Below are positions 1-64,000 of a DNA stretch of 64,000 nt, piece by piece. The DNA comes from Polyangiales bacterium (GTDB lineage: Bacteria; Myxococcota_A; Polyangia; Polyangiales; Polyangiaceae). The position numbers and the translations under genes are program-made. The stretch is taken from contig JBBRLQ010000004.1 of the NCBI GenBank assembly GCA_038231275.1, positions 256,001 through 320,000 on the forward strand. The letters are read 5' to 3'. Numbering within the stretch: position 1 is the first letter of the stretch; every line of letters begins with the position of its first letter. The notes below the pieces were generated by a model, which did no database searches, was not told the DNA's origin, and worked only from the letters and a program-made list of their open reading frames with translations.

Positions 1-35
1 GGCATAGGCTCCGCCTATCTCCCGGCAGAGACCCC

Positions 36-980
36 ATGGATCTGAACCATCTCCGCTATTTCCAAGCGATCGCGACGTCGGGCAGCCTGACGGCCGCGGC
101 GAAATCCCTCCACGTGAGCCAGCCGACGTTGACCGTCGCGATGCAGAACCTCGAGGAGCGCCTCGGCACGACACTGCTCCTCCGTGATCGCAGCGGCGTG
201 CGCCTGACCGCCACCGGCGAAGAGCTGCTCCGCCACGCCGCCGACGTGTTCGCGCTCGTGGAGCGCGCGGAGCAGCAGATCAAGGGGCTCGAGAAGGAGG
301 ACGTCGGGGACTTCACCATCGGCTGCCACGAGTCGCTCGGCGCCTACTTTCTGCCGCAGTTCATGGCGCCGTTCCTGAAGACCTACCCGCTCATCGCGCT
401 CTCGCTGTGGAACGGCACGAGCGCGCTGGTCCAGCGCGCGGTCGTCGAGCGCAACGTGCATTTCGGTCTGGTGGTGAACCCGCAGCCGCACCCCGATCTC
501 GTGATCATCGAGATGTTCCGCGACGCGGTCGATCTCTTCGTGGCGGTCGACGCGCCGCCGCCGTCGGTGTTGATTCCTCTGTCCGAGCGCATCGCGCTCC
601 TGGAGGAGAACGACGACGAGGAGCTCATGAACGCGAAGCATCGCATCCGGCGCGGGCCGCTCGTGATGGCCGGGCGCCTGTCGCAGTCGCGCGATCTCGT
701 CGATCGCATCGCTGCCGCAGGGCTCATGCCGACGCGCACGCTGTCGTGCGGCGACCTCGAGCTCGTCAAGAGCCTCGCGCTGGCCGGCGTCGGCGTCGCG
801 CTCTTGCCGCGGCGTGTGGCGGCGTACGGTCACGAGGGTCGACTCCGCCGTCTTCACCCCTCGTTCCCGAGCTTCCCCGACGTCATCGCGCTCGTCTACC
901 GAGCAGACATGCACAAGACGAAGGCCGCGATCCGCCTCAAGGACGCCCTCGTCACGTACGGCAAGGCGCTCGACAACTGA
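36..980 (+). CDS. LysR-family transcriptional regulator
   Basis: N-terminal HTH (LRYFQAIATSGSLTAAAKSLHVSQPTLT) followed by a LysR substrate-binding domain (LVKSLALAGVGVALLP). Confidence 0.95.
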   Translation: MDLNHLRYFQAIATSGSLTAAAKSLHVSQPTLTVAMQNLEERLGTTLLLRDRSGVRLTATGEELLRHAADVFALVERAEQQIKGLEKEDVGDFTIGCHESLGAYFLPQFMAPFLKTYPLIALSLWNGTSALVQRAVVERNVHFGLVVNPQPHPDLVIIEMFRDAVDLFVAVDAPPPSVLIPLSERIALLEENDDEELMNAKHRIRRGPLVMAGRLSQSRDLVDRIAAAGLMPTRTLSCGDLELVKSLALAGVGVALLPRRVAAYGHEGRLRRLHPSFPSFPDVIALVYRADMHKTKAAIRLKDALVTYGKALDN

Positions 981-1007
981 ATTTTGCGCGCGTCCGACCT
1001 TGAAGCG

Positions 1008-3107
1008 TCAGCGCTTGAAGAGGCCGAACAGCTTCCCGAGCACCCGTCCGAGCTTCGACGTCGGCAGCTGCCACGTGGGCTCCATCTGCGGCCCGTCGTA
1101 CTTGCCGAGCTCCCTCAGGATCTCTTCGACGGGCTTGGTGCGATCGAGCTTCAGCGGCAGCGCGCGTCCGGTGCGGGCGTTTCGCGCCTCGATCGCCATG
1201 ACGCAGTGGTCGTCGAAGCTGATCCGAACCGTGACCCGTCCCTTCTCCCACAGCGACGGATCTTCGACCACGGCCGAGCAGAGGTACTCGTTGCGACTGG
1301 CGTCCGTCGACTCGCCCTGGAAGATGGGGAGGCTCACGCTGCCGAGGATGTCGGCGTCGAGGGTGACGACGCGCTCGGTTGGGATTCGGCTATTTTTCTC
1401 GACGATCGGGACGAAGCGAAGGCCGGTCACGCCGTAGCCGATGCTCATGGGGAGGATGTCGAGGAGCGTCGGGCCCGAACCCGAGCCGATCTCGGCGGCG
1501 AGGAGCGCGGCGCCGAGGGCAACGGCTTCGTCGGGGTTGATGCGCTTGCTCGGCCTTCGTTTGAAGAGATCGGCGACCGCCTTCTGCACGGCAGGGATGC
1601 GCGTCGTTCCGCCGACCAGGAGCACATCGTCCACGTCCGTCTCGGGCGACAGGCCTGCCGACTGCATGACCTCCTTCGCGATCGTCAGCGTGCGCTCGAT
1701 GAGCGGGCGCATGAGCTGCTCGAACTGCTGGCGCGTGATCTCCACCGAGAGCGCGCGCCGCGGCTCGCGCGTGAACTCCGGCAGCTCGACGACGTACTCG
1801 GTCTGCACCGACAGCGCGCGCTTGGCGAGCTCCGCCGCCCCACGAAGCCGCGCGATCTGCTGCGGCTCCGGATCCACGTCGATCCCCGCCTCGCGCTGGA
1901 ACTCCGCCAAGATGTGCGACGCCAGGAGATCGTCGAAATCGGAGCCACCGACGAAGTTGTCGCCGCCGGTCGCGAGCACCTCGAACTCGTCGTCGCCGAG
2001 GTTCACGATCGAAAAATCGAACGTGCCGCCGCCGAAGTCCCACACCGCCACGCGCGTCTTCTTCCCCTTTTGCTTGTGGCCGTAAGCCACGGCGGCCGCG
2101 GTCGGCTCGTTCACGATGCGGTGGACGGTGAGGTTCGCGTCCTTGGCCGCGCGCCGGACCGCCTCGCGCTGCACTTCCGAGAAATACGCGGGGACGGTGA
2201 TGACGGCGGCCTCGACCTTGGTCTTCAGGTACGCCTCGGCGGCGTCGCGGACCTCTTCGAGCACGCGCGCGGCGATCGCGTCCATGCTGATGACCTTGTC
2301 GTCGATGCGGACCCCGAAGCGCTGCCCCTCTGCCTGCGCGAGCGGATACGCGAAGTGCTTCTGAAGCTCGGCGGCGACCTCGTCACGGTATGTGCGGCCG
2401 ACGAGGCGCTTCGATCCATAGACGGTGCGCAGCGGGTAGAGGATCTGGCGATCGGCGGCGCGCTGGCCGACGTGCCATTTGCCGTCGGGATCGAACGTGA
2501 TCATCGACGGAATGGTGTTCGTCCCGGTACGGCCCGGGATGATCTGCGGTCGCCCGTCGACGACGTACGAGGCGCACGTGTTCGTGGTGCCGAGATCGAT
2601 CCCGATGATCAGCTTCGCGGCGGCAACCGCGAGCGGCTCGATCTGAGGCTCTACTTCGTCTTCCTCGGGCGGCGCGTGGACCGAGACCGCGCGCGGCGGG
2701 GCATCTGCACGCGCCTTGGCCTGGAGGTGCTCGCCGGGCATCGGCGGCGGCCCGCCGATCTTGCCCGGCAAAGGCGGCGGCCTCGCCGGATCCGACGCCT
2801 TGAGCGAAGCGACCACGACGGGATCGATCCCGAGCGCGAGGAACGAAATCCCCATTCGCCCGGCGCCGGCGTCGACGCGCATGACTTGCGCGAGACCGGC
2901 GGCGAGCTTCTCTCCTGCGTCGTCGAGCAGATCGAACCGGATCTCGTCACCGACCTTGGCGACCGCTTCGGTCATGACGAGCGCGCCGGTGCTGCTCACG
3001 TCACGAAGGCGGTCGGTTTGCGTGTCCCCCTTGCCGGCCACGTACCATTGGATTCGAACGTACGACGCGAGCCGCGGGTGACTTCGGCGATCGGTGCTTC
3101 GGGACAA
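1008..3107 (-). CDS. PilZ domain-Hsp70 (DnaK-like) fusion protein
   Basis: N-terminal RSHPR and DVSSTG (PilZ RxxxR/DxSxxG); Pro-rich linker; Hsp70 motifs IDLGTT, TVPAYF, NEPTAAA, DFGGGTFD, VGGTTRIP, NPDEAVA; TTG start with GGAGG upstream. Confidence 0.92.
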   Translation of the reverse strand: MSRSTDRRSHPRLASYVRIQWYVAGKGDTQTDRLRDVSSTGALVMTEAVAKVGDEIRFDLLDDAGEKLAAGLAQVMRVDAGAGRMGISFLALGIDPVVVASLKASDPARPPPLPGKIGGPPPMPGEHLQAKARADAPPRAVSVHAPPEEDEVEPQIEPLAVAAAKLIIGIDLGTTNTCASYVVDGRPQIIPGRTGTNTIPSMITFDPDGKWHVGQRAADRQILYPLRTVYGSKRLVGRTYRDEVAAELQKHFAYPLAQAEGQRFGVRIDDKVISMDAIAARVLEEVRDAAEAYLKTKVEAAVITVPAYFSEVQREAVRRAAKDANLTVHRIVNEPTAAAVAYGHKQKGKKTRVAVWDFGGGTFDFSIVNLGDDEFEVLATGGDNFVGGSDFDDLLASHILAEFQREAGIDVDPEPQQIARLRGAAELAKRALSVQTEYVVELPEFTREPRRALSVEITRQQFEQLMRPLIERTLTIAKEVMQSAGLSPETDVDDVLLVGGTTRIPAVQKAVADLFKRRPSKRINPDEAVALGAALLAAEIGSGSGPTLLDILPMSIGYGVTGLRFVPIVEKNSRIPTERVVTLDADILGSVSLPIFQGESTDASRNEYLCSAVVEDPSLWEKGRVTVRISFDDHCVMAIEARNARTGRALPLKLDRTKPVEEILRELGKYDGPQMEPTWQLPTSKLGRVLGKLFGLFKR

Positions 3108-3163
3108 GGAGTTCCTCCGTGCGAGACGGGACGAGAAGCGGCGGTCTCGCCTAAACTATCAGA

Positions 3164-5344
3164 TCAGGGGCGGCCTGGCGCGGCGGTGAAGGCGAAGGTC
3201 GTGTTCGGCGCGAGGGCGGCGCGCAACGTGACGCGACGACCGTGGATCTCCGTCGCGCCGCATGACGCGCACGTGAAGCTCTTGAGCGCGTCGCCGAACT
3301 CGAGCGTGAGATCGGTCACTGCGAACGCGCCGGTCTTGAGCGAGCCCGCGTAGCCGCCCGCTGCCGTGTAGGTCGCGTCGAGCTGCACGCCCTCGCGCGC
3401 GCGCCAGAACGCGCCGAGGTCGCCCATCGTCAGGTTCGTGCGGACGCCGCGCTTGGTGGTCGCCTCGAGGAATTTGTCGGCGACGTGGAGCTTGTTCTTC
3501 AGGTTGTCGGGCCCGACGCCGCGCCCATAGGACGGGTGGAGCAGCGCGGTGGTGAACGCAAAATTGTCGGCGTTGCGGAGCACAGCGTACGACCACAGCG
3601 AGATGAACTTCGCGGCGTTGTTGGCCTGCATCTCGACGCGTGTGTCCACCCCCTCCACGACGGTGCCGAGCCCGTCCTCGATCGCGATGGGGAATGTGTA
3701 GAGTGCACGTTGATGGAACGTGTCGCGGCTGAGGCCGGTGCGCGCGAGGGAGATCGGTAGGTTGAATTTGTAGTCGCCGACGGCGAAGCTCGAGTCCGCG
3801 ACAAAGCCCTCCGACTCGAGCACGTCGTAGAGCGACGGGTGGACGTAGAGGTAGGGGCTCCGCCACGCGATCGGCTTCGCGCCAGTCTCCTTCTCGATGA
3901 GCTCGCTCGAGACGCGAATTTCGCCGCACAGGCTCGTCGCGCGCTCCGGCACGTACGTGGCGTAGGTCTCCTGGCAGGTGCCCTGCGGCTGCTTGCTGAA
4001 CGTGTCGGCGTGACGGACCGAGTGCGCGCCGAGCGGGCACATCCCCAGGTCGCAGAGGGAGTGGAGCGTGTCGGGCGTGTAGTAGCCGGATACATAGTCC
4101 GTGGTGATCAGGAACGTGCCGCGCGCGCCGTGAGCGCGCTCGAGCTCGGCGACCTGTTGCGCGCCAGGCTCTCCCCACGTGCCGTTTTTTTGGGCGTCGG
4201 GGGCGTCGACGTCGTGCGTGAGCAGCATCACCGAGTCGTCGGGACCGGGCGCGGGGTGCTTGAGGACGAGGTGACCTCGGGCCCCTTCGCGCATCGCCTC
4301 GCGCAAGAAGAGCCCGATGAGATCGCCGGAGGGCTCGAAGCAGTTCACGTAGCAGCGGTAGTGGCCGAAGGTGTGGAGATCGTGGCCGAGCGCGTAGACG
4401 GCCCCCTGCCCCACCTGCCGCCGCGTGACCATGGCGCCGGCGGGGGCGCCCCTTACGATCGCGTGGGCGACGACGGTGGTGCTGGCGCTCGACGGCTCCA
4501 TCACGTAGCCCTCAACCGGGTTCTTCGCCTGATCGTTCGAGAGGGGGACGCTGCGCTCTTCGGGGCTGTCGAAGGCGCGGGCAGCGACGGCGAGCGCTCC
4601 GTCGAACGCCAGCGCGTCGATGTCGAGCCGCCGTTCGCTGCGCGTGATCCCCGCGATGGCGAGGAGGTTCGTGCCGGCGTCGACGACGGGCTTGGTCAGG
4701 ACCACGACGCCGCCGCCGGTCGCGAACGCCTCGAGCGCGCTCCGCTGGGCGTCGTCGATCACGCTACCGAGGAGGTACCCGGGGACGACGACGAGCGCGT
4801 ACGAGGAGAGGCCCGCGAACGCGCCGCTCCAATCGGTGCGCGGCGCTGGGCGATCGTAGGGGACGCCCCACTGCTCGAGGACCGACGCGATGGTGTCGAC
4901 CTCCTCCGGCCCATCGTCCCAGATGTAGTTCGGCACGAGGAGAAGCGCGCGCGGGTGCGTGTCGACCGCCGCGACATCGTCGATGGCGCCGTTGCAGTCG
5001 TTGTCGACGCCGTCCAAGACCTCGGGAGCCGGGCCCGGCGCCATGCACACACGCGCGCCTCCCTGGCATGCGGCGTGCGCGGATCCGCACGCAGGCGCGG
5101 CGCCCACGCACGCGTTCGCGTCGACAGGCATGAGGACGTCGACGAGGCCGTCGCAGTCGTTGTCGATGCCGTCGCATCGCGTCTCGACGTCTTCTCGATC
5201 GGGAGAGTCGGCCGCGAGCGCGCACGGCGCGGCGGGAGGCGTCGTCGCCGGCGTCGCTCCGGCGCCCGGGTTGACGGTGCACGACGCCGAGACCGCGACC
5301 ACGCCGAGGAGCGCCGCTGCGCGACCACGCGACAGGAGGGCCAT
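3164..5344 (-). CDS. Lipoprotein with Cys/Asp repeats and CE4-type polysaccharide deacetylase domain (catalytic motifs intact)
   Basis: Start re-assigned to ATG 5344 (MALLSR...VSASC lipobox); repeats DGIDNDCDG and DGVDNDCNG; CE4-like motifs THDVD, HSVRH, RSPYL, LLHP. Confidence 0.8.
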   Translation of the reverse strand: MALLSRGRAAALLGVVAVSASCTVNPGAGATPATTPPAAPCALAADSPDREDVETRCDGIDNDCDGLVDVLMPVDANACVGAAPACGSAHAACQGGARVCMAPGPAPEVLDGVDNDCNGAIDDVAAVDTHPRALLLVPNYIWDDGPEEVDTIASVLEQWGVPYDRPAPRTDWSGAFAGLSSYALVVVPGYLLGSVIDDAQRSALEAFATGGGVVVLTKPVVDAGTNLLAIAGITRSERRLDIDALAFDGALAVAARAFDSPEERSVPLSNDQAKNPVEGYVMEPSSASTTVVAHAIVRGAPAGAMVTRRQVGQGAVYALGHDLHTFGHYRCYVNCFEPSGDLIGLFLREAMREGARGHLVLKHPAPGPDDSVMLLTHDVDAPDAQKNGTWGEPGAQQVAELERAHGARGTFLITTDYVSGYYTPDTLHSLCDLGMCPLGAHSVRHADTFSKQPQGTCQETYATYVPERATSLCGEIRVSSELIEKETGAKPIAWRSPYLYVHPSLYDVLESEGFVADSSFAVGDYKFNLPISLARTGLSRDTFHQRALYTFPIAIEDGLGTVVEGVDTRVEMQANNAAKFISLWSYAVLRNADNFAFTTALLHPSYGRGVGPDNLKNKLHVADKFLEATTKRGVRTNLTMGDLGAFWRAREGVQLDATYTAAGGYAGSLKTGAFAVTDLTLEFGDALKSFTCASCGATEIHGRRVTLRAALAPNTTFAFTAAPGRP

Positions 5345-5391
5345 TGGAACACGATAGCAGGCGCCCCGCGCGCGTGGTGTAGCGTAGCGGA
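5345..5391. promoter_or_regulatory. Compact bidirectional promoter region with probable leaderless -10 boxes
   Basis: TAGCGT (5380-5385, +) and TGcTATCGT (5351-5356, -) each lie exactly 6 nt upstream of an ATG; no Shine-Dalgarno. Confidence 0.55.
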
Positions 5392-7563
5392 ATGGTCCGC
5401 CGCGCCGCGCTCGTCCTCGCGCTCGCCGTGGCGTGCACGGGCACGAACGCCCCGCGATCGACCGTCCCCACCACGCCCGCCGCGCCGAAGGTTGCCGCAC
5501 CGTCTCCCACCACGCCCGCGCCCGATCCGCTCACGGTGCGCGACGGCGATCGCATGGTCGAGGTCGCCTGCAACGGACTCGATGACGACGACGACGGCCT
5601 CGTCGACGTGCTCGTCCCCTCCTCCGTCAACGCGTGCCGCACGGATCGTCCGGGGCCGTGCGGCACGGGGCACGCGGCGTGCGTCGCCGGTCTTCGCGCG
5701 TGCATGACGCCGCCGCCGATGCCCGAGGTTCGTGACGGGATCGACAACGACTGCAACGGCGTCGTGGACGACGTGCGGTCCGAGCCGCAGCATCCCCGCG
5801 CGCTCGTCGTCGCGCCGCGCTACGCGTGGACGGACGCGGCGCCCGACGTCGCCAACGTGACCGCGGCGCTCGCCCAGGCCGGAATTCCCTTCGAGAAGCA
5901 GAGCGCCGGCACCGAGTGGGACGCTGCGCTCGCGACGCTCGACGGGTACTCGCTCGCCGTCGTCCCCGGCTACCTCATCGGCGCGACGATCTCCAAGACG
6001 GCGCGGGCCGCGCTCGAGCGCTTCGTCACGCGGGGCGGCGTCTTGGTCGTGTGGAAGCCGCTGGGCAAGCCGGAGCAAATGCAGGCGTGGGATCTCTGCG
6101 GCCTCGCGAGCGGCGTGCGGCGTCGCGACGTTACCGAGCTGCGCGTCGAGGGGGCGTCGGCGCTGACGGTGGATCTCGATCGACCGGAGGAGAGGACGCT
6201 GCGCATCAACGAGAAGCCCGGGCCGAATGGCGTCGAGGTGTGGGCATTCGAGCCGCGTCCGGGAACCGAGGTCCTGCTCCGTGCATACGCGGGCGACAAG
6301 GCGGTGGGGGCCGCGGTGACGCGACGCGCGCTCGGCCGAGGCGCCGTGTACGCGATCGGGCACGACCTCGCGACGTTCGACGCCCCTCGGTGCTACGTGA
6401 ACTGCTTCGAGCCGGCGGGCGACGTGATGCGAATGGCGCTCGAGGGGGTGTTCCGTGAGAGCGCCGCGGGCCACGTCGTCCTCGCGCACACCGCGCCCGG
6501 CGAAGCGTCGTCGGTGCTGCTGGTCACGCACGATCTCGACGCACCCGACGCGCAGAACGCAGGCGAATGGGGGGACCCTGGCGCGATCCAGGCGGCGCAC
6601 GTTCTCCGAGGCCACGGCGCGCGGGCGACCTTCAACGTGACGACCGACGCCCGCGCCGGGACCTTCAACGCCGAGACGCTGAAGCAGCTCTGCGCGCTGG
6701 GCATGTGCCCCCTCGGCGCGCGTGGGGTCGGGCGACCCTCGACCTTCGCGACGCTCCCGATGGGGACATGCAACGAGACGCGCGCGACGTACGGCGCCGC
6801 AGCAACGCTCTGCGGCGAGGTCCGCGTCTCCCTGCAGCTCCTCGCCGAGGTCACGGGCGAACGGCCACGCGTGTGGCGCTCCCCCTTCCTCGCGATCCAT
6901 CCGAAGCAGTACGACGTTCTCGCGCAAGCAGGCGTCCTCTACGACTCGGGACACGCCGTTGGTGACCTGCCGCACAACCTGCCGCTCGATCTCGCGGCGG
7001 TCGGGGTGCACCAGGACCGGTTCCATCACAGGCCCATCCTCGAATTTCCGATCGCGCTCCAGGACGGGCTCGACGTCGTCGAGGAGGGCAAGCGCCGCCA
7101 CCTCGACCTGGGCGCGTCGAACGAGCACATGTTCGCCTCGCGTTGGGACTACGTGCTCTTGGCGAACGCCGAGAACCGCGCGGTCACCACGCTGTCGTTG
7201 AGGCCGTCGCGCGGGGGAGACGCAGGCGACGACGCGATGAGGGCCAAGATGACGGCGCTCGATCGCATCCTCACGCGCGCCGCGTCGACCGGCGCGGCCG
7301 TCGTCTCGATGGATCGCATGGGAGATTTCTGGCGCGCGCGCCTCGACAGCAGGATCGACGCCACGTGGGAGGGCGCCGCCTACAAGGGGTCGATCCTCGC
7401 GGGAAAGGCCACCGCGCCGGGCGTGACGTTGGAGTTCGGCGACGAGATCGCCGCGTTCTCGTGCCCGGAGTGCCGGGGTGACGCGCGCGTCGTCGGCAAG
7501 CGCGTCGTCCTCCCGCCCCTCGAGGCGGGCCGACGCGTCGAGTTCACGGCACGGACGCGGTAG
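5392..7563 (+). CDS. Lipoprotein, full-length paralog of the 3164-5344 deacetylase with degenerate active site
   Basis: Lipobox LAVAC; DGIDNDCNG repeat; shared blocks RCYVNCFEP, THDLDAPDAQ, LGMCPLG, WRSPFL; HSVRH is replaced by RGVGR and LLHP by SLRP. Confidence 0.8.
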   Translation: MVRRAALVLALAVACTGTNAPRSTVPTTPAAPKVAAPSPTTPAPDPLTVRDGDRMVEVACNGLDDDDDGLVDVLVPSSVNACRTDRPGPCGTGHAACVAGLRACMTPPPMPEVRDGIDNDCNGVVDDVRSEPQHPRALVVAPRYAWTDAAPDVANVTAALAQAGIPFEKQSAGTEWDAALATLDGYSLAVVPGYLIGATISKTARAALERFVTRGGVLVVWKPLGKPEQMQAWDLCGLASGVRRRDVTELRVEGASALTVDLDRPEERTLRINEKPGPNGVEVWAFEPRPGTEVLLRAYAGDKAVGAAVTRRALGRGAVYAIGHDLATFDAPRCYVNCFEPAGDVMRMALEGVFRESAAGHVVLAHTAPGEASSVLLVTHDLDAPDAQNAGEWGDPGAIQAAHVLRGHGARATFNVTTDARAGTFNAETLKQLCALGMCPLGARGVGRPSTFATLPMGTCNETRATYGAAATLCGEVRVSLQLLAEVTGERPRVWRSPFLAIHPKQYDVLAQAGVLYDSGHAVGDLPHNLPLDLAAVGVHQDRFHHRPILEFPIALQDGLDVVEEGKRRHLDLGASNEHMFASRWDYVLLANAENRAVTTLSLRPSRGGDAGDDAMRAKMTALDRILTRAASTGAAVVSMDRMGDFWRARLDSRIDATWEGAAYKGSILAGKATAPGVTLEFGDEIAAFSCPECRGDARVVGKRVVLPPLEAGRRVEFTARTR

Positions 7564-8806
7564 CCCAGAGCGTCGAGCGATCCCTCGGGCGGGCGAGCTC
7601 GAAGCGCACGAGCTCGACCCAGGCGGTCCCTGCGATGCTCGGGCCGGTGTCGAAGAGGTACGGGACCTCGAGCGTCGCGGTGGGCAGCGCTCCCTGCGCG
7701 TCGCGAAGCGGCTCGAGCGCGTCGAGGATCGCGGCGGCGCGCTCTGCGTGCCCGAGGCGCCACGCGGCAAGCGCGACGCCGGCGCTCCCCTCTGGCCACA
7801 CCGCCTCGAGGTGCTCCCAGGTCTGCGCCGGGAGGCTGCGCGAGAAGCGCGCCATGAGCAGCGTGTCCTCCAGGACCGGACCGCGTGCTTGTGCGCGGTG
7901 CCCGCTCACGGCCAGACGCGCGAAGCGCGTGGCGTACTCCTCGTCTGCCGAACGGTACGCGACCTCGGCACGCTTCGCGTCGCCGTTCGCGACGAGGAAG
8001 AGCGCGCCCCACGACGCGCAGTCGAGCGCGCGGAGATCGTCGCGCTCGCCGCCAGGGCCGGCGCCGCGCGCGAGCTGGCCGAGGTCTGCCCGCCACGCGC
8101 GCGTGAGGCCCTCGGCGATGCGAACCGCCCCCCGCGCGTACGCGTCGGTGCCGGTCACCCGCGCCAATGCGCGGAGAAAGAAGTACGCGTCGATGTTGTG
8201 CTCCGTCGACACCCACGCGATCGGACCGACGCGCAGACGCTCCGTCACTCGGCCACCGTCGAGCTCATAGACGAGGACGCCGGAGCCACCGGTCACGAGG
8301 CCGTCGCGCGCGTCTCCCGCCACGTCGACCTGCCGCGATAAGAGGTAGCTCGCCGCGCGGTGGGCGAGGCGGAGGGCGTCCGCGCGTGCATCGCCGCCTG
8401 GCTCCGCGTCGAGATATTCGGTCGCGGCATAGCCGACCCACGCGACCGCGCCCGCGCGGACGTAGGCGCGCGCGGACTCGACGTCGCCTCCCGCGAACGA
8501 GAACGGCAGCGCGCCGTCCTCACCTTGCAGCGACGCGAGGCCGCGCAGTACGCTCCCGGCGCGCCCGCGCTGCCCGTGCCGCAGGAGAACGAGGGCTACG
8601 AGCGCGCTGTCGTAGACGGCGAAGCGCTGGCGCGTCGCATCCGTCAGCGCGAGCTCGCCAGATCCACGCGGCGACGAACGGAGCGTGCGTACGAGGTACT
8701 CCGTCGGCGTCGACGTCACGAGCGCGGGCGCGCGCGGGCGCGATGGCTCGGTGGTCGCGCCGCACGCGAGGAGAAGCGACAGCCCGAGGGCCGCCGCGCG
8801 GCTCAT
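7544..8806 (-). CDS. Lipoprotein, putative six-hairpin (alpha/alpha)6 glycosidase-like protein
   Basis: Start re-assigned to ATG 8806 (ATGA overlap with the upstream stop); lipobox LLLAC; motifs YDSALVAL, STEHNID, LDCASW, VWPEGSAG, PSIAGTAW; fold is inferred. Confidence 0.6.
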   Translation of the reverse strand: MSRAAALGLSLLLACGATTEPSRPRAPALVTSTPTEYLVRTLRSSPRGSGELALTDATRQRFAVYDSALVALVLLRHGQRGRAGSVLRGLASLQGEDGALPFSFAGGDVESARAYVRAGAVAWVGYAATEYLDAEPGGDARADALRLAHRAASYLLSRQVDVAGDARDGLVTGGSGVLVYELDGGRVTERLRVGPIAWVSTEHNIDAYFFLRALARVTGTDAYARGAVRIAEGLTRAWRADLGQLARGAGPGGERDDLRALDCASWGALFLVANGDAKRAEVAYRSADEEYATRFARLAVSGHRAQARGPVLEDTLLMARFSRSLPAQTWEHLEAVWPEGSAGVALAAWRLGHAERAAAILDALEPLRDAQGALPTATLEVPYLFDTGPSIAGTAWVELVRFELARPRDRSTLWATASVP

Positions 8807-11800
8807 CGTACGGTCCGGAGCATCGAGCGGCGCGCCGCGTCGCGGACCCCGGAGTCTGGATCGCTCAGGAGCTGGTTCAGGCGCGCGCGCACCGCTGCGT
8901 CGTCTACCGACGCGAGTACCGAGACGGCGGCGGTCCGCACGTCCGGCGATGGATCGGCGAGCGCAGGGGCGACGTGCACATGAAAGCCTGGCGCGGCGAG
9001 CGCGCCGAGCGCGACCACCGTGACGCGCCGTGACGCGGGATCGGCGCCCGACGTGAGGTGCTGCGCCAGGCGCGCCGATGCCGCCGACGCGCGCGGCTCT
9101 GCGCGTAGGGCGATCCGCGTCTCCAGCGTCGCGTGACCCCACGCGCGTCCGAACGCCGCGAGCCCCTTGGCGTCCGCCTTCCCGACGAGCGACGCGAGCG
9201 CGGCGGCGCGCACGGTGGGCGACGCGTCCTCCAGCATCGCCTCGAGCACACCCATGGCGGCGTCCGTCAGCGGGCCGCTCGCCCGATCGATCGCGGCGGC
9301 CGCGCGCGCGCGCACCGCCGCCGACGGGTCTCGCCGCAGCGGCGCGGTCCGGACCAGCGCGTCGTTCGTCCATGCCATCGCGTCGAGCACCGCCGCGCGC
9401 ACGTCCTCGCTGGGATCCTGCGCCATCTCGTCGACCAGCGCGGCCGCGTCGGGGGTCGCCAGCGCCCCGACCGCGCGCACCGTCGCCGCACGAACCGACG
9501 CTGCCGTCGAACGCGCCAGCTCGCGCAGGAGCGGCAGTGTCTGCGGATGCGCCATCCGCCCCAGCACGCGGACCGCCGGGGTCAGGAGCTCCGGCACGTC
9601 GACGCCCATCATCGAGTCGACGAACGGGCCCGGATCGTCGCGGTGCATCTCCGCGAGGGCGTGCTCCACGACCTCTTGCACCTCGGGCGCCCCGGCGCCG
9701 AGCCGCCTCGCGAGCGCCACCGCGACGTCTGGCTCCCTCCGCTCCACGAGCGCGCGCGCAGCGAGGACGGCGACCTCGGGGTTCGGATCGGCCACCGCGC
9801 GCGCGAGCGCCTTGCGCGCGAGGGCCTCATCGACCCGCGTGCGGAGCGCCTCGGCCGCGTGGAGCCTCACCGCGTCGCTCGGATCGCCCGCGAGCGCGAT
9901 CGCGAGGGCGTCCAGGCCGCGATCGGTCCGGAGGCGTCGCAACGCGGCGACCGCGACCTTGCGTGACTCGACCTCGAGGCTCGTCCGAAGCACATGCTCG
10001 TACTGCTCCGCGAGCGCCGCGGCGTTGCGCGGCGACTCGTTACCTGCGCCGGGATCCTCGATGCGGAGCATCGCGAAGAACGCTGCCCGCACAGGAGGAT
10101 CCTCACGCTCCAAAAATGCGAGGGTCTCCGCGAGGACGCCGTCGACCGCGATGGCGTCGAGCACACGGGCCAGCGAGGCTTCGGTCCCGACGAGCGCGGA
10201 GGCGACGAGGTGCGCCGCGCGGGATGCGCGCGCGCCGAGCTCGCGCACGCGCGCATCTACCGTCTCCTTGCCCATGCGCGCGAGCGCCACCAACGCGCGG
10301 TTTCGCACGAAGGCGTCGGGATCCGTCACGCGCGCCGCGAGGATGTCGAGCACGCGTTCGTCCCTCTCGCCGCGCGCGAGCGCGTTCACCACCGCGGCGC
10401 GGACGCGACCGTCGGGATCCTCGGTGACGCCGCGGAGGGCCGTGACGGCGGCCGGCGCAGAGATCTTCCCAAGCGCACCCGCCGCGGACGCGCGCAGCGA
10501 CGCGTCCTCGGACACCAAGAAGCGCGCGAGCGTCGGCACCGCGCGAGGATCCCCTGTCTTGCCGAGGGTCCACGTGATGCCGAGACGGACGTCGATCGAC
10601 GCGCTCCTCTCCAGCTCGTCGAGGCGCGCGAAGAGCAGCTCCTGCGCGCCGCGTGAGAGCGCCTCGGCGATGCGATCGCGCACTTCGGGGAGCGCGCCGC
10701 CGAGCGCGCGCAAGAGGCCCTCGAACGCCTCCGTGCTCGTCGCCGATCCGAGCGCCGTCACCGACGCCATTCGGACCTCGATGGAAGCGTCGGTGAGGCA
10801 CCCGACGAGCGCCTGCACGGTCCCCTCCCCCGCCCGACCGCCCAGGCCGGTGACCGCCCGCAGGCGCACGGTGTCGCTGGGGTCGGTCGACGCGCGGACG
10901 AGCAGGCCGTCGCCCGGCGCGCCGTCGATACGCGAGGCCAAGGTCACGACGTGCATCCGCGTAGGCACGCTGCCGTTCTCGTACGCGGCAAGGAGCGCGT
11001 CGGTGAACGGCGCCAGATCGCCGGCGGAGAGATTCGTCAGCGCTTCCACGGCCGCCTCCCTCACCGGCTCCTCGTCGTCGCGCAGACGTCCCACGAGCGC
11101 AGACGCCGACGCCGCGTCCGCGAGCTTCCCGAGCGCCTCGCAGACCGCCGCGCGCACCGGCCACGATTCGTCGAGGGCCGCGCCGAGGAGCAGCGGTCCG
11201 ACGCGCGCCGCGCGCAGCTCCCCGCACGCCCTCGCGGCCACCGCCCGGACCTCGAACCGTGCATGATGCAGGTACGACGCGACGCTGTCGACGAGGCCCA
11301 CGCGCCCGAGCTCCAGCAGGGCCGCCTCCGCGCGTTGCCGGACGTCGTGCGCCTCCGCCGTGAGCTCCCCGATGACCCGATCGAGGTACCCCACGCGCTC
11401 CAGCGCGAGCCCCGCGCGCCTCCGCACCTCCGCGTTCGGATCGCGCAGCGCCGCTTCGAGGGGCGACGTGTCGTGGATCCGCATCGTCTCGAACGCCTCG
11501 AGGGCGCGCAGGCGCGTCCCGTAGTCCGGGTCGGCGAGCGCGGCGATGAGCACGTCGATCGCGCGCTCCCCTTCGATCCGCGCGACCGCCGCCGCGGCGT
11601 GCGCGCGCACTTGCGGGGCTGGATCGCGGAGCGTCGCGCGCACGAGCGGCTGGAGGGCACGCCCATCGCCGATGGCCTCGAGCGCCTCGGCGGCAGCCAT
11701 TCGCAGCAAATCGTCGCGATCGTAGAGGCGCGCGACGAGATCGTCCGTCGCGCGGGCGTCGCCGATGCGGCCTAGAACACGCGCAGCCCACACGCGCGCC

Positions 11801-12438
11801 GGCGGGTGCGACGGAGCCACGAGCAACTCGAGGAGGGCCGGCACAGCCAGCGCACCGAACGCGACGAGCGCCTCCGCGACATTGCGCGACGAGCGCTCGT
11901 CGTTCCTCTCCAGCTCGCTCACGAGGAGCGGGATCGCGCTCGCGTCGCGCAAGCGCGCCAGCGCCGCCGCCGCCGCCACTTTGACCGACGCGTCGTCCTC
12001 GTGACGATCGCGGAGCGCGGCGACCAGCGCGGCGACCGCCGACGACGCCGCCGCGAGGCCGAGGATCTCCGCCGCGTGCGTGCGCTCGCTCCATTTGGAC
12101 GCCTCGCGAACGCGCACGGAGTACACCTCGACCAGCCCGAGCTCCGAGAAGAGCCGGCCACCCCACGCGCGCGCGGCGAGGTCGTCGCCGCGGAGGAGCA
12201 TGAGCACGGCGCGCTCGAGCGTGAGCACGTCGAAGCGTTCTTTGAGCGTCGCCATGAGCGGACCGATCGGCGCATCCCGAGCGTCCCCCAGCTGCCGCTG
12301 CGCCTCGGTCACCGCCGCGAGAGCGCGTCGCGCCCACGCGCGCCGGAGCACCTCGCGTATCAGCACCCACACCGCGGGCACGACCGTCGCGACCACGAGG
12401 GCGACGGTCATGACGAGCGCCCAAGGCAGCGTGCTCAC
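8803..12438 (-). CDS. Membrane-anchored HEAT-repeat protein (1211 aa)
   Basis: N-terminal TM helix followed by many PBS/HEAT repeats (LRDPxxxVRxxAAxALG); GTGA overlap with the upstream stop. Confidence 0.9.
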   Translation of the reverse strand: MSTLPWALVMTVALVVATVVPAVWVLIREVLRRAWARRALAAVTEAQRQLGDARDAPIGPLMATLKERFDVLTLERAVLMLLRGDDLAARAWGGRLFSELGLVEVYSVRVREASKWSERTHAAEILGLAAASSAVAALVAALRDRHEDDASVKVAAAAALARLRDASAIPLLVSELERNDERSSRNVAEALVAFGALAVPALLELLVAPSHPPARVWAARVLGRIGDARATDDLVARLYDRDDLLRMAAAEALEAIGDGRALQPLVRATLRDPAPQVRAHAAAAVARIEGERAIDVLIAALADPDYGTRLRALEAFETMRIHDTSPLEAALRDPNAEVRRRAGLALERVGYLDRVIGELTAEAHDVRQRAEAALLELGRVGLVDSVASYLHHARFEVRAVAARACGELRAARVGPLLLGAALDESWPVRAAVCEALGKLADAASASALVGRLRDDEEPVREAAVEALTNLSAGDLAPFTDALLAAYENGSVPTRMHVVTLASRIDGAPGDGLLVRASTDPSDTVRLRAVTGLGGRAGEGTVQALVGCLTDASIEVRMASVTALGSATSTEAFEGLLRALGGALPEVRDRIAEALSRGAQELLFARLDELERSASIDVRLGITWTLGKTGDPRAVPTLARFLVSEDASLRASAAGALGKISAPAAVTALRGVTEDPDGRVRAAVVNALARGERDERVLDILAARVTDPDAFVRNRALVALARMGKETVDARVRELGARASRAAHLVASALVGTEASLARVLDAIAVDGVLAETLAFLEREDPPVRAAFFAMLRIEDPGAGNESPRNAAALAEQYEHVLRTSLEVESRKVAVAALRRLRTDRGLDALAIALAGDPSDAVRLHAAEALRTRVDEALARKALARAVADPNPEVAVLAARALVERREPDVAVALARRLGAGAPEVQEVVEHALAEMHRDDPGPFVDSMMGVDVPELLTPAVRVLGRMAHPQTLPLLRELARSTAASVRAATVRAVGALATPDAAALVDEMAQDPSEDVRAAVLDAMAWTNDALVRTAPLRRDPSAAVRARAAAAIDRASGPLTDAAMGVLEAMLEDASPTVRAAALASLVGKADAKGLAAFGRAWGHATLETRIALRAEPRASAASARLAQHLTSGADPASRRVTVVALGALAAPGFHVHVAPALADPSPDVRTAAVSVLASVDDAAVRARLNQLLSDPDSGVRDAARRSMLRTVR

Positions 12439-12809
12439 CCGCCCCCGAGGAGCTTCGTGATCGTCTGGACGACGAGCGCAGGATCGGCCGGCTTGTTCAA
12501 GAACTCGCTCGCGCCGGACTGGAATGCCCAGAAGCGATCGGCCGCCTCGGTCTTGCCGGTCAGGATGATGATCGGGATCTTCGGCGCGATGCGCTTGATC
12601 GCTCGACAGGCCTGGTAGCCGTTCAGCTCCGGCATGGTCACGTCGAGGACCACGATGTCCGGCGGGTCGCGCTCGACCGCCGCGATCGCGAGCTCACCGT
12701 CGCGCGCGATCGTGGTGCGATGGCCGAGGGCTTTGAGGCGCACCTCGAGCGGCTCGAGGCCCTTCGGGTGGTCGTCCACGAGGAGCACGTGCGCCGATTT
12801 CACGCTCAT
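12435..12809 (-). CDS. Single-domain response regulator (CheY-like receiver)
   Basis: LLVDD, VLDVTMP, ILTG and FLNKP all intact; ATG 12809 overlaps the kinase stop (ATGA). Confidence 0.92.
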   Translation of the reverse strand: MSVKSAHVLLVDDHPKGLEPLEVRLKALGHRTTIARDGELAIAAVERDPPDIVVLDVTMPELNGYQACRAIKRIAPKIPIIILTGKTEAADRFWAFQSGASEFLNKPADPALVVQTITKLLGGG

Positions 12810-14230
12810 CGGCTGCCCCTGGAAGAGGGCGGCGCGCCTGCGCGCTCGGAGATGGGCCCGAGATCGATGACGGGAACGGCGCCGTGCGGGACGATGACGA
12901 CGGCGGCGCACTTCGCCAGCGCTTCCACCACCGAGTCCCGCCGCAGATCGAAGCGCCACCCCGTCCCGTCGTCCCTCTTGTGCAGGGCGTCGACGATTCG
13001 CTGCGCCGCCGCCGCGTCGTCGACGAGGACGAAGCTCCGACCTTCGCGGCTGCGCATGTCGGTCGGTAGCGTGACGACGACCGACGCGCCGGCACCAGGC
13101 GCGTCCTCCACGCGCACGCTTCCTTTGTGCTCGGCCATGATCTCGCGGACGACGGCCAGCCCGATGCCGCTCCCCGGCACGTCGCGATCACGCTCGAGGC
13201 GGGCGCCGCGCACGAAGACGCGCTCGCGCTCCGCGAGGGGGATTCCCGGTCCGGTGTCCTCCACGACGAGCTCGACGTTGCGCCGCGCGTCCGTGCCCTG
13301 ATCGCCGCGCCCTTCGGCGGCGCGGAGGTGCACCGCGACGTGACCGTCCACCGGCGCGAATTTCAAGGCGTTGACGACGAGGTTCGTCACGACCTGCTTG
13401 ATCTTGAGGGGATCGCACCACGCGGTGAGCCCGTCGTCGACGTCGAGCGTCACGGCGATCCGCTTCTGCTCGGCGACGTTGTCGAAGAGGCCGACTGTGC
13501 CACGCACGAGCTCGCCGAGGTTGCACAAAATGCGTCGTGCGGGCCCGCGCGCTCTGCCGTCTCCGCGCGAGGGCGGCGCGTCGGTCGTGGCGCGCACCAC
13601 TCCGGAGAATCGCTCGAGCAGGCTCACGAGATCGTCCGTGGCCTGGAGGATCTGCGCGACGTGCACGCGTTGCTCGTCCTCGAGCGGGCCGACGATCTCG
13701 TCGCGCAAGTTGGCGGCGTAGCCCACGATGATGCCGCAGAGCACACGCGCGTCGTGGGCCATCGACCGCGTCTCGGTGCCGACCGTGTCGAGGCGCGCGC
13801 CGGTCGCCCGCAGACGATCTTCCAGATCGCGCGCGCGCGCCGCCACCCCTGCGGCGTCGCGCCCGCGATCGAGCGCCGCCTGCGTTGCGACGAACAGCTC
13901 GCTGCCCTCGTTCGAAGGAGTCGCGATCGCCGCGGGCCCGAGCGCCGAGACGCGCGACGCGACGACACCGGCGGCCACCGACACCACGAGCGGCAGGCGC
14001 GCCGTCCGCTCGTCGCGCCGGAGCGCCGCCGACAGCGCGAGGAAGCGCTCGGGCTCGTCGCCGGCATCCAGAACGACGGCGTCGATCCCCGGCGCGCTCA
14101 GCGTCGCGAGATCGTCCACGTTGACGACGCAGCTCTCCGCGCTCGCGCCCGCGGCACGCAAGGACTCTGCGCAGCGCTCGGCGGCGATCGCGTCGATCCC
14201 CACGACCACCAGGAGCCCGTCGTCCGTCAT
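12806..14230 (-). CDS. Cytoplasmic sensor histidine kinase with degenerate receiver-like N-terminus
   Basis: H-box MAHDARVL, N-box NLVVNALKF, G1 EDTGPGI, G2 GSGIGL; no TM segment; ATG 14230 overlaps the GT2 stop (ATGA). Confidence 0.88.
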   Translation of the reverse strand: MTDDGLLVVVGIDAIAAERCAESLRAAGASAESCVVNVDDLATLSAPGIDAVVLDAGDEPERFLALSAALRRDERTARLPLVVSVAAGVVASRVSALGPAAIATPSNEGSELFVATQAALDRGRDAAGVAARARDLEDRLRATGARLDTVGTETRSMAHDARVLCGIIVGYAANLRDEIVGPLEDEQRVHVAQILQATDDLVSLLERFSGVVRATTDAPPSRGDGRARGPARRILCNLGELVRGTVGLFDNVAEQKRIAVTLDVDDGLTAWCDPLKIKQVVTNLVVNALKFAPVDGHVAVHLRAAEGRGDQGTDARRNVELVVEDTGPGIPLAERERVFVRGARLERDRDVPGSGIGLAVVREIMAEHKGSVRVEDAPGAGASVVVTLPTDMRSREGRSFVLVDDAAAAQRIVDALHKRDDGTGWRFDLRRDSVVEALAKCAAVVIVPHGAVPVIDLGPISERAGAPPSSRGSR

Positions 14231-15747
14231 CCTGTCGGTCTCGGCGCGAAGCCCTTCCGCGCGAATTTGTCCCAGCCCTGCTTCCCCTTCATGAAGTCCC
14301 AGAGCCCGCGGAGCTGCCACCCCATCAGATACTGCCGATACCCCAAGTTCGACAAAAATCCGGTGAACAAGAGGATGAGCACGTCACTCAAGCGTTCGTA
14401 TTTGAAGAGCGAGAGCCCCGCCACCGCCGCCCGGGTGCCGCGCTCGGTCGTGATGCAGAGGAGGACCGACAGCGTGCTCAAGAGGAGGTTGATGCCCATC
14501 GCGAGGGCCAGGAACGTCAGGAGCGCTTTCACGGACAGGATGCCCAGCGCCAACGTCAGGAGGAATACGACGTACCCGGCGCACTCGAGCACGGGCGCCA
14601 GCGCCTCGAAGAGGAGCTGGTACGGCAACGAGAAGAGCCCGACCTGCCGAAAGCGCGGGTTGAACATCATCACGCGGTGGTAGCTGAGCACCTCGAGCAG
14701 CCCGCGGTACCAGCGCGAGCGCTGCTTGCCGATGTCGGTGTAGTTCTCGGGTGCCTCGGTCCACGCGGTCGGAAACGGGAGGATCGAAATCTTTCCAGGA
14801 AGCTTCTTGTCGAGCAGGTACCGGTGGAGGCGGACGACGATCTCCATGTCCTCGCACACCGTGTGGACGCCTTGGCCGCAATACTCGATGCCGATCTTCG
14901 ACTGCATCGTCTTGGTCAGAAATCCGCCGATCGACAGGACCAGATCGCGTCGCATCAAGGCGAACACGCCCGAAAGAACGAGCAGCGACCGCAGCGCCGC
15001 GAACGCCATGCGCCCCTGCGCGAACGAACGCATGTACTCGACGATCTGGAAGCGCCCGATCCAGGTCTTCGGCAAGCGCATCTCGACGACGCGCCCGTCT
15101 TCCACGACGGAGCCGTTGGAGATCCCGACCTGCACACCGACCGCCACGACCTCCTCGCGATCGTCGACGATCGGCCGCGCGGCGAGGAGGAGCGCGTCGG
15201 GCGTGAGGAGGCTGTCGGCGTCCATGCTCGTGACGTAGTCCCCGCGCGCGACGTTGATGCACGCGTTGAGAGCGTCGGCCTTCCCGCCGTTCTCCTTGTC
15301 GATGAGGACGAGGCGCGTGAGCCCCGCCGGGAGCGGCCCGCGCACCTCGTAGAAGCTCCGGATGGGGGCCGTCACGAGCTGCTCGTCGTATTCGAGCTCG
15401 ACGCGCACGAAGTGGAACGCGCGTAAAAGCTCCCCGACCGTTTTGTCCTTCGAGCCGTCGTTGCAGACCACGATCTCGAACGACGGATACCGCAGCCGCA
15501 GCAGCGACCGGATGCTGTCGCAGATCGTGACCTCCTCGTTGTATGCGGGGACGAGGAGCGTCACGTGCGGAAGGAAGCGATCGTGCTCACGCGCGAGCGC
15601 AGGGCGTACGTGCTCGTTCGCCAGGACGTCCCCAATCCGCCGCGCGCTCAAGAGGCTGAACACGATGTTGATGAGGAAGAACACCAGCACGTAGGCCAGG
15701 ACGAAGGCGTCCAAGGCCCATAAAATGGCTGTGACGAGCTGCACCAC
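14227..15747 (-). CDS. Processive GT2 glycosyltransferase (PgaC/IcaA-like polysaccharide synthase)
   Basis: VPAYNEE, NDGSKD, NGGKADALN, MDADS, CEDME, QRSRW (QxxRW); N- and C-terminal TM helices; start uncertain (GTG 15747 or 15744). Confidence 0.9.
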   Translation of the reverse strand: MVQLVTAILWALDAFVLAYVLVFFLINIVFSLLSARRIGDVLANEHVRPALAREHDRFLPHVTLLVPAYNEEVTICDSIRSLLRLRYPSFEIVVCNDGSKDKTVGELLRAFHFVRVELEYDEQLVTAPIRSFYEVRGPLPAGLTRLVLIDKENGGKADALNACINVARGDYVTSMDADSLLTPDALLLAARPIVDDREEVVAVGVQVGISNGSVVEDGRVVEMRLPKTWIGRFQIVEYMRSFAQGRMAFAALRSLLVLSGVFALMRRDLVLSIGGFLTKTMQSKIGIEYCGQGVHTVCEDMEIVVRLHRYLLDKKLPGKISILPFPTAWTEAPENYTDIGKQRSRWYRGLLEVLSYHRVMMFNPRFRQVGLFSLPYQLLFEALAPVLECAGYVVFLLTLALGILSVKALLTFLALAMGINLLLSTLSVLLCITTERGTRAAVAGLSLFKYERLSDVLILLFTGFLSNLGYRQYLMGWQLRGLWDFMKGKQGWDKFARKGFAPRPTG

Positions 15748-15776
15748 GAGCGGGTCTGGCTCGAGAGTAGCGTAGA

Positions 15777-17135
15777 ATGGCGAGCAAGTTGGCGATCGCG
15801 ACGAATCGGCGGGCGACGCGCCTGGTGTGGGTCCTGGCACGACTCCTCGCGATCGCTGCGATCGGTGGCGTCGTGTCTTGGCCCGCAACCGCACGCGCGT
15901 CGGACTGCGCCGCGAGCCGTTACACGGCGGGAGCGACCACGCGCGACGCCGCGATCCTCGAGGCCGGGCAGCTCGCCGCGGCGGGGCGCTACGCCGATGC
16001 GCGCGCCGCCTACCTCGACCTCCTGAGCCGCAACGAGGACGACTCCGAGGCGCTCTACGGGCTCGCGCGCGTCGACGCGTGGCAAGGATGCGCCATGCTC
16101 GCGGAGAGCGAGTACACGCGGGTCCTCGTCGCGCACCCGAGGGACGCCGACGTGCGGGCCGGCCTCGTCGACCTCTTCGTGTGGAACGATCGCTACGACG
16201 AGGCGAGCCGCATGATCGACGAGGGCCTCGCTCTCGATCCGCGCTCACCTGCGCTGCTGGCGAGGAAGGCGCGCATGCTCGCGTGGAAGGGCGAGGCGGT
16301 GGAGGCCGCGCGCATGGCCGACGAGGCGGTGAGCCTGGCGCCGGACGACGGGGATCTCGCGGCGATGCGCGCCCGCATGTTCGTGGGGGAGGCGCGCGTC
16401 GCCGGGCGGTTGGATCTCTACCCGCCGGGCTACCAGGATCTCTACGCGCTCGGCGGTCAAGTCCTCGGGCGCGTGCGGCGCTTCGAGCTGTACGGAGGAA
16501 TCCAAGCGCTCGAACGCTACGGCGGCGCGACGTCGCGCCCGGTCCTCGACGCGCGTTATCCGTTCGGACTCCTCTACCATCCCGCGCTCGGCGTCACGCT
16601 CGGCGCCGAGATCGCGCCAGGCCTCCCCGCCAACGCGATCCCCGACGTCGCGATCAAGACCTTCGCGAACGTGCCGGTCGCGCACCGGACCTCGGCGTAC
16701 CTCGCGTACTCGTTCTGGCACTTCGGCGGCGGTGAGCTCGTGAACATCCTCAACCCGTCCGTCGAGGTGACGTTGCCGCGCGACGTTCGCGTGACCGTGC
16801 GCGGGTGGCTCTCCGCGGTGACGCTCCCCCGCCCTTCGCCGCAGACGGCGGACACGAAGATCGCCGGCGCGCTGGGACCGGCCGCGGCCTGGGACGTGAC
16901 GCCGCGCGTGACGGTCGGCGCTTGGTACACCTACGGGACCGAGCTCGATCAGAACCCCGCACTCTTCCAGCTCCTGGCGTTCCGCTCGCACCAGGTGGGC
17001 ACGTTCGGGGAGGTCTTGTTCAACCGCTTTCAGGGCGTTCGGCCGCTCGTTCAGGTCGCCCGACGCGAGGCGACGTCATCGGGCGTGTCCATTTGGACGA
17101 TCTCCTTCGAGCTCGGCGCGTGGCTGCGCTGGTGA
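15777..17135 (+). CDS. TPR plus outer-membrane beta-barrel protein (YaiO/PgaA-like exporter)
   Basis: Signal peptide, TPR-like helices (ALYGLARVDAWQG, RYDEASRMIDEGLALDP), amphipathic beta strands, C-terminal aromatic residue (FELGAWLRW). Confidence 0.75.
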   Translation: MASKLAIATNRRATRLVWVLARLLAIAAIGGVVSWPATARASDCAASRYTAGATTRDAAILEAGQLAAAGRYADARAAYLDLLSRNEDDSEALYGLARVDAWQGCAMLAESEYTRVLVAHPRDADVRAGLVDLFVWNDRYDEASRMIDEGLALDPRSPALLARKARMLAWKGEAVEAARMADEAVSLAPDDGDLAAMRARMFVGEARVAGRLDLYPPGYQDLYALGGQVLGRVRRFELYGGIQALERYGGATSRPVLDARYPFGLLYHPALGVTLGAEIAPGLPANAIPDVAIKTFANVPVAHRTSAYLAYSFWHFGGGELVNILNPSVEVTLPRDVRVTVRGWLSAVTLPRPSPQTADTKIAGALGPAAAWDVTPRVTVGAWYTYGTELDQNPALFQLLAFRSHQVGTFGEVLFNRFQGVRPLVQVARREATSSGVSIWTISFELGAWLRW

Positions 17136-17146
17136 ATCGATTTCCC

Positions 17147-17173
17147 TAAAGGTGCCCCGATCGGAGCCGTTCG
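17147..17173 (+). promoter_or_regulatory. Sigma28 (FliA/SigD)-like promoter
   Basis: TAAA-N15-GCCGTTCG against the consensus TAAA-N15-GCCGATAA, directly upstream of the FliS-like ORF. Confidence 0.5.
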
Positions 17174-17180
17174 TGGGGTT

Positions 17181-17489
17181 GTGACGATCGCGAGCCATCC
17201 TCCGCGCACGCTCGACCGGGTCCTCGGAGATCTGACGGTGGCGCGGCGTGCGCTCGCCTCAGGCGACGGTCCGACGGGAGAGGCCGCGCTCGTCCGCGCC
17301 TTCGCGCAGCTCGGTACGGCGTACGCGCACCTCGGCGCCTGCGAGCGACCCGAGGTCACGGCGCGCCTCCAGGCGGTCTACGATCTCTGCACGCGCTACA
17401 TCGGCGCCGCGGGCGTCGGCGAGACGCGCGGCATCGACGCGGCGATCCGACTCCTCGCGCCCGTCCGCGACGCGCTCGGCGAAGTCTAG
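17181..17489 (+). CDS. FliS-like small helical protein
   Basis: Pattern ARRAL..GD...L.RA...L, ARLQAVYDLC, IDAAIRLLAPVRDA resembles the flagellin chaperone FliS four-helix bundle; FliS N-terminus is missing. Confidence 0.55.
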   Translation: MTIASHPPRTLDRVLGDLTVARRALASGDGPTGEAALVRAFAQLGTAYAHLGACERPEVTARLQAVYDLCTRYIGAAGVGETRGIDAAIRLLAPVRDALGEV

Positions 17490-17528
17490 AGCACGTCTAG
17501 CTCACGACTCCGTTACGGCGACGGCCGT

Positions 17529-18422
17529 CTAGAAGTGCTGCTTCACGACGTCGAGCTTCTCGCTCTGCGGGAAGCTCAGCTTGCGCGTCGCCTTGTCGAT
17601 GCACGCGGCGACCTTGTTGTTGGTCGGCGTGATCTTCACCGACACACCCAGCACCTTGCCCGACTTCACCGCCGCGCAGATGTCCGCGTTCGCGCTGTCG
17701 GAGAGGCCGCAGCCCCCGAAGAAGGTGCTGTTCGCCATGGGCCTGCCGAGCTGATCTTTGGTCAGATCGGGCTTGCTGTTCTTCTTGCCCATGTCGATCG
17801 TCTGCGGGTTCTCGTCCATCGCCTTCTCGCAGCTCTTGCCCGTCGAGACGGCGATCTGGACGCTGAGCTCCTCGTGCGAGCCGCTCTTGGCGTCGTGATC
17901 GTAGATGGCGACGTGGATCTTGGTGCCCTCGTCGTTGATCTTGTCGAGATCCTCCCACGGGATGATCTTGTCGCCGGTGTAGCCGTGCTGGGTGTGAATC
18001 AGCGGAACCTCGACCGATTTGTTCCCCTTGCCGCGCGGGTACACGATGACGGCGTCGCGGTTCTTCACGTCGCTGCCGAGCGCGCCCATCTTCACCTCGT
18101 CGTCGGTGGCGTTGATGGTGATGCGAATGCCCTCTGGGAGCGTCTCGATCTTGATGGCGCCCGAGTAGTCGCCGTGCCCGCTGCCCGAGCACGGGACGAA
18201 CGTCTCGCTGCCGTCCTCGTCGTGGATGTCGTGGGCGTGGACCTTGTCCTTCTCGCCGCAGCTGTGCGGTGTCGGCCGCGCGACCTTCGCGATCGACTCG
18301 CCGTGGTGCTGGTCGTTGTCGGTCTTCGGTGTGGCCGGGCCGTCGGTGGCGGGCGTGCCGCCTCCACATGCCACCAGATACGAGAGCGCGCACGCCGAGG
18401 CGAGGATCGAGAGAGTTCGCAT
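17529..18422 (-). CDS. Lipoprotein with C-terminal TonB-C/AgmX-PglI-like domain
   Basis: ATG 18422, lipobox LVAC; C-terminus GKVLGVSV...VAACIDKATRKLSFP. Confidence 0.65.
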   Translation of the reverse strand: MRTLSILASACALSYLVACGGGTPATDGPATPKTDNDQHHGESIAKVARPTPHSCGEKDKVHAHDIHDEDGSETFVPCSGSGHGDYSGAIKIETLPEGIRITINATDDEVKMGALGSDVKNRDAVIVYPRGKGNKSVEVPLIHTQHGYTGDKIIPWEDLDKINDEGTKIHVAIYDHDAKSGSHEELSVQIAVSTGKSCEKAMDENPQTIDMGKKNSKPDLTKDQLGRPMANSTFFGGCGLSDSANADICAAVKSGKVLGVSVKITPTNNKVAACIDKATRKLSFPQSEKLDVVKQHF

Positions 18423-18448
18423 GGGTGGGGAGCCTACCAGAGGAAGAG

Positions 18449-21025
18449 TTACGGCTGAACCACGACGATGGCGGTCCCGAAGGCCGCCATTTGTAGCGAA
18501 ATACCGTTCGATCCGAGATCGGCGCCGGTCCTCGTGCCCAGCGCCGCTCCGGTGAGGCCTTCGGTCAGCGTGTACGTCGCCGGCGGCGTCAGCCCGAGCC
18601 GATCGAGCGCGCCAAGCTGGAGATCGACGACGCCCGCGTCGTGTCCGCTGACGACGAAGAGGAAGAGTGGGGCCTTCACTCCACGCGCGCGACGTGCCCA
18701 CGCCGCCTCGCGCAGCCCCTTCGCGCTCACCGCCGGTGCGGCCCCGCCGACGACCATCGCCAGGTGCTGCGCGAGCGCCCGCTTGCGCGTGAGATCTCCG
18801 GTGTCCGCGCCGTAGTACGCGCTGTCGTTGTAGACGCTCGACACGTACCCGCCGAGGAGGGCGCGCGGTGCGCCGTCGCCGGTCACCTCCCACGCGACCA
18901 CGCGTCCGTCGCCGCCAAGCGGCTGGTTTCGCTCGACGATCAGCGGCGTGAACGACGCGGCCTTCGGCGTCCAGAACGTCTCGTACCAATACGTGCGCGT
19001 GGTGCCGGCGCCGCTCGCGAGCTTCTGGTTCGCGTCGCCGCTCCGGAGCCCAACGCCCGGCCACGAATACATCCCGTTCGGATCGGCGTCGAAGAGCGCC
19101 GCGAGCTTCTGGACCTCCGGCGACGCCGTGCCGTCGAGACCCGCCGAGCCGCGATCGAGCAAGAGGATGAGCGTCCCGCCGCCCTCGTGGAACTTCGTGA
19201 GCTTCGCGGCGGTGTCGGCGCCGACGATCTTCGGCAAGAGGAAGAAGACCACCTTGAACGCCGAGAAATCCTGCGTGGTTTGCGCCTCGACGACCTGCGG
19301 GTTCATGCCCGCCTCGTGGAGCCAGCCGAAGAGGCCCGGGTACTCGTTCACGTACATCGCCTGCACGTCGTCGTTGGTTCCGGCTTGCGGCACCGCATAG
19401 CGCGCGTCCTGGACGATCGCGACGGGATCCTCGACTTCGTCGCTCCCCTCGAGCGCGAGCCCCCACGTCGAGAGGAGCGCTCCCCATTTCTTCAGCACGT
19501 CGTACCGCGGGCGCAGCGATCCATCGAGGCCGATCGCCGCCTGGAAATCGTAGTCGGAGCCGTCGAGGTTGAGGCCGCCGCGCATCGTGTAGAAGCTGCC
19601 GCCCTTCATGCCGTGGCCGATCGCCTTCGCGAGGAGCTGATCGGTCGCCTCGGGGCGCACGTTGGGCTTCACGCCGAGGGGGAACGAATAGAAGCCCCCT
19701 TGCAGCTCGGCGCCCCACGCGAAGCGGCCGCCGGTGTCCTTCGTGTAGAGGAGGTTCGAGCCGGCGTAGAGCTTGGTGAAGTAGTCGACCTGGTACGGCT
19801 GATCGGAGACCTCGCCGTTCGTGGGAAATTGCTTGGGGTAGAGGTCGAGGCCGGCGAGGCCGATCTGGTTTTTGGTCTGGCCGTCGTGGACGAGCACGTT
19901 GCGGGTGGGAACGCCGAACGGCGAGTCGTTGGTGAGAAACAGGATCTCGGGCTCGCGAACTCCGCGCGTCTCGAGCATCGCGCGGATGGTCTTCAGGTAG
20001 TCGAGCACGTACGCGAGGCCGGCCTCGTACCAGTCGCGCGCGGCGACATCGTCGGAGACCGCCGAGGGGAGCGCGCTGGGCGGCACCACGTCGGCGAAGG
20101 ACGCATACGTCTTCGCGTACGCGGCATCGAGCGCGGCGATCGTCCCGTAGCGCGCCTCCAGGAACTTTTTGTAGTGGGCGACCGCGACAGGGTTGTAGTC
20201 GACGTCGCCGAAGCGATTGCTCCAGTAGAGGTTGGTCTCGTTGTCGACTTGCACGGCCACGACGCAGCGCCGATCGATGTACTTTCGAACGATCGGCAGC
20301 ACCTGATCGAACCAGTCGGCGACGCCGGAGAGGTAGCGAGGATCGAGGTAGGTCGGCTGCGCCTGCGTCGCGTCGCCCGTCGGCGAGAACGTGAACGTGG
20401 ACCCGTCGGATTTTTTCACGAGCGCGTCGGGGAACGCGTCCTTCCACCACTTGGGCACCGCGCCGTACGTCCCGAAGCCACGCGGCCACTCCGAGGTGAT
20501 GAGCGGGCCTGGCTTGGCGACGATCTTCATCCCCGCGTCGCACGCGATCTGGAAGAATTTGTCGACGTCGCGCGCGCCCTTGAAGTCCCAGACGCCCTGC
20601 ACGTTCGAGTGGTAGTCCCACGGGAGGTACGTGGTGACGAGGTTCATGTGGGCGGCCTTCATCTTGTCGATGGAGTCCTGCCAGAGCGCTTGCGTCTTCG
20701 CGGCGTCGAAGTCGGGATCGCGTACGCGGAAATAGTGGATTTCTCCGCCGTAGAGGAACATCGGCGTGCCGTCGACGACGAGCTGGCCCCCACGGACGAC
20801 GACGGAAGGACCTAGGGCCGCGGCCTCACCGCCGTCGGCCAAGGCATCGGGGACGATCGCACCGTCGCCGGCCTCGACTCCTGACTCGGCGGGCACGAAC
20901 GTCGCCGGCGCGTCGCCGCTGCTGCCGCAGGCGCCGCCCACCATGACCGTGACCGCGACCGCAAAGACCGCGGTCGAAAGCGCGCCGATCCTTGCTACGG
21001 TCTTTCGCTCGATGCGGACGCGCAC
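18449..21025 (-). CDS. GH35-type beta-galactosidase family lipoprotein
   Basis: GGEIHYFRV, MNLVTTYLPW, KPGPLITSEW, QVDNE (acid/base), AELQGG (nucleophile); trimerisation-like domain; lipobox GGAC. Confidence 0.85.
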   Translation of the reverse strand: MRVRIERKTVARIGALSTAVFAVAVTVMVGGACGSSGDAPATFVPAESGVEAGDGAIVPDALADGGEAAALGPSVVVRGGQLVVDGTPMFLYGGEIHYFRVRDPDFDAAKTQALWQDSIDKMKAAHMNLVTTYLPWDYHSNVQGVWDFKGARDVDKFFQIACDAGMKIVAKPGPLITSEWPRGFGTYGAVPKWWKDAFPDALVKKSDGSTFTFSPTGDATQAQPTYLDPRYLSGVADWFDQVLPIVRKYIDRRCVVAVQVDNETNLYWSNRFGDVDYNPVAVAHYKKFLEARYGTIAALDAAYAKTYASFADVVPPSALPSAVSDDVAARDWYEAGLAYVLDYLKTIRAMLETRGVREPEILFLTNDSPFGVPTRNVLVHDGQTKNQIGLAGLDLYPKQFPTNGEVSDQPYQVDYFTKLYAGSNLLYTKDTGGRFAWGAELQGGFYSFPLGVKPNVRPEATDQLLAKAIGHGMKGGSFYTMRGGLNLDGSDYDFQAAIGLDGSLRPRYDVLKKWGALLSTWGLALEGSDEVEDPVAIVQDARYAVPQAGTNDDVQAMYVNEYPGLFGWLHEAGMNPQVVEAQTTQDFSAFKVVFFLLPKIVGADTAAKLTKFHEGGGTLILLLDRGSAGLDGTASPEVQKLAALFDADPNGMYSWPGVGLRSGDANQKLASGAGTTRTYWYETFWTPKAASFTPLIVERNQPLGGDGRVVAWEVTGDGAPRALLGGYVSSVYNDSAYYGADTGDLTRKRALAQHLAMVVGGAAPAVSAKGLREAAWARRARGVKAPLFLFVVSGHDAGVVDLQLGALDRLGLTPPATYTLTEGLTGAALGTRTGADLGSNGISLQMAAFGTAIVVVQP

Positions 21026-23015
21026 GGTAAGAGAGAGGATAGCGCCGGCCGGCCTCTGCGTCGCCCTGGCCGCGGCGATCGTCAGCGACGCGCGCGCGCA
21101 AGCTCCAACGACCGGGCTGGTTCCGTCGTCGCCTTTCGACGTAGACGCGCAGATGGCGCTCCATGCCGATCCGGTCGCGAGCTACGTGCTCCGCGCGACG
21201 CTCGATCCGGTGGCGCACACGGTCCACGGCGACGGGACCCTCACGTGGCGCAACACGAGCAACGCGCCCGTGCACGAGATCTGGCTCCACCTCTATTTGA
21301 ACGCCTTCAAGAACGAGCGCAGCGTCTTCCTGCGCACGCCCCTTTCCGGCGGGCGCGGCGTCGGAAGGCCGACCGACTGGGGCTACGTCGACGTGCGCAG
21401 GCTCGCACTGCGAGATCTCGACGGGGCGTCGGCGATCGACCTCGCGCCGCAGATTCAGCTCTCGCGCCCCAACGATCCCGACGAGACCGACGCGCGCGTC
21501 CCCCTCCCGCGCGACGTCGCGCCGGGCGAGACGATCGCGCTCGACATGGTGTGGGACTCCAAGCTCCCCAGCGTGCTCGAGCGCACCGGGTATAGCGGGA
21601 GCTTCCACTTCGTTGCGCAGTGGTTCCCGAAGATCGCGCGCCTCGAGCCGGACGGCCGCTGGGCGCATTTCCCGTTCTACCGTTTGAGCGAATTTTACGC
21701 CGATTTCGGTACCTACGACGTCACCCTCGACGTGCCGCAGTCGTTCACGATCGGCGCCACTGGACCGATGATCGAGTCGCGCATCGACAAGGGACGGCGC
21801 ATCGAGCGCCACGTGCAGACCGACATCCACGACTTCGCGTGGACGGCGTGGGATCAGTGGCAGACGACGGTCGACACCATCGACGGGGTCCAGGTCACCC
21901 TCCTCTATCCTCCCGGCTACCGCGTCGACGCCAAGCGCGAGCTCGACGCGCTGCGCTTCGTGATGCCGTACTTCGACCAGCGGTACGGCCGCTACCCGTA
22001 CCCGGTGCTCACCGTCGTGCACCCGCCGTTCACCGCGGCCGAGGCGGGCGGCATGGAATACCCGACGCTCATCACGACCGGCGGCCCCTGGTATGGCCCG
22101 CCGGGAATCCTCGGGCCTGAGCTCGTGACGGTCCACGAATACGGGCATCAGTATTTCTACGGCCTCATCGCGACCAACGAGCACGACTGGCCGTTCCTCG
22201 ACGAGGGCCTCAATTCGTTCGCCGAACAGGACGCGATGGCGAAATGGCGCGGCGCCGGCAGCGCGGCCGAGCTCCTCGGCTTCGCGTTCAGCGACGGCGT
22301 GCTGCAAGGCGCGATCAGCAACCTCTCCGTCCACGACGAGCGCGTCGCGCAGCCGGCCGCTGATTTCACGAGCGGCGGAGGCTACGCCGGCCTCGTCTAC
22401 TTCCGCACCGGCGCGATCATGGAGACGATGCGCCGCGTGTACGGCGACGAGCCTGTCGCCCGCGCCCTCGGCCGTTACGCGCGCAAAGGGCGCTTCATGC
22501 ACCCGGTCCCCGACGATCTCCTCGCCACCTTCGCCGAAGTGCTCGGCCCGCCCGCCGCCGCGACATTGCACGCCGCGTACTTCGAGAAGGGCTGGGTCGA
22601 CTACGTCGTCGCCGACGTGAGATCGCACGCCGTGCACGACGCGACGGGAGTCTTCGATCGCGACGGCAAGCGCGAGACGGTGCGCGAGGGCAAGGCGGCC
22701 GGCGCCTTCGAAGGATGGGCGCTCGTCACGCGACGCGGCACGCTGAGCTTCCCCGTCGACATCGAGCTCGTCCTCGAGGACGGCACGACGCAGCGCGTGC
22801 GGTGGGACGGCCAGGGCGACTCGATACGTGTACCTTACACGGGTGCGTCGGCGCTCCGGGCGGCGGTCGTCGATCCCGATGACCTCGTCCTCGTCGATCA
22901 GCAGCGCACCAACAACTTCGCGGCCGCCGCCTCCGGGAGCCGCGGGAGCACCTCGCGGACGACGGAGAAGCTCGTCTACTGGACCGAGCTGGTGCTCCAG
23001 GCGGTGCTGCCGTGA
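21012..23015 (+). CDS. M1-family zinc aminopeptidase
   Basis: GGMEYP, HEYGH...LDEG (HExxH-x18-E), QWFPK; start re-assigned to ATG 21012. Confidence 0.9.
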   Translation: MRTRTVRERIAPAGLCVALAAAIVSDARAQAPTTGLVPSSPFDVDAQMALHADPVASYVLRATLDPVAHTVHGDGTLTWRNTSNAPVHEIWLHLYLNAFKNERSVFLRTPLSGGRGVGRPTDWGYVDVRRLALRDLDGASAIDLAPQIQLSRPNDPDETDARVPLPRDVAPGETIALDMVWDSKLPSVLERTGYSGSFHFVAQWFPKIARLEPDGRWAHFPFYRLSEFYADFGTYDVTLDVPQSFTIGATGPMIESRIDKGRRIERHVQTDIHDFAWTAWDQWQTTVDTIDGVQVTLLYPPGYRVDAKRELDALRFVMPYFDQRYGRYPYPVLTVVHPPFTAAEAGGMEYPTLITTGGPWYGPPGILGPELVTVHEYGHQYFYGLIATNEHDWPFLDEGLNSFAEQDAMAKWRGAGSAAELLGFAFSDGVLQGAISNLSVHDERVAQPAADFTSGGGYAGLVYFRTGAIMETMRRVYGDEPVARALGRYARKGRFMHPVPDDLLATFAEVLGPPAAATLHAAYFEKGWVDYVVADVRSHAVHDATGVFDRDGKRETVREGKAAGAFEGWALVTRRGTLSFPVDIELVLEDGTTQRVRWDGQGDSIRVPYTGASALRAAVVDPDDLVLVDQQRTNNFAAAASGSRGSTSRTTEKLVYWTELVLQAVLP

Positions 23016-23980
23016 CGCTGCCGGCGACCGAGGTGACGAGCGCGGCGGAGACGGACGAGGCGGCCGAGAAGCCCGAGAAGCTCGATCCGCAGCGCCTCGT
23101 GCTGCTCGCGAACGCGTCGATGCGCGCGCGCCGGCGTCCGCTCGCGGTCGTCCTCGTGTGGGGGTACGAGCTGCTCCTCGCGGCGACGATCGCGTGGCCC
23201 GCGGCGAGCTACGTGAACGGCGTGTACGGCGCGCATCCCATGGGCGATGCACCGCTGTTCCGGCCCGGAGGCCTCGCGCTGGCCGATCTGGCGGTGCGCG
23301 CGCGCCCGGTGATGGCCGCCCTCTCCGCGCACGCGTCGCCGCTCTTCGCGGTGGGGGCGGTGCTCGGCCTGATTCCGCTGGCGCTCCTCATCGTGCAGAT
23401 CGCCCACGCGACGCCGGCGCGAAAGTCTCCGCCGCTGGGAGCTTCGCTCGCGCGCGCGTGGAGCGTTTTCCCGCGGTTCTTCGCGCTGATGATCGCCTCG
23501 GCGTTCGTGCAGGGACTGCTCTTGATCGCGGGCATGTTGGCGGCGAGCGCGACGGCGGGCGGCACGACGCGGAGCATGGGCGAGGCGCGCGCACAGCAGC
23601 TGGGGTTCGTCGTCTTCGCGGTTTTCCTGCTCCTCACGGCGACTGCGGGCGTCCTCCACGACGTCGCGCGGACGGCGGCGGTGCGCTTCGACGTCGGCGT
23701 GCTGCGCGCGGTGCGCCTCGCGAGCAACGCCCTCCGCCGCGGGTTTCTCGCCCTCATGTGGTCATGGGGATGGCGCGCCGCGATCGGCCTCGTCCCGATC
23801 GCGATCGCTGCGGCCCTCTCCGCCAAGCTCGCCGGCCGCGGCGTCACCGCCCTCTGGGCCATGGCCGCGATCCACCAGCTCGTCATCCTCGCCCGCGTCG
23901 CCCTCCGCGCGTCGTGGCTCGCGAAGGCGCTGCGCGTCGTCGACCACGCGCACCACGTGACGCGCTCGAAGACGGACTGA
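23012..23980 (+). CDS. Integral membrane protein, coupled to the M1 peptidase
   Basis: About 6 hydrophobic segments; GTGA overlap with the peptidase stop. Confidence 0.7.
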   Translation: MTLPATEVTSAAETDEAAEKPEKLDPQRLVLLANASMRARRRPLAVVLVWGYELLLAATIAWPAASYVNGVYGAHPMGDAPLFRPGGLALADLAVRARPVMAALSAHASPLFAVGAVLGLIPLALLIVQIAHATPARKSPPLGASLARAWSVFPRFFALMIASAFVQGLLLIAGMLAASATAGGTTRSMGEARAQQLGFVVFAVFLLLTATAGVLHDVARTAAVRFDVGVLRAVRLASNALRRGFLALMWSWGWRAAIGLVPIAIAAALSAKLAGRGVTALWAMAAIHQLVILARVALRASWLAKALRVVDHAHHVTRSKTD

Positions 23981-23984
23981 CCGT

Positions 23985-25430
23985 CTAGCGCGCGCGGTAG
24001 AGTTGCTCGTACTGGCGCGCGGGGCGTTCCCAGCCGCGGTCGAGGCGCATGACGCGGCGGACCAGCTGGGGCCAGCGCGGGGAGGCGTGGGCAGCGATGC
24101 CGCGCTCGGCGGCGCCGAGGAGCGCGTCGACCGTGTCCTCCTGGAAGAGGAAGCCGGTGCCGGTCTCGAGCTTCGCGTCGCAGTCGACGACCGTATCGAC
24201 CAGGCCGCCGGTGGCGCGCGCGACGGGCAGCGCGCCGTACCGGTGCGCGTAGAGTTGGACGAGTCCGCACGGCTCGAAGCGGCTCGGCACGAGCACGAGA
24301 TCGGCGGCGGCGAACGCGCGGTGCACGAGCTGCTCGCTGGCGGCGCGCACGAAGACCGCGCGGCCGTCGCTCTTCTTCGCCGCGCCTTCGAGCGAGGCGG
24401 CGAGCGCGTCGTCCCCGTCGCCGCAGACGACGATCTGCGCGTCGCTCGCGCGGAGGATGCGGCCCATGACGCCCGCGACGAGATCCGTTCCCTTTTGCTC
24501 CACGAGGCGGCCCACGCTGAGGAGGATCGGCGCGGCGGTGTCGAGCGGGAGGCCGAGCTCGCGCTGCAGAGCGCCGCGGCAGCGCGCTTTGTTCGTCGCG
24601 TCCTCGGCGTCGTAGCGCGCGGCGAGGGCGGCGTCGGTCGCGGGGTTCCACACCGCGTTGTCCACTCCGTTGGTGATGCCGACGAGCGTGGCGCCGCGCG
24701 CCGCGAGGACGCCCTCGAGCCCGTGCCCCTGCGTGGCAGCGATCTCGCGCGCGTAGGTCGGGCTCACGGTGGTCACGACGTCGGCGGTCACGATGCCGAG
24801 CTTCAGGATGTTGGCCTTGCCGTAGAACTCCATCCCCTCCATCGTGAAGTGCTCCCAGCCGAGGCCGAGGGTCGGCACCACGTCGCGCGGGAAGACCCCC
24901 TGATGCGCGACGTTGTGAACGGTGAGGACGGTGCGCGTCGCCGCAAGCGCAGGCACCGAAGCCATCGCCGCATTCTTGTAGACGGGCACCAGCGCTGCCG
25001 GCCAGTCGTTGCAGTGGATGACGTCGTACGGCGCTCCGGCGAGGGCGCGCGCCTTCGCGATCTCGACCGCGACCTTCGAGAAGAGCGCGAACCGGAGCGC
25101 GTTGTCGGCGAAGTCTTCGTTGCCTTTTCCGTAGACGCCGCCGCGGTCGTACATGCCGGGCACGTCGACGAGGACGAGATCCACCTGCGACGGCAGCCGT
25201 CCGTCGTAGACCGTTGCCTGGAAATCTTTACCGCCCATCTCGATCGGGATCGGCGTCAGGCGACGGGCGACGAGGAGGCCGGAGGCCTCGAACTCGGGGA
25301 AGCGCGGCGCGACGATCGTGACCTTGTGCCCGAGGCCCCGGAGGGCTTTCGGCAGCGCGGCGGCGACGTCGGCCAGCCCGCCCACCTTCACGAACGGCGC
25401 TAGCTCGGTCGAAACGAAGAGGATCTCCAC
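23985..25430 (-). CDS. glgA: Glycogen synthase (GT5)
   Basis: KVGGLADV, IHCNDW, TVHNVAHQG, PSRFEPCGL, TGGLVDTV. Confidence 0.95.
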   Translation of the reverse strand: MEILFVSTELAPFVKVGGLADVAAALPKALRGLGHKVTIVAPRFPEFEASGLLVARRLTPIPIEMGGKDFQATVYDGRLPSQVDLVLVDVPGMYDRGGVYGKGNEDFADNALRFALFSKVAVEIAKARALAGAPYDVIHCNDWPAALVPVYKNAAMASVPALAATRTVLTVHNVAHQGVFPRDVVPTLGLGWEHFTMEGMEFYGKANILKLGIVTADVVTTVSPTYAREIAATQGHGLEGVLAARGATLVGITNGVDNAVWNPATDAALAARYDAEDATNKARCRGALQRELGLPLDTAAPILLSVGRLVEQKGTDLVAGVMGRILRASDAQIVVCGDGDDALAASLEGAAKKSDGRAVFVRAASEQLVHRAFAAADLVLVPSRFEPCGLVQLYAHRYGALPVARATGGLVDTVVDCDAKLETGTGFLFQEDTVDALLGAAERGIAAHASPRWPQLVRRVMRLDRGWERPARQYEQLYRAR

Positions 25431-25479
25431 GGGGCCGGTCTAGTAGCACGAGGGGCCCGCACAAAGTATCTAGACGTGT

Positions 25480-26553
25480 GTGACCCGGGTTCGTGGCACG
25501 GAACGGCTGGATTTGGTTCGCCCCGAGGGGGTGGCGGAGGGGTCCGTCGTCAGCATCTTTCGGGTGCCCCCCGAGGTCGATGGGCAGCGGCTCGACGTCT
25601 TCCTGCGCGATCAGCTGAAGCGCACGAGTCGTACTCGGACGCAGTGGATCATCCGCGTGAGCGCCTACGGCGAAGACGGACGGCGCCTCAAGCCCAACGA
25701 TCGCGTCCGGAGCGAGCAGCAGGTCTTCCTGTGGCGCGCGCCGTGGGACGAGGATCCGGTGCCGACCAACATCGACGTGCTCTACGAGGACGACGATCTG
25801 CTCGCGGTCGACAAGCCCGCCAACCTGCCGGTCCATCCCAGCGCGCGTTACCACAAGAACACGCTCATCAAGCTCCTCCACGCCCAGCGCCCCGGCGAGT
25901 TCTTGTCGCTCGGTCACAGGCTCGATCGCGAGACGAGCGGCGTGCTCCTCGTGTCGAAAACGCCGGAGTGCGATCGCGCGCTGAAGCGCATCTTCGAGCT
26001 GCGCGACGACGTCGAGAAGACGTACACGGCGATCACGTGGGGCGTGCCCGACGACGGCTCGGGGGAGATGGAGATGCGCGTCGCGCGGAGCATGGAGCTC
26101 GACAAGACCAACGCGTTCCGCGTGAAGATGCGCCTCTCCGACGGCCCCGACGCGCTCACCGCGGCGACGCGCTTCGAGGTCCTCGCGGTGGCGCGCCCGA
26201 CGCGGCCGGCAAGCGAGGGCCACGAGGGACGCGCGGGGCAGGTCTATGCGCGCGTGCGCTGCGAGCTCGAGACAGGGCGCCAACACCAGATCCGCGTCCA
26301 CCTCGCGTTCGCGATGGGGACGCCGATCGTCGGCGACAAGCTGTACGGCCCCGACGAGGAGCTCTTCGCGCGCGGCGTCGACGGCGAGCTCACCCCGGCC
26401 GACGTCGCACTCCTCGAGCTCCCGCGCCACGCGCTCCACGCCACGCGCCTCGCGCTCACGCATCCGATGACGGGCCGCCGACTCGAGATCAACGCGCCCA
26501 TCCCCGCCGATCTCGACGCGTTCTGGACCGCGTGCGAACAGAGGTCGTCGTAG
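25480..26553 (+). CDS. RluA/RluD-family pseudouridine synthase with S4-like domain
   Basis: RLDVFL, VDKPANLPVHP, HRLDRETSG, LETGRQHQIRVHL, IVGDKLYG, LHA. Confidence 0.95.
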   Translation: MTRVRGTERLDLVRPEGVAEGSVVSIFRVPPEVDGQRLDVFLRDQLKRTSRTRTQWIIRVSAYGEDGRRLKPNDRVRSEQQVFLWRAPWDEDPVPTNIDVLYEDDDLLAVDKPANLPVHPSARYHKNTLIKLLHAQRPGEFLSLGHRLDRETSGVLLVSKTPECDRALKRIFELRDDVEKTYTAITWGVPDDGSGEMEMRVARSMELDKTNAFRVKMRLSDGPDALTAATRFEVLAVARPTRPASEGHEGRAGQVYARVRCELETGRQHQIRVHLAFAMGTPIVGDKLYGPDEELFARGVDGELTPADVALLELPRHALHATRLALTHPMTGRRLEINAPIPADLDAFWTACEQRSS

Positions 26554-26562
26554 TCGAATCGA

Positions 26563-27438
26563 CTACGGACAGTCGTTCGCGGCGCCCGGCGTACCGAGAT
26601 CGGAGCCGGCGGTCCACGCCTTCGACGCGAGGCACCACCCCGCGGAGCCACCCGCCTGCGCGCCACTCGTCGCTTTGAGCTCGACGCTGTGACCACCCGG
26701 CGACGACTGGTTGTACCAACCGCCGTACGGCGCCTGCGCGATCTGCGTCGCGCCGTCCATGAGCATCAAGCTCCCCGACGAAGCGTTGGCCAGCAGGATG
26801 CCCTCCGTCGACGTCAGCCCCGTGCCGTACTCGTAAACGATCTTCGCCGCGGGGACCTTCGCGGCGGTCGCCGCCGACGTGTTCCTCGCGAGGACGACGT
26901 ACGCGCCCGCCGGGATGACGAGACTCGCGCCGCCGATCGTGTGCGTGCGCGCCGCGCCGTCGTGAAAGACGAGGCCGGTGAGGAGCTTGTCCTTCGCCGT
27001 GGTGTTGAAGAGCTCGATCCACTCGTTGTCGGGCTCGGTGCCCGACGGGTCGTACATGACCTCGCTCACGATGACCTCGCCGGCGGCGGGCTTCGTCACG
27101 CCGGGGGGCGGGGGCGGGGGTGGCGGCGGCGGCGGCGCGGAATCGGCTGCGCCCCCTCCTGCGTCCGAAGGCGGCGGCGGCGGAGGAGGCGACGGCGGTG
27201 GCGAATTGTCGCCCGATCCCGACGCGTCGGGTCCGCCATCGACGTTTCCATTCATGACGTGTCCGCCGTCTCCCGAGCCGCCCGTCGTGGACGCGCCCGC
27301 GTCGGGGTCGCTCGTGAGACCGGGGTCGTCGAACGAAGGGGCCACCGCGCAGCCGGCAATGGCGCCGACCGACAGTACGCTCCAGATCCAAGTACGCACG
27401 GCGCAGCTCACGTTCCGACAAACGTTCGCGTTGGGCAT
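26563..27438 (-). CDS. Lamin-tail-domain lipoprotein with poly-Pro linker
   Basis: Lipobox IAGC; poly-Pro tracts; VIVSEVMYDP...EWIELFN and terminal GTPGAAN typical of LTD. Confidence 0.8.
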   Translation of the reverse strand: MPNANVCRNVSCAVRTWIWSVLSVGAIAGCAVAPSFDDPGLTSDPDAGASTTGGSGDGGHVMNGNVDGGPDASGSGDNSPPPSPPPPPPPSDAGGGAADSAPPPPPPPPPPPGVTKPAAGEVIVSEVMYDPSGTEPDNEWIELFNTTAKDKLLTGLVFHDGAARTHTIGGASLVIPAGAYVVLARNTSAATAAKVPAAKIVYEYGTGLTSTEGILLANASSGSLMLMDGATQIAQAPYGGWYNQSSPGGHSVELKATSGAQAGGSAGWCLASKAWTAGSDLGTPGAANDCP

Positions 27439-27608
27439 GGGACTCCGGACCGCTATATGAGCCTCGCCTCACAAAATCGCAACGCGCTTCGAAAGCGCTG
27501 TCGAACGATTACCGTGAGCGTGAATCTTTGCAGGCCGAACGGCCGCGCTGGTGCCATTTCCGCGGGCGATTTCAGCGTCTCCGCCGCGTCGCGGACGCGC
27601 CGAAGCTC

Positions 27609-27920
27609 TCAGAGACCGCGGGGCACTTTGTCGAGGTCGAGCTGATCCAACGCCGCACGGATGAGCGCGCTGCGGTTCGCCTTCGTCACGCCGCGCGCCT
27701 TCAGCTCGTCGACGAGCCGGTCGAGGCGATCGAGGTCCTTCGTGTACATCGAGATGCAGATCACCTTGTAGTGCGTCGGCTTCTCGGTCCCTGCTTTCGG
27801 TGACGGCTTCGGGGTCTCGCCGCGCGGCGTGTAGAACGTGCCGGAGAGCACGCCCTGCACCTCGTCGCCGTCGAGCACACGAGCCGCACCGAGCCCTGCT
27901 CCATCATCACGCGCCGCCAT
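27609..27920 (-). CDS. Small ribbon-helix-helix (CopG/ParG-like) DNA-binding protein
   Basis: Flexible N-terminus, then beta strand YKVICISMY, helix DLDRLDRLVDELKARG, helix NRSALIRAALDQL; GGAGG RBS; directly downstream of ParA. Confidence 0.7.
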   Translation of the reverse strand: MAARDDGAGLGAARVLDGDEVQGVLSGTFYTPRGETPKPSPKAGTEKPTHYKVICISMYTKDLDRLDRLVDELKARGVTKANRSALIRAALDQLDLDKVPRGL

Positions 27921-27959
27921 CGTTTCCTCCGCGATTCGTCAGGTTCGAAGTTTTCGTCG

Positions 27960-29300
27960 TCACGCGGTCGCCCTCGCGTCCTCGGTCTCGCCGAGCTCCG
28001 GCGCGGTCACGCCGGCCGCGCCGGTTCCGTCGATGTACCGGCGCACGACGCGCCTGTAGTCGGCCGCCGCGTTGGAGTCGCCCGCGTACTCGAAGATCGT
28101 CTTGCCCTGCGCGGGCGCCTCTTTGATCTTGATCGTCGAGCGCACCGGGCTGAGGCATCGCTCGCCGAAGTGCTGCTGGAGGGTGTCGACCGCGTCGCGG
28201 CAGATGCGCGCGCGCGCGTCGTAGAACGTCGGCAGGACGCCGTAGATCTCGACAGGGTGATGGAGGAGGCTGTTGACGTTCTTGACCGTCTTGATGACCT
28301 GCCGCACGCCAACGAGCGAGAGGAAGTCGCACGCCACGGGCACCAGGATGCCCTCGGCAAAGACGAGCGCGTTCTGGTTCATGAGCGAGAGCGACGGTGA
28401 GCAGTCGAGGACGACGACGTCGTAGCCCTCGCACGCCGACGCGAGGCGCTGCTGGAGGATGCGGTCGCGGTTCTGCCGTCCCGCGAGGTAGAGTTCGGCG
28501 GCCGCGAGCGTCTCGTTCGACGCCACGAGATCGAGGTTCGGGCGCACGGGAATCGCGACGTCGGACGGGCGGAGACCCATCACGAGCACGTGGTAAAGCG
28601 AGCGCTCCGCCTTCACGCCGAGCGAGACGCCAACGTTGCCCTGCGAGTCCGTGTCGACGAGCAGAACCTTCAGTCCCTCGGCGGCGAGGCCCGCGGCGAC
28701 GCTCACCGTGGTGGTGGTCTTGCCGGTGCCGCCCTTGTGGTTGAAGACGGCGAGACGTCGGGGGCCATGGATCTTGCGGCGCGCGACGACGGGTGCGCGC
28801 ATGGGGGAAACGGGGGCGCCGCCGGTGACGGTCGCGGTCGGAGCCGGAGCCGCGGTCGGCGTCGCGGTCGTGGTCGGCGTCGCGGTCGGCGTCGCGGTCG
28901 TGGTCGTGGTCGCGGTCGGCGTCGCGGTCGTGGTCGTGGTCGGGTGATAAATCGGTGCGAGCGTGGGCGTCGGTGCCGGCAACACCGCAGGAGGAGGGGC
29001 GGTCATCGCGCCGAGACGCGCGCCGCCGGCTTCCGCAAGCAGCTGGGTGCGGCACGGGTCGGAGCACGCATACCGGCGCTGTCCCTGCACGCGGAGCACC
29101 TGCGAGACGAGCTCGACGCTGAAGCGCTTACTGCACCCGTCACACGTCGCGCCGCCCGACGTCTCGCCGCGCATCGCCTTGCCGTGGCAGTGCTGGGAGC
29201 AATAAAACGCGAAGCCGCCGTCTCGCTCTTCCATCTGGTAGCGAAACTGCACTTCGAATGTAGTGCCGCATACGCTGCAGCCTTCGGACATCGCCGCCAT
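27960..29300 (-). CDS. ParA/Soj-family ATPase with two N-terminal TRASH/zf-FCS-like Cys domains and Pro/Thr linker
   Basis: CSVC...YCSQHC and CDGC...ACSDPC; deviant Walker A KGGTGKTT, DTDSQGN, LDCSPS, EAPAQG. Confidence 0.9.
   Translation of the reverse strand: MAAMSEGCSVCGTTFEVQFRYQMEERDGGFAFYCSQHCHGKAMRGETSGGATCDGCSKRFSVELVSQVLRVQGQRRYACSDPCRTQLLAEAGGARLGAMTAPPPAVLPAPTPTLAPIYHPTTTTTATPTATTTTTATPTATPTTTATPTAAPAPTATVTGGAPVSPMRAPVVARRKIHGPRRLAVFNHKGGTGKTTTTVSVAAGLAAEGLKVLLVDTDSQGNVGVSLGVKAERSLYHVLVMGLRPSDVAIPVRPNLDLVASNETLAAAELYLAGRQNRDRILQQRLASACEGYDVVVLDCSPSLSLMNQNALVFAEGILVPVACDFLSLVGVRQVIKTVKNVNSLLHHPVEIYGVLPTFYDARARICRDAVDTLQQHFGERCLSPVRSTIKIKEAPAQGKTIFEYAGDSNAAADYRRVVRRYIDGTGAAGVTAPELGETEDARATA
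28830..28945. repeat. Coding hexamer-type tandem repeats (Pro/Thr/Ala linker of ParA)
   Basis: Repeated gtcgcggtcg/tggtcggc units encoding PTTTTTATPTAT. Confidence 0.8.
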
Positions 29301-29389
29301 GGGTAGCCTCCCGTGTAGGCTCCACTAGCCAGAACGGGGCGGGTTTGGCCAAATAAGTGGCTACCGAAATCCGCGCGCTCGCGACGGGC

Positions 29390-30946
29390 TCAATGGCGGA
29401 AGTGACGGACGCCGGTGAAGATCATGGCGAGGTTGTGCGCGTTGGCCATCGCGATCACGTCGGGATCTTTCACGCTGCCGCCCGGCTGCGCGATGGCGGT
29501 GATTCCTGCTTTCGCAGCCGCCTCCACGCCGTCCGGAAACGGGAAGAACGCGTCTGAAGAAAGGACGCTCCCCTTCGCGAGAGCACCCGCCTTTTCGACG
29601 GCGATCTGGACGCTGATGACGCGCGACATTTGCCCGGCGCCGACGCCGACGGTGCGCTCGCCGTGCGCGAGCACGATGGCATTCGACTTCACGTGTTTGC
29701 AGACACGCCACGAAAACTCCAGAGTTTTTCGCTCCTGTTCGGTGGGCGGTCGCGCGCTCACGACCCTCCCGTTCAGGACCTCATCACGACCGGTTGCGTC
29801 GCGCGTCTGCACGACGAGGCCGCCGCCCACGCGCTTGTACTGGAGCGCCGCGTGGCCCGCGTCGAGCCATGCGCCCGTCGCGAGGAGGCGCAGGTTCTTC
29901 TTCGCGCGCAGCACCTCGAGCGCTGCCGTCGAGTAGCTCGGCGCGACGACGCACTCGAGGAACGTCTCCGCGAGGATCTTCGCGGTGGTCTCGTCGACCT
30001 CGCGGTTGAGGGCGACGATCCCACCGAACGCGGAGAGCGCGTCGGCGTCGCGCGCCACCTTGTAGGCGTCGGGCAGCGCGTCGGCGACGGCGACCCCGCA
30101 CGGGTTCGTGTGCTTGACGACGACCGCCGCGGGACGCTCGAACTCGCGGACCGCATCGAGCGCGGCCTCGACGTCGACGAGGTTGTTGAAGCTCAGCTCC
30201 TTGCCGCCCGCCCCCAGGCTCTCCGCGCGCGCGAGGGACCCAGGCGCCGCGTTCTTTTCAATGTAAAATGCGCCCTGCTGGTGCGGGTTCTCTCCGTACC
30301 GAAGGCCATACGCCTTCTCGAACGGCAAGGTCAGGTACCCGGGGAACTGCGCGCGCGTCCCGTCGACCTGGTGGCCAGAGAGGTAGCCGCTGATCGCCGC
30401 GTCGTACGCCGCGGTGTGCGCGAAGGCCTTGGCCGCCAGCTCCGCGCGCGTCGCTGCGGTGACGCCGCCCGACTCCGTGAGCTCCTTCGCGACGCGATCG
30501 TAGTCCGTGGGATCGCACACCACCGCGACCCGCGCGTGGTTCTTCGCCGCGGAGCGCACCATCGACGGTCCGCCGATGTCGATGTTCTCGATGATGTGCT
30601 CGTGCGTAGAGCCCGCCGTCGCCACGGTTTTTTCGAACGGGTAGAGGTTCACGATCACCAGATCGATCTCGCGCCCGCCGAGCTTCTCGAGATCCTTCTC
30701 GTCGACCTTGCCGCGCGAGAGGATGCCGCCGTGCACGCGCGGGTGCAGCGTCTTCACACGACCGCCCATCACCTCCGGCGAGCCGGTGTACGACTCGACG
30801 GTCTCGACCTCGACGCCCTCGTCGGCGAGCGCCTTCGCGGTGCCGCCGCTCGACAGGATCCTCACGCCCTGCTTCACGAGCGCGCGCGCGAACGGGAACA
30901 AGCCGGTCTTGTCGCTGACGGAGATGAGCGCGGTTTTTTGTGCCAT
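29390..30946 (-). CDS. purH: Bifunctional AICAR formyltransferase/IMP cyclohydrolase
   Basis: ALISVSDKTG, GRVKTLHP, IDIGGPSMVRSAAKN, LRYGENPHQ, KHTNPCG, SDAFFPFPD, FTGVRHFRH. Confidence 0.98.
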   Translation of the reverse strand: MAQKTALISVSDKTGLFPFARALVKQGVRILSSGGTAKALADEGVEVETVESYTGSPEVMGGRVKTLHPRVHGGILSRGKVDEKDLEKLGGREIDLVIVNLYPFEKTVATAGSTHEHIIENIDIGGPSMVRSAAKNHARVAVVCDPTDYDRVAKELTESGGVTAATRAELAAKAFAHTAAYDAAISGYLSGHQVDGTRAQFPGYLTLPFEKAYGLRYGENPHQQGAFYIEKNAAPGSLARAESLGAGGKELSFNNLVDVEAALDAVREFERPAAVVVKHTNPCGVAVADALPDAYKVARDADALSAFGGIVALNREVDETTAKILAETFLECVVAPSYSTAALEVLRAKKNLRLLATGAWLDAGHAALQYKRVGGGLVVQTRDATGRDEVLNGRVVSARPPTEQERKTLEFSWRVCKHVKSNAIVLAHGERTVGVGAGQMSRVISVQIAVEKAGALAKGSVLSSDAFFPFPDGVEAAAKAGITAIAQPGGSVKDPDVIAMANAHNLAMIFTGVRHFRH

Positions 30947-30955
30947 TGCGACGGG

Positions 30956-30984
30956 GAGGTACCCCGCCGAACCGAGCCCGTCAA
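30956..30984 (-). promoter_or_regulatory. Sigma70-like promoter for purH
   Basis: TTGACG-N17-TACCTC, 9 nt upstream of the ATG. Confidence 0.45.
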
Positions 30985-30989
30985 TGCAC

Positions 30990-31022
30990 GACGCCCCACG
31001 CGGCGGGGCCGTGCGGGGCGTC
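30990..31022. terminator. GC-rich hairpin between the sigma4 gene and purH (possible terminator, no U tract)
   Basis: GACGCCCC...GGGGCGTC stem with inner CGCGGC/GCCGTG pairing. Confidence 0.4.
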
Positions 31023-31057
31023 AGGAAGAGCTGAAAATAAGGCGGATCGGGCGACGA

Positions 31058-31807
31058 TCAGTCGTCGAGCGCGGCGCTGGCAAACTCCTCGACGTCGAAC
31101 TCCTCGACCGCTTCGGGAGGGGCACTATCCTTCGTCTTCTCGGTCGCGACATCCTCGACTTCGTCGAGGTCCTCGCTCTCCTCTTCGTCCTCTTCCTCGA
31201 CAACCGGGCGCGTGAGCACCGGGAGGCGGCGCTTCCCGACGGGGCCTTCGTCGACGTAGTCGCGGAGCGCGCTCATGTCCTTCAGGGCCTCGAGCTTCGC
31301 GAGCCCCTTCACCTCGACCTGGCGGATGCGCTCGCGGGTCAGGTTCATGATGGCGCCGACCTCTTCGAGGGTCGTCCCGCCACGATCGGACACGTCTAAG
31401 GCGCAGGTCTCGGTCATCTCCCACACCTCCAGATCGGGGAAGTTCAGCTTGATCGCGCCGGTCTTCGCCGACACGTCGAGATAAAGGTGGTGCTTGCACG
31501 AGACGAACGGGCACGGCCGCTCGCCGTTCGCGCACTCGGCGCGCGTGCGCGGCTTGTCGACCGGCGCCTCCGGGTAGAGCATGCGCCCGAGCTCGAGCTC
31601 GCGCTTCGTCATGCGCTTCACGCTGATCGTCCGCGCGCGCACGTCGCGCTTGCGACGCGAACGACGCTGCTCGCGCGTGACGTGCTCTCCCTCCGGCGCG
31701 TCGATCGGGGCGGGGGCGAGCGCGAGGGCTCCCTCCGTCTCCACGGCCATCTCCGGCATGTCCATCGTCTCTTCCTCTTCCGTCCCCGGAACGTGCTTCG
31801 CGTCCAT
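31058..31807 (-). CDS. Stand-alone sigma70 region-4 HTH protein with Cys/His cluster and acidic tail
   Basis: [27 protein letters not shown] matches RpoD region 4.2; C-x6-C-x4-C-x-HH...C cluster; ATG 31807 with GGAGGAG RBS; no region 2. Confidence 0.85.
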
Positions 31808-31982
31808 TCGTGCTCCTCCCGAGTGGATCTCGGCCGGTGGCGCTCGTCCCGCGAGCGTCCGACAAAGATCTCCCTGCGAAGCGAACGTGAGGGTCGCCTC
31901 ACCCACACGCCGCCACAGCCACTTCTTTTGAAACGATTTTGCGGAGACGCGGCAGCGGCCGGCGTCCACGCGGATCGTCTTG

Positions 31983-32504
31983 CTACATCGCTTCCCGCTG
32001 CAGGCGAGCCTGCATGGTCAGCCTCGTCTCCACTCCCGTGATCTTCGCCACGAGCTCTGCTGCGAGGGACCTGGCGTCCGCCAACTCCTTCTGCATCGCG
32101 CGCGTGGCGACCTCTCCGTCCCGGCCGGACTTCACCGCGGTGGCGAACGTCGAGAAAATGCGCTCGAGATTTCTCTCGAGCTCCTCGACGTCCCCCCTCA
32201 CGAAGAGGAACTCTTTCTGAATCTGCTCGATCGTGAACTCGGACATCATCGCCTTCAGCCGCTGAATTCTGCGGATGACGGTGGCGGGATACATCCCCTG
32301 CGAACCGCGATGCCTGCCCTTCAAACCAACACGTACGCTGCGCGGGAGAAGTCCGAGTTGGACGTACTTGCGAAGCGTCGCTTCCGTGAATTTGACTCCC
32401 TTGCGGATGAAGCAACCGAGGATCTCTTCCGACGAGAGCCCTTGCGGGTGCTCGCGCTCGATTCGCGCGAGCTCGTCGTCCGAGAATGCCTCTGCCTGCA
32501 CCAT
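31983..32504 (-). CDS. MerR-like winged-HTH transcriptional regulator
   Basis: [18 protein letters not shown]...[17 protein letters not shown] followed by a coiled coil; start re-assigned to ATG 32504. Confidence 0.75.
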
Positions 32505-32590
32505 CCGCAGCTGCTCCTGCACACGCGTAAACTGCAGGTTCGCCTGATTCTGCGCCTCCTTGGGAGGGCGATCGGCGCCACGTTCTGACG

Positions 32591-32647
32591 CTTTTGAATG
32601 TATTCTATTCAAAAGAGGACGGTCAACGCCTCTTCGGCGTTTTTTTT
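32591..32647 (-). promoter_or_regulatory. Sigma70 promoter overlapped by a perfect palindromic operator
   Basis: TTGACC (32621-26)-N18-TACATT (32597-602) with an upstream A-tract; dyad CTTTTGAAT-N7-ATTCAAAAG at 32591-32615. Confidence 0.65.
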
Positions 32648-32737
32648 GTGCTGTTCCATAATGGAACTGCTCTCGCGAGCTTAGATCGTAGATGTGACAA
32701 ACAATGTCACTCCAGTGGTCGCGTTTTCGGCGCGTTT

Positions 32738-33733
32738 TCATCGCGACACCGGCGCGGCGGAGGTTCCGCGGAGATCCCGAAGAAGCGCAGAGATCCGCAG
32801 GGATCCGAGATCTCCTGCACTGTAGGGAGCCAGCGCACGAAGGGCGTCGTCTGCACACGCATAACGATCATGTGAGTGCAACTCCAATAAGCGCTCTGCG
32901 GCCTGCAGAAAGCCGAAATCCAGATCCGGACGCACTTCGCTAAGCGAAACGAGGTCGCCGCGCTCGATCGCGCGGAGCTCGTCGATCGCTCCGTTTGCGC
33001 GCCAGGGGCGACGTCGCGCAAGGAGCTCGTAGAGGACGACGCCGACGGCGAAGAGGTCGCACCGCACGTCGAGCGGCCCCCCGCGGGCCTGCTCGGGGGA
33101 GACGTAGCCGAGCTTGCCTTTCACGAGGCTGGGGCGGGTCCACCGGGTGCGGTCGCCCGCCAGCGCGATACCGAAATCCGTGAGTTTCACCTCACCTTCG
33201 TTCGAAAGGAGAATGTTGGTCGGCGTCACGTCGCGGTGGACGAGCCCCGGCAGGACGCGCTGGGCGGCGGCGAGCGCGCGCAAGACTCCGCAGGCGACGT
33301 GCACCGCGACGCGCTCGGATAGGTACGCGCCATGGGGTGCGAGCGACGCCGCCACCGATCCCCGGCACACTGCGCGGAGGTTCTGCCCGCGAACGAGCTC
33401 GAGGACGAGGAACGGCGTGCCGTCGCGCTCCTGCCCGACCGCGAGCAGCGACGCCACGTTCGCGTGCCGGATGCGCGCGAGGAGCCGCGCTTCTTCCCAG
33501 AGGTCGCGGACCGCCAGCTCGCACAAGCGCGAGAGGCGCTTCACGCAGACCTCCTTCGGGAACGCGGCGCCGATCTCGCGCGCGCGGTAGACGGTGCCGT
33601 TCCCACCCGCGCCTATCCGTTCGAGCAGCTCGTAGCGCAGCGTCGCGGGGTTGCCGAGCACACGCCTGATCTCGTCGCCATTTTCGGTTCTCACCCTTCC
33701 CCATCGGCGCGACCGGGGCATTGTTGCGTGCAT
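32738..33733 (-). CDS. Hanks-type Ser/Thr protein kinase (soluble)
   Basis: IGAGGNGTVY, VCVKRL, HRDVTPTNIL, DFG, GYVSPEQ; true start may be up to about 40 nt downstream. Confidence 0.92.
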   Translation of the reverse strand: MHATMPRSRRWGRVRTENGDEIRRVLGNPATLRYELLERIGAGGNGTVYRAREIGAAFPKEVCVKRLSRLCELAVRDLWEEARLLARIRHANVASLLAVGQERDGTPFLVLELVRGQNLRAVCRGSVAASLAPHGAYLSERVAVHVACGVLRALAAAQRVLPGLVHRDVTPTNILLSNEGEVKLTDFGIALAGDRTRWTRPSLVKGKLGYVSPEQARGGPLDVRCDLFAVGVVLYELLARRRPWRANGAIDELRAIERGDLVSLSEVRPDLDFGFLQAAERLLELHSHDRYACADDALRALAPYSAGDLGSLRISALLRDLRGTSAAPVSR

Positions 33734-33825
33734 GCTGCACGGGATTCCGCCCGACGATCGACCGGGCGCAGCGAAGTGCGCGTCTCGGCGCGACTTCTCG
33801 GGGTTAGCGCTATGCTAGCCCCGCT

Positions 33826-34680
33826 TTGACGACCCCCGCGCGCTTCGACCCGGTGACCCGCGACGTGAATGCGCGCGGCACACGCGTGCGCTTCGTCGAG
33901 GCGGGCGACGGGCCGCCGCTGATCCTCGTCCACGGGTACCTGTCGAGCCAGCGGACGTGGGAGGACGTCATGCCGGCGCTCGCCCAGCGTTTTCGGGTGA
34001 TCGCGCCCGATTTGCCGGGGTTCGGCGAGAGCGAGAAGCCGTCGCCCGCGCGCTACGGGTACGGGTTCGAGGCGTTTGCCGACTCGGTCGCGGACGTGGT
34101 GGCGGCGCTCGGCCTCAGTCGCGCCGCCGTCTGTGGACACGGTCTCGGCGGCGCTGTCGGACTGACGCTCGCGGCGAAGCACCCCGCCCTCGTCGATCGC
34201 CTGGTGCTCGTGGGTCCGCACGTCTACTCGGCACGGCTCGGTTTGATGTCGCGCGTCGCCGGCGTGCCCGTCGTGGGCCCGGTCGCGTTCAAGCAGCTGT
34301 ACGGGCGCGCGATGTTCCGGCGATTTTTCCGCGACCACGTCTATGGCACCGCCGAGCCGCCGTGGGCGCGCGTCGACACGCACTTCGACCTGTTCAACGT
34401 CCCCGCCGCGCGCGAGGCGGCGTTCGCCACGACGCAGGCGCTCCTCGACACGCGGGCGATCGTTGCGCAAGTGCCGCGCGTCAACGTGCCTTCGCTCGTC
34501 GTTTGGGGTCGCGGCGATCGCTGCGCGCCGATCTCCGACGGCCGCCGCCTCTCGAGAGAGCTGCGGAGCGCGCGCTTCGAGGTGCTCGAGTCCGGACACG
34601 CTCCACAAGAGGAGTGCCCCGAGGCGTTCGCCCACGTGATGACCCGCTTCCTCGTCGAGGCGGCGGGCAAGGTGGCCTGA
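33826..34680 (+). CDS. Alpha/beta-hydrolase-fold protein lacking the nucleophile (GHGLGG)
   Basis: LVHG, APDLPGFGES, elbow GHGLGG, WGRGD, SGHAPQEE. Confidence 0.85.
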   Translation: MTTPARFDPVTRDVNARGTRVRFVEAGDGPPLILVHGYLSSQRTWEDVMPALAQRFRVIAPDLPGFGESEKPSPARYGYGFEAFADSVADVVAALGLSRAAVCGHGLGGAVGLTLAAKHPALVDRLVLVGPHVYSARLGLMSRVAGVPVVGPVAFKQLYGRAMFRRFFRDHVYGTAEPPWARVDTHFDLFNVPAAREAAFATTQALLDTRAIVAQVPRVNVPSLVVWGRGDRCAPISDGRRLSRELRSARFEVLESGHAPQEECPEAFAHVMTRFLVEAAGKVA

Positions 34681-34683
34681 CGG

Positions 34684-35709
34684 ATGTTCGATCCGCGCGC
34701 GCGCGCCCGTTTCCGACGGAACCGCGCCGCCGTGCTGGGCGCCGGCATCGTCGTCTTCCTCGCGCTCTTTGCGCTGCTCGGTCCGCTGCTCGTCGGGAGC
34801 GATCCGTACACGAGCGATTTCGTCTCCGGCGCGACGCCCGCGCAAAACCCCGCCGGGCCGAGCGCCGCGCACTGGCTCGGAACCGACCGTATTTTCCGTG
34901 ACGAGCTCGCGCGCCTCGCGCACGGGGCGCGCCTGTCGCTCGTCATCGGCGTCGCGGCGACCGTGATCGCCTCGACGGTCGGCGCCTTCGTGGGAATCGT
35001 GGCGGGGTACTACGAGGACACGCCCGGGATCCGTGTCCCGTGGGCGGTCGTCGCATGCGCGTGCGGCGCGGCGGCGCTCGCGGTGTTCGGGAGAGGTGCC
35101 CCGGCGCTCGGCGTCCTCGCGGGCGGCGCCCTCCTCTGGCTTTTCAGCGCGCGCAGCGCACGGACCGCGCTACGGAGCGGTCCAGAGGTCACCGCCGACA
35201 CTGCGCTCATGCGCGTCGTGGACGTCGGCCTGTCGTTTCCGTTTCTCCTCCTCGTCATGGCGGTGGGCGCTGCGCTCGATCGAACGACGACCACCAGCAT
35301 CTTCGTCACGCTCGGCCTCACGGGATGGCTCGGCACCGCACGGATCCTTCGCGCCAAGACGATGCAGATCAAGAAGCACGACTACGTCCTGGCCGCGCGC
35401 GCGCTCGGGCAGTCGACGCTGGCGATCCTCACGCGACACGTGCTCCCAAACGTGGCCGGCCCGCTGATCGTGATCGCGACGCTGTCGGTCGCGCAGATGA
35501 TCGTCGCCGAGAGCGTCCTCAGCTACCTCGGCGTCGGGATCTCGCCGCCCACCGCCACGTGGGGCCACATGCTGTTCGAGGGGCAGGACATCTACCAGAC
35601 GGCGCCGTGGATCCTGGCGTGCCCCGCCGTCGCGATCTTGCTCGCGGTGTTCGGATTCAACCTGCTCGGGGAGGGGCTCCGCGATGCGCTCGACCCGCGC
35701 GAGGACTGA
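34684..35709 (+). CDS. Peptide/nickel ABC transporter permease (DppC/OppC-like)
   Basis: HWLGTD, GARLSL, DYVLAARALG, RHVLPN, ESVLSYLG, FNLLGEGLRDALDP. Confidence 0.93.
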   Translation: MFDPRARARFRRNRAAVLGAGIVVFLALFALLGPLLVGSDPYTSDFVSGATPAQNPAGPSAAHWLGTDRIFRDELARLAHGARLSLVIGVAATVIASTVGAFVGIVAGYYEDTPGIRVPWAVVACACGAAALAVFGRGAPALGVLAGGALLWLFSARSARTALRSGPEVTADTALMRVVDVGLSFPFLLLVMAVGAALDRTTTTSIFVTLGLTGWLGTARILRAKTMQIKKHDYVLAARALGQSTLAILTRHVLPNVAGPLIVIATLSVAQMIVAESVLSYLGVGISPPTATWGHMLFEGQDIYQTAPWILACPAVAILLAVFGFNLLGEGLRDALDPRED

Positions 35710-37483
35710 GCTCGGCCCCCGCACGAGACGTGGGGAACGCCTCACATGTCTCTTCAGTGTATTTCTTTTCAGTATATTTTTCGGTGCCCTGACCGGCTGC
35801 GGCGGTGGGCTCGACGCTCCCCTCCCCCGCGCGCACGACGGGGACGAGACGCCGAGGCGGGGCGGCACTCTGCACCTCGCCTCGTTCGGCGACATCCGCG
35901 GCCTCGATCCGGCGATCACCTCGGACGGCCTCGCCACGCCGGTCCTCTCGCTCCTCTTCGCGGGCCTCGTCGAGTACGACGACGCGGGAAAATTAGTGCC
36001 CGCGCTCGCCGAGCGCTGGGAGGTCGGAGAAGGCGGCACCGAGTACCGCTTCACGCTGCGCGAGGGCGTCCGCTTTCACGACGGCGACGAGCTCACCGCC
36101 GAGGATGTGAAGCGCTCCGTGGAACGCGCGCTGAGCCCGTCGACGCCCAACCCGAACGCGAGCTTCTACGAGAAAATCGCCGGCTACGAAAATTATACTG
36201 AAAAGAAATTACCACACCTCGACGGCGTGCGCGTGCTCGGGCGCTACGTCGTCGCGTTCACGCTCGCCGAGCCCGACGCGACCTTCTTGCCAGCCCTCGC
36301 GCTCACCTCTCTGCGACCCGTTTGCAAGAGCGGTGGGGAGCGCTTCACCGACGGCTGGCACCCGTGCGGGGCGGGCCCGTTCAAGCTGCTGCCCGGCGGA
36401 TGGGAGCACGGGCGCAGCGTCACCGTCGTGCGTCATGAGGGCTACTTCCGACCGGGCCGCCCGTACCTCGACGCGGTGACGTGGACCTACGGGATGGGAA
36501 TCGTCACGCAGCGCTTCAAGCTCGAGTCCGGGGAGGTCGACGCGCTCCAGGATTTTTCTCAGGCCGACATCGTTCGCTTCCAGAGCGATCCAAGGTGGAA
36601 GCCGTTCGGCACGTTCGCGCCCGAGCGCACGGTCTACGGGCAGGCGATGAACGTCGAGATGGCGCCGTTCGACAACGTCGAGATACGTCGCGCCGTGGCC
36701 GCCGCGATCGATCGCGATCACTTCCGCATGGTCTCGCCGGCGCGCACGCGGACCGCGTACCAGGTGCTGCCGCCGTCGGTGCCCGGCTACCGCGAGGATC
36801 TGCCAGGGCGCCAGCGCTACGACGTCGCCGCCGCGCTCGAGCACATGCGACGCGCGGGCTACCCCTACGATCCGGCGACGGGCCGCGGCGGCTACCCGAA
36901 CGTCATCCCCTACTACGCCTACAAGGCGGGAATGACCGAGTACACGGCGCAGCTGATGAAGCAGGATCTCGCGAAGATCGGGCTGCAGATCGAGATCCGA
37001 ATCCTGAGCTTCCCCACGTGGAGCGCGCTCACGCGCAGGCGGGGGAAGGCGGCGTTCTCCGAGGGGAGCTGGCAGATGGACTTTCCGGACGCGAGCGACT
37101 TCTTCGAGCCTCTCTTCTCCGGCAAAGCCATCAACGACGAGGACACCAGCAACAACGCCTTCTACAAGAACGCGCGCGTCGACGCGCTCCTCGCGAACGC
37201 GCACCGCGAGCTCGACCCGAAGGCCCGCGCGGCGATGTATGACGAGGCCAACACGATCGTCTGCGACGAGGCCCCGTGGGCGTTCACGCACGGCGTGCGG
37301 TGGTACGTGGTGTGGCAGCCGTACGTGCGGGGATACAAGACGCACCCGATCCTGAACCAGCACGTCGTCGACGTCTGGCTCGATCGCGAGTCGGAGCGCC
37401 GGGCGGCCGGCGCACCGGGCGGAGCGCGGTCGGGGCTCGGTCGGGCGCTCGGCAGCCTGATCGGCGCGGGAGCGTGGCGGTGA
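35684..37483 (+). CDS. Peptide ABC transporter substrate-binding lipoprotein (family 5)
   Basis: Lipobox LTGC; PALAERWE, FTLREGVRFHDG, GAGPFKL, PFDNVEIRRAV; start uncertain. Confidence 0.9.
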   Translation: MRSTRARTELGPRTRRGERLTCLFSVFLFSIFFGALTGCGGGLDAPLPRAHDGDETPRRGGTLHLASFGDIRGLDPAITSDGLATPVLSLLFAGLVEYDDAGKLVPALAERWEVGEGGTEYRFTLREGVRFHDGDELTAEDVKRSVERALSPSTPNPNASFYEKIAGYENYTEKKLPHLDGVRVLGRYVVAFTLAEPDATFLPALALTSLRPVCKSGGERFTDGWHPCGAGPFKLLPGGWEHGRSVTVVRHEGYFRPGRPYLDAVTWTYGMGIVTQRFKLESGEVDALQDFSQADIVRFQSDPRWKPFGTFAPERTVYGQAMNVEMAPFDNVEIRRAVAAAIDRDHFRMVSPARTRTAYQVLPPSVPGYREDLPGRQRYDVAAALEHMRRAGYPYDPATGRGGYPNVIPYYAYKAGMTEYTAQLMKQDLAKIGLQIEIRILSFPTWSALTRRRGKAAFSEGSWQMDFPDASDFFEPLFSGKAINDEDTSNNAFYKNARVDALLANAHRELDPKARAAMYDEANTIVCDEAPWAFTHGVRWYVVWQPYVRGYKTHPILNQHVVDVWLDRESERRAAGAPGGARSGLGRALGSLIGAGAWR

Positions 37484-38484
37484 TGCGTTTCCTCGCGCGC
37501 CGCCTCGCGTGGGCGGTGATCGTCGTCTGGTCGGTGCTGACCGCGGCGTTCTTCGTGAACAACGTCCTGCCGACCGATCCGGCGCGCATGGTCGCAGGTC
37601 CGCAGGCGCGGCCCGCCGACGTCGCGCGGATCCGGCAGCAGCTCGGACTCGATCGACCCGTGCACGAGCAGTACGCCATCTTCATGCGCCGCCTCGTGCA
37701 CGTGGGGCCGTCCTCCGTGGAGGCAGGGGACAAGGAGCACGCCTCGTGCGGCGCGCTCGGCCGACTCCACGTCGATCTCGGACGCAGCTATACGATGCGC
37801 CGGCCGGTACTCACCGTCCTCGGCGAGCGGCTGCCACGCACGCTGCAGCTCGCGGGCGCAGCGGTCGTGCTGCAGCTCTTCTTCGGCGTCGGGCTCGGCG
37901 TCCTCGCGGCGGCGCGCAGGAACACGAAGACCGATCGCGCGGCGGTCGCGGTGAGCCTCCTCGGCGTGAGCGCGCCCACCTTCCTCACCGGGCTCCTCCT
38001 CCAATTCGTGCTCGGGCACCAGCTCCGCCTCTTGCCGGTCGACGGCTACGGCAAAGACGCCGCGGACCACGCGCTCAGCGTGATCCTCCCCGCCCTCACG
38101 CTCGGCCTCTTCGGCGCCGCGTCGTACACGCGGCTCGTTCGCGACGAGATGATCGGCGCGCTCGGCCAAGACTACGTGCGCACCGCGCGTGCGAAGGGCG
38201 TGAGCCGCGCCGGCGTCCTCGTGCGCCACGGCCTACGAAACGCGCTCGTCCCGCTCGTGACCGTCCTCGGCCTCGATCTCGGCACGTTGGTCGGCGGCGC
38301 GGTCGTGACCGAGACCGTCTTTCGCTGGCCTGGCATCGGCGCGATGAGCGTCAACGCGATGCTCGATCGCGACGGCCCGCTCATCCTCGGGGCGGTGCTT
38401 GTCACGAGCGCCGCGATCGTCCTCGCCAACATCGTCGTCGACGTCTGCTACGCCGCGCTCGATCCGCGGATCCGCGAAACGTGA
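37483..38484 (+). CDS. Peptide ABC transporter permease (DppB/OppB-like)
   Basis: DLGRSY, RLPRTLQL, DYVRTARAKG, HGLRNAL, TETVFRWPGIG, DPRIR; ATG 37483 overlaps the SBP stop. Confidence 0.93.
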   Translation: MRFLARRLAWAVIVVWSVLTAAFFVNNVLPTDPARMVAGPQARPADVARIRQQLGLDRPVHEQYAIFMRRLVHVGPSSVEAGDKEHASCGALGRLHVDLGRSYTMRRPVLTVLGERLPRTLQLAGAAVVLQLFFGVGLGVLAAARRNTKTDRAAVAVSLLGVSAPTFLTGLLLQFVLGHQLRLLPVDGYGKDAADHALSVILPALTLGLFGAASYTRLVRDEMIGALGQDYVRTARAKGVSRAGVLVRHGLRNALVPLVTVLGLDLGTLVGGAVVTETVFRWPGIGAMSVNAMLDRDGPLILGAVLVTSAAIVLANIVVDVCYAALDPRIRET

Positions 38485-38520
38485 GGATCCCCTCACATTC
38501 CCAACGGCGCGACTTCGCGA

Positions 38521-40647
38521 TTACTGCCCTAGAAGCGCTCGGCACTCGCTGACGCGGCCACCGCGGCCACGGTTCACGCAGCTCTGATACGCCGCGCGCG
38601 CCTGCGTGCGCGAGCCCGACGCGTCGAATGCCGCTCCGAGCGTGAGCCACGCCTCGGCGTCCCCAGGATCGGCCGCCGTCGCGCGACGCGCCGCGTCGAT
38701 CGCCTTGAACGTCTGCCCGCGTTCGAGGAGACGCTGCGCCTGCTGCGTGAGGTTGACGCGGGGCTCGGCCGCCGTGGACGGCGCGGGGGGTGTCGGCGTC
38801 GGCAACGCCACAACGGTCGGAGTCGGAGTCGCGATCGGCGTCGGAGTCGCGATCGGAGTCGGAGTCGCGATCGGCGTCGGCGTCGGCGTCGCGATCGGAG
38901 TCGGCGTCGCGGACGGAGTCGGCGTCCCCGTCGGCGTGGCCGAGATCGTCGGATCCGGCGTCGTCGCGTTCGTCAGCGCAGCATCTGCGGCCGTCGGATC
39001 GCGCCGCGCGATGTCCGGCGACGGCTCCATCACCTTCACCACCACCAGCCCGACGAGGAAAACCGCCGCGATGATCGCAAGGAGCACCGGCGTCGACATG
39101 CGGCGCCCCTGCATCGGCACCTCGTCGACCGGCTCCTCCGCGGGCGGCCGCGGCGTCCGGGGCGCGCGGGGGATCGCGATCTTCGAGCTGCTCTTGGGCC
39201 CCGAGATCGGCGGGACCGTCGTGGCGGCGCGCTCTTTCCGCACGCTATCCACCACCTCCGGCTCGAGATCGGCGGCGGTGACCATGTGCCCTTCGCCATC
39301 GCTCGGCCGCTCGAGCGACCGCTCGTCGACGATGACCGGCGGCTCGTCCGGGCGCGGCTCGGAGCGCGGCGGCGGGGCGGTTGGACCGACGTGGTGCGCG
39401 CGCGCGTCGTTCAATGCGAGGTTCGGGTCGACCTCCTCTTCGACCACGATGAGCGGGCGCGCCTGGACGCGCACGAGATTCACCTTCGCGATCTCCGCCT
39501 TCGGCGCCACGTGGACCGAAGGCTCGGCGGGGAGACGCGGAGGGGTCAGCGGTTGGCTCTCGACCGGCATCTCGACGCGCGGCGTCTCCGGCGGAGGGCG
39601 CGCGCTCTCGGTCGCGGGGACGACGAGATCGCCATGCGCGGACGCGGCGGTCGCTGCGGGATCCTTGAGCGTGTCGGGGTGCTCCGCCGGCGCCGGCTCC
39701 GCGCGCTCCAGCAAGAGGCCCTCGAAGAAGAGCTTCGAGATCGTCGCGAGCGTGGACAGATCCTCGAACGGCGACTCGTCCACGATCTGCGTCAGCGTGC
39801 GCCGCCCGTCGAGGAGCCGCAGGATTCCGTTGAGCTCGTCGGGGATCTCGTTCAGGCGATCGGCGAGCTGCGTGTGATCGATCTCGAAGACCGTCGACAT
39901 CGGCGGCAGCTGCTCGGTGAGGCGCCCCCACTCGTCGACGCGGCGCATGCCCTCCATCAGAATGCCCTGCGTCGGCGTCCCGATGATGTCCTCGTTCTTC
40001 ACGTCGCGGAACTCGACCTCGAAATCCGCCTCGTTCCAGATGAGCGTGCGGTAGATGACCTCTTCGCCGCGAAGCGCGCCGAGCTCCGCGTCGACGAGCT
40101 TGCCTTCACGAAAATAAATCTGCGCGTGCGCGGCGCCGTTTCGCAAGTGCACGACGCCGGTCTTCCGCGAGACCTCGAAGGTCTGGAGGAGATCGACGAC
40201 CGCCATGTCCTCGATCGATCCCGAGAAATGCGTGCGACCGGTCGCGCCCTTGTGTGTGACGATGTTCTCCTGCGTGCGGCGCGCGAGGAGGAGGTTCACG
40301 CGCGCGAGCAGCTCGCGGACGAAGATCGGCTTGGTGAGGTAGTCCTCGACCCCCAGCTCGAGGCCGCGGATCTTGTCCTCGACGGATTTCTGGCTGGTCA
40401 GAAATACGACCGGGATGCTCGACCACTCGGCGCGCTCCTTCAGGCGCCGCACGAAGGCGTAGCCATCGAGCTTGGGGAGGCGCGTGTCGGACAGGACGAG
40501 ATCGGGCGTCGACAGCTCGACCTTTTGGAGGGCGTCCAGACCATCTTTCGCGGTCGTGACGCTGTAGCCGGCCTTCTTGAGGCTGACCTCGAGCACGCGC
40601 ACGCTGCGCGGATCGGCGTCGACGAGCAGCAGCTTCTGTTTCGCCAC
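38521..40647 (-). CDS. Receiver-DUF4388-Pro-rich-TM-TPR membrane response regulator
   Basis: LLVDAD/LSDTRLP/LTKP receiver; [15 protein letters not shown]...KTG DUF4388-like domain; TM helix; C-terminal TPR (AEAWLTLG). Confidence 0.85.
38790..38940. repeat. Coding 18-bp tandem repeats (TPIATP)
   Basis: Repeated gtcggagtcgcgatcggc units. Confidence 0.8.
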
Positions 40648-40665
40648 GGGATGGGAAGGATACCG

Positions 40666-42151
<1,486 letters not shown>

Positions 42152-42165
<14 letters not shown>

Positions 42166-42406
42166 GGGCGGCGTCCTTCGTGCCCCCGTCGGGCGGCGCA
42201 GCGTCGCGCGGTGGCCCGGCATCGAGATCGGCGCACACGCCTTCACGGCAGACGAGATCGGTCTTGCAGTCTTTGTCGCGCGTGCAGGGCGCGTTGACCG
42301 TCCCCGAGTGCTCGTCGACGCCGCCGCATCCTCCGGGGTCTCGCCCGAACGACAGCGAAATGCCGGCGATGCCGAAGAGGGCGAACACTGCGGCCTGCCG
42401 TACCAC
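42152..42406 (-). CDS. Small secreted Cys-rich protein
   Basis: Hydrophobic N-terminus; C-x5-C-x5-C-x4-C motif; overlaps the kinase start; TAAGCT 6 nt upstream. Confidence 0.55.
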
Positions 42407-42534
42407 CCATGGAGCTTAGAGCAGAAGTCGGTTGACCGTTAGCGGTCCGTTCGCGGGCCAAAGACGCCCATTTCTTGGCGGGCGGCGCCGGGCTCGCGGG
42501 CGACGAGGTCGCGGGCGCCGGCGTAATGGGGGCG

Positions 42535-43791
42535 TCAGCCAGCGGGTGCCGCGACGGCGTTCGCCGCGGTTCCGCAGTTGGCGCAGAACTTCGCCGCCGC
42601 GGCGAGCTCGCCGCCGCAGCCGGTGCAGAACTTCTTCAGCGGAGAGAGCGCCGCGCCGCACTCCGCGCAGAACTTCCCGCCGGGCTGCTTGCAGTTGCAC
42701 TTTGCACACGTCACTTGCAGGCCGCCCGGGGAGAACTGAGGTTGCGCGGCCGCAGCAGCAGGAGCCGCCGCGCCGCCGACCGCGAACTGCGGCTGCGCGC
42801 CGGGCTGCATCGCCCCCACCATCATGTTGCCCATGCCGACGCCGACCGCCATCGACGCGCCCGCGCCTGCGAGCCCGTCACCAACGCCGTGCGCCGCCAT
42901 CCCCTGCCCCGCGCCCATGAGCGCCTGGCCGGCAGCGTAGTTCTGGTAGTTGCCGGCGAGCTGCTGAACGTACCGCGCGTCCTGTCCGAACTTCTGATCG
43001 AGCTCGAACTGCTTGGCTTGCGCGTCGGCTGCGGCGCCCGCGACGCCGATCTGCTTCACGCGCACCTCGCGCTGCGCCTTCGCGATCTCCGCGTTCGCCG
43101 CGACGAGGCGCTGGCGATCCTCGTCGGAGAAGTTCAGGTTGAACTGCCCCATCTGGAGGATGCGGACGCCGATGTCGTTCAGATCGGGCGCGTGGTTCAC
43201 GAACGCGGCGGCGAGCTTTTGCGTCAGCGCCACGGCCTGGAGGACGCTCTTCTGCTCGACCTCGCAGAGCTCTCCAAGCGTCGTCTTGACGCCGTTCATG
43301 AAGAGGCCCTTCACCCAGTCGAGGACGAAGTCGTTGTCGCCCGTCGATCCCTGGCCGCTGTAGCCGACGACGAAGCGCACCGGATCGGTCACGACGAGCG
43401 AGAACTCGCCGAAGATGCGCGGGATGACTTGCTCGCCGGTGAGCGGATCCAGCATGTCGCCGATGGGGCCGCCGAACGGGATGCCGCGCACCGGCGTCGT
43501 CTTCACGAAGAAGATCTCGCTGATGAAGACCTGACCGCCCGTGAAGTTGTTCACGATCTGGTTCAGGAACGGGATGTTCTGCGTCTGCAGCGTGTGACGG
43601 CCTGGCGGCAGCACGCCGACGACGCGACCGTCTTTGAAGAACACCGCGCACTCGTCGCTGTCGACGGTGAGCTGCGAGTACATCGGGAAATTCTGATCGG
43701 GATGCTTGAAGACGATGAGGTGCTTGAGTTGATCCGGGCGCGCGATCATCATTTCGCGCACGCCGTTCTTCACGAAGTCGAACACACCCAT
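42535..43791 (-). CDS. SPFH (band 7, YdjI-like) protein with C-terminal double zinc ribbon
   Basis: SQLTVDSDECAVFFKDG, PGRHTLQTQNIPFL; C-terminal CAKC/CAEC/CTGC/CANC; ATG 43791 with AAGGAG RBS. Confidence 0.88.
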   Translation of the reverse strand: MGVFDFVKNGVREMMIARPDQLKHLIVFKHPDQNFPMYSQLTVDSDECAVFFKDGRVVGVLPPGRHTLQTQNIPFLNQIVNNFTGGQVFISEIFFVKTTPVRGIPFGGPIGDMLDPLTGEQVIPRIFGEFSLVVTDPVRFVVGYSGQGSTGDNDFVLDWVKGLFMNGVKTTLGELCEVEQKSVLQAVALTQKLAAAFVNHAPDLNDIGVRILQMGQFNLNFSDEDRQRLVAANAEIAKAQREVRVKQIGVAGAAADAQAKQFELDQKFGQDARYVQQLAGNYQNYAAGQALMGAGQGMAAHGVGDGLAGAGASMAVGVGMGNMMVGAMQPGAQPQFAVGGAAAPAAAAAQPQFSPGGLQVTCAKCNCKQPGGKFCAECGAALSPLKKFCTGCGGELAAAAKFCANCGTAANAVAAPAG

Positions 43792-43955
43792 CGGGATCTC
43801 CTTGTCGGGGACGGTGCCCACGACTTCGCCCAAGATAATTCTCCTGGGGCCGGGCCGCCAGGCCTGACGCACGTGTCGTGGCGGTCTTAAGAGGTACGGC
43901 CTTCTACGATGGACATCTAGTGATTCCGCGCGTTTTGGCGCATAGTTGACGGAAC

Positions 43956-45068
43956 ATGGAGCCCGCGGTCGACGTCTCCACCCTGCCGCAGCAAGCGCAG
44001 CGCCTCCTGGACCCCACAACGCCGCCGGCCCTGCGGACGCTCGGCGCGCGCGGCATCGCCCCCGGTCTGAAGCCTGGCGAGGCGCTGACGCTCGTCTGCC
44101 TCCTGGCCGAGGGCGAGGACGTGCCGATCGCCAACATGGCGAAGGCGACGCTCAAGGCGCTACCCGCTCCGGTCCTGAACGGAGCGCTCGCGAGCGAGCT
44201 GCCGCCGGGCGTGCTCGACGTGATCGCGCCTCAGTTCGCGGGCGAGCTGAGCGTGATGGAGCGGATCCTCTCGCACCCGAACCTGATGCCCATCACGGTG
44301 GCAAAGGTCGCCGGCGCGTGCAGCGAGGCCGTCAGCGAGCTCATCGCGACGAACGAAGAGCGCCTGCTCAAGCATCCCGAGATCATCGAGAAGCTCTATC
44401 TGAACAAGGCGACGCGCATGTCGACGACCGATCGCCTGATCGAGCTCGCCGTGCGCAACGGGCTCGAGCTGACCGGCATCCCCGCGTTCAAGGAGGCGGC
44501 CGCCGCGATCGCCAACGAGCTGATCCCGGAGGCGACCGACGCGCCGGCGCCCGAAGACCTGGCGTTCCGGAGCGTCATCGACACCGCCGAGGACGACGAT
44601 CCGAACGACGAAGTCTACGAGATGGACGACGAAGGCCGCGAGGTCGTCAAGGCGAAGCACAGAGAGAAGCTGCCGCCGATCAACGAGATGACGATCAGTC
44701 AGAAGATCCGCCTCAGCGCCCTGGGGACGGCGTCGCAGCGCGCGATCCTCGTCCGCGACGCGAACCGCCTCGTGGCGGCGGCGGCGGCGAAGAGCCCGAA
44801 GATGGGCGAGCAGGAGGCCGAGCGCATCGCGAAGAGCCGCGCGGTCAGCGATGACGTCCTCAAGATCATCGCGGAGAGCTTCCCCAAGCACTACCCCATC
44901 AAGTACGCCCTCACCGAGAACCCGCGGACGCCGTTCGCGCTTGCGTCGAAGTTCATCGTCCACCTGCGGGAGAGCGAGCTCAAGGCGCTGGCGCGGAGCA
45001 AGAACGTGAGCGGCGCGGTGTCGACGGCGGCGAAGCAGCACCTGTCGCGGCGGGAGAAGAGGGGCTGA
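43956..45068 (+). CDS. Conserved hypothetical all-helical (HEAT/LRV-like) protein
   Basis: Coding-like 370-aa ORF; helical repeats (KIRLSALG...RAILVRDANRLV, LTENPRTP). Confidence 0.7.
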   Translation: MEPAVDVSTLPQQAQRLLDPTTPPALRTLGARGIAPGLKPGEALTLVCLLAEGEDVPIANMAKATLKALPAPVLNGALASELPPGVLDVIAPQFAGELSVMERILSHPNLMPITVAKVAGACSEAVSELIATNEERLLKHPEIIEKLYLNKATRMSTTDRLIELAVRNGLELTGIPAFKEAAAAIANELIPEATDAPAPEDLAFRSVIDTAEDDDPNDEVYEMDDEGREVVKAKHREKLPPINEMTISQKIRLSALGTASQRAILVRDANRLVAAAAAKSPKMGEQEAERIAKSRAVSDDVLKIIAESFPKHYPIKYALTENPRTPFALASKFIVHLRESELKALARSKNVSGAVSTAAKQHLSRREKRG

Positions 45069-45106
45069 CGGTTTGGCGGGGCCACCGCTGACGTCGGAGC
45101 TACCTC

Positions 45107-45179
45107 CGCAAGGGGCGGGCTCGGTGATCGCCTGGGTCACGGCTCGCGAGCGGACGAGTCGCGGCGCCTGGCCCTTGCG
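45107..45179. other. Intergenic three-way-junction secondary structure
   Basis: Closing stem CGCAAGGG/CCCTTGCG (extendable), hairpins GTGATC/GGTCAC and GGCTCG/CGAGTC. Confidence 0.4.
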
Positions 45180-45218
45180 AGCAGCAGTTCACGGTCCCCG
45201 TGATACCGTCGGACCCTA

Positions 45219-46745
45219 GTGCCTGCGTCGACTCCCCCGCGATCCCACGATCAGCCTGGCTCGACGAAGTTGGCGCTGTGTCTCCGGGCTACGGCTGCAC
45301 TTCTACTTCTCTACCCGGCCGTAGCGCTGCTCCGTACCCTCGCAACAACGTTGGCGGCGCGCATCGCCTACCCGTGGGATCTAGAGTGGATGGAGGGGTG
45401 CCACCTCTACCACGCGTACCGCATCTCCCACGGGCTCTACCTCTACGGAGACCCGGCGCGCGGCTTCGCGACCTTCCCCTATCCACCCGTGTACTGGACC
45501 GTGCTCAGCGCAACGGGCGGGCTCTTCGGCCTCGACTATCCGACGGCGCGCGCGCTGTCCATCGCCTGCATCGTGGGAGCAGGCGCGATCTTGGCGGGCG
45601 CGATCGTCTGGCACGCGCCGTCTCGCGCTGTCGGCGTCGTCCTTGCCGTACTCGCGTTCGGCGGGATCGCTGCCGGGTATCCGTTCGCGGGCGCGGCGTA
45701 CGATCTGGCGCGCGGCGACGCGATGGCCATCTTCTTCCCGGTGCTCGGCGCGGCGATCCTGGGTGACGGGCGCGTGCGACTCGGACGGGCGGCGATCGCG
45801 GGCGGCGTCCTGACGCTTGCGATCTACACGAAGCAGACCGGCGTGTTCTTCGCGGTGTGGCTCATCGTCTTCGCGTACGTGCGAGACGCACGGGGCGGAA
45901 TCCTCCTCTTGTGTGCGACCGGAGCGTCGAGCGCGGCGCTACTCGGCGCGTTCTGCGCGGCGACGGGCGGGTGGTTTTGGACGTGGCTCTTCGATCAGGC
46001 CCGCCACGGCCTACGGGGGCACGACGAGTGGAGCGCGGCGATCGGTCACTTCGCGGTACACGCGCCGTTCCTCGTCGCCCTCCCGTGGTTCGTCGCCGAG
46101 GCGCGACGGCGGGAATGGCTGCGCCCGGTGACGGTGAAGTGGGTCGGGCTCCTCGGGGCCGCGATCGTCGCGTCGATGGTTCCGTTCATGAAGGTTGGCG
46201 GCTGGGTCAATGTGCTCATCCCGGTCTTCGTCTTGTCGTGGCCGGTGGCTCTCCTGCTGGTCTGCGATTTCTTGCACGCGCTCCCCGCGCAGGGGACGGC
46301 ATCGCGCGCGGCGTTTTGGGGCACGCTCATCGCGGGCGCCGCGACACTCTGGCTGCTCGCGTTCGATCCGTCGCCGTTCGTCCCGACGACCGAGCGCACC
46401 GAGAGGGCGCGCCGGCTCCGCGCGTTCGTGCACGATCTGGACGGCCCGGTCGTCTTCACGACCAGCCCGTTCGTGCCCATCCTCGAGGGGAAGCAGCCGA
46501 ACGAGCAGCCGATCTTGCAAGGCTTCATCGACGCGAAGGCCGGCGAGCTCGACGGCGACTACGCGCGCGCGCTCGAGCGGAGCGGAGCGGAATACCTGAT
46601 CGTCGGCGCGCTCAACGACACGCGCGACTACAGGCCGGGCCTGCGGCGCTCGTTCGACCTCGTGCGCGATCTCGATTTTGGCGTGCAGACGCAGCCCGCG
46701 CTCCCGTTCTCGTTGTGGAAACGCGCCTCCGCGCCTCGACCTTGA
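45219..46745 (+). CDS. GT-C-fold (ArnT/PMT-like) membrane glycosyltransferase
   Basis: Many TM helices; first-loop acidic motif DLEWMEG, YPPVY, DLARGD, YTKQTG. Confidence 0.7.
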   Translation: MPASTPPRSHDQPGSTKLALCLRATAALLLLYPAVALLRTLATTLAARIAYPWDLEWMEGCHLYHAYRISHGLYLYGDPARGFATFPYPPVYWTVLSATGGLFGLDYPTARALSIACIVGAGAILAGAIVWHAPSRAVGVVLAVLAFGGIAAGYPFAGAAYDLARGDAMAIFFPVLGAAILGDGRVRLGRAAIAGGVLTLAIYTKQTGVFFAVWLIVFAYVRDARGGILLLCATGASSAALLGAFCAATGGWFWTWLFDQARHGLRGHDEWSAAIGHFAVHAPFLVALPWFVAEARRREWLRPVTVKWVGLLGAAIVASMVPFMKVGGWVNVLIPVFVLSWPVALLLVCDFLHALPAQGTASRAAFWGTLIAGAATLWLLAFDPSPFVPTTERTERARRLRAFVHDLDGPVVFTTSPFVPILEGKQPNEQPILQGFIDAKAGELDGDYARALERSGAEYLIVGALNDTRDYRPGLRRSFDLVRDLDFGVQTQPALPFSLWKRASAPRP

Positions 46746-46752
46746 GCCCCGG

Positions 46753-47952
46753 CTATTCCTGGCTGAAGTGCATCTTGCGCTGACCGAGCCAATCGGCCCA
46801 CGGGTCGTATCCGAGGGCCTTCAGCCCGAGCGCCACCGGGAGCGGGTAGAGGACGACCGGCCGCGATTGCCCCACGTAATATTGAGGCACCAAGAGGTTC
46901 ACGAGGAGGAGCGCCCAAAGCACGCGCCCGAAGATTGGCGGCGCCACGACCTCGCGGAGTAGGGCTGCGCCGCTCAAAATCGCCGGGAAGGCGATGGCGG
47001 GAAGACGTGACTCGTCGGACGTGATGATGAGCGTCGCGACGCCACCGAGCGTCGCGAGGAGCAAGCTGGCCACCTCGGCGCGGCGCCCCTTCGCCCACTG
47101 GTCGACGCCGGCGAGGAGCGGCAAGACCCAGAGGCACTTGAACGCCATGAAGAGCCCGAGCCACGCGCCGCGCACGTTGAGGAGCGCGTTCTCCCGCAGG
47201 TACGGCGCGTTCAAGTAAAAGCCCGGCGTCCACGTGATGGGCGCGTGACGCGCGATCACCGCGCGCACGTAGGCGGCGAGGAAGAGCGCTGCGGCGATCG
47301 ACACACCAAGACGAGCGCGTCTCGCCCACCCCTCCCGCCGCCGCCCCGTGTGCCAGACGAGCCAGGGGAGGAGGAACGCGTTCGCCTCGTGGTTGAGGAT
47401 CGCCAAGGCAACGCACGCGCCCACAACGAGGTCCGAGCCTGCGAAGATCATCGCGATCGCCAGAACCAGGTACGACAGCGTGTCGACGTATCCGGCGAAA
47501 TGGAGCGTGAAGAGGATCGGGCTCGAGAAGGCCAGGAGGGAGCCCATCGCCACGCACTCCGAGCCCGCGAAGCCGCTTCTTCGATACCCGCGCATCACCA
47601 CCGCGAGGAAGCCGATGCCTGCGAGGAGCGGGAGGACGATGAACGCGTCGCCGCGGAGGAACATGCAATACGCGAGCACGGGCGCGAGCGGACGGAAGCG
47701 GATCGGCGACGCCGACGCCTCGAAGGGCGCGCGCGACGCCTCTCCGTAGAGGATGCCATGGTTGACGAGACGAATCGCCGGCGCGGAGTAAAGGGCCGCT
47801 ACGCAAAGGAGCATCGTCGCGAAGAGCAGGCAGACACCCCACGCGCCGAAGCGCCGCTCGCCTCGCGCGAACCCGTCGTCGAGGCGGGCCGTGAAGCGAT
47901 CGCATCGCGACGCGAACCACGACACCAGATTGGGCGAGCGCGTGAGAGGCAT
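46753..47952 (-). CDS. Polytopic membrane protein, GT-C-like
   Basis: About 10 TM segments; RFRPLAP, YVDTL, LNHE, DESR motifs; function inferred. Confidence 0.55.
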   Translation of the reverse strand: MPLTRSPNLVSWFASRCDRFTARLDDGFARGERRFGAWGVCLLFATMLLCVAALYSAPAIRLVNHGILYGEASRAPFEASASPIRFRPLAPVLAYCMFLRGDAFIVLPLLAGIGFLAVVMRGYRRSGFAGSECVAMGSLLAFSSPILFTLHFAGYVDTLSYLVLAIAMIFAGSDLVVGACVALAILNHEANAFLLPWLVWHTGRRREGWARRARLGVSIAAALFLAAYVRAVIARHAPITWTPGFYLNAPYLRENALLNVRGAWLGLFMAFKCLWVLPLLAGVDQWAKGRRAEVASLLLATLGGVATLIITSDESRLPAIAFPAILSGAALLREVVAPPIFGRVLWALLLVNLLVPQYYVGQSRPVVLYPLPVALGLKALGYDPWADWLGQRKMHFSQE

Positions 47953-48059
47953 GGCTGGCGAGAGCGCGTGGAAGCCTTCCCGTGTCGCGCGCGCACGACG
48001 CTAACACACGGAGTTGACACCAAGAAGGTCGTGCGCGAAGAGATGCGTGTGGGCCCCCC

Positions 48060-49895
48060 GTGAAGCGCCTGACGTCGTGGCTCCAGGCGAGCGTGACGCG
48101 TGCGTGGCGGGAGAGCGATCTCCCGTCGCGGGTCGCGGGGCTTTCGGCCTTCGTCATCGCCCTCGCGATGCTCACGCGCGCGCTAGGCGGGCTCGCGCGG
48201 CACCTCGAGCTCGTGGGCGATCACGACTGGGACTCGCACCTCGTCTACCGCGAGCTGACGATGGCCAGCCTTCGCGAAGGCGAAATGCCGCTCTGGGCTC
48301 CTCATCTCTGCGGCGGCAATCCGCTCTGGGGGTACGCGGAGGGTGCGACGAACCTCGTGTCCCCGTACCTGCCGGCGTACCTCCTCTTGCCGATCTCGGT
48401 GGCGATCCGTGTCGAGGTCGCCGGCGCCGCGCTGACGATGGCGCTCGGGTGCTTTCTGCTCGCGGGGCGGTTCACGCGCAGGATCTCGCTGCGCGTGCTC
48501 GTGGTGGCGCTCGGGGCCGTCAACGGCCGCTGGGCGCTGCAGGTCGCGGCGGGGCACTCCTGGCACCTCCAGTATTGCTGGCTCCCGTTCGCCCTCTACT
48601 TCTTCGATCGCGCGCTCGAGCGCCGACGGTTCGGCGACGTATGCGCGACCGGCGCGGCGATTGCCCTCATCGCGTACACCGGCGGCGTCTATCCCCTGCC
48701 CCACACAGTCCTCGCGCTGGGGGTCTACGCCGTCGTGCTCGCCGTGAGCGCGCGCTCCCTGCGGCCGCTCGCCACCCTCGCCACGGTCGGCTTGGTCTCG
48801 CTGGGGTTGTCGGCGCCGAAGCTCCTCCCCGTGCTCCAGGTGATGCAGAGCTCGCCTCGCCTGATCGAGTCCTCCGAAGCATTCACGTTCTCGCAGCTCG
48901 TCACGGCGCTCACGGCGCGGTGGGACCGTCTCGGCCCCGACACGCCTCTGCCCTTCGAGCCCATCTGGTGGTGGCACGAGTACGGCATCTACGTCGGCTG
49001 GGCCGGCGCCCTCGTCATGGCGCTGGGGATCGCGCTGCCCGGCGATCGGCGGCTCGTCGCAATCAAGCTCACGGGGCTGTCGTTCCTGGTGCTGGGCTGC
49101 GGTGCGTTTCACCGCTTCGCGCCGTGGACGCTCCTTCACCTGGTGCCGCCGTTCTCGTCGCAGCACGTTCCGTCGCGCTTCCTTTATACGGCGGTGCTGC
49201 TGCTCGCGGTCTCGTGCGTCGGGAGCATCGACGCGCTGTGGCAGAGGCGCCTGCAAGGACGCGCGCGGTGGCTCGACGCGGCACTCCTCGCGCCGGTCGC
49301 ACTCATCTTCTTCGACGTGACGCGCTCGGCCGCGACGCTGATCCCGCTGGCCTTCACGCGCCCGCTGCCTACACTTGTTCGTTCGGCGTCGTTTCATCAC
49401 GTGACGGCCACACCGACGAAGATCGAGTTCGGAATCCCTGCGCCGATGATCATGCTCCCGACCGTGCGCGCCAACGAAGGCATCCTCACGTGCTATGGCA
49501 TCCCGCCCGTGTCGCACGCCGGCGCGCGCGCCGTGGACGGCGAAGGGTACCGCGGCGAGGCGTACGTGGACGAACGCGGCGACGCGCGGATCGTTGCCTG
49601 GACGACGCAGCACGCGGTCGTGGAGTACCAGAACGCCGCGCCGGGTGCGCACGTGGTCTACAACATGAATTTCCTGGAGGGGTGGCGCGCCGACGGGGAG
49701 CCGGCGGTGCCGTGGAACGACGCGGTGTCGACGCGCGCGACGGGGCCGAGCGGACGCATCGTGTTCCGGTACCGGCCGAGCACGTTCGTGCCGGGGGTCG
49801 CAATCGGCATAGCAACGGTCGTGATCCTGACGGGGCTCTTGGTCCGTCGGAAGAGGAGGAGCGGGTGCGCGCCTTCGCAAAGGGAATCGTCTTGA
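48060..49895 (+). CDS. YfhO-like GT-C membrane protein
   Basis: DHDWD loop, GEMPLWAPHLCGGNP, WHEYGIYVG, HVPSRF, C-terminal NMNFLEGW...FRYRP plus TM helix. Confidence 0.7.
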   Translation: MKRLTSWLQASVTRAWRESDLPSRVAGLSAFVIALAMLTRALGGLARHLELVGDHDWDSHLVYRELTMASLREGEMPLWAPHLCGGNPLWGYAEGATNLVSPYLPAYLLLPISVAIRVEVAGAALTMALGCFLLAGRFTRRISLRVLVVALGAVNGRWALQVAAGHSWHLQYCWLPFALYFFDRALERRRFGDVCATGAAIALIAYTGGVYPLPHTVLALGVYAVVLAVSARSLRPLATLATVGLVSLGLSAPKLLPVLQVMQSSPRLIESSEAFTFSQLVTALTARWDRLGPDTPLPFEPIWWWHEYGIYVGWAGALVMALGIALPGDRRLVAIKLTGLSFLVLGCGAFHRFAPWTLLHLVPPFSSQHVPSRFLYTAVLLLAVSCVGSIDALWQRRLQGRARWLDAALLAPVALIFFDVTRSAATLIPLAFTRPLPTLVRSASFHHVTATPTKIEFGIPAPMIMLPTVRANEGILTCYGIPPVSHAGARAVDGEGYRGEAYVDERGDARIVAWTTQHAVVEYQNAAPGAHVVYNMNFLEGWRADGEPAVPWNDAVSTRATGPSGRIVFRYRPSTFVPGVAIGIATVVILTGLLVRRKRRSGCAPSQRESS

Positions 49896-50827
49896 AAACG
49901 ACGGTTCGCGCGCTCGCTTGCGCAGCCGCGCTGGCCATGACTGCAGCGCTGTGCGCGGTCGGTGCGTGCGGCGAGGGCTTGGCGGTGAATCCCGTGGCCG
50001 CGGCGGACGCGGCGCTACCGGTCAGCGACGCCGGAGACTCCAGAAAGGATGGTCTCGCCGACGCCGCCTACACGTGCGGACCCGCGAGCGTGCTCGTCGC
50101 GCCACGGAGGCCCCTCCGCATCTTGTTCTTCACGAAGGAGACGCTCTTCTTTCACACCGGGGCCCACGCGAGCGGAGATGTCGCGCTCTCGCAGTATCTC
50201 CGCGCCCGCGGGCACGACGTCACCGTCTCCGCGAACACGGCGCTGTTCACGGACGACGGCCTCGCGGCGTTCGACGTAATCCTGTTCTTCGTCACATCTG
50301 GGAATTTTTTGACCGATCCCCAACGCCTCGCGTTCCAGGGGTTCGTCCACGCGGGCAAGGGCGTCGCCGGCGTTCATGCGGCGAGCGCCACGGAGCTCGA
50401 CTCGCAGTTCTTTCGCGATCTGATCGGTGCCACCTTCGCCGGCCACGGCAGCGGCGACGCTGGGATCATCCCCGCCCGCCTCATCGTGAACGCCAAGGAC
50501 AGCCCGCTCGTCTCGTTCCTCCCCGATCCGTGGGAGCGCGTCGACGAGTGGTACTACTACTCCGCGAACCCCGCGAAGAACGCCGCGCTGTCGCCGCTCC
50601 TGTCCCTCGACGAGTCGTCGATCGCCCAGTATTTCCCGGATTACCCCGACGCCGGCTTCTACGGAGCGGCGGGTCACCCGATGTCCTGGACGCAGCTCTT
50701 CCAGTGCGGCCGAATGTTCTACACCGCGCTCGGTCACACCGCGGCGTCGTACTCCGAGGAGCTCTTCCTCAGATCCATATCCAACGGAATCGAGTGGGCC
50801 GGCGCCCCGGCCAGCGAGCAACCCTGA
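49892..50827 (+). CDS. ThuA-like (class I GATase-like) domain exported protein
   Basis: ILFFTKE..FFH, GKGVAGVHAA, DEWY, HPMSW, GRMFYTALGH; TTG 49892 overlaps the previous stop. Confidence 0.85.
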   Translation: MKTTVRALACAAALAMTAALCAVGACGEGLAVNPVAAADAALPVSDAGDSRKDGLADAAYTCGPASVLVAPRRPLRILFFTKETLFFHTGAHASGDVALSQYLRARGHDVTVSANTALFTDDGLAAFDVILFFVTSGNFLTDPQRLAFQGFVHAGKGVAGVHAASATELDSQFFRDLIGATFAGHGSGDAGIIPARLIVNAKDSPLVSFLPDPWERVDEWYYYSANPAKNAALSPLLSLDESSIAQYFPDYPDAGFYGAAGHPMSWTQLFQCGRMFYTALGHTAASYSEELFLRSISNGIEWAGAPASEQP

Positions 50828-50836
50828 AGCGGACGC

Positions 50837-52969
50837 TCAGGGCATCGGATCAAAGCGCAGGTACTCGAGCGCCACGGCGTTGAAGTACTCCGGCTCGGTG
50901 TCGCTGAACTCGAATTCAAGCCGCTGAATCCCGTCCGCGCGAAGGGCGTCCTTGGGGATCACGAGCTCGTACCGAACGGCGCCCTTCTTGAACGGCGTCT
51001 CGGCCACCATCGTCCCGACCGGCGCCGATCCGTTCACGCGCAAGGTCAGCGCGATACCGTCCTTCGCCCCGAACCCGCTCGTCTCCACGTGGTAGGCGTG
51101 GTCGGGCGAGAGCCGGACGCGCAGCGCTGCGGTGCGCAGGCTGGGGCCGGCGGGGATCTCCTTCAGCCCCTTCAGCGTGAAGATCATCCGCTTCTTCTGG
51201 TGTCCATGCATCCAGGAGAAGCCACGATGGATCCCGTACTGCTCGGGCGGGCCGAAGCCGTACACTTTGTAAACGTCCGCCTGCTGCCCCTCGAAGTCGA
51301 TGAAGCGCGTGTCCCCCGTCGGCATGTGCTCGGTCTGGTACCGGTCGAACATCTCGAACGATACGCGGTGCAGGCGCACTCTGCCGGTGTCCACAATCGG
51401 CGGCGCAAGGCCGTAGATGATCTCTTCCATCTGAGCGTGCGGCTTCACCACGCGCGGTGTCCACTCGGAGACGTGCCCTTCCGGATCGCCGATCCACGAC
51501 CACCGCTTTTCCGCCCCGAAGAAGCTGTAGAGGATCTTGTCGAACGCCATCTTCTCGAGGTGCGTATACTCGATGTACGAGATCGGCTCCTCCGCGCCGT
51601 AGCGCTCGAAAAGCTCGCCGAAGCTCGCCACCGTTCGGTGCGTCGGCGCGCCAAGCGCGTGCCGATCGAAGTAGTAGCGGGTCGTCGCGTCGACGAGGCA
51701 GTTGGTGACCACGATGTTGCGATGATCGTCGGCAAGACCTTTCTGCACCTCACGGATGTCGCTTCGCTCCAGGAACACCTTGTCGAACCTGGAGAGCGCG
51801 CGGAGCTGCCACGCGCCGACGAAGGCCATCGTGAGGAGCGCTGCGGCGCGCTTGCGGCTCGACGACGAGTCCCACAACGTCGCCAGCAGCGAGCCGCCAC
51901 CGATCGCGAAGTACGGCAGGAACGCGAGCGTCGGATGGTACTGCTCGCAGAAGAGCTGCGTGAAGAGGATCAGGAACGGGAGGCCGGCGCCCAACACGAG
52001 GAGCGGCGACGCGCGAACGTCCGTCTTGACACCCCTCAGCCGGTCGGCGACCGCGATGAGGTGCGCCCCGAGCAGCACGAAGAACGGCGGGCCGAAGAAT
52101 CGCCAGAGCCGATACATGAGGAGCGGAGCGATGGCGTCCTTGTACTCGGGCGCGTGCTGCGATGTCGCGCGCTCCTGGAACTGGAAGATGAAGTCCGCGA
52201 GGAAGCCGTGCCACCCAACCGCCCACACGACGAGGAGCGTCTTCGCCAGCACGGCGCCGATCAAGGCGGCTGCGCCGGTGAGGAGCAGCTGCCTCGCGCG
52301 CGGCTCGAACAAGCGCAGGCCCATCGTGAGGACCGTGGCGCCGAGCATGAGCGGCAAGAAAAAATAGTAGTCGTACGACGCGAGACCGCAGAAGAAGACC
52401 GCCGCCGCGAGCCCGCCTAGGTTCTTCGGTCCGCCGCCGCCGAGCCAGCGCGCAGCCGCATACAACGCGCCGAAGCCCGTGAACCAGTAAAGCGGGATGT
52501 GATGGATCGTGTCTGCGTATTGGAGAAAGAGTAGGTTGAACGAGAAGAGCGGCAAGGCGAAGAGCGCCGCTGTCTTTCCCCACACGAGGCTGACGTACCG
52601 GAAGAAGAGCGCGAGCGCGCCGAAGGTGAACGCCAGCGCGACGATCCGGAAGACCGAGATGTCGGCGGCGCCGAAGATGGTTTGCTCGAAGCCGTTCAGG
52701 ATGTCGGGAAGCGGCGGGTAGTGCGTGTAGCGCAGCGACTCGTCCGTGAGCGGGCCTACGTCGATGACCGGCGTGAACGCCAGCCTGGCGAAGCCGTCAC
52801 GCGCGAAGAACCTCCCGGACGTGAGCACGTTCAGGTCGGACCATGGGTCGCCCCAGTTGAGGCGCAGCGGCTGCGGCGCGCTCGCGATGAGGTAGGCGAC
52901 GACGGCGCCCGTCGCGATCGCGCTGACGGCCACGAGGGGACGGCGGTCGCCGCTTTCGCTCTTGCCCAT
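50837..52969 (-). CDS. GT-C-fold (ArnT-like) membrane glycosyltransferase with C-terminal periplasmic domain
   Basis: NWGDPWSD loop, YTHYPPLPD, many TM helices; paralog of 55447-57582. Confidence 0.7.
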   Translation of the reverse strand: MGKSESGDRRPLVAVSAIATGAVVAYLIASAPQPLRLNWGDPWSDLNVLTSGRFFARDGFARLAFTPVIDVGPLTDESLRYTHYPPLPDILNGFEQTIFGAADISVFRIVALAFTFGALALFFRYVSLVWGKTAALFALPLFSFNLLFLQYADTIHHIPLYWFTGFGALYAAARWLGGGGPKNLGGLAAAVFFCGLASYDYYFFLPLMLGATVLTMGLRLFEPRARQLLLTGAAALIGAVLAKTLLVVWAVGWHGFLADFIFQFQERATSQHAPEYKDAIAPLLMYRLWRFFGPPFFVLLGAHLIAVADRLRGVKTDVRASPLLVLGAGLPFLILFTQLFCEQYHPTLAFLPYFAIGGGSLLATLWDSSSSRKRAAALLTMAFVGAWQLRALSRFDKVFLERSDIREVQKGLADDHRNIVVTNCLVDATTRYYFDRHALGAPTHRTVASFGELFERYGAEEPISYIEYTHLEKMAFDKILYSFFGAEKRWSWIGDPEGHVSEWTPRVVKPHAQMEEIIYGLAPPIVDTGRVRLHRVSFEMFDRYQTEHMPTGDTRFIDFEGQQADVYKVYGFGPPEQYGIHRGFSWMHGHQKKRMIFTLKGLKEIPAGPSLRTAALRVRLSPDHAYHVETSGFGAKDGIALTLRVNGSAPVGTMVAETPFKKGAVRYELVIPKDALRADGIQRLEFEFSDTEPEYFNAVALEYLRFDPMP

Positions 52970-53068
52970 CGTGGGGGACTCTTACCCCAAGTGGCGGTAG
53001 CGTCGCATCAAAATGCTAGCGCCGCCCTGCGCTGGACATCCCGACACCTTAGAGGTAGGCCACGCCGC

Positions 53069-53956
53069 ATGTCCGCTGAAGCGTCCCCGTCCGTCCCCGC
53101 GCGCGCTTGCGAGGTTTGCGGAGGACTCGCCTTCGAGTCTTTCATGCAAAAGGAAGAGCACACGTTCACACGGTGTCAGCAGTGCAGCCTCGAGCGCATC
53201 GATCCGCAGCCGACCGACGCGACGCTCGCGAAGATCTACGGCGAGCACTACTACGACGCCTGGGGCCTCCAGACCGATCGCGAGTCAGTCGAGGCCATCA
53301 AGCGGGGGACGTTCGAGCGCGTGCTCAAGGGGCTCGGCGATCTCCCGCGCGGCGCCCGCGTGCTCGACTGCGGCGCCGCGACCGGCTTCCTCATGCAGGT
53401 CGCGCAGGGCATGGGCTGGGACCCGTTCGGTGCAGAGCTGAGCGAGTTCGGCGCCGGCGAGATCGCGAAGCGCTTCGGGAAGGACCACGTCCACCAGGGC
53501 CAGCTCGAAGCGGCGCCGTGGTCTGACGGTCACTTCGACGCGGTCACGATGTGCGACTACGTCGAGCACGTACGCGATCCGGAGGGCACGCTGCGGCGCG
53601 TCCACTGCCTGTTGAAGAAGGGCGGCAAGGTCGCCATCACGATGCCGCGTGTCGGCTCGGCGACGTACAAGGCGATGGGCCCTCGCTGGACGCACTACAA
53701 GATCGAGCACCTCTACTACTTCAGCGTGAAGAACTTGGGGCAGCTCCTCGGACGCATCGGCTTCGGCGACTACACGGGCAGGGCGCTCGTGAAGACGATG
53801 AACATCCGGTACATGGCGCACCAGTTCGACGTCTACCCGCACCCCGTCCTCACGCCGATCGTCCGCGGCGCGCGCGCGATCGTGCCCGGCTCGATCCAGC
53901 GCGCGAATTTCCCGATCGCGATGGGCGAACTCGTGGCGTACGCGACGAAGGTCTGA
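53069..53956 (+). CDS. Class I SAM-dependent methyltransferase with N-terminal zinc ribbon
   Basis: CEVC...CQQC; VLDCGAATG, FDAVTMCDYVEH, EHLYYFS; ATG 53069. Confidence 0.9.
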   Translation: MSAEASPSVPARACEVCGGLAFESFMQKEEHTFTRCQQCSLERIDPQPTDATLAKIYGEHYYDAWGLQTDRESVEAIKRGTFERVLKGLGDLPRGARVLDCGAATGFLMQVAQGMGWDPFGAELSEFGAGEIAKRFGKDHVHQGQLEAAPWSDGHFDAVTMCDYVEHVRDPEGTLRRVHCLLKKGGKVAITMPRVGSATYKAMGPRWTHYKIEHLYYFSVKNLGQLLGRIGFGDYTGRALVKTMNIRYMAHQFDVYPHPVLTPIVRGARAIVPGSIQRANFPIAMGELVAYATKV

Positions 53957-53974
53957 CCGCGCTGGGCCCTGGCG

Positions 53975-55234
53975 TCACGCGCTCACCCGATGACGCCCCC
54001 GTGCCCGCGCGATCTGTCCGTCGGGCATGAGCGCGCGCACCTCTTCGAGGACCCGCTCAACGCTGACCGCCTTCGCCGCGACGTTGGTGATGACGTCGAG
54101 TGGGGTGCCCGCCACGACGTCTTTGCCATTGTACACCGTGAAGAGCGGAATCGAATAGAGCGCCGGCGCCACCGAACGTGTCCGCGGGCCGAGCGGCGCG
54201 AAGAGCGTCGGCGTGTCGGCGAAGAAGAGGCCGACGACGGGAACGTCCACGAGACACGCCAGGTGCATCGGACCGCTGTCGTTGGAGACGACGAGATCGG
54301 ACTGCGCGAAGAGGGCCAGCAGCTCACGCAGGGAGAGCTCGCCGGCGAGCGAGACCACGTGCGGACTCTTCACCTTCGCGACGAGGCGCTCGACGTACTC
54401 CCGCTCGCTCTTTGCGCCGATGAGCGTCACGAACGTGTCTGGGAAGTCGCGGAGGATCTTGCTCGCGAGCTCCACGTAGCGCTCCTCGGGCCACTTGCGG
54501 ACCTCGGGCGCGAGATCCGGCGAGGTGTTCGCGTTGAGGACGACCACCCGACGGTTGCCGGCACCGCGAGCCGCGAGCAGCGATCGCACGCGCTCGGCCG
54601 AGGCGACGTCAACGTCGACGCGCGGATACGAGTAGCGCTGCCGGAACTTTTCGAAGTCGAGGTAGTAGAGGTCGCGCGTAGCGAGCAAGTAGACGAGGGA
54701 CAGGAAGATGTCCTTCGTGTGGAAGTAGTGGTTGTACGTGCCAGGCACGTCGAGGAGCGTCTTGCGCCACGGCTCCGGTGTCAGGCAGAAGCCCGCGCAC
54801 TTTTCGATACCGACGACCCCCGCCAGGACGAGCGGAAACTTCGCGAAGAACTCGAAGTCGACGAGCAGATCGATGTTCTCCTTCCGGAGCGCGTACGCGA
54901 CCTCCAGCGTGCTGCGCGCGAACGCCGCCGGGGATGAGTTGTCCACGAACCACGCGTGGTCGGCCAGGCCGAGGATCTTCAGGATCTCCGCGTTCGACGC
55001 GAACGTGATGACGTGGATCTCGGCGTCCGGGTACGCGTCGCGCAGGGCCGCGAAAGCCGGCGACGCGACGACGATCGAGCCCATGCCGAAGAATTTCGCG
55101 ACCGCGATCTTTCGCAGCGGCCGCACGTCCGTCGCCGATCCGCGGCGCCTCAGGCGCTTGCGTAGCGCGAAGGCAGAGCATGCGACGTTGCCGACCGTCT
55201 GGTCGATCTGCCGCATCAATTTGACGTTGAACAT
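53975..55234 (-). CDS. GT9 (ADP-heptose heptosyltransferase-like) glycosyltransferase
   Basis: GMGSIV, RKWPEERY, LAGELSLREL, VSNDSGPMHLA; ATG 55234. Confidence 0.88.
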   Translation of the reverse strand: MFNVKLMRQIDQTVGNVACSAFALRKRLRRRGSATDVRPLRKIAVAKFFGMGSIVVASPAFAALRDAYPDAEIHVITFASNAEILKILGLADHAWFVDNSSPAAFARSTLEVAYALRKENIDLLVDFEFFAKFPLVLAGVVGIEKCAGFCLTPEPWRKTLLDVPGTYNHYFHTKDIFLSLVYLLATRDLYYLDFEKFRQRYSYPRVDVDVASAERVRSLLAARGAGNRRVVVLNANTSPDLAPEVRKWPEERYVELASKILRDFPDTFVTLIGAKSEREYVERLVAKVKSPHVVSLAGELSLRELLALFAQSDLVVSNDSGPMHLACLVDVPVVGLFFADTPTLFAPLGPRTRSVAPALYSIPLFTVYNGKDVVAGTPLDVITNVAAKAVSVERVLEEVRALMPDGQIARARGRHRVSA

Positions 55235-55446
55235 CGGGGTGGTCCTTGAAGAAAGTCGGGTGACGAAAGCGGAAGAATTGCCGGTACTAGGTAGGAGAGT
55301 TGCCACCCACGGCACATCGAGTCAAGCGCGTCGCGCGCGGCCGACGTTCCGTTGCTTGCGCGGGATCCCGAATCTTTCTCGTCCGTTGAGCACCGAGGCG
55401 GGACACTTGCTCCGTCCCGAAACCGTGCGCTAAAGTCCCGCCCCCC

Positions 55447-57582
55447 ATGGCTTCGGCGCAATCGCGCCTCGACCGCTGGCTTCCCTGGACGAGCGCAGGA
55501 GTGCTCAGCGCCGCGGCGCTCTACCTGACTCAGAGCGTCGGTGAGCCGCTTCGCATGAATTGGGGCGATCCTTGGTCGGACGCCAACGTGCAAACCTCAG
55601 GGCGAATCTTCGCGCGAGACGGGTTCATCAAGAACGCGTTCACGCCGACGCTCGACGTCGAGCCACTCACTCCCGAAGCGCTGAGATACACCCACTACCC
55701 ACCGCTGCCGGATCTGATCAACGGCGTGGAGCAGAGGATCTTCGGAGCGCGCGACATCTCGTTTTATCGAGTCTTCGCGCTCGCGATGTCCTTCGCGGCG
55801 ATGGTGCTGTTCTTTCGCTGGGTGCGACGCCTCTGGGGCCGGGAGACCGCGCTCTTCGCGACCCCGCTCTTCGCCTCGAACCTCCTCTTCCTCGAGTACG
55901 CCGACACGATCCACCACGTGCCCATCTACTGGAGCACCGGCTTCGGCGCGCTCGCGGCAGCGGCCGCGTGGCTGACGGACGGAAGACGCGGGGCGCTGGC
56001 GGCCACGTTCGTCGCGATTTTTCTCTGCCTGTTCGCGTCCTACGACTTCTATTTCTTCTTGCCGCTCAGCCTGCTCGCGACGGTGCTCGTCCTCCGTGTC
56101 CCGCTGAAGGACGGTCGCGTCAGGGCGCTCCTCGCGGTGAGCGCAGGAGCGGCGTTGCTGTCGGTGTCCGCGAAGACGCTCTGCGTGATCTGGGCCGTCG
56201 GCGCGAAGGAGTTCTGGGCGGACTTCGTCTTTCAGTTCTTCGAGCGCGCCACCGCCCGCCACGCCGACGATTACACTGGCGCGTTCCAGGCCATCCTCAT
56301 CGGGCGCGCGTGGCGCTTCTTCGGTCCTTTGGTCCTCGTCGCGTTCGTCGCGCAACTGCACGCGGTCGCGGCGCGATGGTGGAGGGACGAGCGAACGACG
56401 GACCCGACGCCGCTTTGGCTCCTCGTTGCGGGCGTTCCGTTCATCGCGCTCTTCACCCAGCTCTTCTGCGAGCAGTACCACGCGATGCTCCAGCTCTTGC
56501 CGTACTACGCCGTCGGCGTCGGCTCGGTGCTGGCGCGTCTATGGGGCCGCGCCACGGCTCGTGCGCAGGCGCTGGCCCTCGGCGCACTCCTTTTCTGCGG
56601 CGTCTGGCAGGTCGTCGAGGTCGTCCGCTTCCCCAAGACGTTCTTCGAACGCGAGGACATCGCCGCGGTCCGCAAGATCCTCGACGATACCGACACGCGA
56701 CGCTTCGTGCTCACCAACGCCATCGTCGACGCCTCGGTCCGCAACTACTGGAACCGGCACTCGCTCACGATGCCGTATTCACGCGAGCCGCTGCAGGCCC
56801 ACAACCTCTTCGACATCTACGGCCACGACGGGCCCATCACGGTGATCGAGTTCACCGACATCGCCGACGAGGCGTACGACAAGGGGATGTACCGCCTCTT
56901 CGCGCCGGAGCGACGGTGGCCCTGGGTCGCCGATCCGTTCCCGTACCGCCACGAATGGCGGGCGCGCATGGATGCGCTGAGGAAGTCGGTCGCGGAGAGC
57001 GGCAGCTACCTCGGCACGGTCGTCTACGAGTCGAAGAACCTGCGCGTTCGCTCGATGACGCTGGAGGGGCTCGACAAGGTGCAGCGCGCGCTCGTTCCGG
57101 AAGAGGAGACGCGCTTCATCGACTTCGAGACGAAGTGGGCCGATCGCCACAAGCTGTACGGTTTCGGCGCCGCCGAGCAGTACGATCGCCAGCATGGCTT
57201 TGCTTGGCTTCAGGCCAGAACCCCGATCGAGCTCATCTTCACGTTGCAGGGGCTGCGACCGAAGAAGGAGCACGGCGAGCCTATTCGTACGAGCGCGCTG
57301 CGCGTTCGCCTCGCGCCGGGCCGCGACTACCAGCTCACCGCGGTCGGATGGACCGAGTTCAAGGAGCAGACGCTGACCTTACGTGTGAACGGCGCGATCG
57401 GCGAGACGATCGCGGCCGGAGCGCCGAACGGCGTGCGCATCTACGAGCTCACGATCCGCGGAGAATCGCTGCGCGCGGACGGGATCCAGGATCTCGAATT
57501 TTCGTACCCGCTGTGCGACAGGCACGGAAACGGCTTGCTACTTCATAGCGTGCGGTTCGATCCGGCGACGCCCGCGCGATAG
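55447..57582 (+). CDS. GT-C-fold membrane glycosyltransferase, paralog of 50837-52969
   Basis: NWGDPWSD, YTHYPPLPD, YADTIHH, FTQLFCEQYH, LRADGIQ shared with the paralog; TTGCTC-N18-TAAAGT upstream. Confidence 0.7.
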   Translation: MASAQSRLDRWLPWTSAGVLSAAALYLTQSVGEPLRMNWGDPWSDANVQTSGRIFARDGFIKNAFTPTLDVEPLTPEALRYTHYPPLPDLINGVEQRIFGARDISFYRVFALAMSFAAMVLFFRWVRRLWGRETALFATPLFASNLLFLEYADTIHHVPIYWSTGFGALAAAAAWLTDGRRGALAATFVAIFLCLFASYDFYFFLPLSLLATVLVLRVPLKDGRVRALLAVSAGAALLSVSAKTLCVIWAVGAKEFWADFVFQFFERATARHADDYTGAFQAILIGRAWRFFGPLVLVAFVAQLHAVAARWWRDERTTDPTPLWLLVAGVPFIALFTQLFCEQYHAMLQLLPYYAVGVGSVLARLWGRATARAQALALGALLFCGVWQVVEVVRFPKTFFEREDIAAVRKILDDTDTRRFVLTNAIVDASVRNYWNRHSLTMPYSREPLQAHNLFDIYGHDGPITVIEFTDIADEAYDKGMYRLFAPERRWPWVADPFPYRHEWRARMDALRKSVAESGSYLGTVVYESKNLRVRSMTLEGLDKVQRALVPEEETRFIDFETKWADRHKLYGFGAAEQYDRQHGFAWLQARTPIELIFTLQGLRPKKEHGEPIRTSALRVRLAPGRDYQLTAVGWTEFKEQTLTLRVNGAIGETIAAGAPNGVRIYELTIRGESLRADGIQDLEFSYPLCDRHGNGLLLHSVRFDPATPAR

Positions 57583-57587
57583 AACGC

Positions 57588-58568
57588 TCAACGAAAGGCG
57601 TCGATCAGCTCTTCGTGCCGAACCGCCACGGTCCCCGCGCGCGATACGGCGATGCTCGCCGCCTGCGTGGCGAGCGCGAGCGCGTCGAAGACGGGCACCC
57701 CCGCCGCCAGCGCCAGCGTCAGCGTACCCACCACCGTGTCCCCCGCCCCCGTGACGTCGAACACCGAACGCGCGACCGTCGGAAGGTGAATCGGCGCGGC
57801 GCTCGCGGAGAGGAGCGTCATCCCATGCGCGCCGCGCGTGATGAGCAGCGATGCGCCGCCCAGCGTCGGCAGGAGCTTGTTGCCGGCCTCCACGATGGCG
57901 CCGTCCACGTTGTGAGTGTTCACGCCGGAGGCGATCTCGAGCTCGAGAACGTTCGGCGTGATCACCGTCGAGCCGGTGTATTTCGCGAAGTCCCGCCCCT
58001 TCGGATCGATGACGACCGGGAGCGATCGGCGCTTTCCCGCCGCAACGACCGCGCGCGCCACCGCGTCGGACACGACACCCTTCGCGTAGTCGCTGATCAC
58101 GATCGCGTCGGCCTCGGCGGCGCGCGACTCGATCATCGCGATCAGCTCATTCTCGAGCCGCGGCGACAGCGGATCGCGCGACTCGACGTCGACCCGGACG
58201 ATCTGCTGGGTGCGCGCCACGATGCGGAGCTTGTGCGTCGTCGGGCGTTCGCCGCTGAAGACGAGCCCGTCGATGTCGATCCCCCGCTCGCCGAGGGCGC
58301 CGCGCAAGCTCGTGCCGGTGGCGTCGGTGCCGACGAGGCCGATGATCGACGCGCGACCGCCCAGGCTGACGACGTTGGCGGCCGCGTTGGCGGCGCCGCC
58401 TGGGCTCACCGAGCGCTCCGTGAGGTCGACGACCGGGACCGGTGCCTCGGGGGAGATGCGCCCGACGTCGCCGCGGACGGTCTCGTCGAGCATCACGTCG
58501 CCCACGACGACGACGTGCTTTCCCTGGAAGCGTTGAACCAGCTGCGCGGCTCTCTCGTGGGTCAGCAT
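57588..58568 (-). CDS. rfaE1: D-glycero-beta-D-manno-heptose-7-phosphate kinase (HldE kinase half)
   Basis: VGDVMLD, RISPEAPVPVV, ISDYAKG, TPNVLE, FDVTGAGDTV. Confidence 0.93.
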   Translation of the reverse strand: MLTHERAAQLVQRFQGKHVVVVGDVMLDETVRGDVGRISPEAPVPVVDLTERSVSPGGAANAAANVVSLGGRASIIGLVGTDATGTSLRGALGERGIDIDGLVFSGERPTTHKLRIVARTQQIVRVDVESRDPLSPRLENELIAMIESRAAEADAIVISDYAKGVVSDAVARAVVAAGKRRSLPVVIDPKGRDFAKYTGSTVITPNVLELEIASGVNTHNVDGAIVEAGNKLLPTLGGASLLITRGAHGMTLLSASAAPIHLPTVARSVFDVTGAGDTVVGTLTLALAAGVPVFDALALATQAASIAVSRAGTVAVRHEELIDAFR

Positions 58569-59050
58569 GACGCCCCGTTGTCCAACGATTTGATGGCTCG
58601 CGTCCAGTCCCCTGTGAAGAGCACGCCGCGGGCCCCCGCCGCCTCGCCAGCCGCGACGTCCGACGGCTTGTCGCCGACGATGACTGACGCCGTCACGTCG
58701 AGACCTAGCTCACGCGCCGCCTCGAGGAGCATGCCCGGCTTGGGCTTCCTGCATTCGCAGCCGTCGTCGGGGCCGTGCACGCAGTGGTAAGCGCCCGCGA
58801 AGGTGACGCCCTCCGCGGCGAGGAGCTCACACAATCGCGCGTGGACCGCCGCTAGCTGCTCGGGTCGAATGAGCCCGCGCGCGACGCCCGACTGGTTGCT
58901 GACGAGGACGAGCGCGTACCCGCGTGACGAAAGCGCGCGCATCGCGTCGATCGCGCCCGGAATGAAGCGGATCCGCGACGGATCGGCGAGGTACACCTCG
59001 TCGAAGATGATCGTCCCGTCGCGATCGAGGAAGACCGCCTTCTTCACCAC
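58562..59050 (-). CDS. gmhB: D,D-heptose 1,7-bisphosphate phosphatase
   Basis: AVFLDRDGT, SNQSG, CVH...CECRKPKPGM, VGDKPSD; GTG start near 59050. Confidence 0.93.
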   Translation of the reverse strand: MVKKAVFLDRDGTIIFDEVYLADPSRIRFIPGAIDAMRALSSRGYALVLVSNQSGVARGLIRPEQLAAVHARLCELLAAEGVTFAGAYHCVHGPDDGCECRKPKPGMLLEAARELGLDVTASVIVGDKPSDVAAGEAAGARGVLFTGDWTRAIKSLDNGASC

Positions 59051-59055
59051 GACGC

Positions 59056-60138
59056 TCAGCTCGGCAAGCGCGCGGCGATGCCGGTGGTCGACAAACCCTC
59101 GACCAGCGGCAAGAACTCGATCCGGCCGCCGTACGCGCGCACGACCTCGGCCTCCGGGATCGGCGCTCCGTTGGGCGGCGCGTAGTCGGCCCCCTTGCAG
59201 TGCACGTCGGGCTTCAGGCGCGCGAGCACGTCGGACGGCGTGGGCTCCGAGAACGGCAGGACGAAATCGACCATCTCGAGCGCCTCCAAGACCTGCACGC
59301 GCTGATCGAGCGGGTTGATCGGGCGCCCCTCCCCTTTCGTGCGGCGCACGTGCGCGTCGTCGTTCACGCCGACGATGAGCGCGTGGCCGAGGCGGCGCGC
59401 GGCGCGGAGGCTCGAGACGTGACCGGCGTGAAGGATGTCGAAGCAGCCGTTGGTCCACACGACGGTGCGCCCCGCGCGCGCGAGGTCTTCGCGAATCGGG
59501 AGAAGCGCGTCGAGCGTGATGCGCTTGGTCGCCGGGTCTTTGGGGTGCGCGGGGAGGACGCCGTCGCAGAGATCCGCCTCGAGGATGCCGCACCAGATGT
59601 GGCCGATCGTGATGTGGCACTCCTGGATGCGCGCGGTGTCCTTCGACGGGACGAGCACGCCGCCGTCGCACTCGTCGACGAACGCCTGGCCGCTCGCGCC
59701 GGTGAGGCCGATCGTCTTCATGCCGATCGCCTTGGCCGCGCGCACGGCGCGGAGGACGCTCTCGGAGCGGCCGCTCGTGGTGATCGCGACGAGCACGTCG
59801 CCGGGGCGCCCGAGCGCCTGCACCTGGCGCTCGAAGACGTGCGCGTAGCCGAAGTCATTTGCGATCGCGGTGAGGGCGGAGGTGTCGACGGTGAGCGCGA
59901 TGGCAGGGAGCGGCTTGCGATCGGCGACGAAGCGGCCAACGAGCTCGGCGGCGATGTGCTGCGCGTCCGCGGCGCTGCCGCCGTTGCCGAGGATGAGGAG
60001 CTTGCCGCCGCTCCCGAGCGATGCGAGGAGGAGCGTCGCGCACGCGTCGATCGATGCGCTCGCTCCTTCGAGGGTGCGCCGGAGCTGCGCCCCGTCGCGG
60101 AGCACGTACCGAATCCAAGCCACGTGAGAGGCCGCCAT
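59056..60138 (-). CDS. gmhA: Fusion of sedoheptulose-7-phosphate isomerase and heptose-1-phosphate adenylyltransferase (HldE C-half)
   Basis: GNGGSAADAQH, TAIANDFG, ARIQECHI, then TNGCFDILHAGH, KGADY, GLSTT in one frame; ATG 60138. Confidence 0.92.
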   Translation of the reverse strand: MAASHVAWIRYVLRDGAQLRRTLEGASASIDACATLLLASLGSGGKLLILGNGGSAADAQHIAAELVGRFVADRKPLPAIALTVDTSALTAIANDFGYAHVFERQVQALGRPGDVLVAITTSGRSESVLRAVRAAKAIGMKTIGLTGASGQAFVDECDGGVLVPSKDTARIQECHITIGHIWCGILEADLCDGVLPAHPKDPATKRITLDALLPIREDLARAGRTVVWTNGCFDILHAGHVSSLRAARRLGHALIVGVNDDAHVRRTKGEGRPINPLDQRVQVLEALEMVDFVLPFSEPTPSDVLARLKPDVHCKGADYAPPNGAPIPEAEVVRAYGGRIEFLPLVEGLSTTGIAARLPS

Positions 60139-60198
60139 TTCGCGGCACTTTAGCATACGGCTCGACGCCTCGCCGCCACGCTCGGGCTAGGACGTTGC

Positions 60199-61914
60199 CT
60201 ACGGAATCGGCGCGTCGAGCGCGGCCGCGAGCTCTTCGATGTCGGCGCCGTCGTCGACTTTGCGAACGCCGGCCTGTACCGCGCGCATCCGCATCTCGCA
60301 GACGCCCATCTCCACGCGCTGGCGACGCTCGACCTCGGCCGGCGTCGCGCGGTCGAGCGGCGTCTTCCTCGGCCGGAGCACCCACGACGGGTGCGCGATC
60401 CACCCGACGACCGGCGGCGGCTCGCGATCGTCGAGGCGCTGGGCAACGAAGTAGTTTCGCATCACGAGCTCGTACAGCTCGCTCTTCCTGCCGAGCACCG
60501 GCTCGAGCGACAGCTCCGGGAACTCGTCGATCACGTACGCCGCATACGCGCGCGCACGGAGCTTCTGCGCAAGATCGTCCGGCACGCCCATGTCGGCGCG
60601 GAACACGTCCATCATCGCCATGATGTGAAAATGCCGCGGGTGGGTGAGGTTCCCGCGTCCGTGGACGATGACCTCGCCCCCCTTCTCGAGCTCGCGCACG
60701 CGCGCTTCGACGATCTTCGCGTCGCGCACGCGTCCTTCGTTGGGGGCCGCCTCACCGGGATCGTAAAGGAGGGACATGAGCTGAGCGAGCGCGACCGCGG
60801 CGAGGAGGCCAGGCACGAGCGGGCCTTTGCTCTCTTTCGCGAGGCGCGACGCGCCGACCCCGAACGCGATCGCGCCGAAGGTCGTAAGAAAGACGAGGAC
60901 GTTGACGTAGCCGCCGATGTGCATCCGGCTCGTCGCCGACGTGAAGAGACCCGCGGCGACGAACGCGCCGAAGAGCGCCTCCGTGCGATCAATCGCGACG
61001 CGCCGTCGAAGGGCGGCGACGACGGTGCCCGCGAACGCGAGGAGAACCGCGATCGTCGCCATGAAGAGCGCGAATCCCTTGCCGCCGTCGACCACGAAGA
61101 AGAGCGACGCCAGCTCGCTGCGGACGCCGTGGGCCGCCGGCATCTTGACGCAGTAGTACCAAAACCAGCCGTCGGTCTTGGCGTTCAGGATCGCGACACC
61201 GGGCACCAGTACGAGCGCGCCGCCCGCCGCGATCGCCGCCGCCACGCGCGGACGACGCGCGAGGATCATCGCGAGCACCGCCGCGATCAAGAACACGCTC
61301 GCCGGTTGCTTCGCGAAGAGCGCCCCGCCGAGGAGCGCGCCAACGACGACCGACGCAAGCGCCCCTTCCCGTTCGAGCGCGATCACGAACGCGACGCCGA
61401 GCATCGCGATCACGAGCGAGTCGCTTCGATCGAGATCGTACCAATAGCCCGTCAGCGAGTACGCGCCGAAGAAGAGCGACGTCGCGACGAGCGCCCAGTA
61501 CGTGCTCTTGCCGAGCGCGCGCGTCGCGCGAAATACCGCCAATGCAGCGATGACCGTCGCGATGACCGAGACGAGTCGCCCGGCCGACATGATCGGCATC
61601 GCGCGCGCGACGATCGCCGTCAGCCAATAGTGGAGAGGCGGATAGACATACGGCACGAACGAAGCACTCGGCGCCACGTAGATCGGCTGCCCCGCCATGA
61701 CGCGCTCGACGTGATCGGCCACGCCGCCGCTCATCCACTCCAGCTCCACGGGAAAGAGGAAGCGCCGGATGACGACGAGCATGAAGAACGCGACGTGCAC
61801 TCCTCCCACGATCAGAGGAGCAAACGCGAGGGCGTGCGACCAGGTGACCCACCTCCGCCACGACGCCGCGGCAGGCGGCGACACCTCCACGATCCCGGCC
61901 GGCTCGGTGGTCAC
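60199..61914 (-). CDS. GT-C-fold membrane glycosyltransferase, homolog of 45219-46745
   Basis: ELEWMSG, YPPLHY, YDLDRSD, FAKQP, TDGWFW, GGYVN; start uncertain (GTG 61914 or ATG 61977). Confidence 0.7.
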   Translation of the reverse strand: MTTEPAGIVEVSPPAAASWRRWVTWSHALAFAPLIVGGVHVAFFMLVVIRRFLFPVELEWMSGGVADHVERVMAGQPIYVAPSASFVPYVYPPLHYWLTAIVARAMPIMSAGRLVSVIATVIAALAVFRATRALGKSTYWALVATSLFFGAYSLTGYWYDLDRSDSLVIAMLGVAFVIALEREGALASVVVGALLGGALFAKQPASVFLIAAVLAMILARRPRVAAAIAAGGALVLVPGVAILNAKTDGWFWYYCVKMPAAHGVRSELASLFFVVDGGKGFALFMATIAVLLAFAGTVVAALRRRVAIDRTEALFGAFVAAGLFTSATSRMHIGGYVNVLVFLTTFGAIAFGVGASRLAKESKGPLVPGLLAAVALAQLMSLLYDPGEAAPNEGRVRDAKIVEARVRELEKGGEVIVHGRGNLTHPRHFHIMAMMDVFRADMGVPDDLAQKLRARAYAAYVIDEFPELSLEPVLGRKSELYELVMRNYFVAQRLDDREPPPVVGWIAHPSWVLRPRKTPLDRATPAEVERRQRVEMGVCEMRMRAVQAGVRKVDDGADIEELAAALDAPIP

Positions 61915-62061
61915 GGGAGGGGACGTACCACCGAGCCAATTGCACGTGCAAGGCCGCGGAATTGGCGATTCCGCCATGACAACGCGATCACGGGCACGGT
62001 ACGGCGCGCGGGCGCGTTTCCGCATTCCCGCGGAGGAACGAACCTTGCTGAGGGGCGGCTC

Positions 62062-63345
62062 ATGCGGCTCATGCGGTCGGTCCCGGCACTTCTCCTCGGC
62101 GCGCTCGTCGCGGCCTGCGGATCGTCGCCGGAGCAGGCCCCCGTGCCGTACATCGCCGAGAAGCTTCCGTGGGCCCACGCACCAATCGCGCCGGCTCTGA
62201 CCGTCAAGGCCGCCCGCGCGACGAAGCTCTGCCAGCTGATCGGCGATCACGATCTGGCGCGTGACAAGGGCATCGCCAACCACACTTCGGACCGCTTCGG
62301 CGTCCTCGGAACCGATCTCGGCATCTCGGTCGAGCGCGACGGCGAGATTGCGTTTCTGTTCGGCGACACCTGGAACCGCGGCGATCTCGTTCGGACGTTC
62401 GGCACCGACTCGTTCGCGACGCTACCCGTCGGCTCGAAGGCGATGGACGCGTGCTGCCACCTCACCTTCGCGCGCGATCCGAAGGACGGCGGCTTCGCGG
62501 GCATCACGCTCGACGGCCGTGTCTTGCCGGCCTTCGAGGTCCCGACCGGCGCCTACGCGACCGCGCACCACCTCTACGCGTTCTTCACCGTCGCCGACGC
62601 TGCCGGGCACACGATCGGCGATCGCGGCGGCCACGGAGTCCTGGCGCGCTCGAACGGCGACGAGCACTTCGAGACCGTGCGCGACGTGTCGGCCGACGGC
62701 GAGCGCTTCAACATGGTGTCGGCGGCGACCGTCGCGGGCGGCACCTACGCGGACCTTCCCGGCGACTGGGCGTCGCGCGATCTCGTCCTCGCGTACGGCA
62801 CGGGGCACTACCGCGAGAGCTTCCCGCGCCTCGCCCTCGCGCAAGCCAACCACCCGGACCAGGCGTGGCTCTACTTCGCGGGGTTCGACGCGAACGGCGG
62901 CCCTGAATTTTCGGTGAGCGAAGAGAGCGCGATGCCGCTCTTCCCCGATCACGCGACCCAAGCGTGCGTCGGCGAGATGAGCGTCGCGTGGGCACCGCAC
63001 GTCGCGCAGTGGCTCATGACGTACAACTGTCGCGGTAAGATCCTGATGCGCGCGGCGCCAAAGCCGTGGGGGCCGTGGTCGCAGTCGACGGTGATCTTCG
63101 ACAAAAAGGCGTCCGAGTCGGCGGGAGTTCTCCATAGGCCATGCGCGCGGTTCGCGGCGCCGTGCGACGACGCGAGCTTCTCGCCGCAGTTCGGCGGTGA
63201 CGTCGCGGGCGATCCCTACGCGCCGTACATGGTCCCGCGCCTCTTCTCGTCGGACGCGCCGGGCGAGGAGCGCGTCGTCTTCACGATGTCGACGTGGAAC
63301 CCGTACACGACGCAGCTGATGGAAGCGAAGATCACGCTCCAGTAG
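62062..63345 (+). CDS. DUF4185 (GH183-like) beta-propeller glycoside hydrolase lipoprotein
   Basis: Lipobox VAAC; GTDLG...LFGDTW, VGEMSV, PWGPWS, YAPY...MSTWNPY. Confidence 0.75.
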   Translation: MRLMRSVPALLLGALVAACGSSPEQAPVPYIAEKLPWAHAPIAPALTVKAARATKLCQLIGDHDLARDKGIANHTSDRFGVLGTDLGISVERDGEIAFLFGDTWNRGDLVRTFGTDSFATLPVGSKAMDACCHLTFARDPKDGGFAGITLDGRVLPAFEVPTGAYATAHHLYAFFTVADAAGHTIGDRGGHGVLARSNGDEHFETVRDVSADGERFNMVSAATVAGGTYADLPGDWASRDLVLAYGTGHYRESFPRLALAQANHPDQAWLYFAGFDANGGPEFSVSEESAMPLFPDHATQACVGEMSVAWAPHVAQWLMTYNCRGKILMRAAPKPWGPWSQSTVIFDKKASESAGVLHRPCARFAAPCDDASFSPQFGGDVAGDPYAPYMVPRLFSSDAPGEERVVFTMSTWNPYTTQLMEAKITLQ

Positions 63346-63356
63346 CGCGCGACCGA

Positions 63357-64000
63357 TCAGCGAGCGTCGGCCGAGACGACGAGGATGTCGCCCGCTTCGA
63401 GCGCGTCGGCTACGAGATCGGCACGCTCGACGCGCACGAAGCCCGCCGCGCGCTCGCGCCACACGAACACGCGCGCGTCCGGCGCGACTCCCGCGGCGGC
63501 GAGCGTGGCCGCGGCCGTGCCGACCGGGAGCTCCGCGACGCGCGGCGCGTCTCCCGCGACGACGACCGTGCTCGGTGGCGGCGCGACGCGCACGACGCGG
63601 AGGCCGGCACTCTCACGCCCCGCCTTGCCGAGCTCTGCGGAGAGGGCCGCGCGCGCCTCGTCCTCCGTGAGCCCTCCGACGTCGACCTTCGCGACTCCCG
63701 GCAGCGCGACGAGCCCCTCCTCATCCACGGCGTACGCCCCGGCGAGCGGCGCGGCGATTCCGGACAGCGCGACGTGTTCGAGCGGCCGCACGCGATCGAG
63801 ACGCACCGGCGATTCGGTGAAGCGTCCCGACCGGTGTACCGTCTTCGGCATCTCGTGCGCGAAGCGGCGAAGCGCGACGATAACGTCCGGATAGGTCGCC
63901 GGATCGGTGGCGTAGATCGAGACCGTGGGGAACGCCGGCGAGCGGTTGTTCTCGATGCGCCACCGCCCGACGCGAAGCCACCGCGCGGGGAACCCCTCAG
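63357..64000 (-). CDS. Partial CDS ending in a polysaccharide-export (Wza Poly_export/SLBB-like) domain
   Basis: Frame stays open to the window edge; YAVDEEGLVALPGVAKVDVGGLTEDEA and LEAGDILVV. Confidence 0.6.
   Translation of the reverse strand, partial: EGFPARWLRVGRWRIENNRSPAFPTVSIYATDPATYPDVIVALRRFAHEMPKTVHRSGRFTESPVRLDRVRPLEHVALSGIAAPLAGAYAVDEEGLVALPGVAKVDVGGLTEDEARAALSAELGKAGRESAGLRVVRVAPPPSTVVVAGDAPRVAELPVGTAAATLAAAGVAPDARVFVWRERAAGFVRVERADLVADALEAGDILVVSADAR

Follow-up and report, generated by a model that had tools for sequence, protein, structure and literature searches.

A Polyangiales gene cluster for a surface sugar polymer: a candidate synthase-dependent machine with a HEAT-repeat partner and kinase/receiver control

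The window analyzed here (i.e., 64,000 nucleotides of a Polyangiales bacterium genome) contains a genuine gene cluster, dedicated to the synthesis, trimming, and export of a surface polysaccharide. We read it as a synthase-dependent polysaccharide machine of an uncharacterized, widespread type, in which a HEAT-partnered synthase would be controlled by a kinase and a receiver (probability of the whole reading, roughly 0.68). The gene arrangement is far beyond chance and recurs in dozens of loci. An initial annotation of this DNA had proposed a synthase-dependent exopolysaccharide system, and that anatomy was recovered (i.e., a processive-type GT2, a periplasmic TPR region with an outer-membrane barrel, and glycosidase-like and CE4-like lipoproteins). 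It had also called the system undescribed, and no publication on this system was found in the literature searched.

Results

Five minus-strand genes encode, in order, a GT2 synthase, a histidine kinase, a receiver, a HEAT-repeat protein, and a lipoprotein, and are linked by four 4-nt start/stop overlaps. These overlaps, all claimed in the initial annotation, were read directly as ATGA (GT2 stop/kinase start, 14227-14230), ATGA (kinase/receiver, 12806-12809), GTGA (receiver/HEAT, 12435-12438), and ATGA (HEAT/lipoprotein, 8803-8806), and they imply co-translation in fixed ratios. The third-position GC content (0.82 to 0.90) agrees with the earlier frame choice, and Pfam recognized GT2, HATPase_c with a weak HisKA, Response_reg, 13 HEAT_2 stretches, and TPR domains at the locus. 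The most likely start codons, GTG 15747 for the GT2 gene and ATG 15777 for the TPR-barrel gene on the opposite strand, are separated by a 29-nt gap; the divergent spacing had been put at about 30 nt. At the far end of the locus, two CE4-like genes point away from each other (CE4a, 3164-5344, minus strand; CE4b, 5392-7563, plus strand), and the 3' end of CE4b runs into that of the convergent lipoprotein gene, an overlap of 20 nt (7544-7563). A PilZ-Hsp70 gene (1008-3107) also lies within the range of the initial annotation, where it went unmentioned; we rejected it as a member of the system because two relatives have it on a different contig.

The motif GTAGCGTAG occurs on the plus strand in both divergent spacers. 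One copy (5379..5387) ends 4 nt before the CE4b ATG in a 47-nt spacer, and the second (15767..15775) ends 1 nt before the TPR-barrel ATG in the 29-nt spacer. These are the only 2 matches within the 64 kb (0.16 expected), and 0 of 100 shuffles reached 2. In the sister species, the motif is kept ahead of the CE4b orthologue and is not conserved at the position ahead of the TPR-barrel gene.

The GT2 synthase (506 aa; 14227..15747, minus strand) was characterized by Pfam, NCBIfam, motifs, hydropathy, and hhalign. Hydrophobic segments flank its catalytic domain (N-terminal residues 1 to 39 and C-terminal transmembrane [TM] residues 378 to 434; hydropathy), and its Pfam matches are Glycos_transf_2 (1.2e-23), Glyco_tranf_2_3, and, weakly, Chitin_synth_2. 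Residues D97, D101, K151, D158, D176xD178, Q234xxE237Y238, E299D300, and Q342R343xR345W346 are invariant among 41 sequences from several phyla; judged by these hallmark D, DxD, ED, and QRxRW motifs, the enzyme is of the processive type. Among the E. coli synthases compared by hhalign, PgaC was the best match (probability, 99.7%; E = 3.9e-27), followed by YaiP (98.4%; E = 8.6e-15) and, marginally, NfrB (59%; E = 9.1e-5). PgaC_IcaA was the best NCBIfam match, at 101.9 bits versus an equivalog cut-off of 422.3. Chitin_synth_2 matches the GT2 orthologues at up to 38.9 bits, so that a beta-1,4 linkage is equally possible.

The lipoprotein (420 aa; lipobox LLLAC; 7544..8806, minus strand) is predicted to adopt an (alpha/alpha)6 glycoside-hydrolase-like fold (pLDDT, 91.1; pTM, 0.90). 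Its top Foldseek matches are dextran dextrinase (9ju0; E = 1.8e-8), MmpH (7qsj; TM score of 0.73 on the target), GH63 YgjK, GH94, and GH8 CelA, and residues D66, D165, E202, D206, D262, E339, and E403 are invariant acidic positions. It had no match in Pfam or NCBIfam, and every homologue is named "hypothetical protein" and carries no Pfam domain. The candidate outer-membrane exporter (452 aa; 15777..17135, plus strand) has a signal peptide, a TPR region (residues 56 to 199), and, in the predicted structure, a 14-strand beta-barrel (residues 204 to 451). BcsC was its top Foldseek match (E = 1.2e-10), PgaA was among the top matches, and the predicted barrel best fits OmpG, FadL, and CymA. The labels "glycosidase-like" and "beta-barrel" in the initial annotation thus lack Pfam support, yet the predicted structures agree with them. 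The YaiO/PgaA-like fold that the initial annotation expected of the barrel was not supported, given this strand number and best fit, the lack of a Pfam YaiO match, and the lack of sequence similarity to either E. coli YaiO or PgaA.

Both CE4-like lipoproteins combine a MopE-type Cys motif, a GH42M/ThuA-like domain, and a CE4-like domain, and they are paralogues (45% identical). CE4a (726 aa; VSASC; 3164..5344, minus strand) matches MopE (5.9e-8) and Polysacc_deac_1 (E = 2e-4), the latter at 21.8 bits, under the curated Pfam cut-off of 23.1, and it keeps an intact set of CE4 motifs (THDVDAP, HSVRH, WRSPY, and LLHPS). A Sphingomonadales locus encodes a deacetylase recognized by Pfam, and the CE4a family profile aligned with it (hhalign, 99.7%; E = 1.2e-26); the best match of a profile search over solved structures reached only E = 0.88. 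CE4b (723 aa; LAVAC; 5392..7563, plus strand) has weak Pfam matches only; in the alignment, ARGVGR stands where AHSVxH is expected and LRPS where LHPS is expected. Since three conserved histidines (catalytic or metal-binding) are replaced, CE4b is probably non-catalytic. Two CE4-like lipoproteins are present at the far end of the locus, much as had been claimed, but they form a divergent pair, the one Pfam deacetylase match (CE4a) is sub-threshold, and CE4b lacks the three histidines.

These proteins invite comparison with PgaABCD/IcaADBC. The likeness lies in an inner-membrane GT2 synthase, with PgaC as the nearest characterized relative of ours, and in small-operon logic with a periplasmic deacetylase and hydrolase and a TPR plus beta-barrel outer-membrane exporter. 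A divergent pga/ica operon would make poly-beta-1,6-GlcNAc, with CE4a and the lipoprotein in the deacetylase and hydrolase roles of PgaB and the TPR-barrel protein as a PgaA analogue. The presence of all three accessory functions and the PgaC, PgaC_IcaA, and PgaA matches speak for such an operon, but we regard it as improbable: the synthase score is far under that of an equivalog, the possible beta-1,4 linkage is at odds with the product, and a TM-anchored HEAT protein stands in place of PgaD. Moreover, no similarity of the accessory proteins to E. coli PgaA, PgaB, PgaD, or NfrA was detected by hhalign. Deacetylation and hydrolysis would fall to two distinct lipoproteins, neither of them from the PgaB family, the predicted (alpha/alpha)6 fold is unlike the C-terminal hydrolase domain of PgaB, and the barrel has 14 strands versus the 16 of PgaA. 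The operon here also includes a kinase and a receiver and has no c-di-GMP element.

The polymer sugar is most likely a partly deacetylated N-acetylhexosamine, and this is the weakest step of our reading. The initial annotation's "partly de-N-acetylated hexosamine polymer" had been drawn solely from the resemblance to PgaC and the presence of a CE4-like enzyme, and it is not upheld at that strength; in one distant relative (L086, Syntrophomonadaceae), a gene for GH16, a glucanase-type family, directly follows GT2 instead. A different polymer (e.g., a beta-glucan or an O-acetylated glycan), on which the CE4-like proteins would act as O-deacetylases or carbohydrate-binding pseudoenzymes, is rather unlikely. 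It would suit the GH16 gene, a GT2 sequence that does not assign the donor sugar, the annotation of the related E. coli YaiP as a putative glucosyltransferase, the lost histidines of CE4b, and the many related loci without CE4-like genes, and CE4-type enzymes are also able to remove O-acetyl groups. Nevertheless, GlcNAc is the sugar transferred by each of the nearest characterized families (PgaC/IcaA and, weakly, chitin synthase and NodC), and the motif set of CE4a is complete, which argues for the hexosamine.

The cytoplasmic histidine kinase (474 aa; 12806..14230, minus strand) matches HATPase_c (1.1e-24) and HisKA (0.0011) in Pfam; its H-box (AHDAR) and N and G boxes are legible, hydropathy indicated no strong TM segment, and Pfam assigned no domain to the N-terminal ~150 aa. 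The stand-alone CheY-like receiver (124 aa; 12435..12809, minus strand) matches Response_reg over residues 8 to 117 (1.5e-25) and retains the DD pair, the aspartate of VLDVTMP, the T of ILTGK, and the K of NKP; since it has no output domain, it must work through protein binding. The HEAT-repeat protein (1,211 aa; 8803..12438, minus strand; HEAT_2, 2.1e-102) begins with a TM segment (residues 1 to 32) followed by the basic stretch REVLRRAWARR, an order that implies a cytoplasmic solenoid. Of the 17 HEAT partners inspected, 16 start in this way, with a TM helix and then basic residues. Short HEAT partners from other phyla align to residues ~1 to 425, which form the core.

Gene neighborhoods were surveyed in a co-occurrence set of 78 loci, counted only where at least 2.5 kb lies downstream of GT2; because many loci are related, the counts are not independent samples. 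Co-occurrence in other genomes had been set beforehand as a refutation test, and the survey found the genes together. HEAT follows GT2 in 39 of the 42 myxobacterial loci with enough flank. Where GT2 is at least 75% identical, HEAT, receiver, and kinase are each present in 15/15 loci; at 64 to 72% identity, the counts are 7/10, 9/10, and 5/10, respectively; at 56 to 63.5% (Polyangium and Kofleriaceae), HEAT is found in 17/17 and the receiver in 9/17. Among loci of the first two classes with both flanks, 10/10 and 7/7 carry both the lipoprotein and TPR-barrel genes and 4/10 and 4/7 carry CE4-like genes; the lipoprotein was found in 0/11 loci of the Polyangium/Kofleriaceae class. In a genome of the same order (G034), the TPR-barrel, HEAT, GT2, lipoprotein-like, and CE4-like genes all lie on one strand. 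Since the named relatives are Labilithrix/Polyangiaceae, the Myxococcus framing of the initial annotation is a loose comparison only.

The pairing extends beyond myxobacteria. A HEAT gene touches GT2 in 16 of 27 distant loci (14 by Pfam and 2 by tblastn), with TM-anchored HEAT proteins in Acidobacteriota, Thermodesulfobacteriota, Sphingomonadales, and Syntrophomonadaceae; none was found beside GT2 in the Bacteroidales, Delongbacteria, and Fibrobacteres loci. In Acidobacteriota, proteins that combine TPR with a Pfam YaiO domain adjoin the orthologous HEAT-GT2 pair. The receiver gene ends within about 300 nt upstream of a long HEAT gene in 28/28 loci and is present in 0/8 Polyangium loci, where HEAT matches residues ~1 to 450 only. 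L086 and another locus (L074) combine a receiver with a short HEAT protein, and the ~800-residue extension would thus not be the sole docking site.

Complex prediction of GT2 with HEAT residues 1 to 430 gave a median score of 0.60 (runs, 0.64, 0.43, and 0.60) versus 0.00 for the highest-scoring of 3 controls, with a partner pLDDT of at least 76 and at least 75% of contacts common to the runs. In calibration, the mark was reached in 116/157 solved complexes and 2/215 mismatched pairs, and scores of 0.60 or less comprised only 18 of the 157 plus both passing mismatches; the prediction thus gives weak support to a GT2-HEAT contact. The proposal that HEAT is a synthase partner gains from the cross-phylum adjacency, the conserved N-terminal membrane anchor, and, weakly, this model. 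HEAT might instead be a scaffold (e.g., for localization or precursor enzymes) rather than a regulatory co-subunit, with the kinase and receiver acting elsewhere. We consider this unlikely. The modest complex score, the generic nature of HEAT repeats as interaction modules, and two loci (L036 and L037) with no HEAT gene beside GT2, although those for receiver, lipoprotein, CE4, and barrel are retained, would fit a scaffold. However, a TM-anchored HEAT gene lies directly beside GT2 in at least five phylum-level groups, and the receiver's need for a protein to bind, its invariable position upstream of long HEAT genes, and the fixed ratios implied by the overlaps point to a regulatory co-subunit.

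Discussion

The architecture resembles other synthase-dependent systems. Bcs (BcsABC-Z), alginate (Alg8/44/K/E/L), and Pel share a synthase, a periplasmic TPR scaffold, an outer-membrane barrel, and a periplasmic glycosidase or lyase with our locus. BcsZ (GH8) and AlgL are alpha/alpha-toroid enzymes, and the exporter and lipoprotein had BcsC and GH8 CelA, respectively, among their structural matches. These three respond to c-di-GMP, their gating signal, via PilZ or PelD domains, whereas no such domain was found here by Pfam. The E. coli K-12 yaiS-yaiP-yaiX-yaiO cluster, in which yaiX is interrupted by IS2, is annotated with a GT2 (YaiP), a putative deacetylase, and the YaiO outer-membrane barrel; unlike our locus, it has no HEAT gene, and YaiO, to which our barrel shows no similarity, has no TPR. 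To our knowledge, that cluster has no characterized function. Solenoid partners of GT2 synthases are also known in eukaryotes (i.e., the plant armadillo protein CSI1 with cellulose synthase and yeast Chs4/Skt5 with chitin synthase 3); by analogy only, with no homology implied, an alpha-solenoid may bind and regulate or position a processive GT2 here. NfrB-NfrA-YbcH of E. coli (Junkermeier and Hengge, 2021; PMC8669469) is a recently recognized additional synthase-dependent system; like our locus, it pairs a GT2 synthase with an outer-membrane protein and a helper in the periplasm. Our GT2 is only marginally NfrB-like, and the barrel and lipoprotein show no NfrA or YbcH similarity.

In the proposed machine, the inner-membrane GT2, by its motifs and topology, would polymerize a UDP-sugar and thread the chain through the membrane. 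In the periplasm, the glycosidase-like lipoprotein may trim the chain, as its predicted fold suggests, and CE4a, judged by its motifs, may modify it; its paralog CE4b probably serves in binding and not in catalysis. The chain would leave through the TPR and predicted 14-strand barrel. A product destined for the cell envelope or a developmental wall (e.g., a spore or sporangiole coat), and not for secretion as a biofilm exopolysaccharide, seems doubtful: many carriers are myxobacteria with developmental cycles, control would run through a dedicated phosphorelay and not c-di-GMP, and the modifying enzymes are envelope-anchored lipoproteins, but non-developmental phyla have the same core and a TPR-barrel exporter suggests outward release.

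As for the control of the proposed polysaccharide machine, the single-pass HEAT protein, with its cytoplasmic solenoid beside GT2, would be an obligatory synthase partner, as conserved adjacency and, weakly, complex prediction suggest; the ~800-residue extension of the solenoid in this lineage is always accompanied by a stand-alone receiver. No PilZ, GGDEF, MshEN, or GIL domain was found by Pfam in any operon protein, and on this sequence evidence a c-di-GMP module is not part of the system. The kinase would phosphorylate the receiver, which would dock on HEAT and switch synthesis on or off post-translationally. Such a receiver-HEAT switch would do the work that c-di-GMP receptors do in the Bcs, Pga, Alg, Pel, and Nfr systems.

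Organization of the locus

The window has a G+C content of ~70%, and the real reading frames were singled out by the G+C content at third codon positions. On the minus strand, the genes for a family 2 glycosyltransferase (GT2; 14227-15747), a histidine kinase (12806-14230), a receiver (12435-12809), a HEAT repeat protein (8803-12438), and a glycosidase-like lipoprotein (7544-8806) are chained by four 4-nt overlaps (i.e., ATGA, ATGA, GTGA, and ATGA), which are exactly those claimed in the initial annotation. The gene for a TPR-barrel protein (15777-17135, plus strand) diverges from the GT2 gene across a spacer of 29 nt (~30 nt had been claimed). The domains named for these proteins (i.e., GT2, HATPase_c/HisKA, Response_reg, 13 HEAT_2 stretches, and TPR) were all recovered with Pfam/NCBIfam. 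Frames, overlaps, spacer, and domains therefore confirm the original observation, with three corrections. Two CE4-like (carbohydrate esterase family 4) genes do lie at the far end, but they form a divergent pair (CE4a, 3164-5344, minus strand; CE4b, 5392-7563, plus strand) with sub-threshold Pfam/NCBIfam matches. The layout is otherwise as described, except that CE4b is convergent on the lipoprotein gene. The range first assigned to the system holds the locus but also spans an unrelated PilZ-Hsp70 gene (1008-3107, minus strand).

The PilZ-Hsp70 gene encodes a 699-aa protein, in which an N-terminal PilZ domain (5.6e-7) is fused to a complete ATPase of the Hsp70/DnaK-like type (1e-129). The sister species has a 91% identical copy, and another family has one at 63% identity. 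We considered this protein as a c-di-GMP input to the locus and rejected the idea, since its orthologues lie on other contigs in two relatives (G001 and G034). Its count in the locus survey described below (0/78 loci) is uninformative, because the 10-kb flanks are too short to reach the gene. It is possibly a c-di-GMP-responsive chaperone. Just past the other end of the locus are genes for a GH35/GH42-like beta-galactosidase (18449-21025, minus strand; 858 aa) and a glycogen/starch-synthase-type GT5 (23985-25430, minus strand); no sign that either belongs to the locus was seen.

Only two copies of the sequence GTAGCGTAG exist in the 64-kb window, at 5379-5387 and 15767-15775 (both plus strand). 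The expected number of copies is 0.16, and two copies were reached in 0/100 shuffles. Both copies lie directly 5' of the ATG of the two plus-strand genes of the locus, within the 47- and 29-nt divergent spacers. The element is kept before the CE4b orthologue in the sister species and is not kept before that species' TPR-barrel gene. It may be a shared promoter, operator, or leaderless-start element.

A processive-type synthase with a probable HEAT partner and a proposed phosphorelay

The GT2 protein (506 aa) has hydrophobic segments at residues 1-39 and 378-434, the latter forming C-terminal membrane segments. Across 41 sequences from several phyla, the invariant residues are D97, D101, K151, D158, D176xD178, Q234xxE237Y238, E299D300, and Q342R343xR345W346, and a C-terminal basic tail is kept as well (W492 invariant; R497, G499, and F500 nearly invariant). 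Judged from the sequence, these motifs are those of processive, membrane-embedded GT2 synthases, and the QxxEY/ED/QRxRW pattern is typical of the chitin-synthase/NodC/PgaC group. When the GT2 profile was compared with the E. coli synthases (hhalign), PgaC was the best match (probability, 99.7%; E, 3.9e-27), followed by YaiP (98.4%; 8.6e-15), and NfrB barely matched (59%; 9.1e-5 over 77 columns). A sequence search of solved structures returned generic GT2 N-terminal matches only.

The HEAT protein begins with one TM helix followed by a basic stretch (REVLRRAWARR); by the positive-inside rule, its 1180-residue HEAT solenoid is therefore predicted to be cytoplasmic. The same start (i.e., an N-terminal TM helix and then basic residues) was seen in 16 of the 17 HEAT partners inspected, and the short HEAT partners correspond in alignment to residues ~1-425 of the protein encoded here. 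The initial annotation had proposed that the HEAT protein may replace PgaD/PilZ-type co-factors. A complex prediction for GT2 and HEAT residues 1-430, both given as alignments, yielded a median score of 0.60 (runs, 0.64, 0.43, and 0.60), with the best of three controls at 0.00, and the verdict of the tool on this result is "weak support." In the calibration of the tool, the mark was reached by 116/157 solved complexes and 2/215 mismatches, and only 18 of those 157 solved complexes, as well as both passing mismatches, scored 0.60 or less. The partner was predicted with a pLDDT of at least 76, and at least 75% of the contacts were common to the runs. Taken together with the adjacency of the genes and the membrane anchor, the complex prediction makes it likely that the HEAT protein binds the GT2 directly.

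The receiver (124 aa) consists of a receiver domain without an output domain and retains the acidic pocket, T, and K. The kinase has the H-box and ATP-binding boxes and is without a clear membrane segment. The two-component residues are thus intact in both proteins. A receiver gene ends within ~300 nt upstream of a long HEAT gene in all 28 loci that have one (28/28); the receiver is present in none of the eight Polyangium loci (0/8), in which the HEAT match covers only the N-terminal ~450 residues (669 aa for the whole protein in the single locus where the gene was called). Polyangium fumosum DSM 14668 and P. jinanense SDU13 (GT2, 61 to 62% identical) are cultured carriers of this receiver-less type with the short HEAT protein. 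Apparent receiver-HEAT fusions in two compared loci (L068 and L041) were rejected, as the genes lie in different frames.

Putative periplasmic enzymes and a candidate outer membrane exporter

CE4a, CE4b, and the lipoprotein each carry a lipobox. The lipoprotein matches nothing in Pfam or NCBIfam. Its model (20-row alignment; pLDDT, 91.1) is an (alpha/alpha)6 barrel, and its best structural matches (i.e., dextran dextrinase, the methylmannose-polysaccharide hydrolase MmpH, GH63 YgjK, GH94, and GH8 CelA) all come from glycoside hydrolases or phosphorylases with the (alpha/alpha)6 fold. The predicted fold thus bears out the glycosidase-like label. Seven acidic residues are invariant in the lipoprotein alignment. 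All 236 detectable homologues are annotated as "hypothetical protein," and those among the 120 listed are without a Pfam domain.

CE4a and CE4b are 45% identical and have a common three-part architecture (i.e., a MopE-type cysteine motif, a GH42M/ThuA-like middle domain with a weak match, and a C-terminal domain). Among 11 aligned members, THD[VIL]D and WRSP are conserved, as are HSVxH and LxHPS for the most part; these stretches match the CE4 motifs D-D, RxPY, HxxxH, and LxH. The set is complete in CE4a (THDVDAP, HSVRH, WRSPY, and LLHPS). CE4b reads ARGVGR and LRPS, so that three histidines (i.e., both of HxxxH and that of LxH) are gone; most orthologues retain them, and the sister-species copy of CE4b lacks just one. 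Of the 11 sequences, 10 retain the first HxxxH histidine, 8 the second one, and 9 the histidine of LxH. From these alignments, CE4b looks like the product of stepwise decay to a pseudoenzyme after the gain of a second copy.

With Pfam Polysacc_deac_1, CE4a scores 21.8 bits against a cut-off of 23.1, and CE4b has no match. The CE4-like family profile aligns with a polysaccharide deacetylase that Pfam recognizes at a Sphingomonadales HEAT-GT2 locus (99.7%; E, 1.2e-26). Searches of solved structures returned nothing at an E value of 1 or less with the CE4a sequence, and only 3rxz, at a nonsignificant E value of 0.88, with the profile. Fold and motifs thus predict polymer modification by CE4a and polymer cleavage by the lipoprotein. 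In G034, a relative from the same taxonomic order, an apparent lipoprotein-CE4 fusion was rejected: the 1043-aa ORF is over-extended, its frame yields the CE4 part alone in BLASTP, and the lipoprotein-like match sits in another frame.

The TPR-barrel protein has a signal peptide, and its model (32-row alignment; pLDDT, 87.8) places TPRs at residues 56-199 and a 14-strand barrel at residues 204-451, which upholds the beta-barrel label. In Foldseek, BcsC (E, 1.2e-10), PgaA (4y25; 9.2e-8), and PelBC (7.2e-7) are near the top, and AlgE (1.1e-6) is lower (rank 11). The TM-scores are only ~0.4, and OmpG is the better match for the barrel (TM, 0.72 on the target). The modelled protein thus has the architecture of a polysaccharide exporter, but with a barrel of the 14-strand size class.

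Pfam YaiO (PF19413; cut-off, 23.9 bits) has no match at an E value of 0.01 or less in the TPR-barrel protein or in the whole genome. A barrel-only profile matches nine barrels of distant HEAT-GT2 loci at 96.6% (E, 6.3e-10), compared with 28% (E, 6e-4) for two Pfam-YaiO-positive acidobacterial proteins and 0.2% for E. coli YaiO; a full-length match (97.7%) is mostly owed to the TPR part. In E. coli K-12 itself (380069-384616), yaiS (putative deacetylase), yaiP (GT2), yaiX (acyltransferase, split by IS2), and yaiO (outer membrane barrel) lie in the same orientation, and this row resembles a small polysaccharide operon of the synthase type, which may be disabled.

Co-occurrence and distribution of the genes

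We surveyed 78 loci with a related GT2, one genome per species, using the window's proteins as queries; HEAT, receiver, and kinase counts were limited to loci with at least 2.5 kb downstream of the GT2. Where the GT2 is at least 75% identical to that of the window, all 15 loci have HEAT, receiver, and kinase genes. At 64 to 72% identity (10 loci), the counts are 7, 9, and 5, respectively, and at 56 to 63.5% identity (17 loci of Polyangium and Kofleriaceae), they are 17, 9, and 0. Among loci with both flanks available, the lipoprotein and TPR-barrel genes are present in 10/10 and 7/7 of the two closer classes and CE4-like genes in 4/10 and 4/7; the third class has the lipoprotein in 0/11, the TPR-barrel in 6/11, and CE4 in 0/11. 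The genes thus co-occur in other genomes. The compared loci are related to one another, and the counts are not independent.

Of 27 distant loci, in which the GT2 identity is <50%, 16 have a HEAT gene directly adjoining the GT2 gene. In 14 of these loci, HEAT was detected by Pfam (Acidobacteriota, Vicinamibacterales, Bryobacteraceae, Solibacteraceae, Thermodesulfobacteriota, Sphingomonadales, Syntrophomonadaceae, and one Acidimicrobiia-labelled bin), and in two by tblastn only. Four of the 11 HEAT-negative loci (Bacteroidales, Delongbacteria, and Fibrobacteres) clearly have no HEAT gene; they carry GT2 and TPR genes and then a very large protein, which in the Delongbacteria locus bears a CE4 domain. 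The remaining negatives have insufficient flanks or poor gene calls. In two acidobacterial loci, a TPR + Pfam-YaiO protein (E, ~1e-41) directly adjoins the HEAT-GT2 pair. In the relative G034, a single strand carries the genes for the TPR-barrel, HEAT, GT2, lipoprotein-like, and CE4-like proteins.

Two variants deserve separate mention. A Syntrophomonadaceae bin (locus L086, 1543-6879) has PAS-kinase, receiver, TM-HEAT, GT2, and GH16 genes in series; the HEAT-GT2-phosphorelay module therefore occurs in Firmicutes-type bins also, there with a glucanase-type hydrolase. Two loci from related bins (L036 and L037, ~7380-15500) retain the GT2, receiver, lipoprotein, CE4, and TPR-barrel genes with no HEAT match within 10 kb and are natural "HEAT-less" variants.

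In a sample of the phylum, a full-length GT2 match was found in 55/301 genomes (all E values 1e-116 or less) and 34/209 genera. One family was positive in 23/23 genomes, and the window's own family had no match outside G000 (0/23). A search of 41 relatives found full-length GT2 orthologues only in G001 (88%), G003 (79%), and G034 (45%). Relatives with a name fall in Labilithrix, Polyangiaceae, Kofleriaceae, and Polyangium, which places the organism outside Myxococcus; the earlier framing of the locus against Myxococcus pathways is a loose comparison at most.

Comparison with known synthase-dependent systems

As a yardstick, we used the definition of synthase-dependent exopolysaccharide systems reportedly set out by Whitney and Howell in 2013. 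The locus has an inner membrane processive GT2 (D, DxD, ED, Q(R/Q)xRW, and its own TM segments) and, in the predicted structure, a periplasmic TPR scaffold with an outer membrane beta-barrel. Putative periplasmic polymer-modifying and -cleaving enzymes are present as judged by fold and motif. No c-di-GMP receptor domain (PilZ, PelD, PgaCD, or MshEN) was found by Pfam in any of the eight proteins.

Several comparisons set the locus apart from the Pga system. Its GT2 scores 101.9 bits with the PgaC_IcaA equivalog (TIGR03937), whereas the cut-off is 422.3 bits. The chain has no gene for a small PgaD/IcaD membrane partner, and the HEAT N-terminus matches PgaD at 0.1% (hhalign). The two functions of the PgaB-type two-domain deacetylase/hydrolase are on separate proteins, and the CE4 and lipoprotein profiles match PgaB at 0.1% each (hhalign). 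PgaA combines TPRs with a 16-strand porin. The candidate exporter of the locus has the same architecture and matches PgaA in Foldseek, but its model has 14 strands and hhalign shows no sequence similarity to PgaA. NfrB-type synthases are GT2s fused to a C-terminal MshEN c-di-GMP domain, which the locus GT2 lacks. The accessory proteins have no detectable similarity to PgaA, PgaB, PgaD, NfrA, YbcH, or E. coli YaiO. The locus would thus be Pga/Bcs-like in its working, and it lies outside the Pga, Nfr, and YaiO families as defined.

Among the full-text matches listed, subscription journals aside, no paper joined HEAT repeats with synthase-dependent, PgaC, or family 2 glycosyltransferase systems; passages of PMC12475490 deal with secretins and are unrelated to the locus. 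Among public runs, none with RNA was listed. The locus is real and coherent and, apparently, unstudied.

Proposed mechanism and significance

A TM-anchored HEAT protein, a stand-alone receiver, a PgaC-like GT2, and a TPR-barrel protein are all found together at this locus. Sequence features argue for a processive-type GT2, a TM-anchored cytoplasmic HEAT protein, and a kinase-receiver pair whose phosphorylation residues are intact, and sequence and models together point to a periplasmic (alpha/alpha)6 enzyme, a CE4-like enzyme, and a TPR + barrel exporter. The least certain element is the polymer sugar, for which the PgaC/chitin-synthase likeness and the CE4 enzyme point to an N-acetylhexosamine.

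In the mechanism that we propose, the HEAT protein would be a co-subunit of the GT2 synthase. The operon kinase would phosphorylate the receiver, which would then dock on the HEAT protein and switch polymerization; in this lineage, the docking site would plausibly be the HEAT C-terminal extension. CE4a would deacetylate the chain, the lipoprotein would trim it, and CE4b may bind the polymer without catalysis. Most characterized Gram-negative synthase-dependent systems (i.e., cellulose, alginate, Pel, PNAG, and Nfr) are switched by c-di-GMP.

We give roughly two chances in five to the joint reading that the locus represents a cross-phylum synthase class, in which HEAT is an obligatory GT2 co-subunit, the phosphorylated receiver docked on the solenoid gates polymerization instead of c-di-GMP, the myxobacterial 800-residue extension is the docking platform, and the (alpha/alpha)6 lipoprotein founds a new polymer-specific glycoside hydrolase family. 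If this is true, matrix production would gain a new principle of control, with a HEAT partner and a dedicated phosphorelay coupled to the synthase in a widespread family. A function could then be assigned to the "HEAT repeat protein / GT2 / hypothetical lipoprotein" block that is common in soil myxobacteria, Acidobacteriota, and other phyla, and this block would lead to an unstudied polymer as well as a glycosidase family that lacks annotation.
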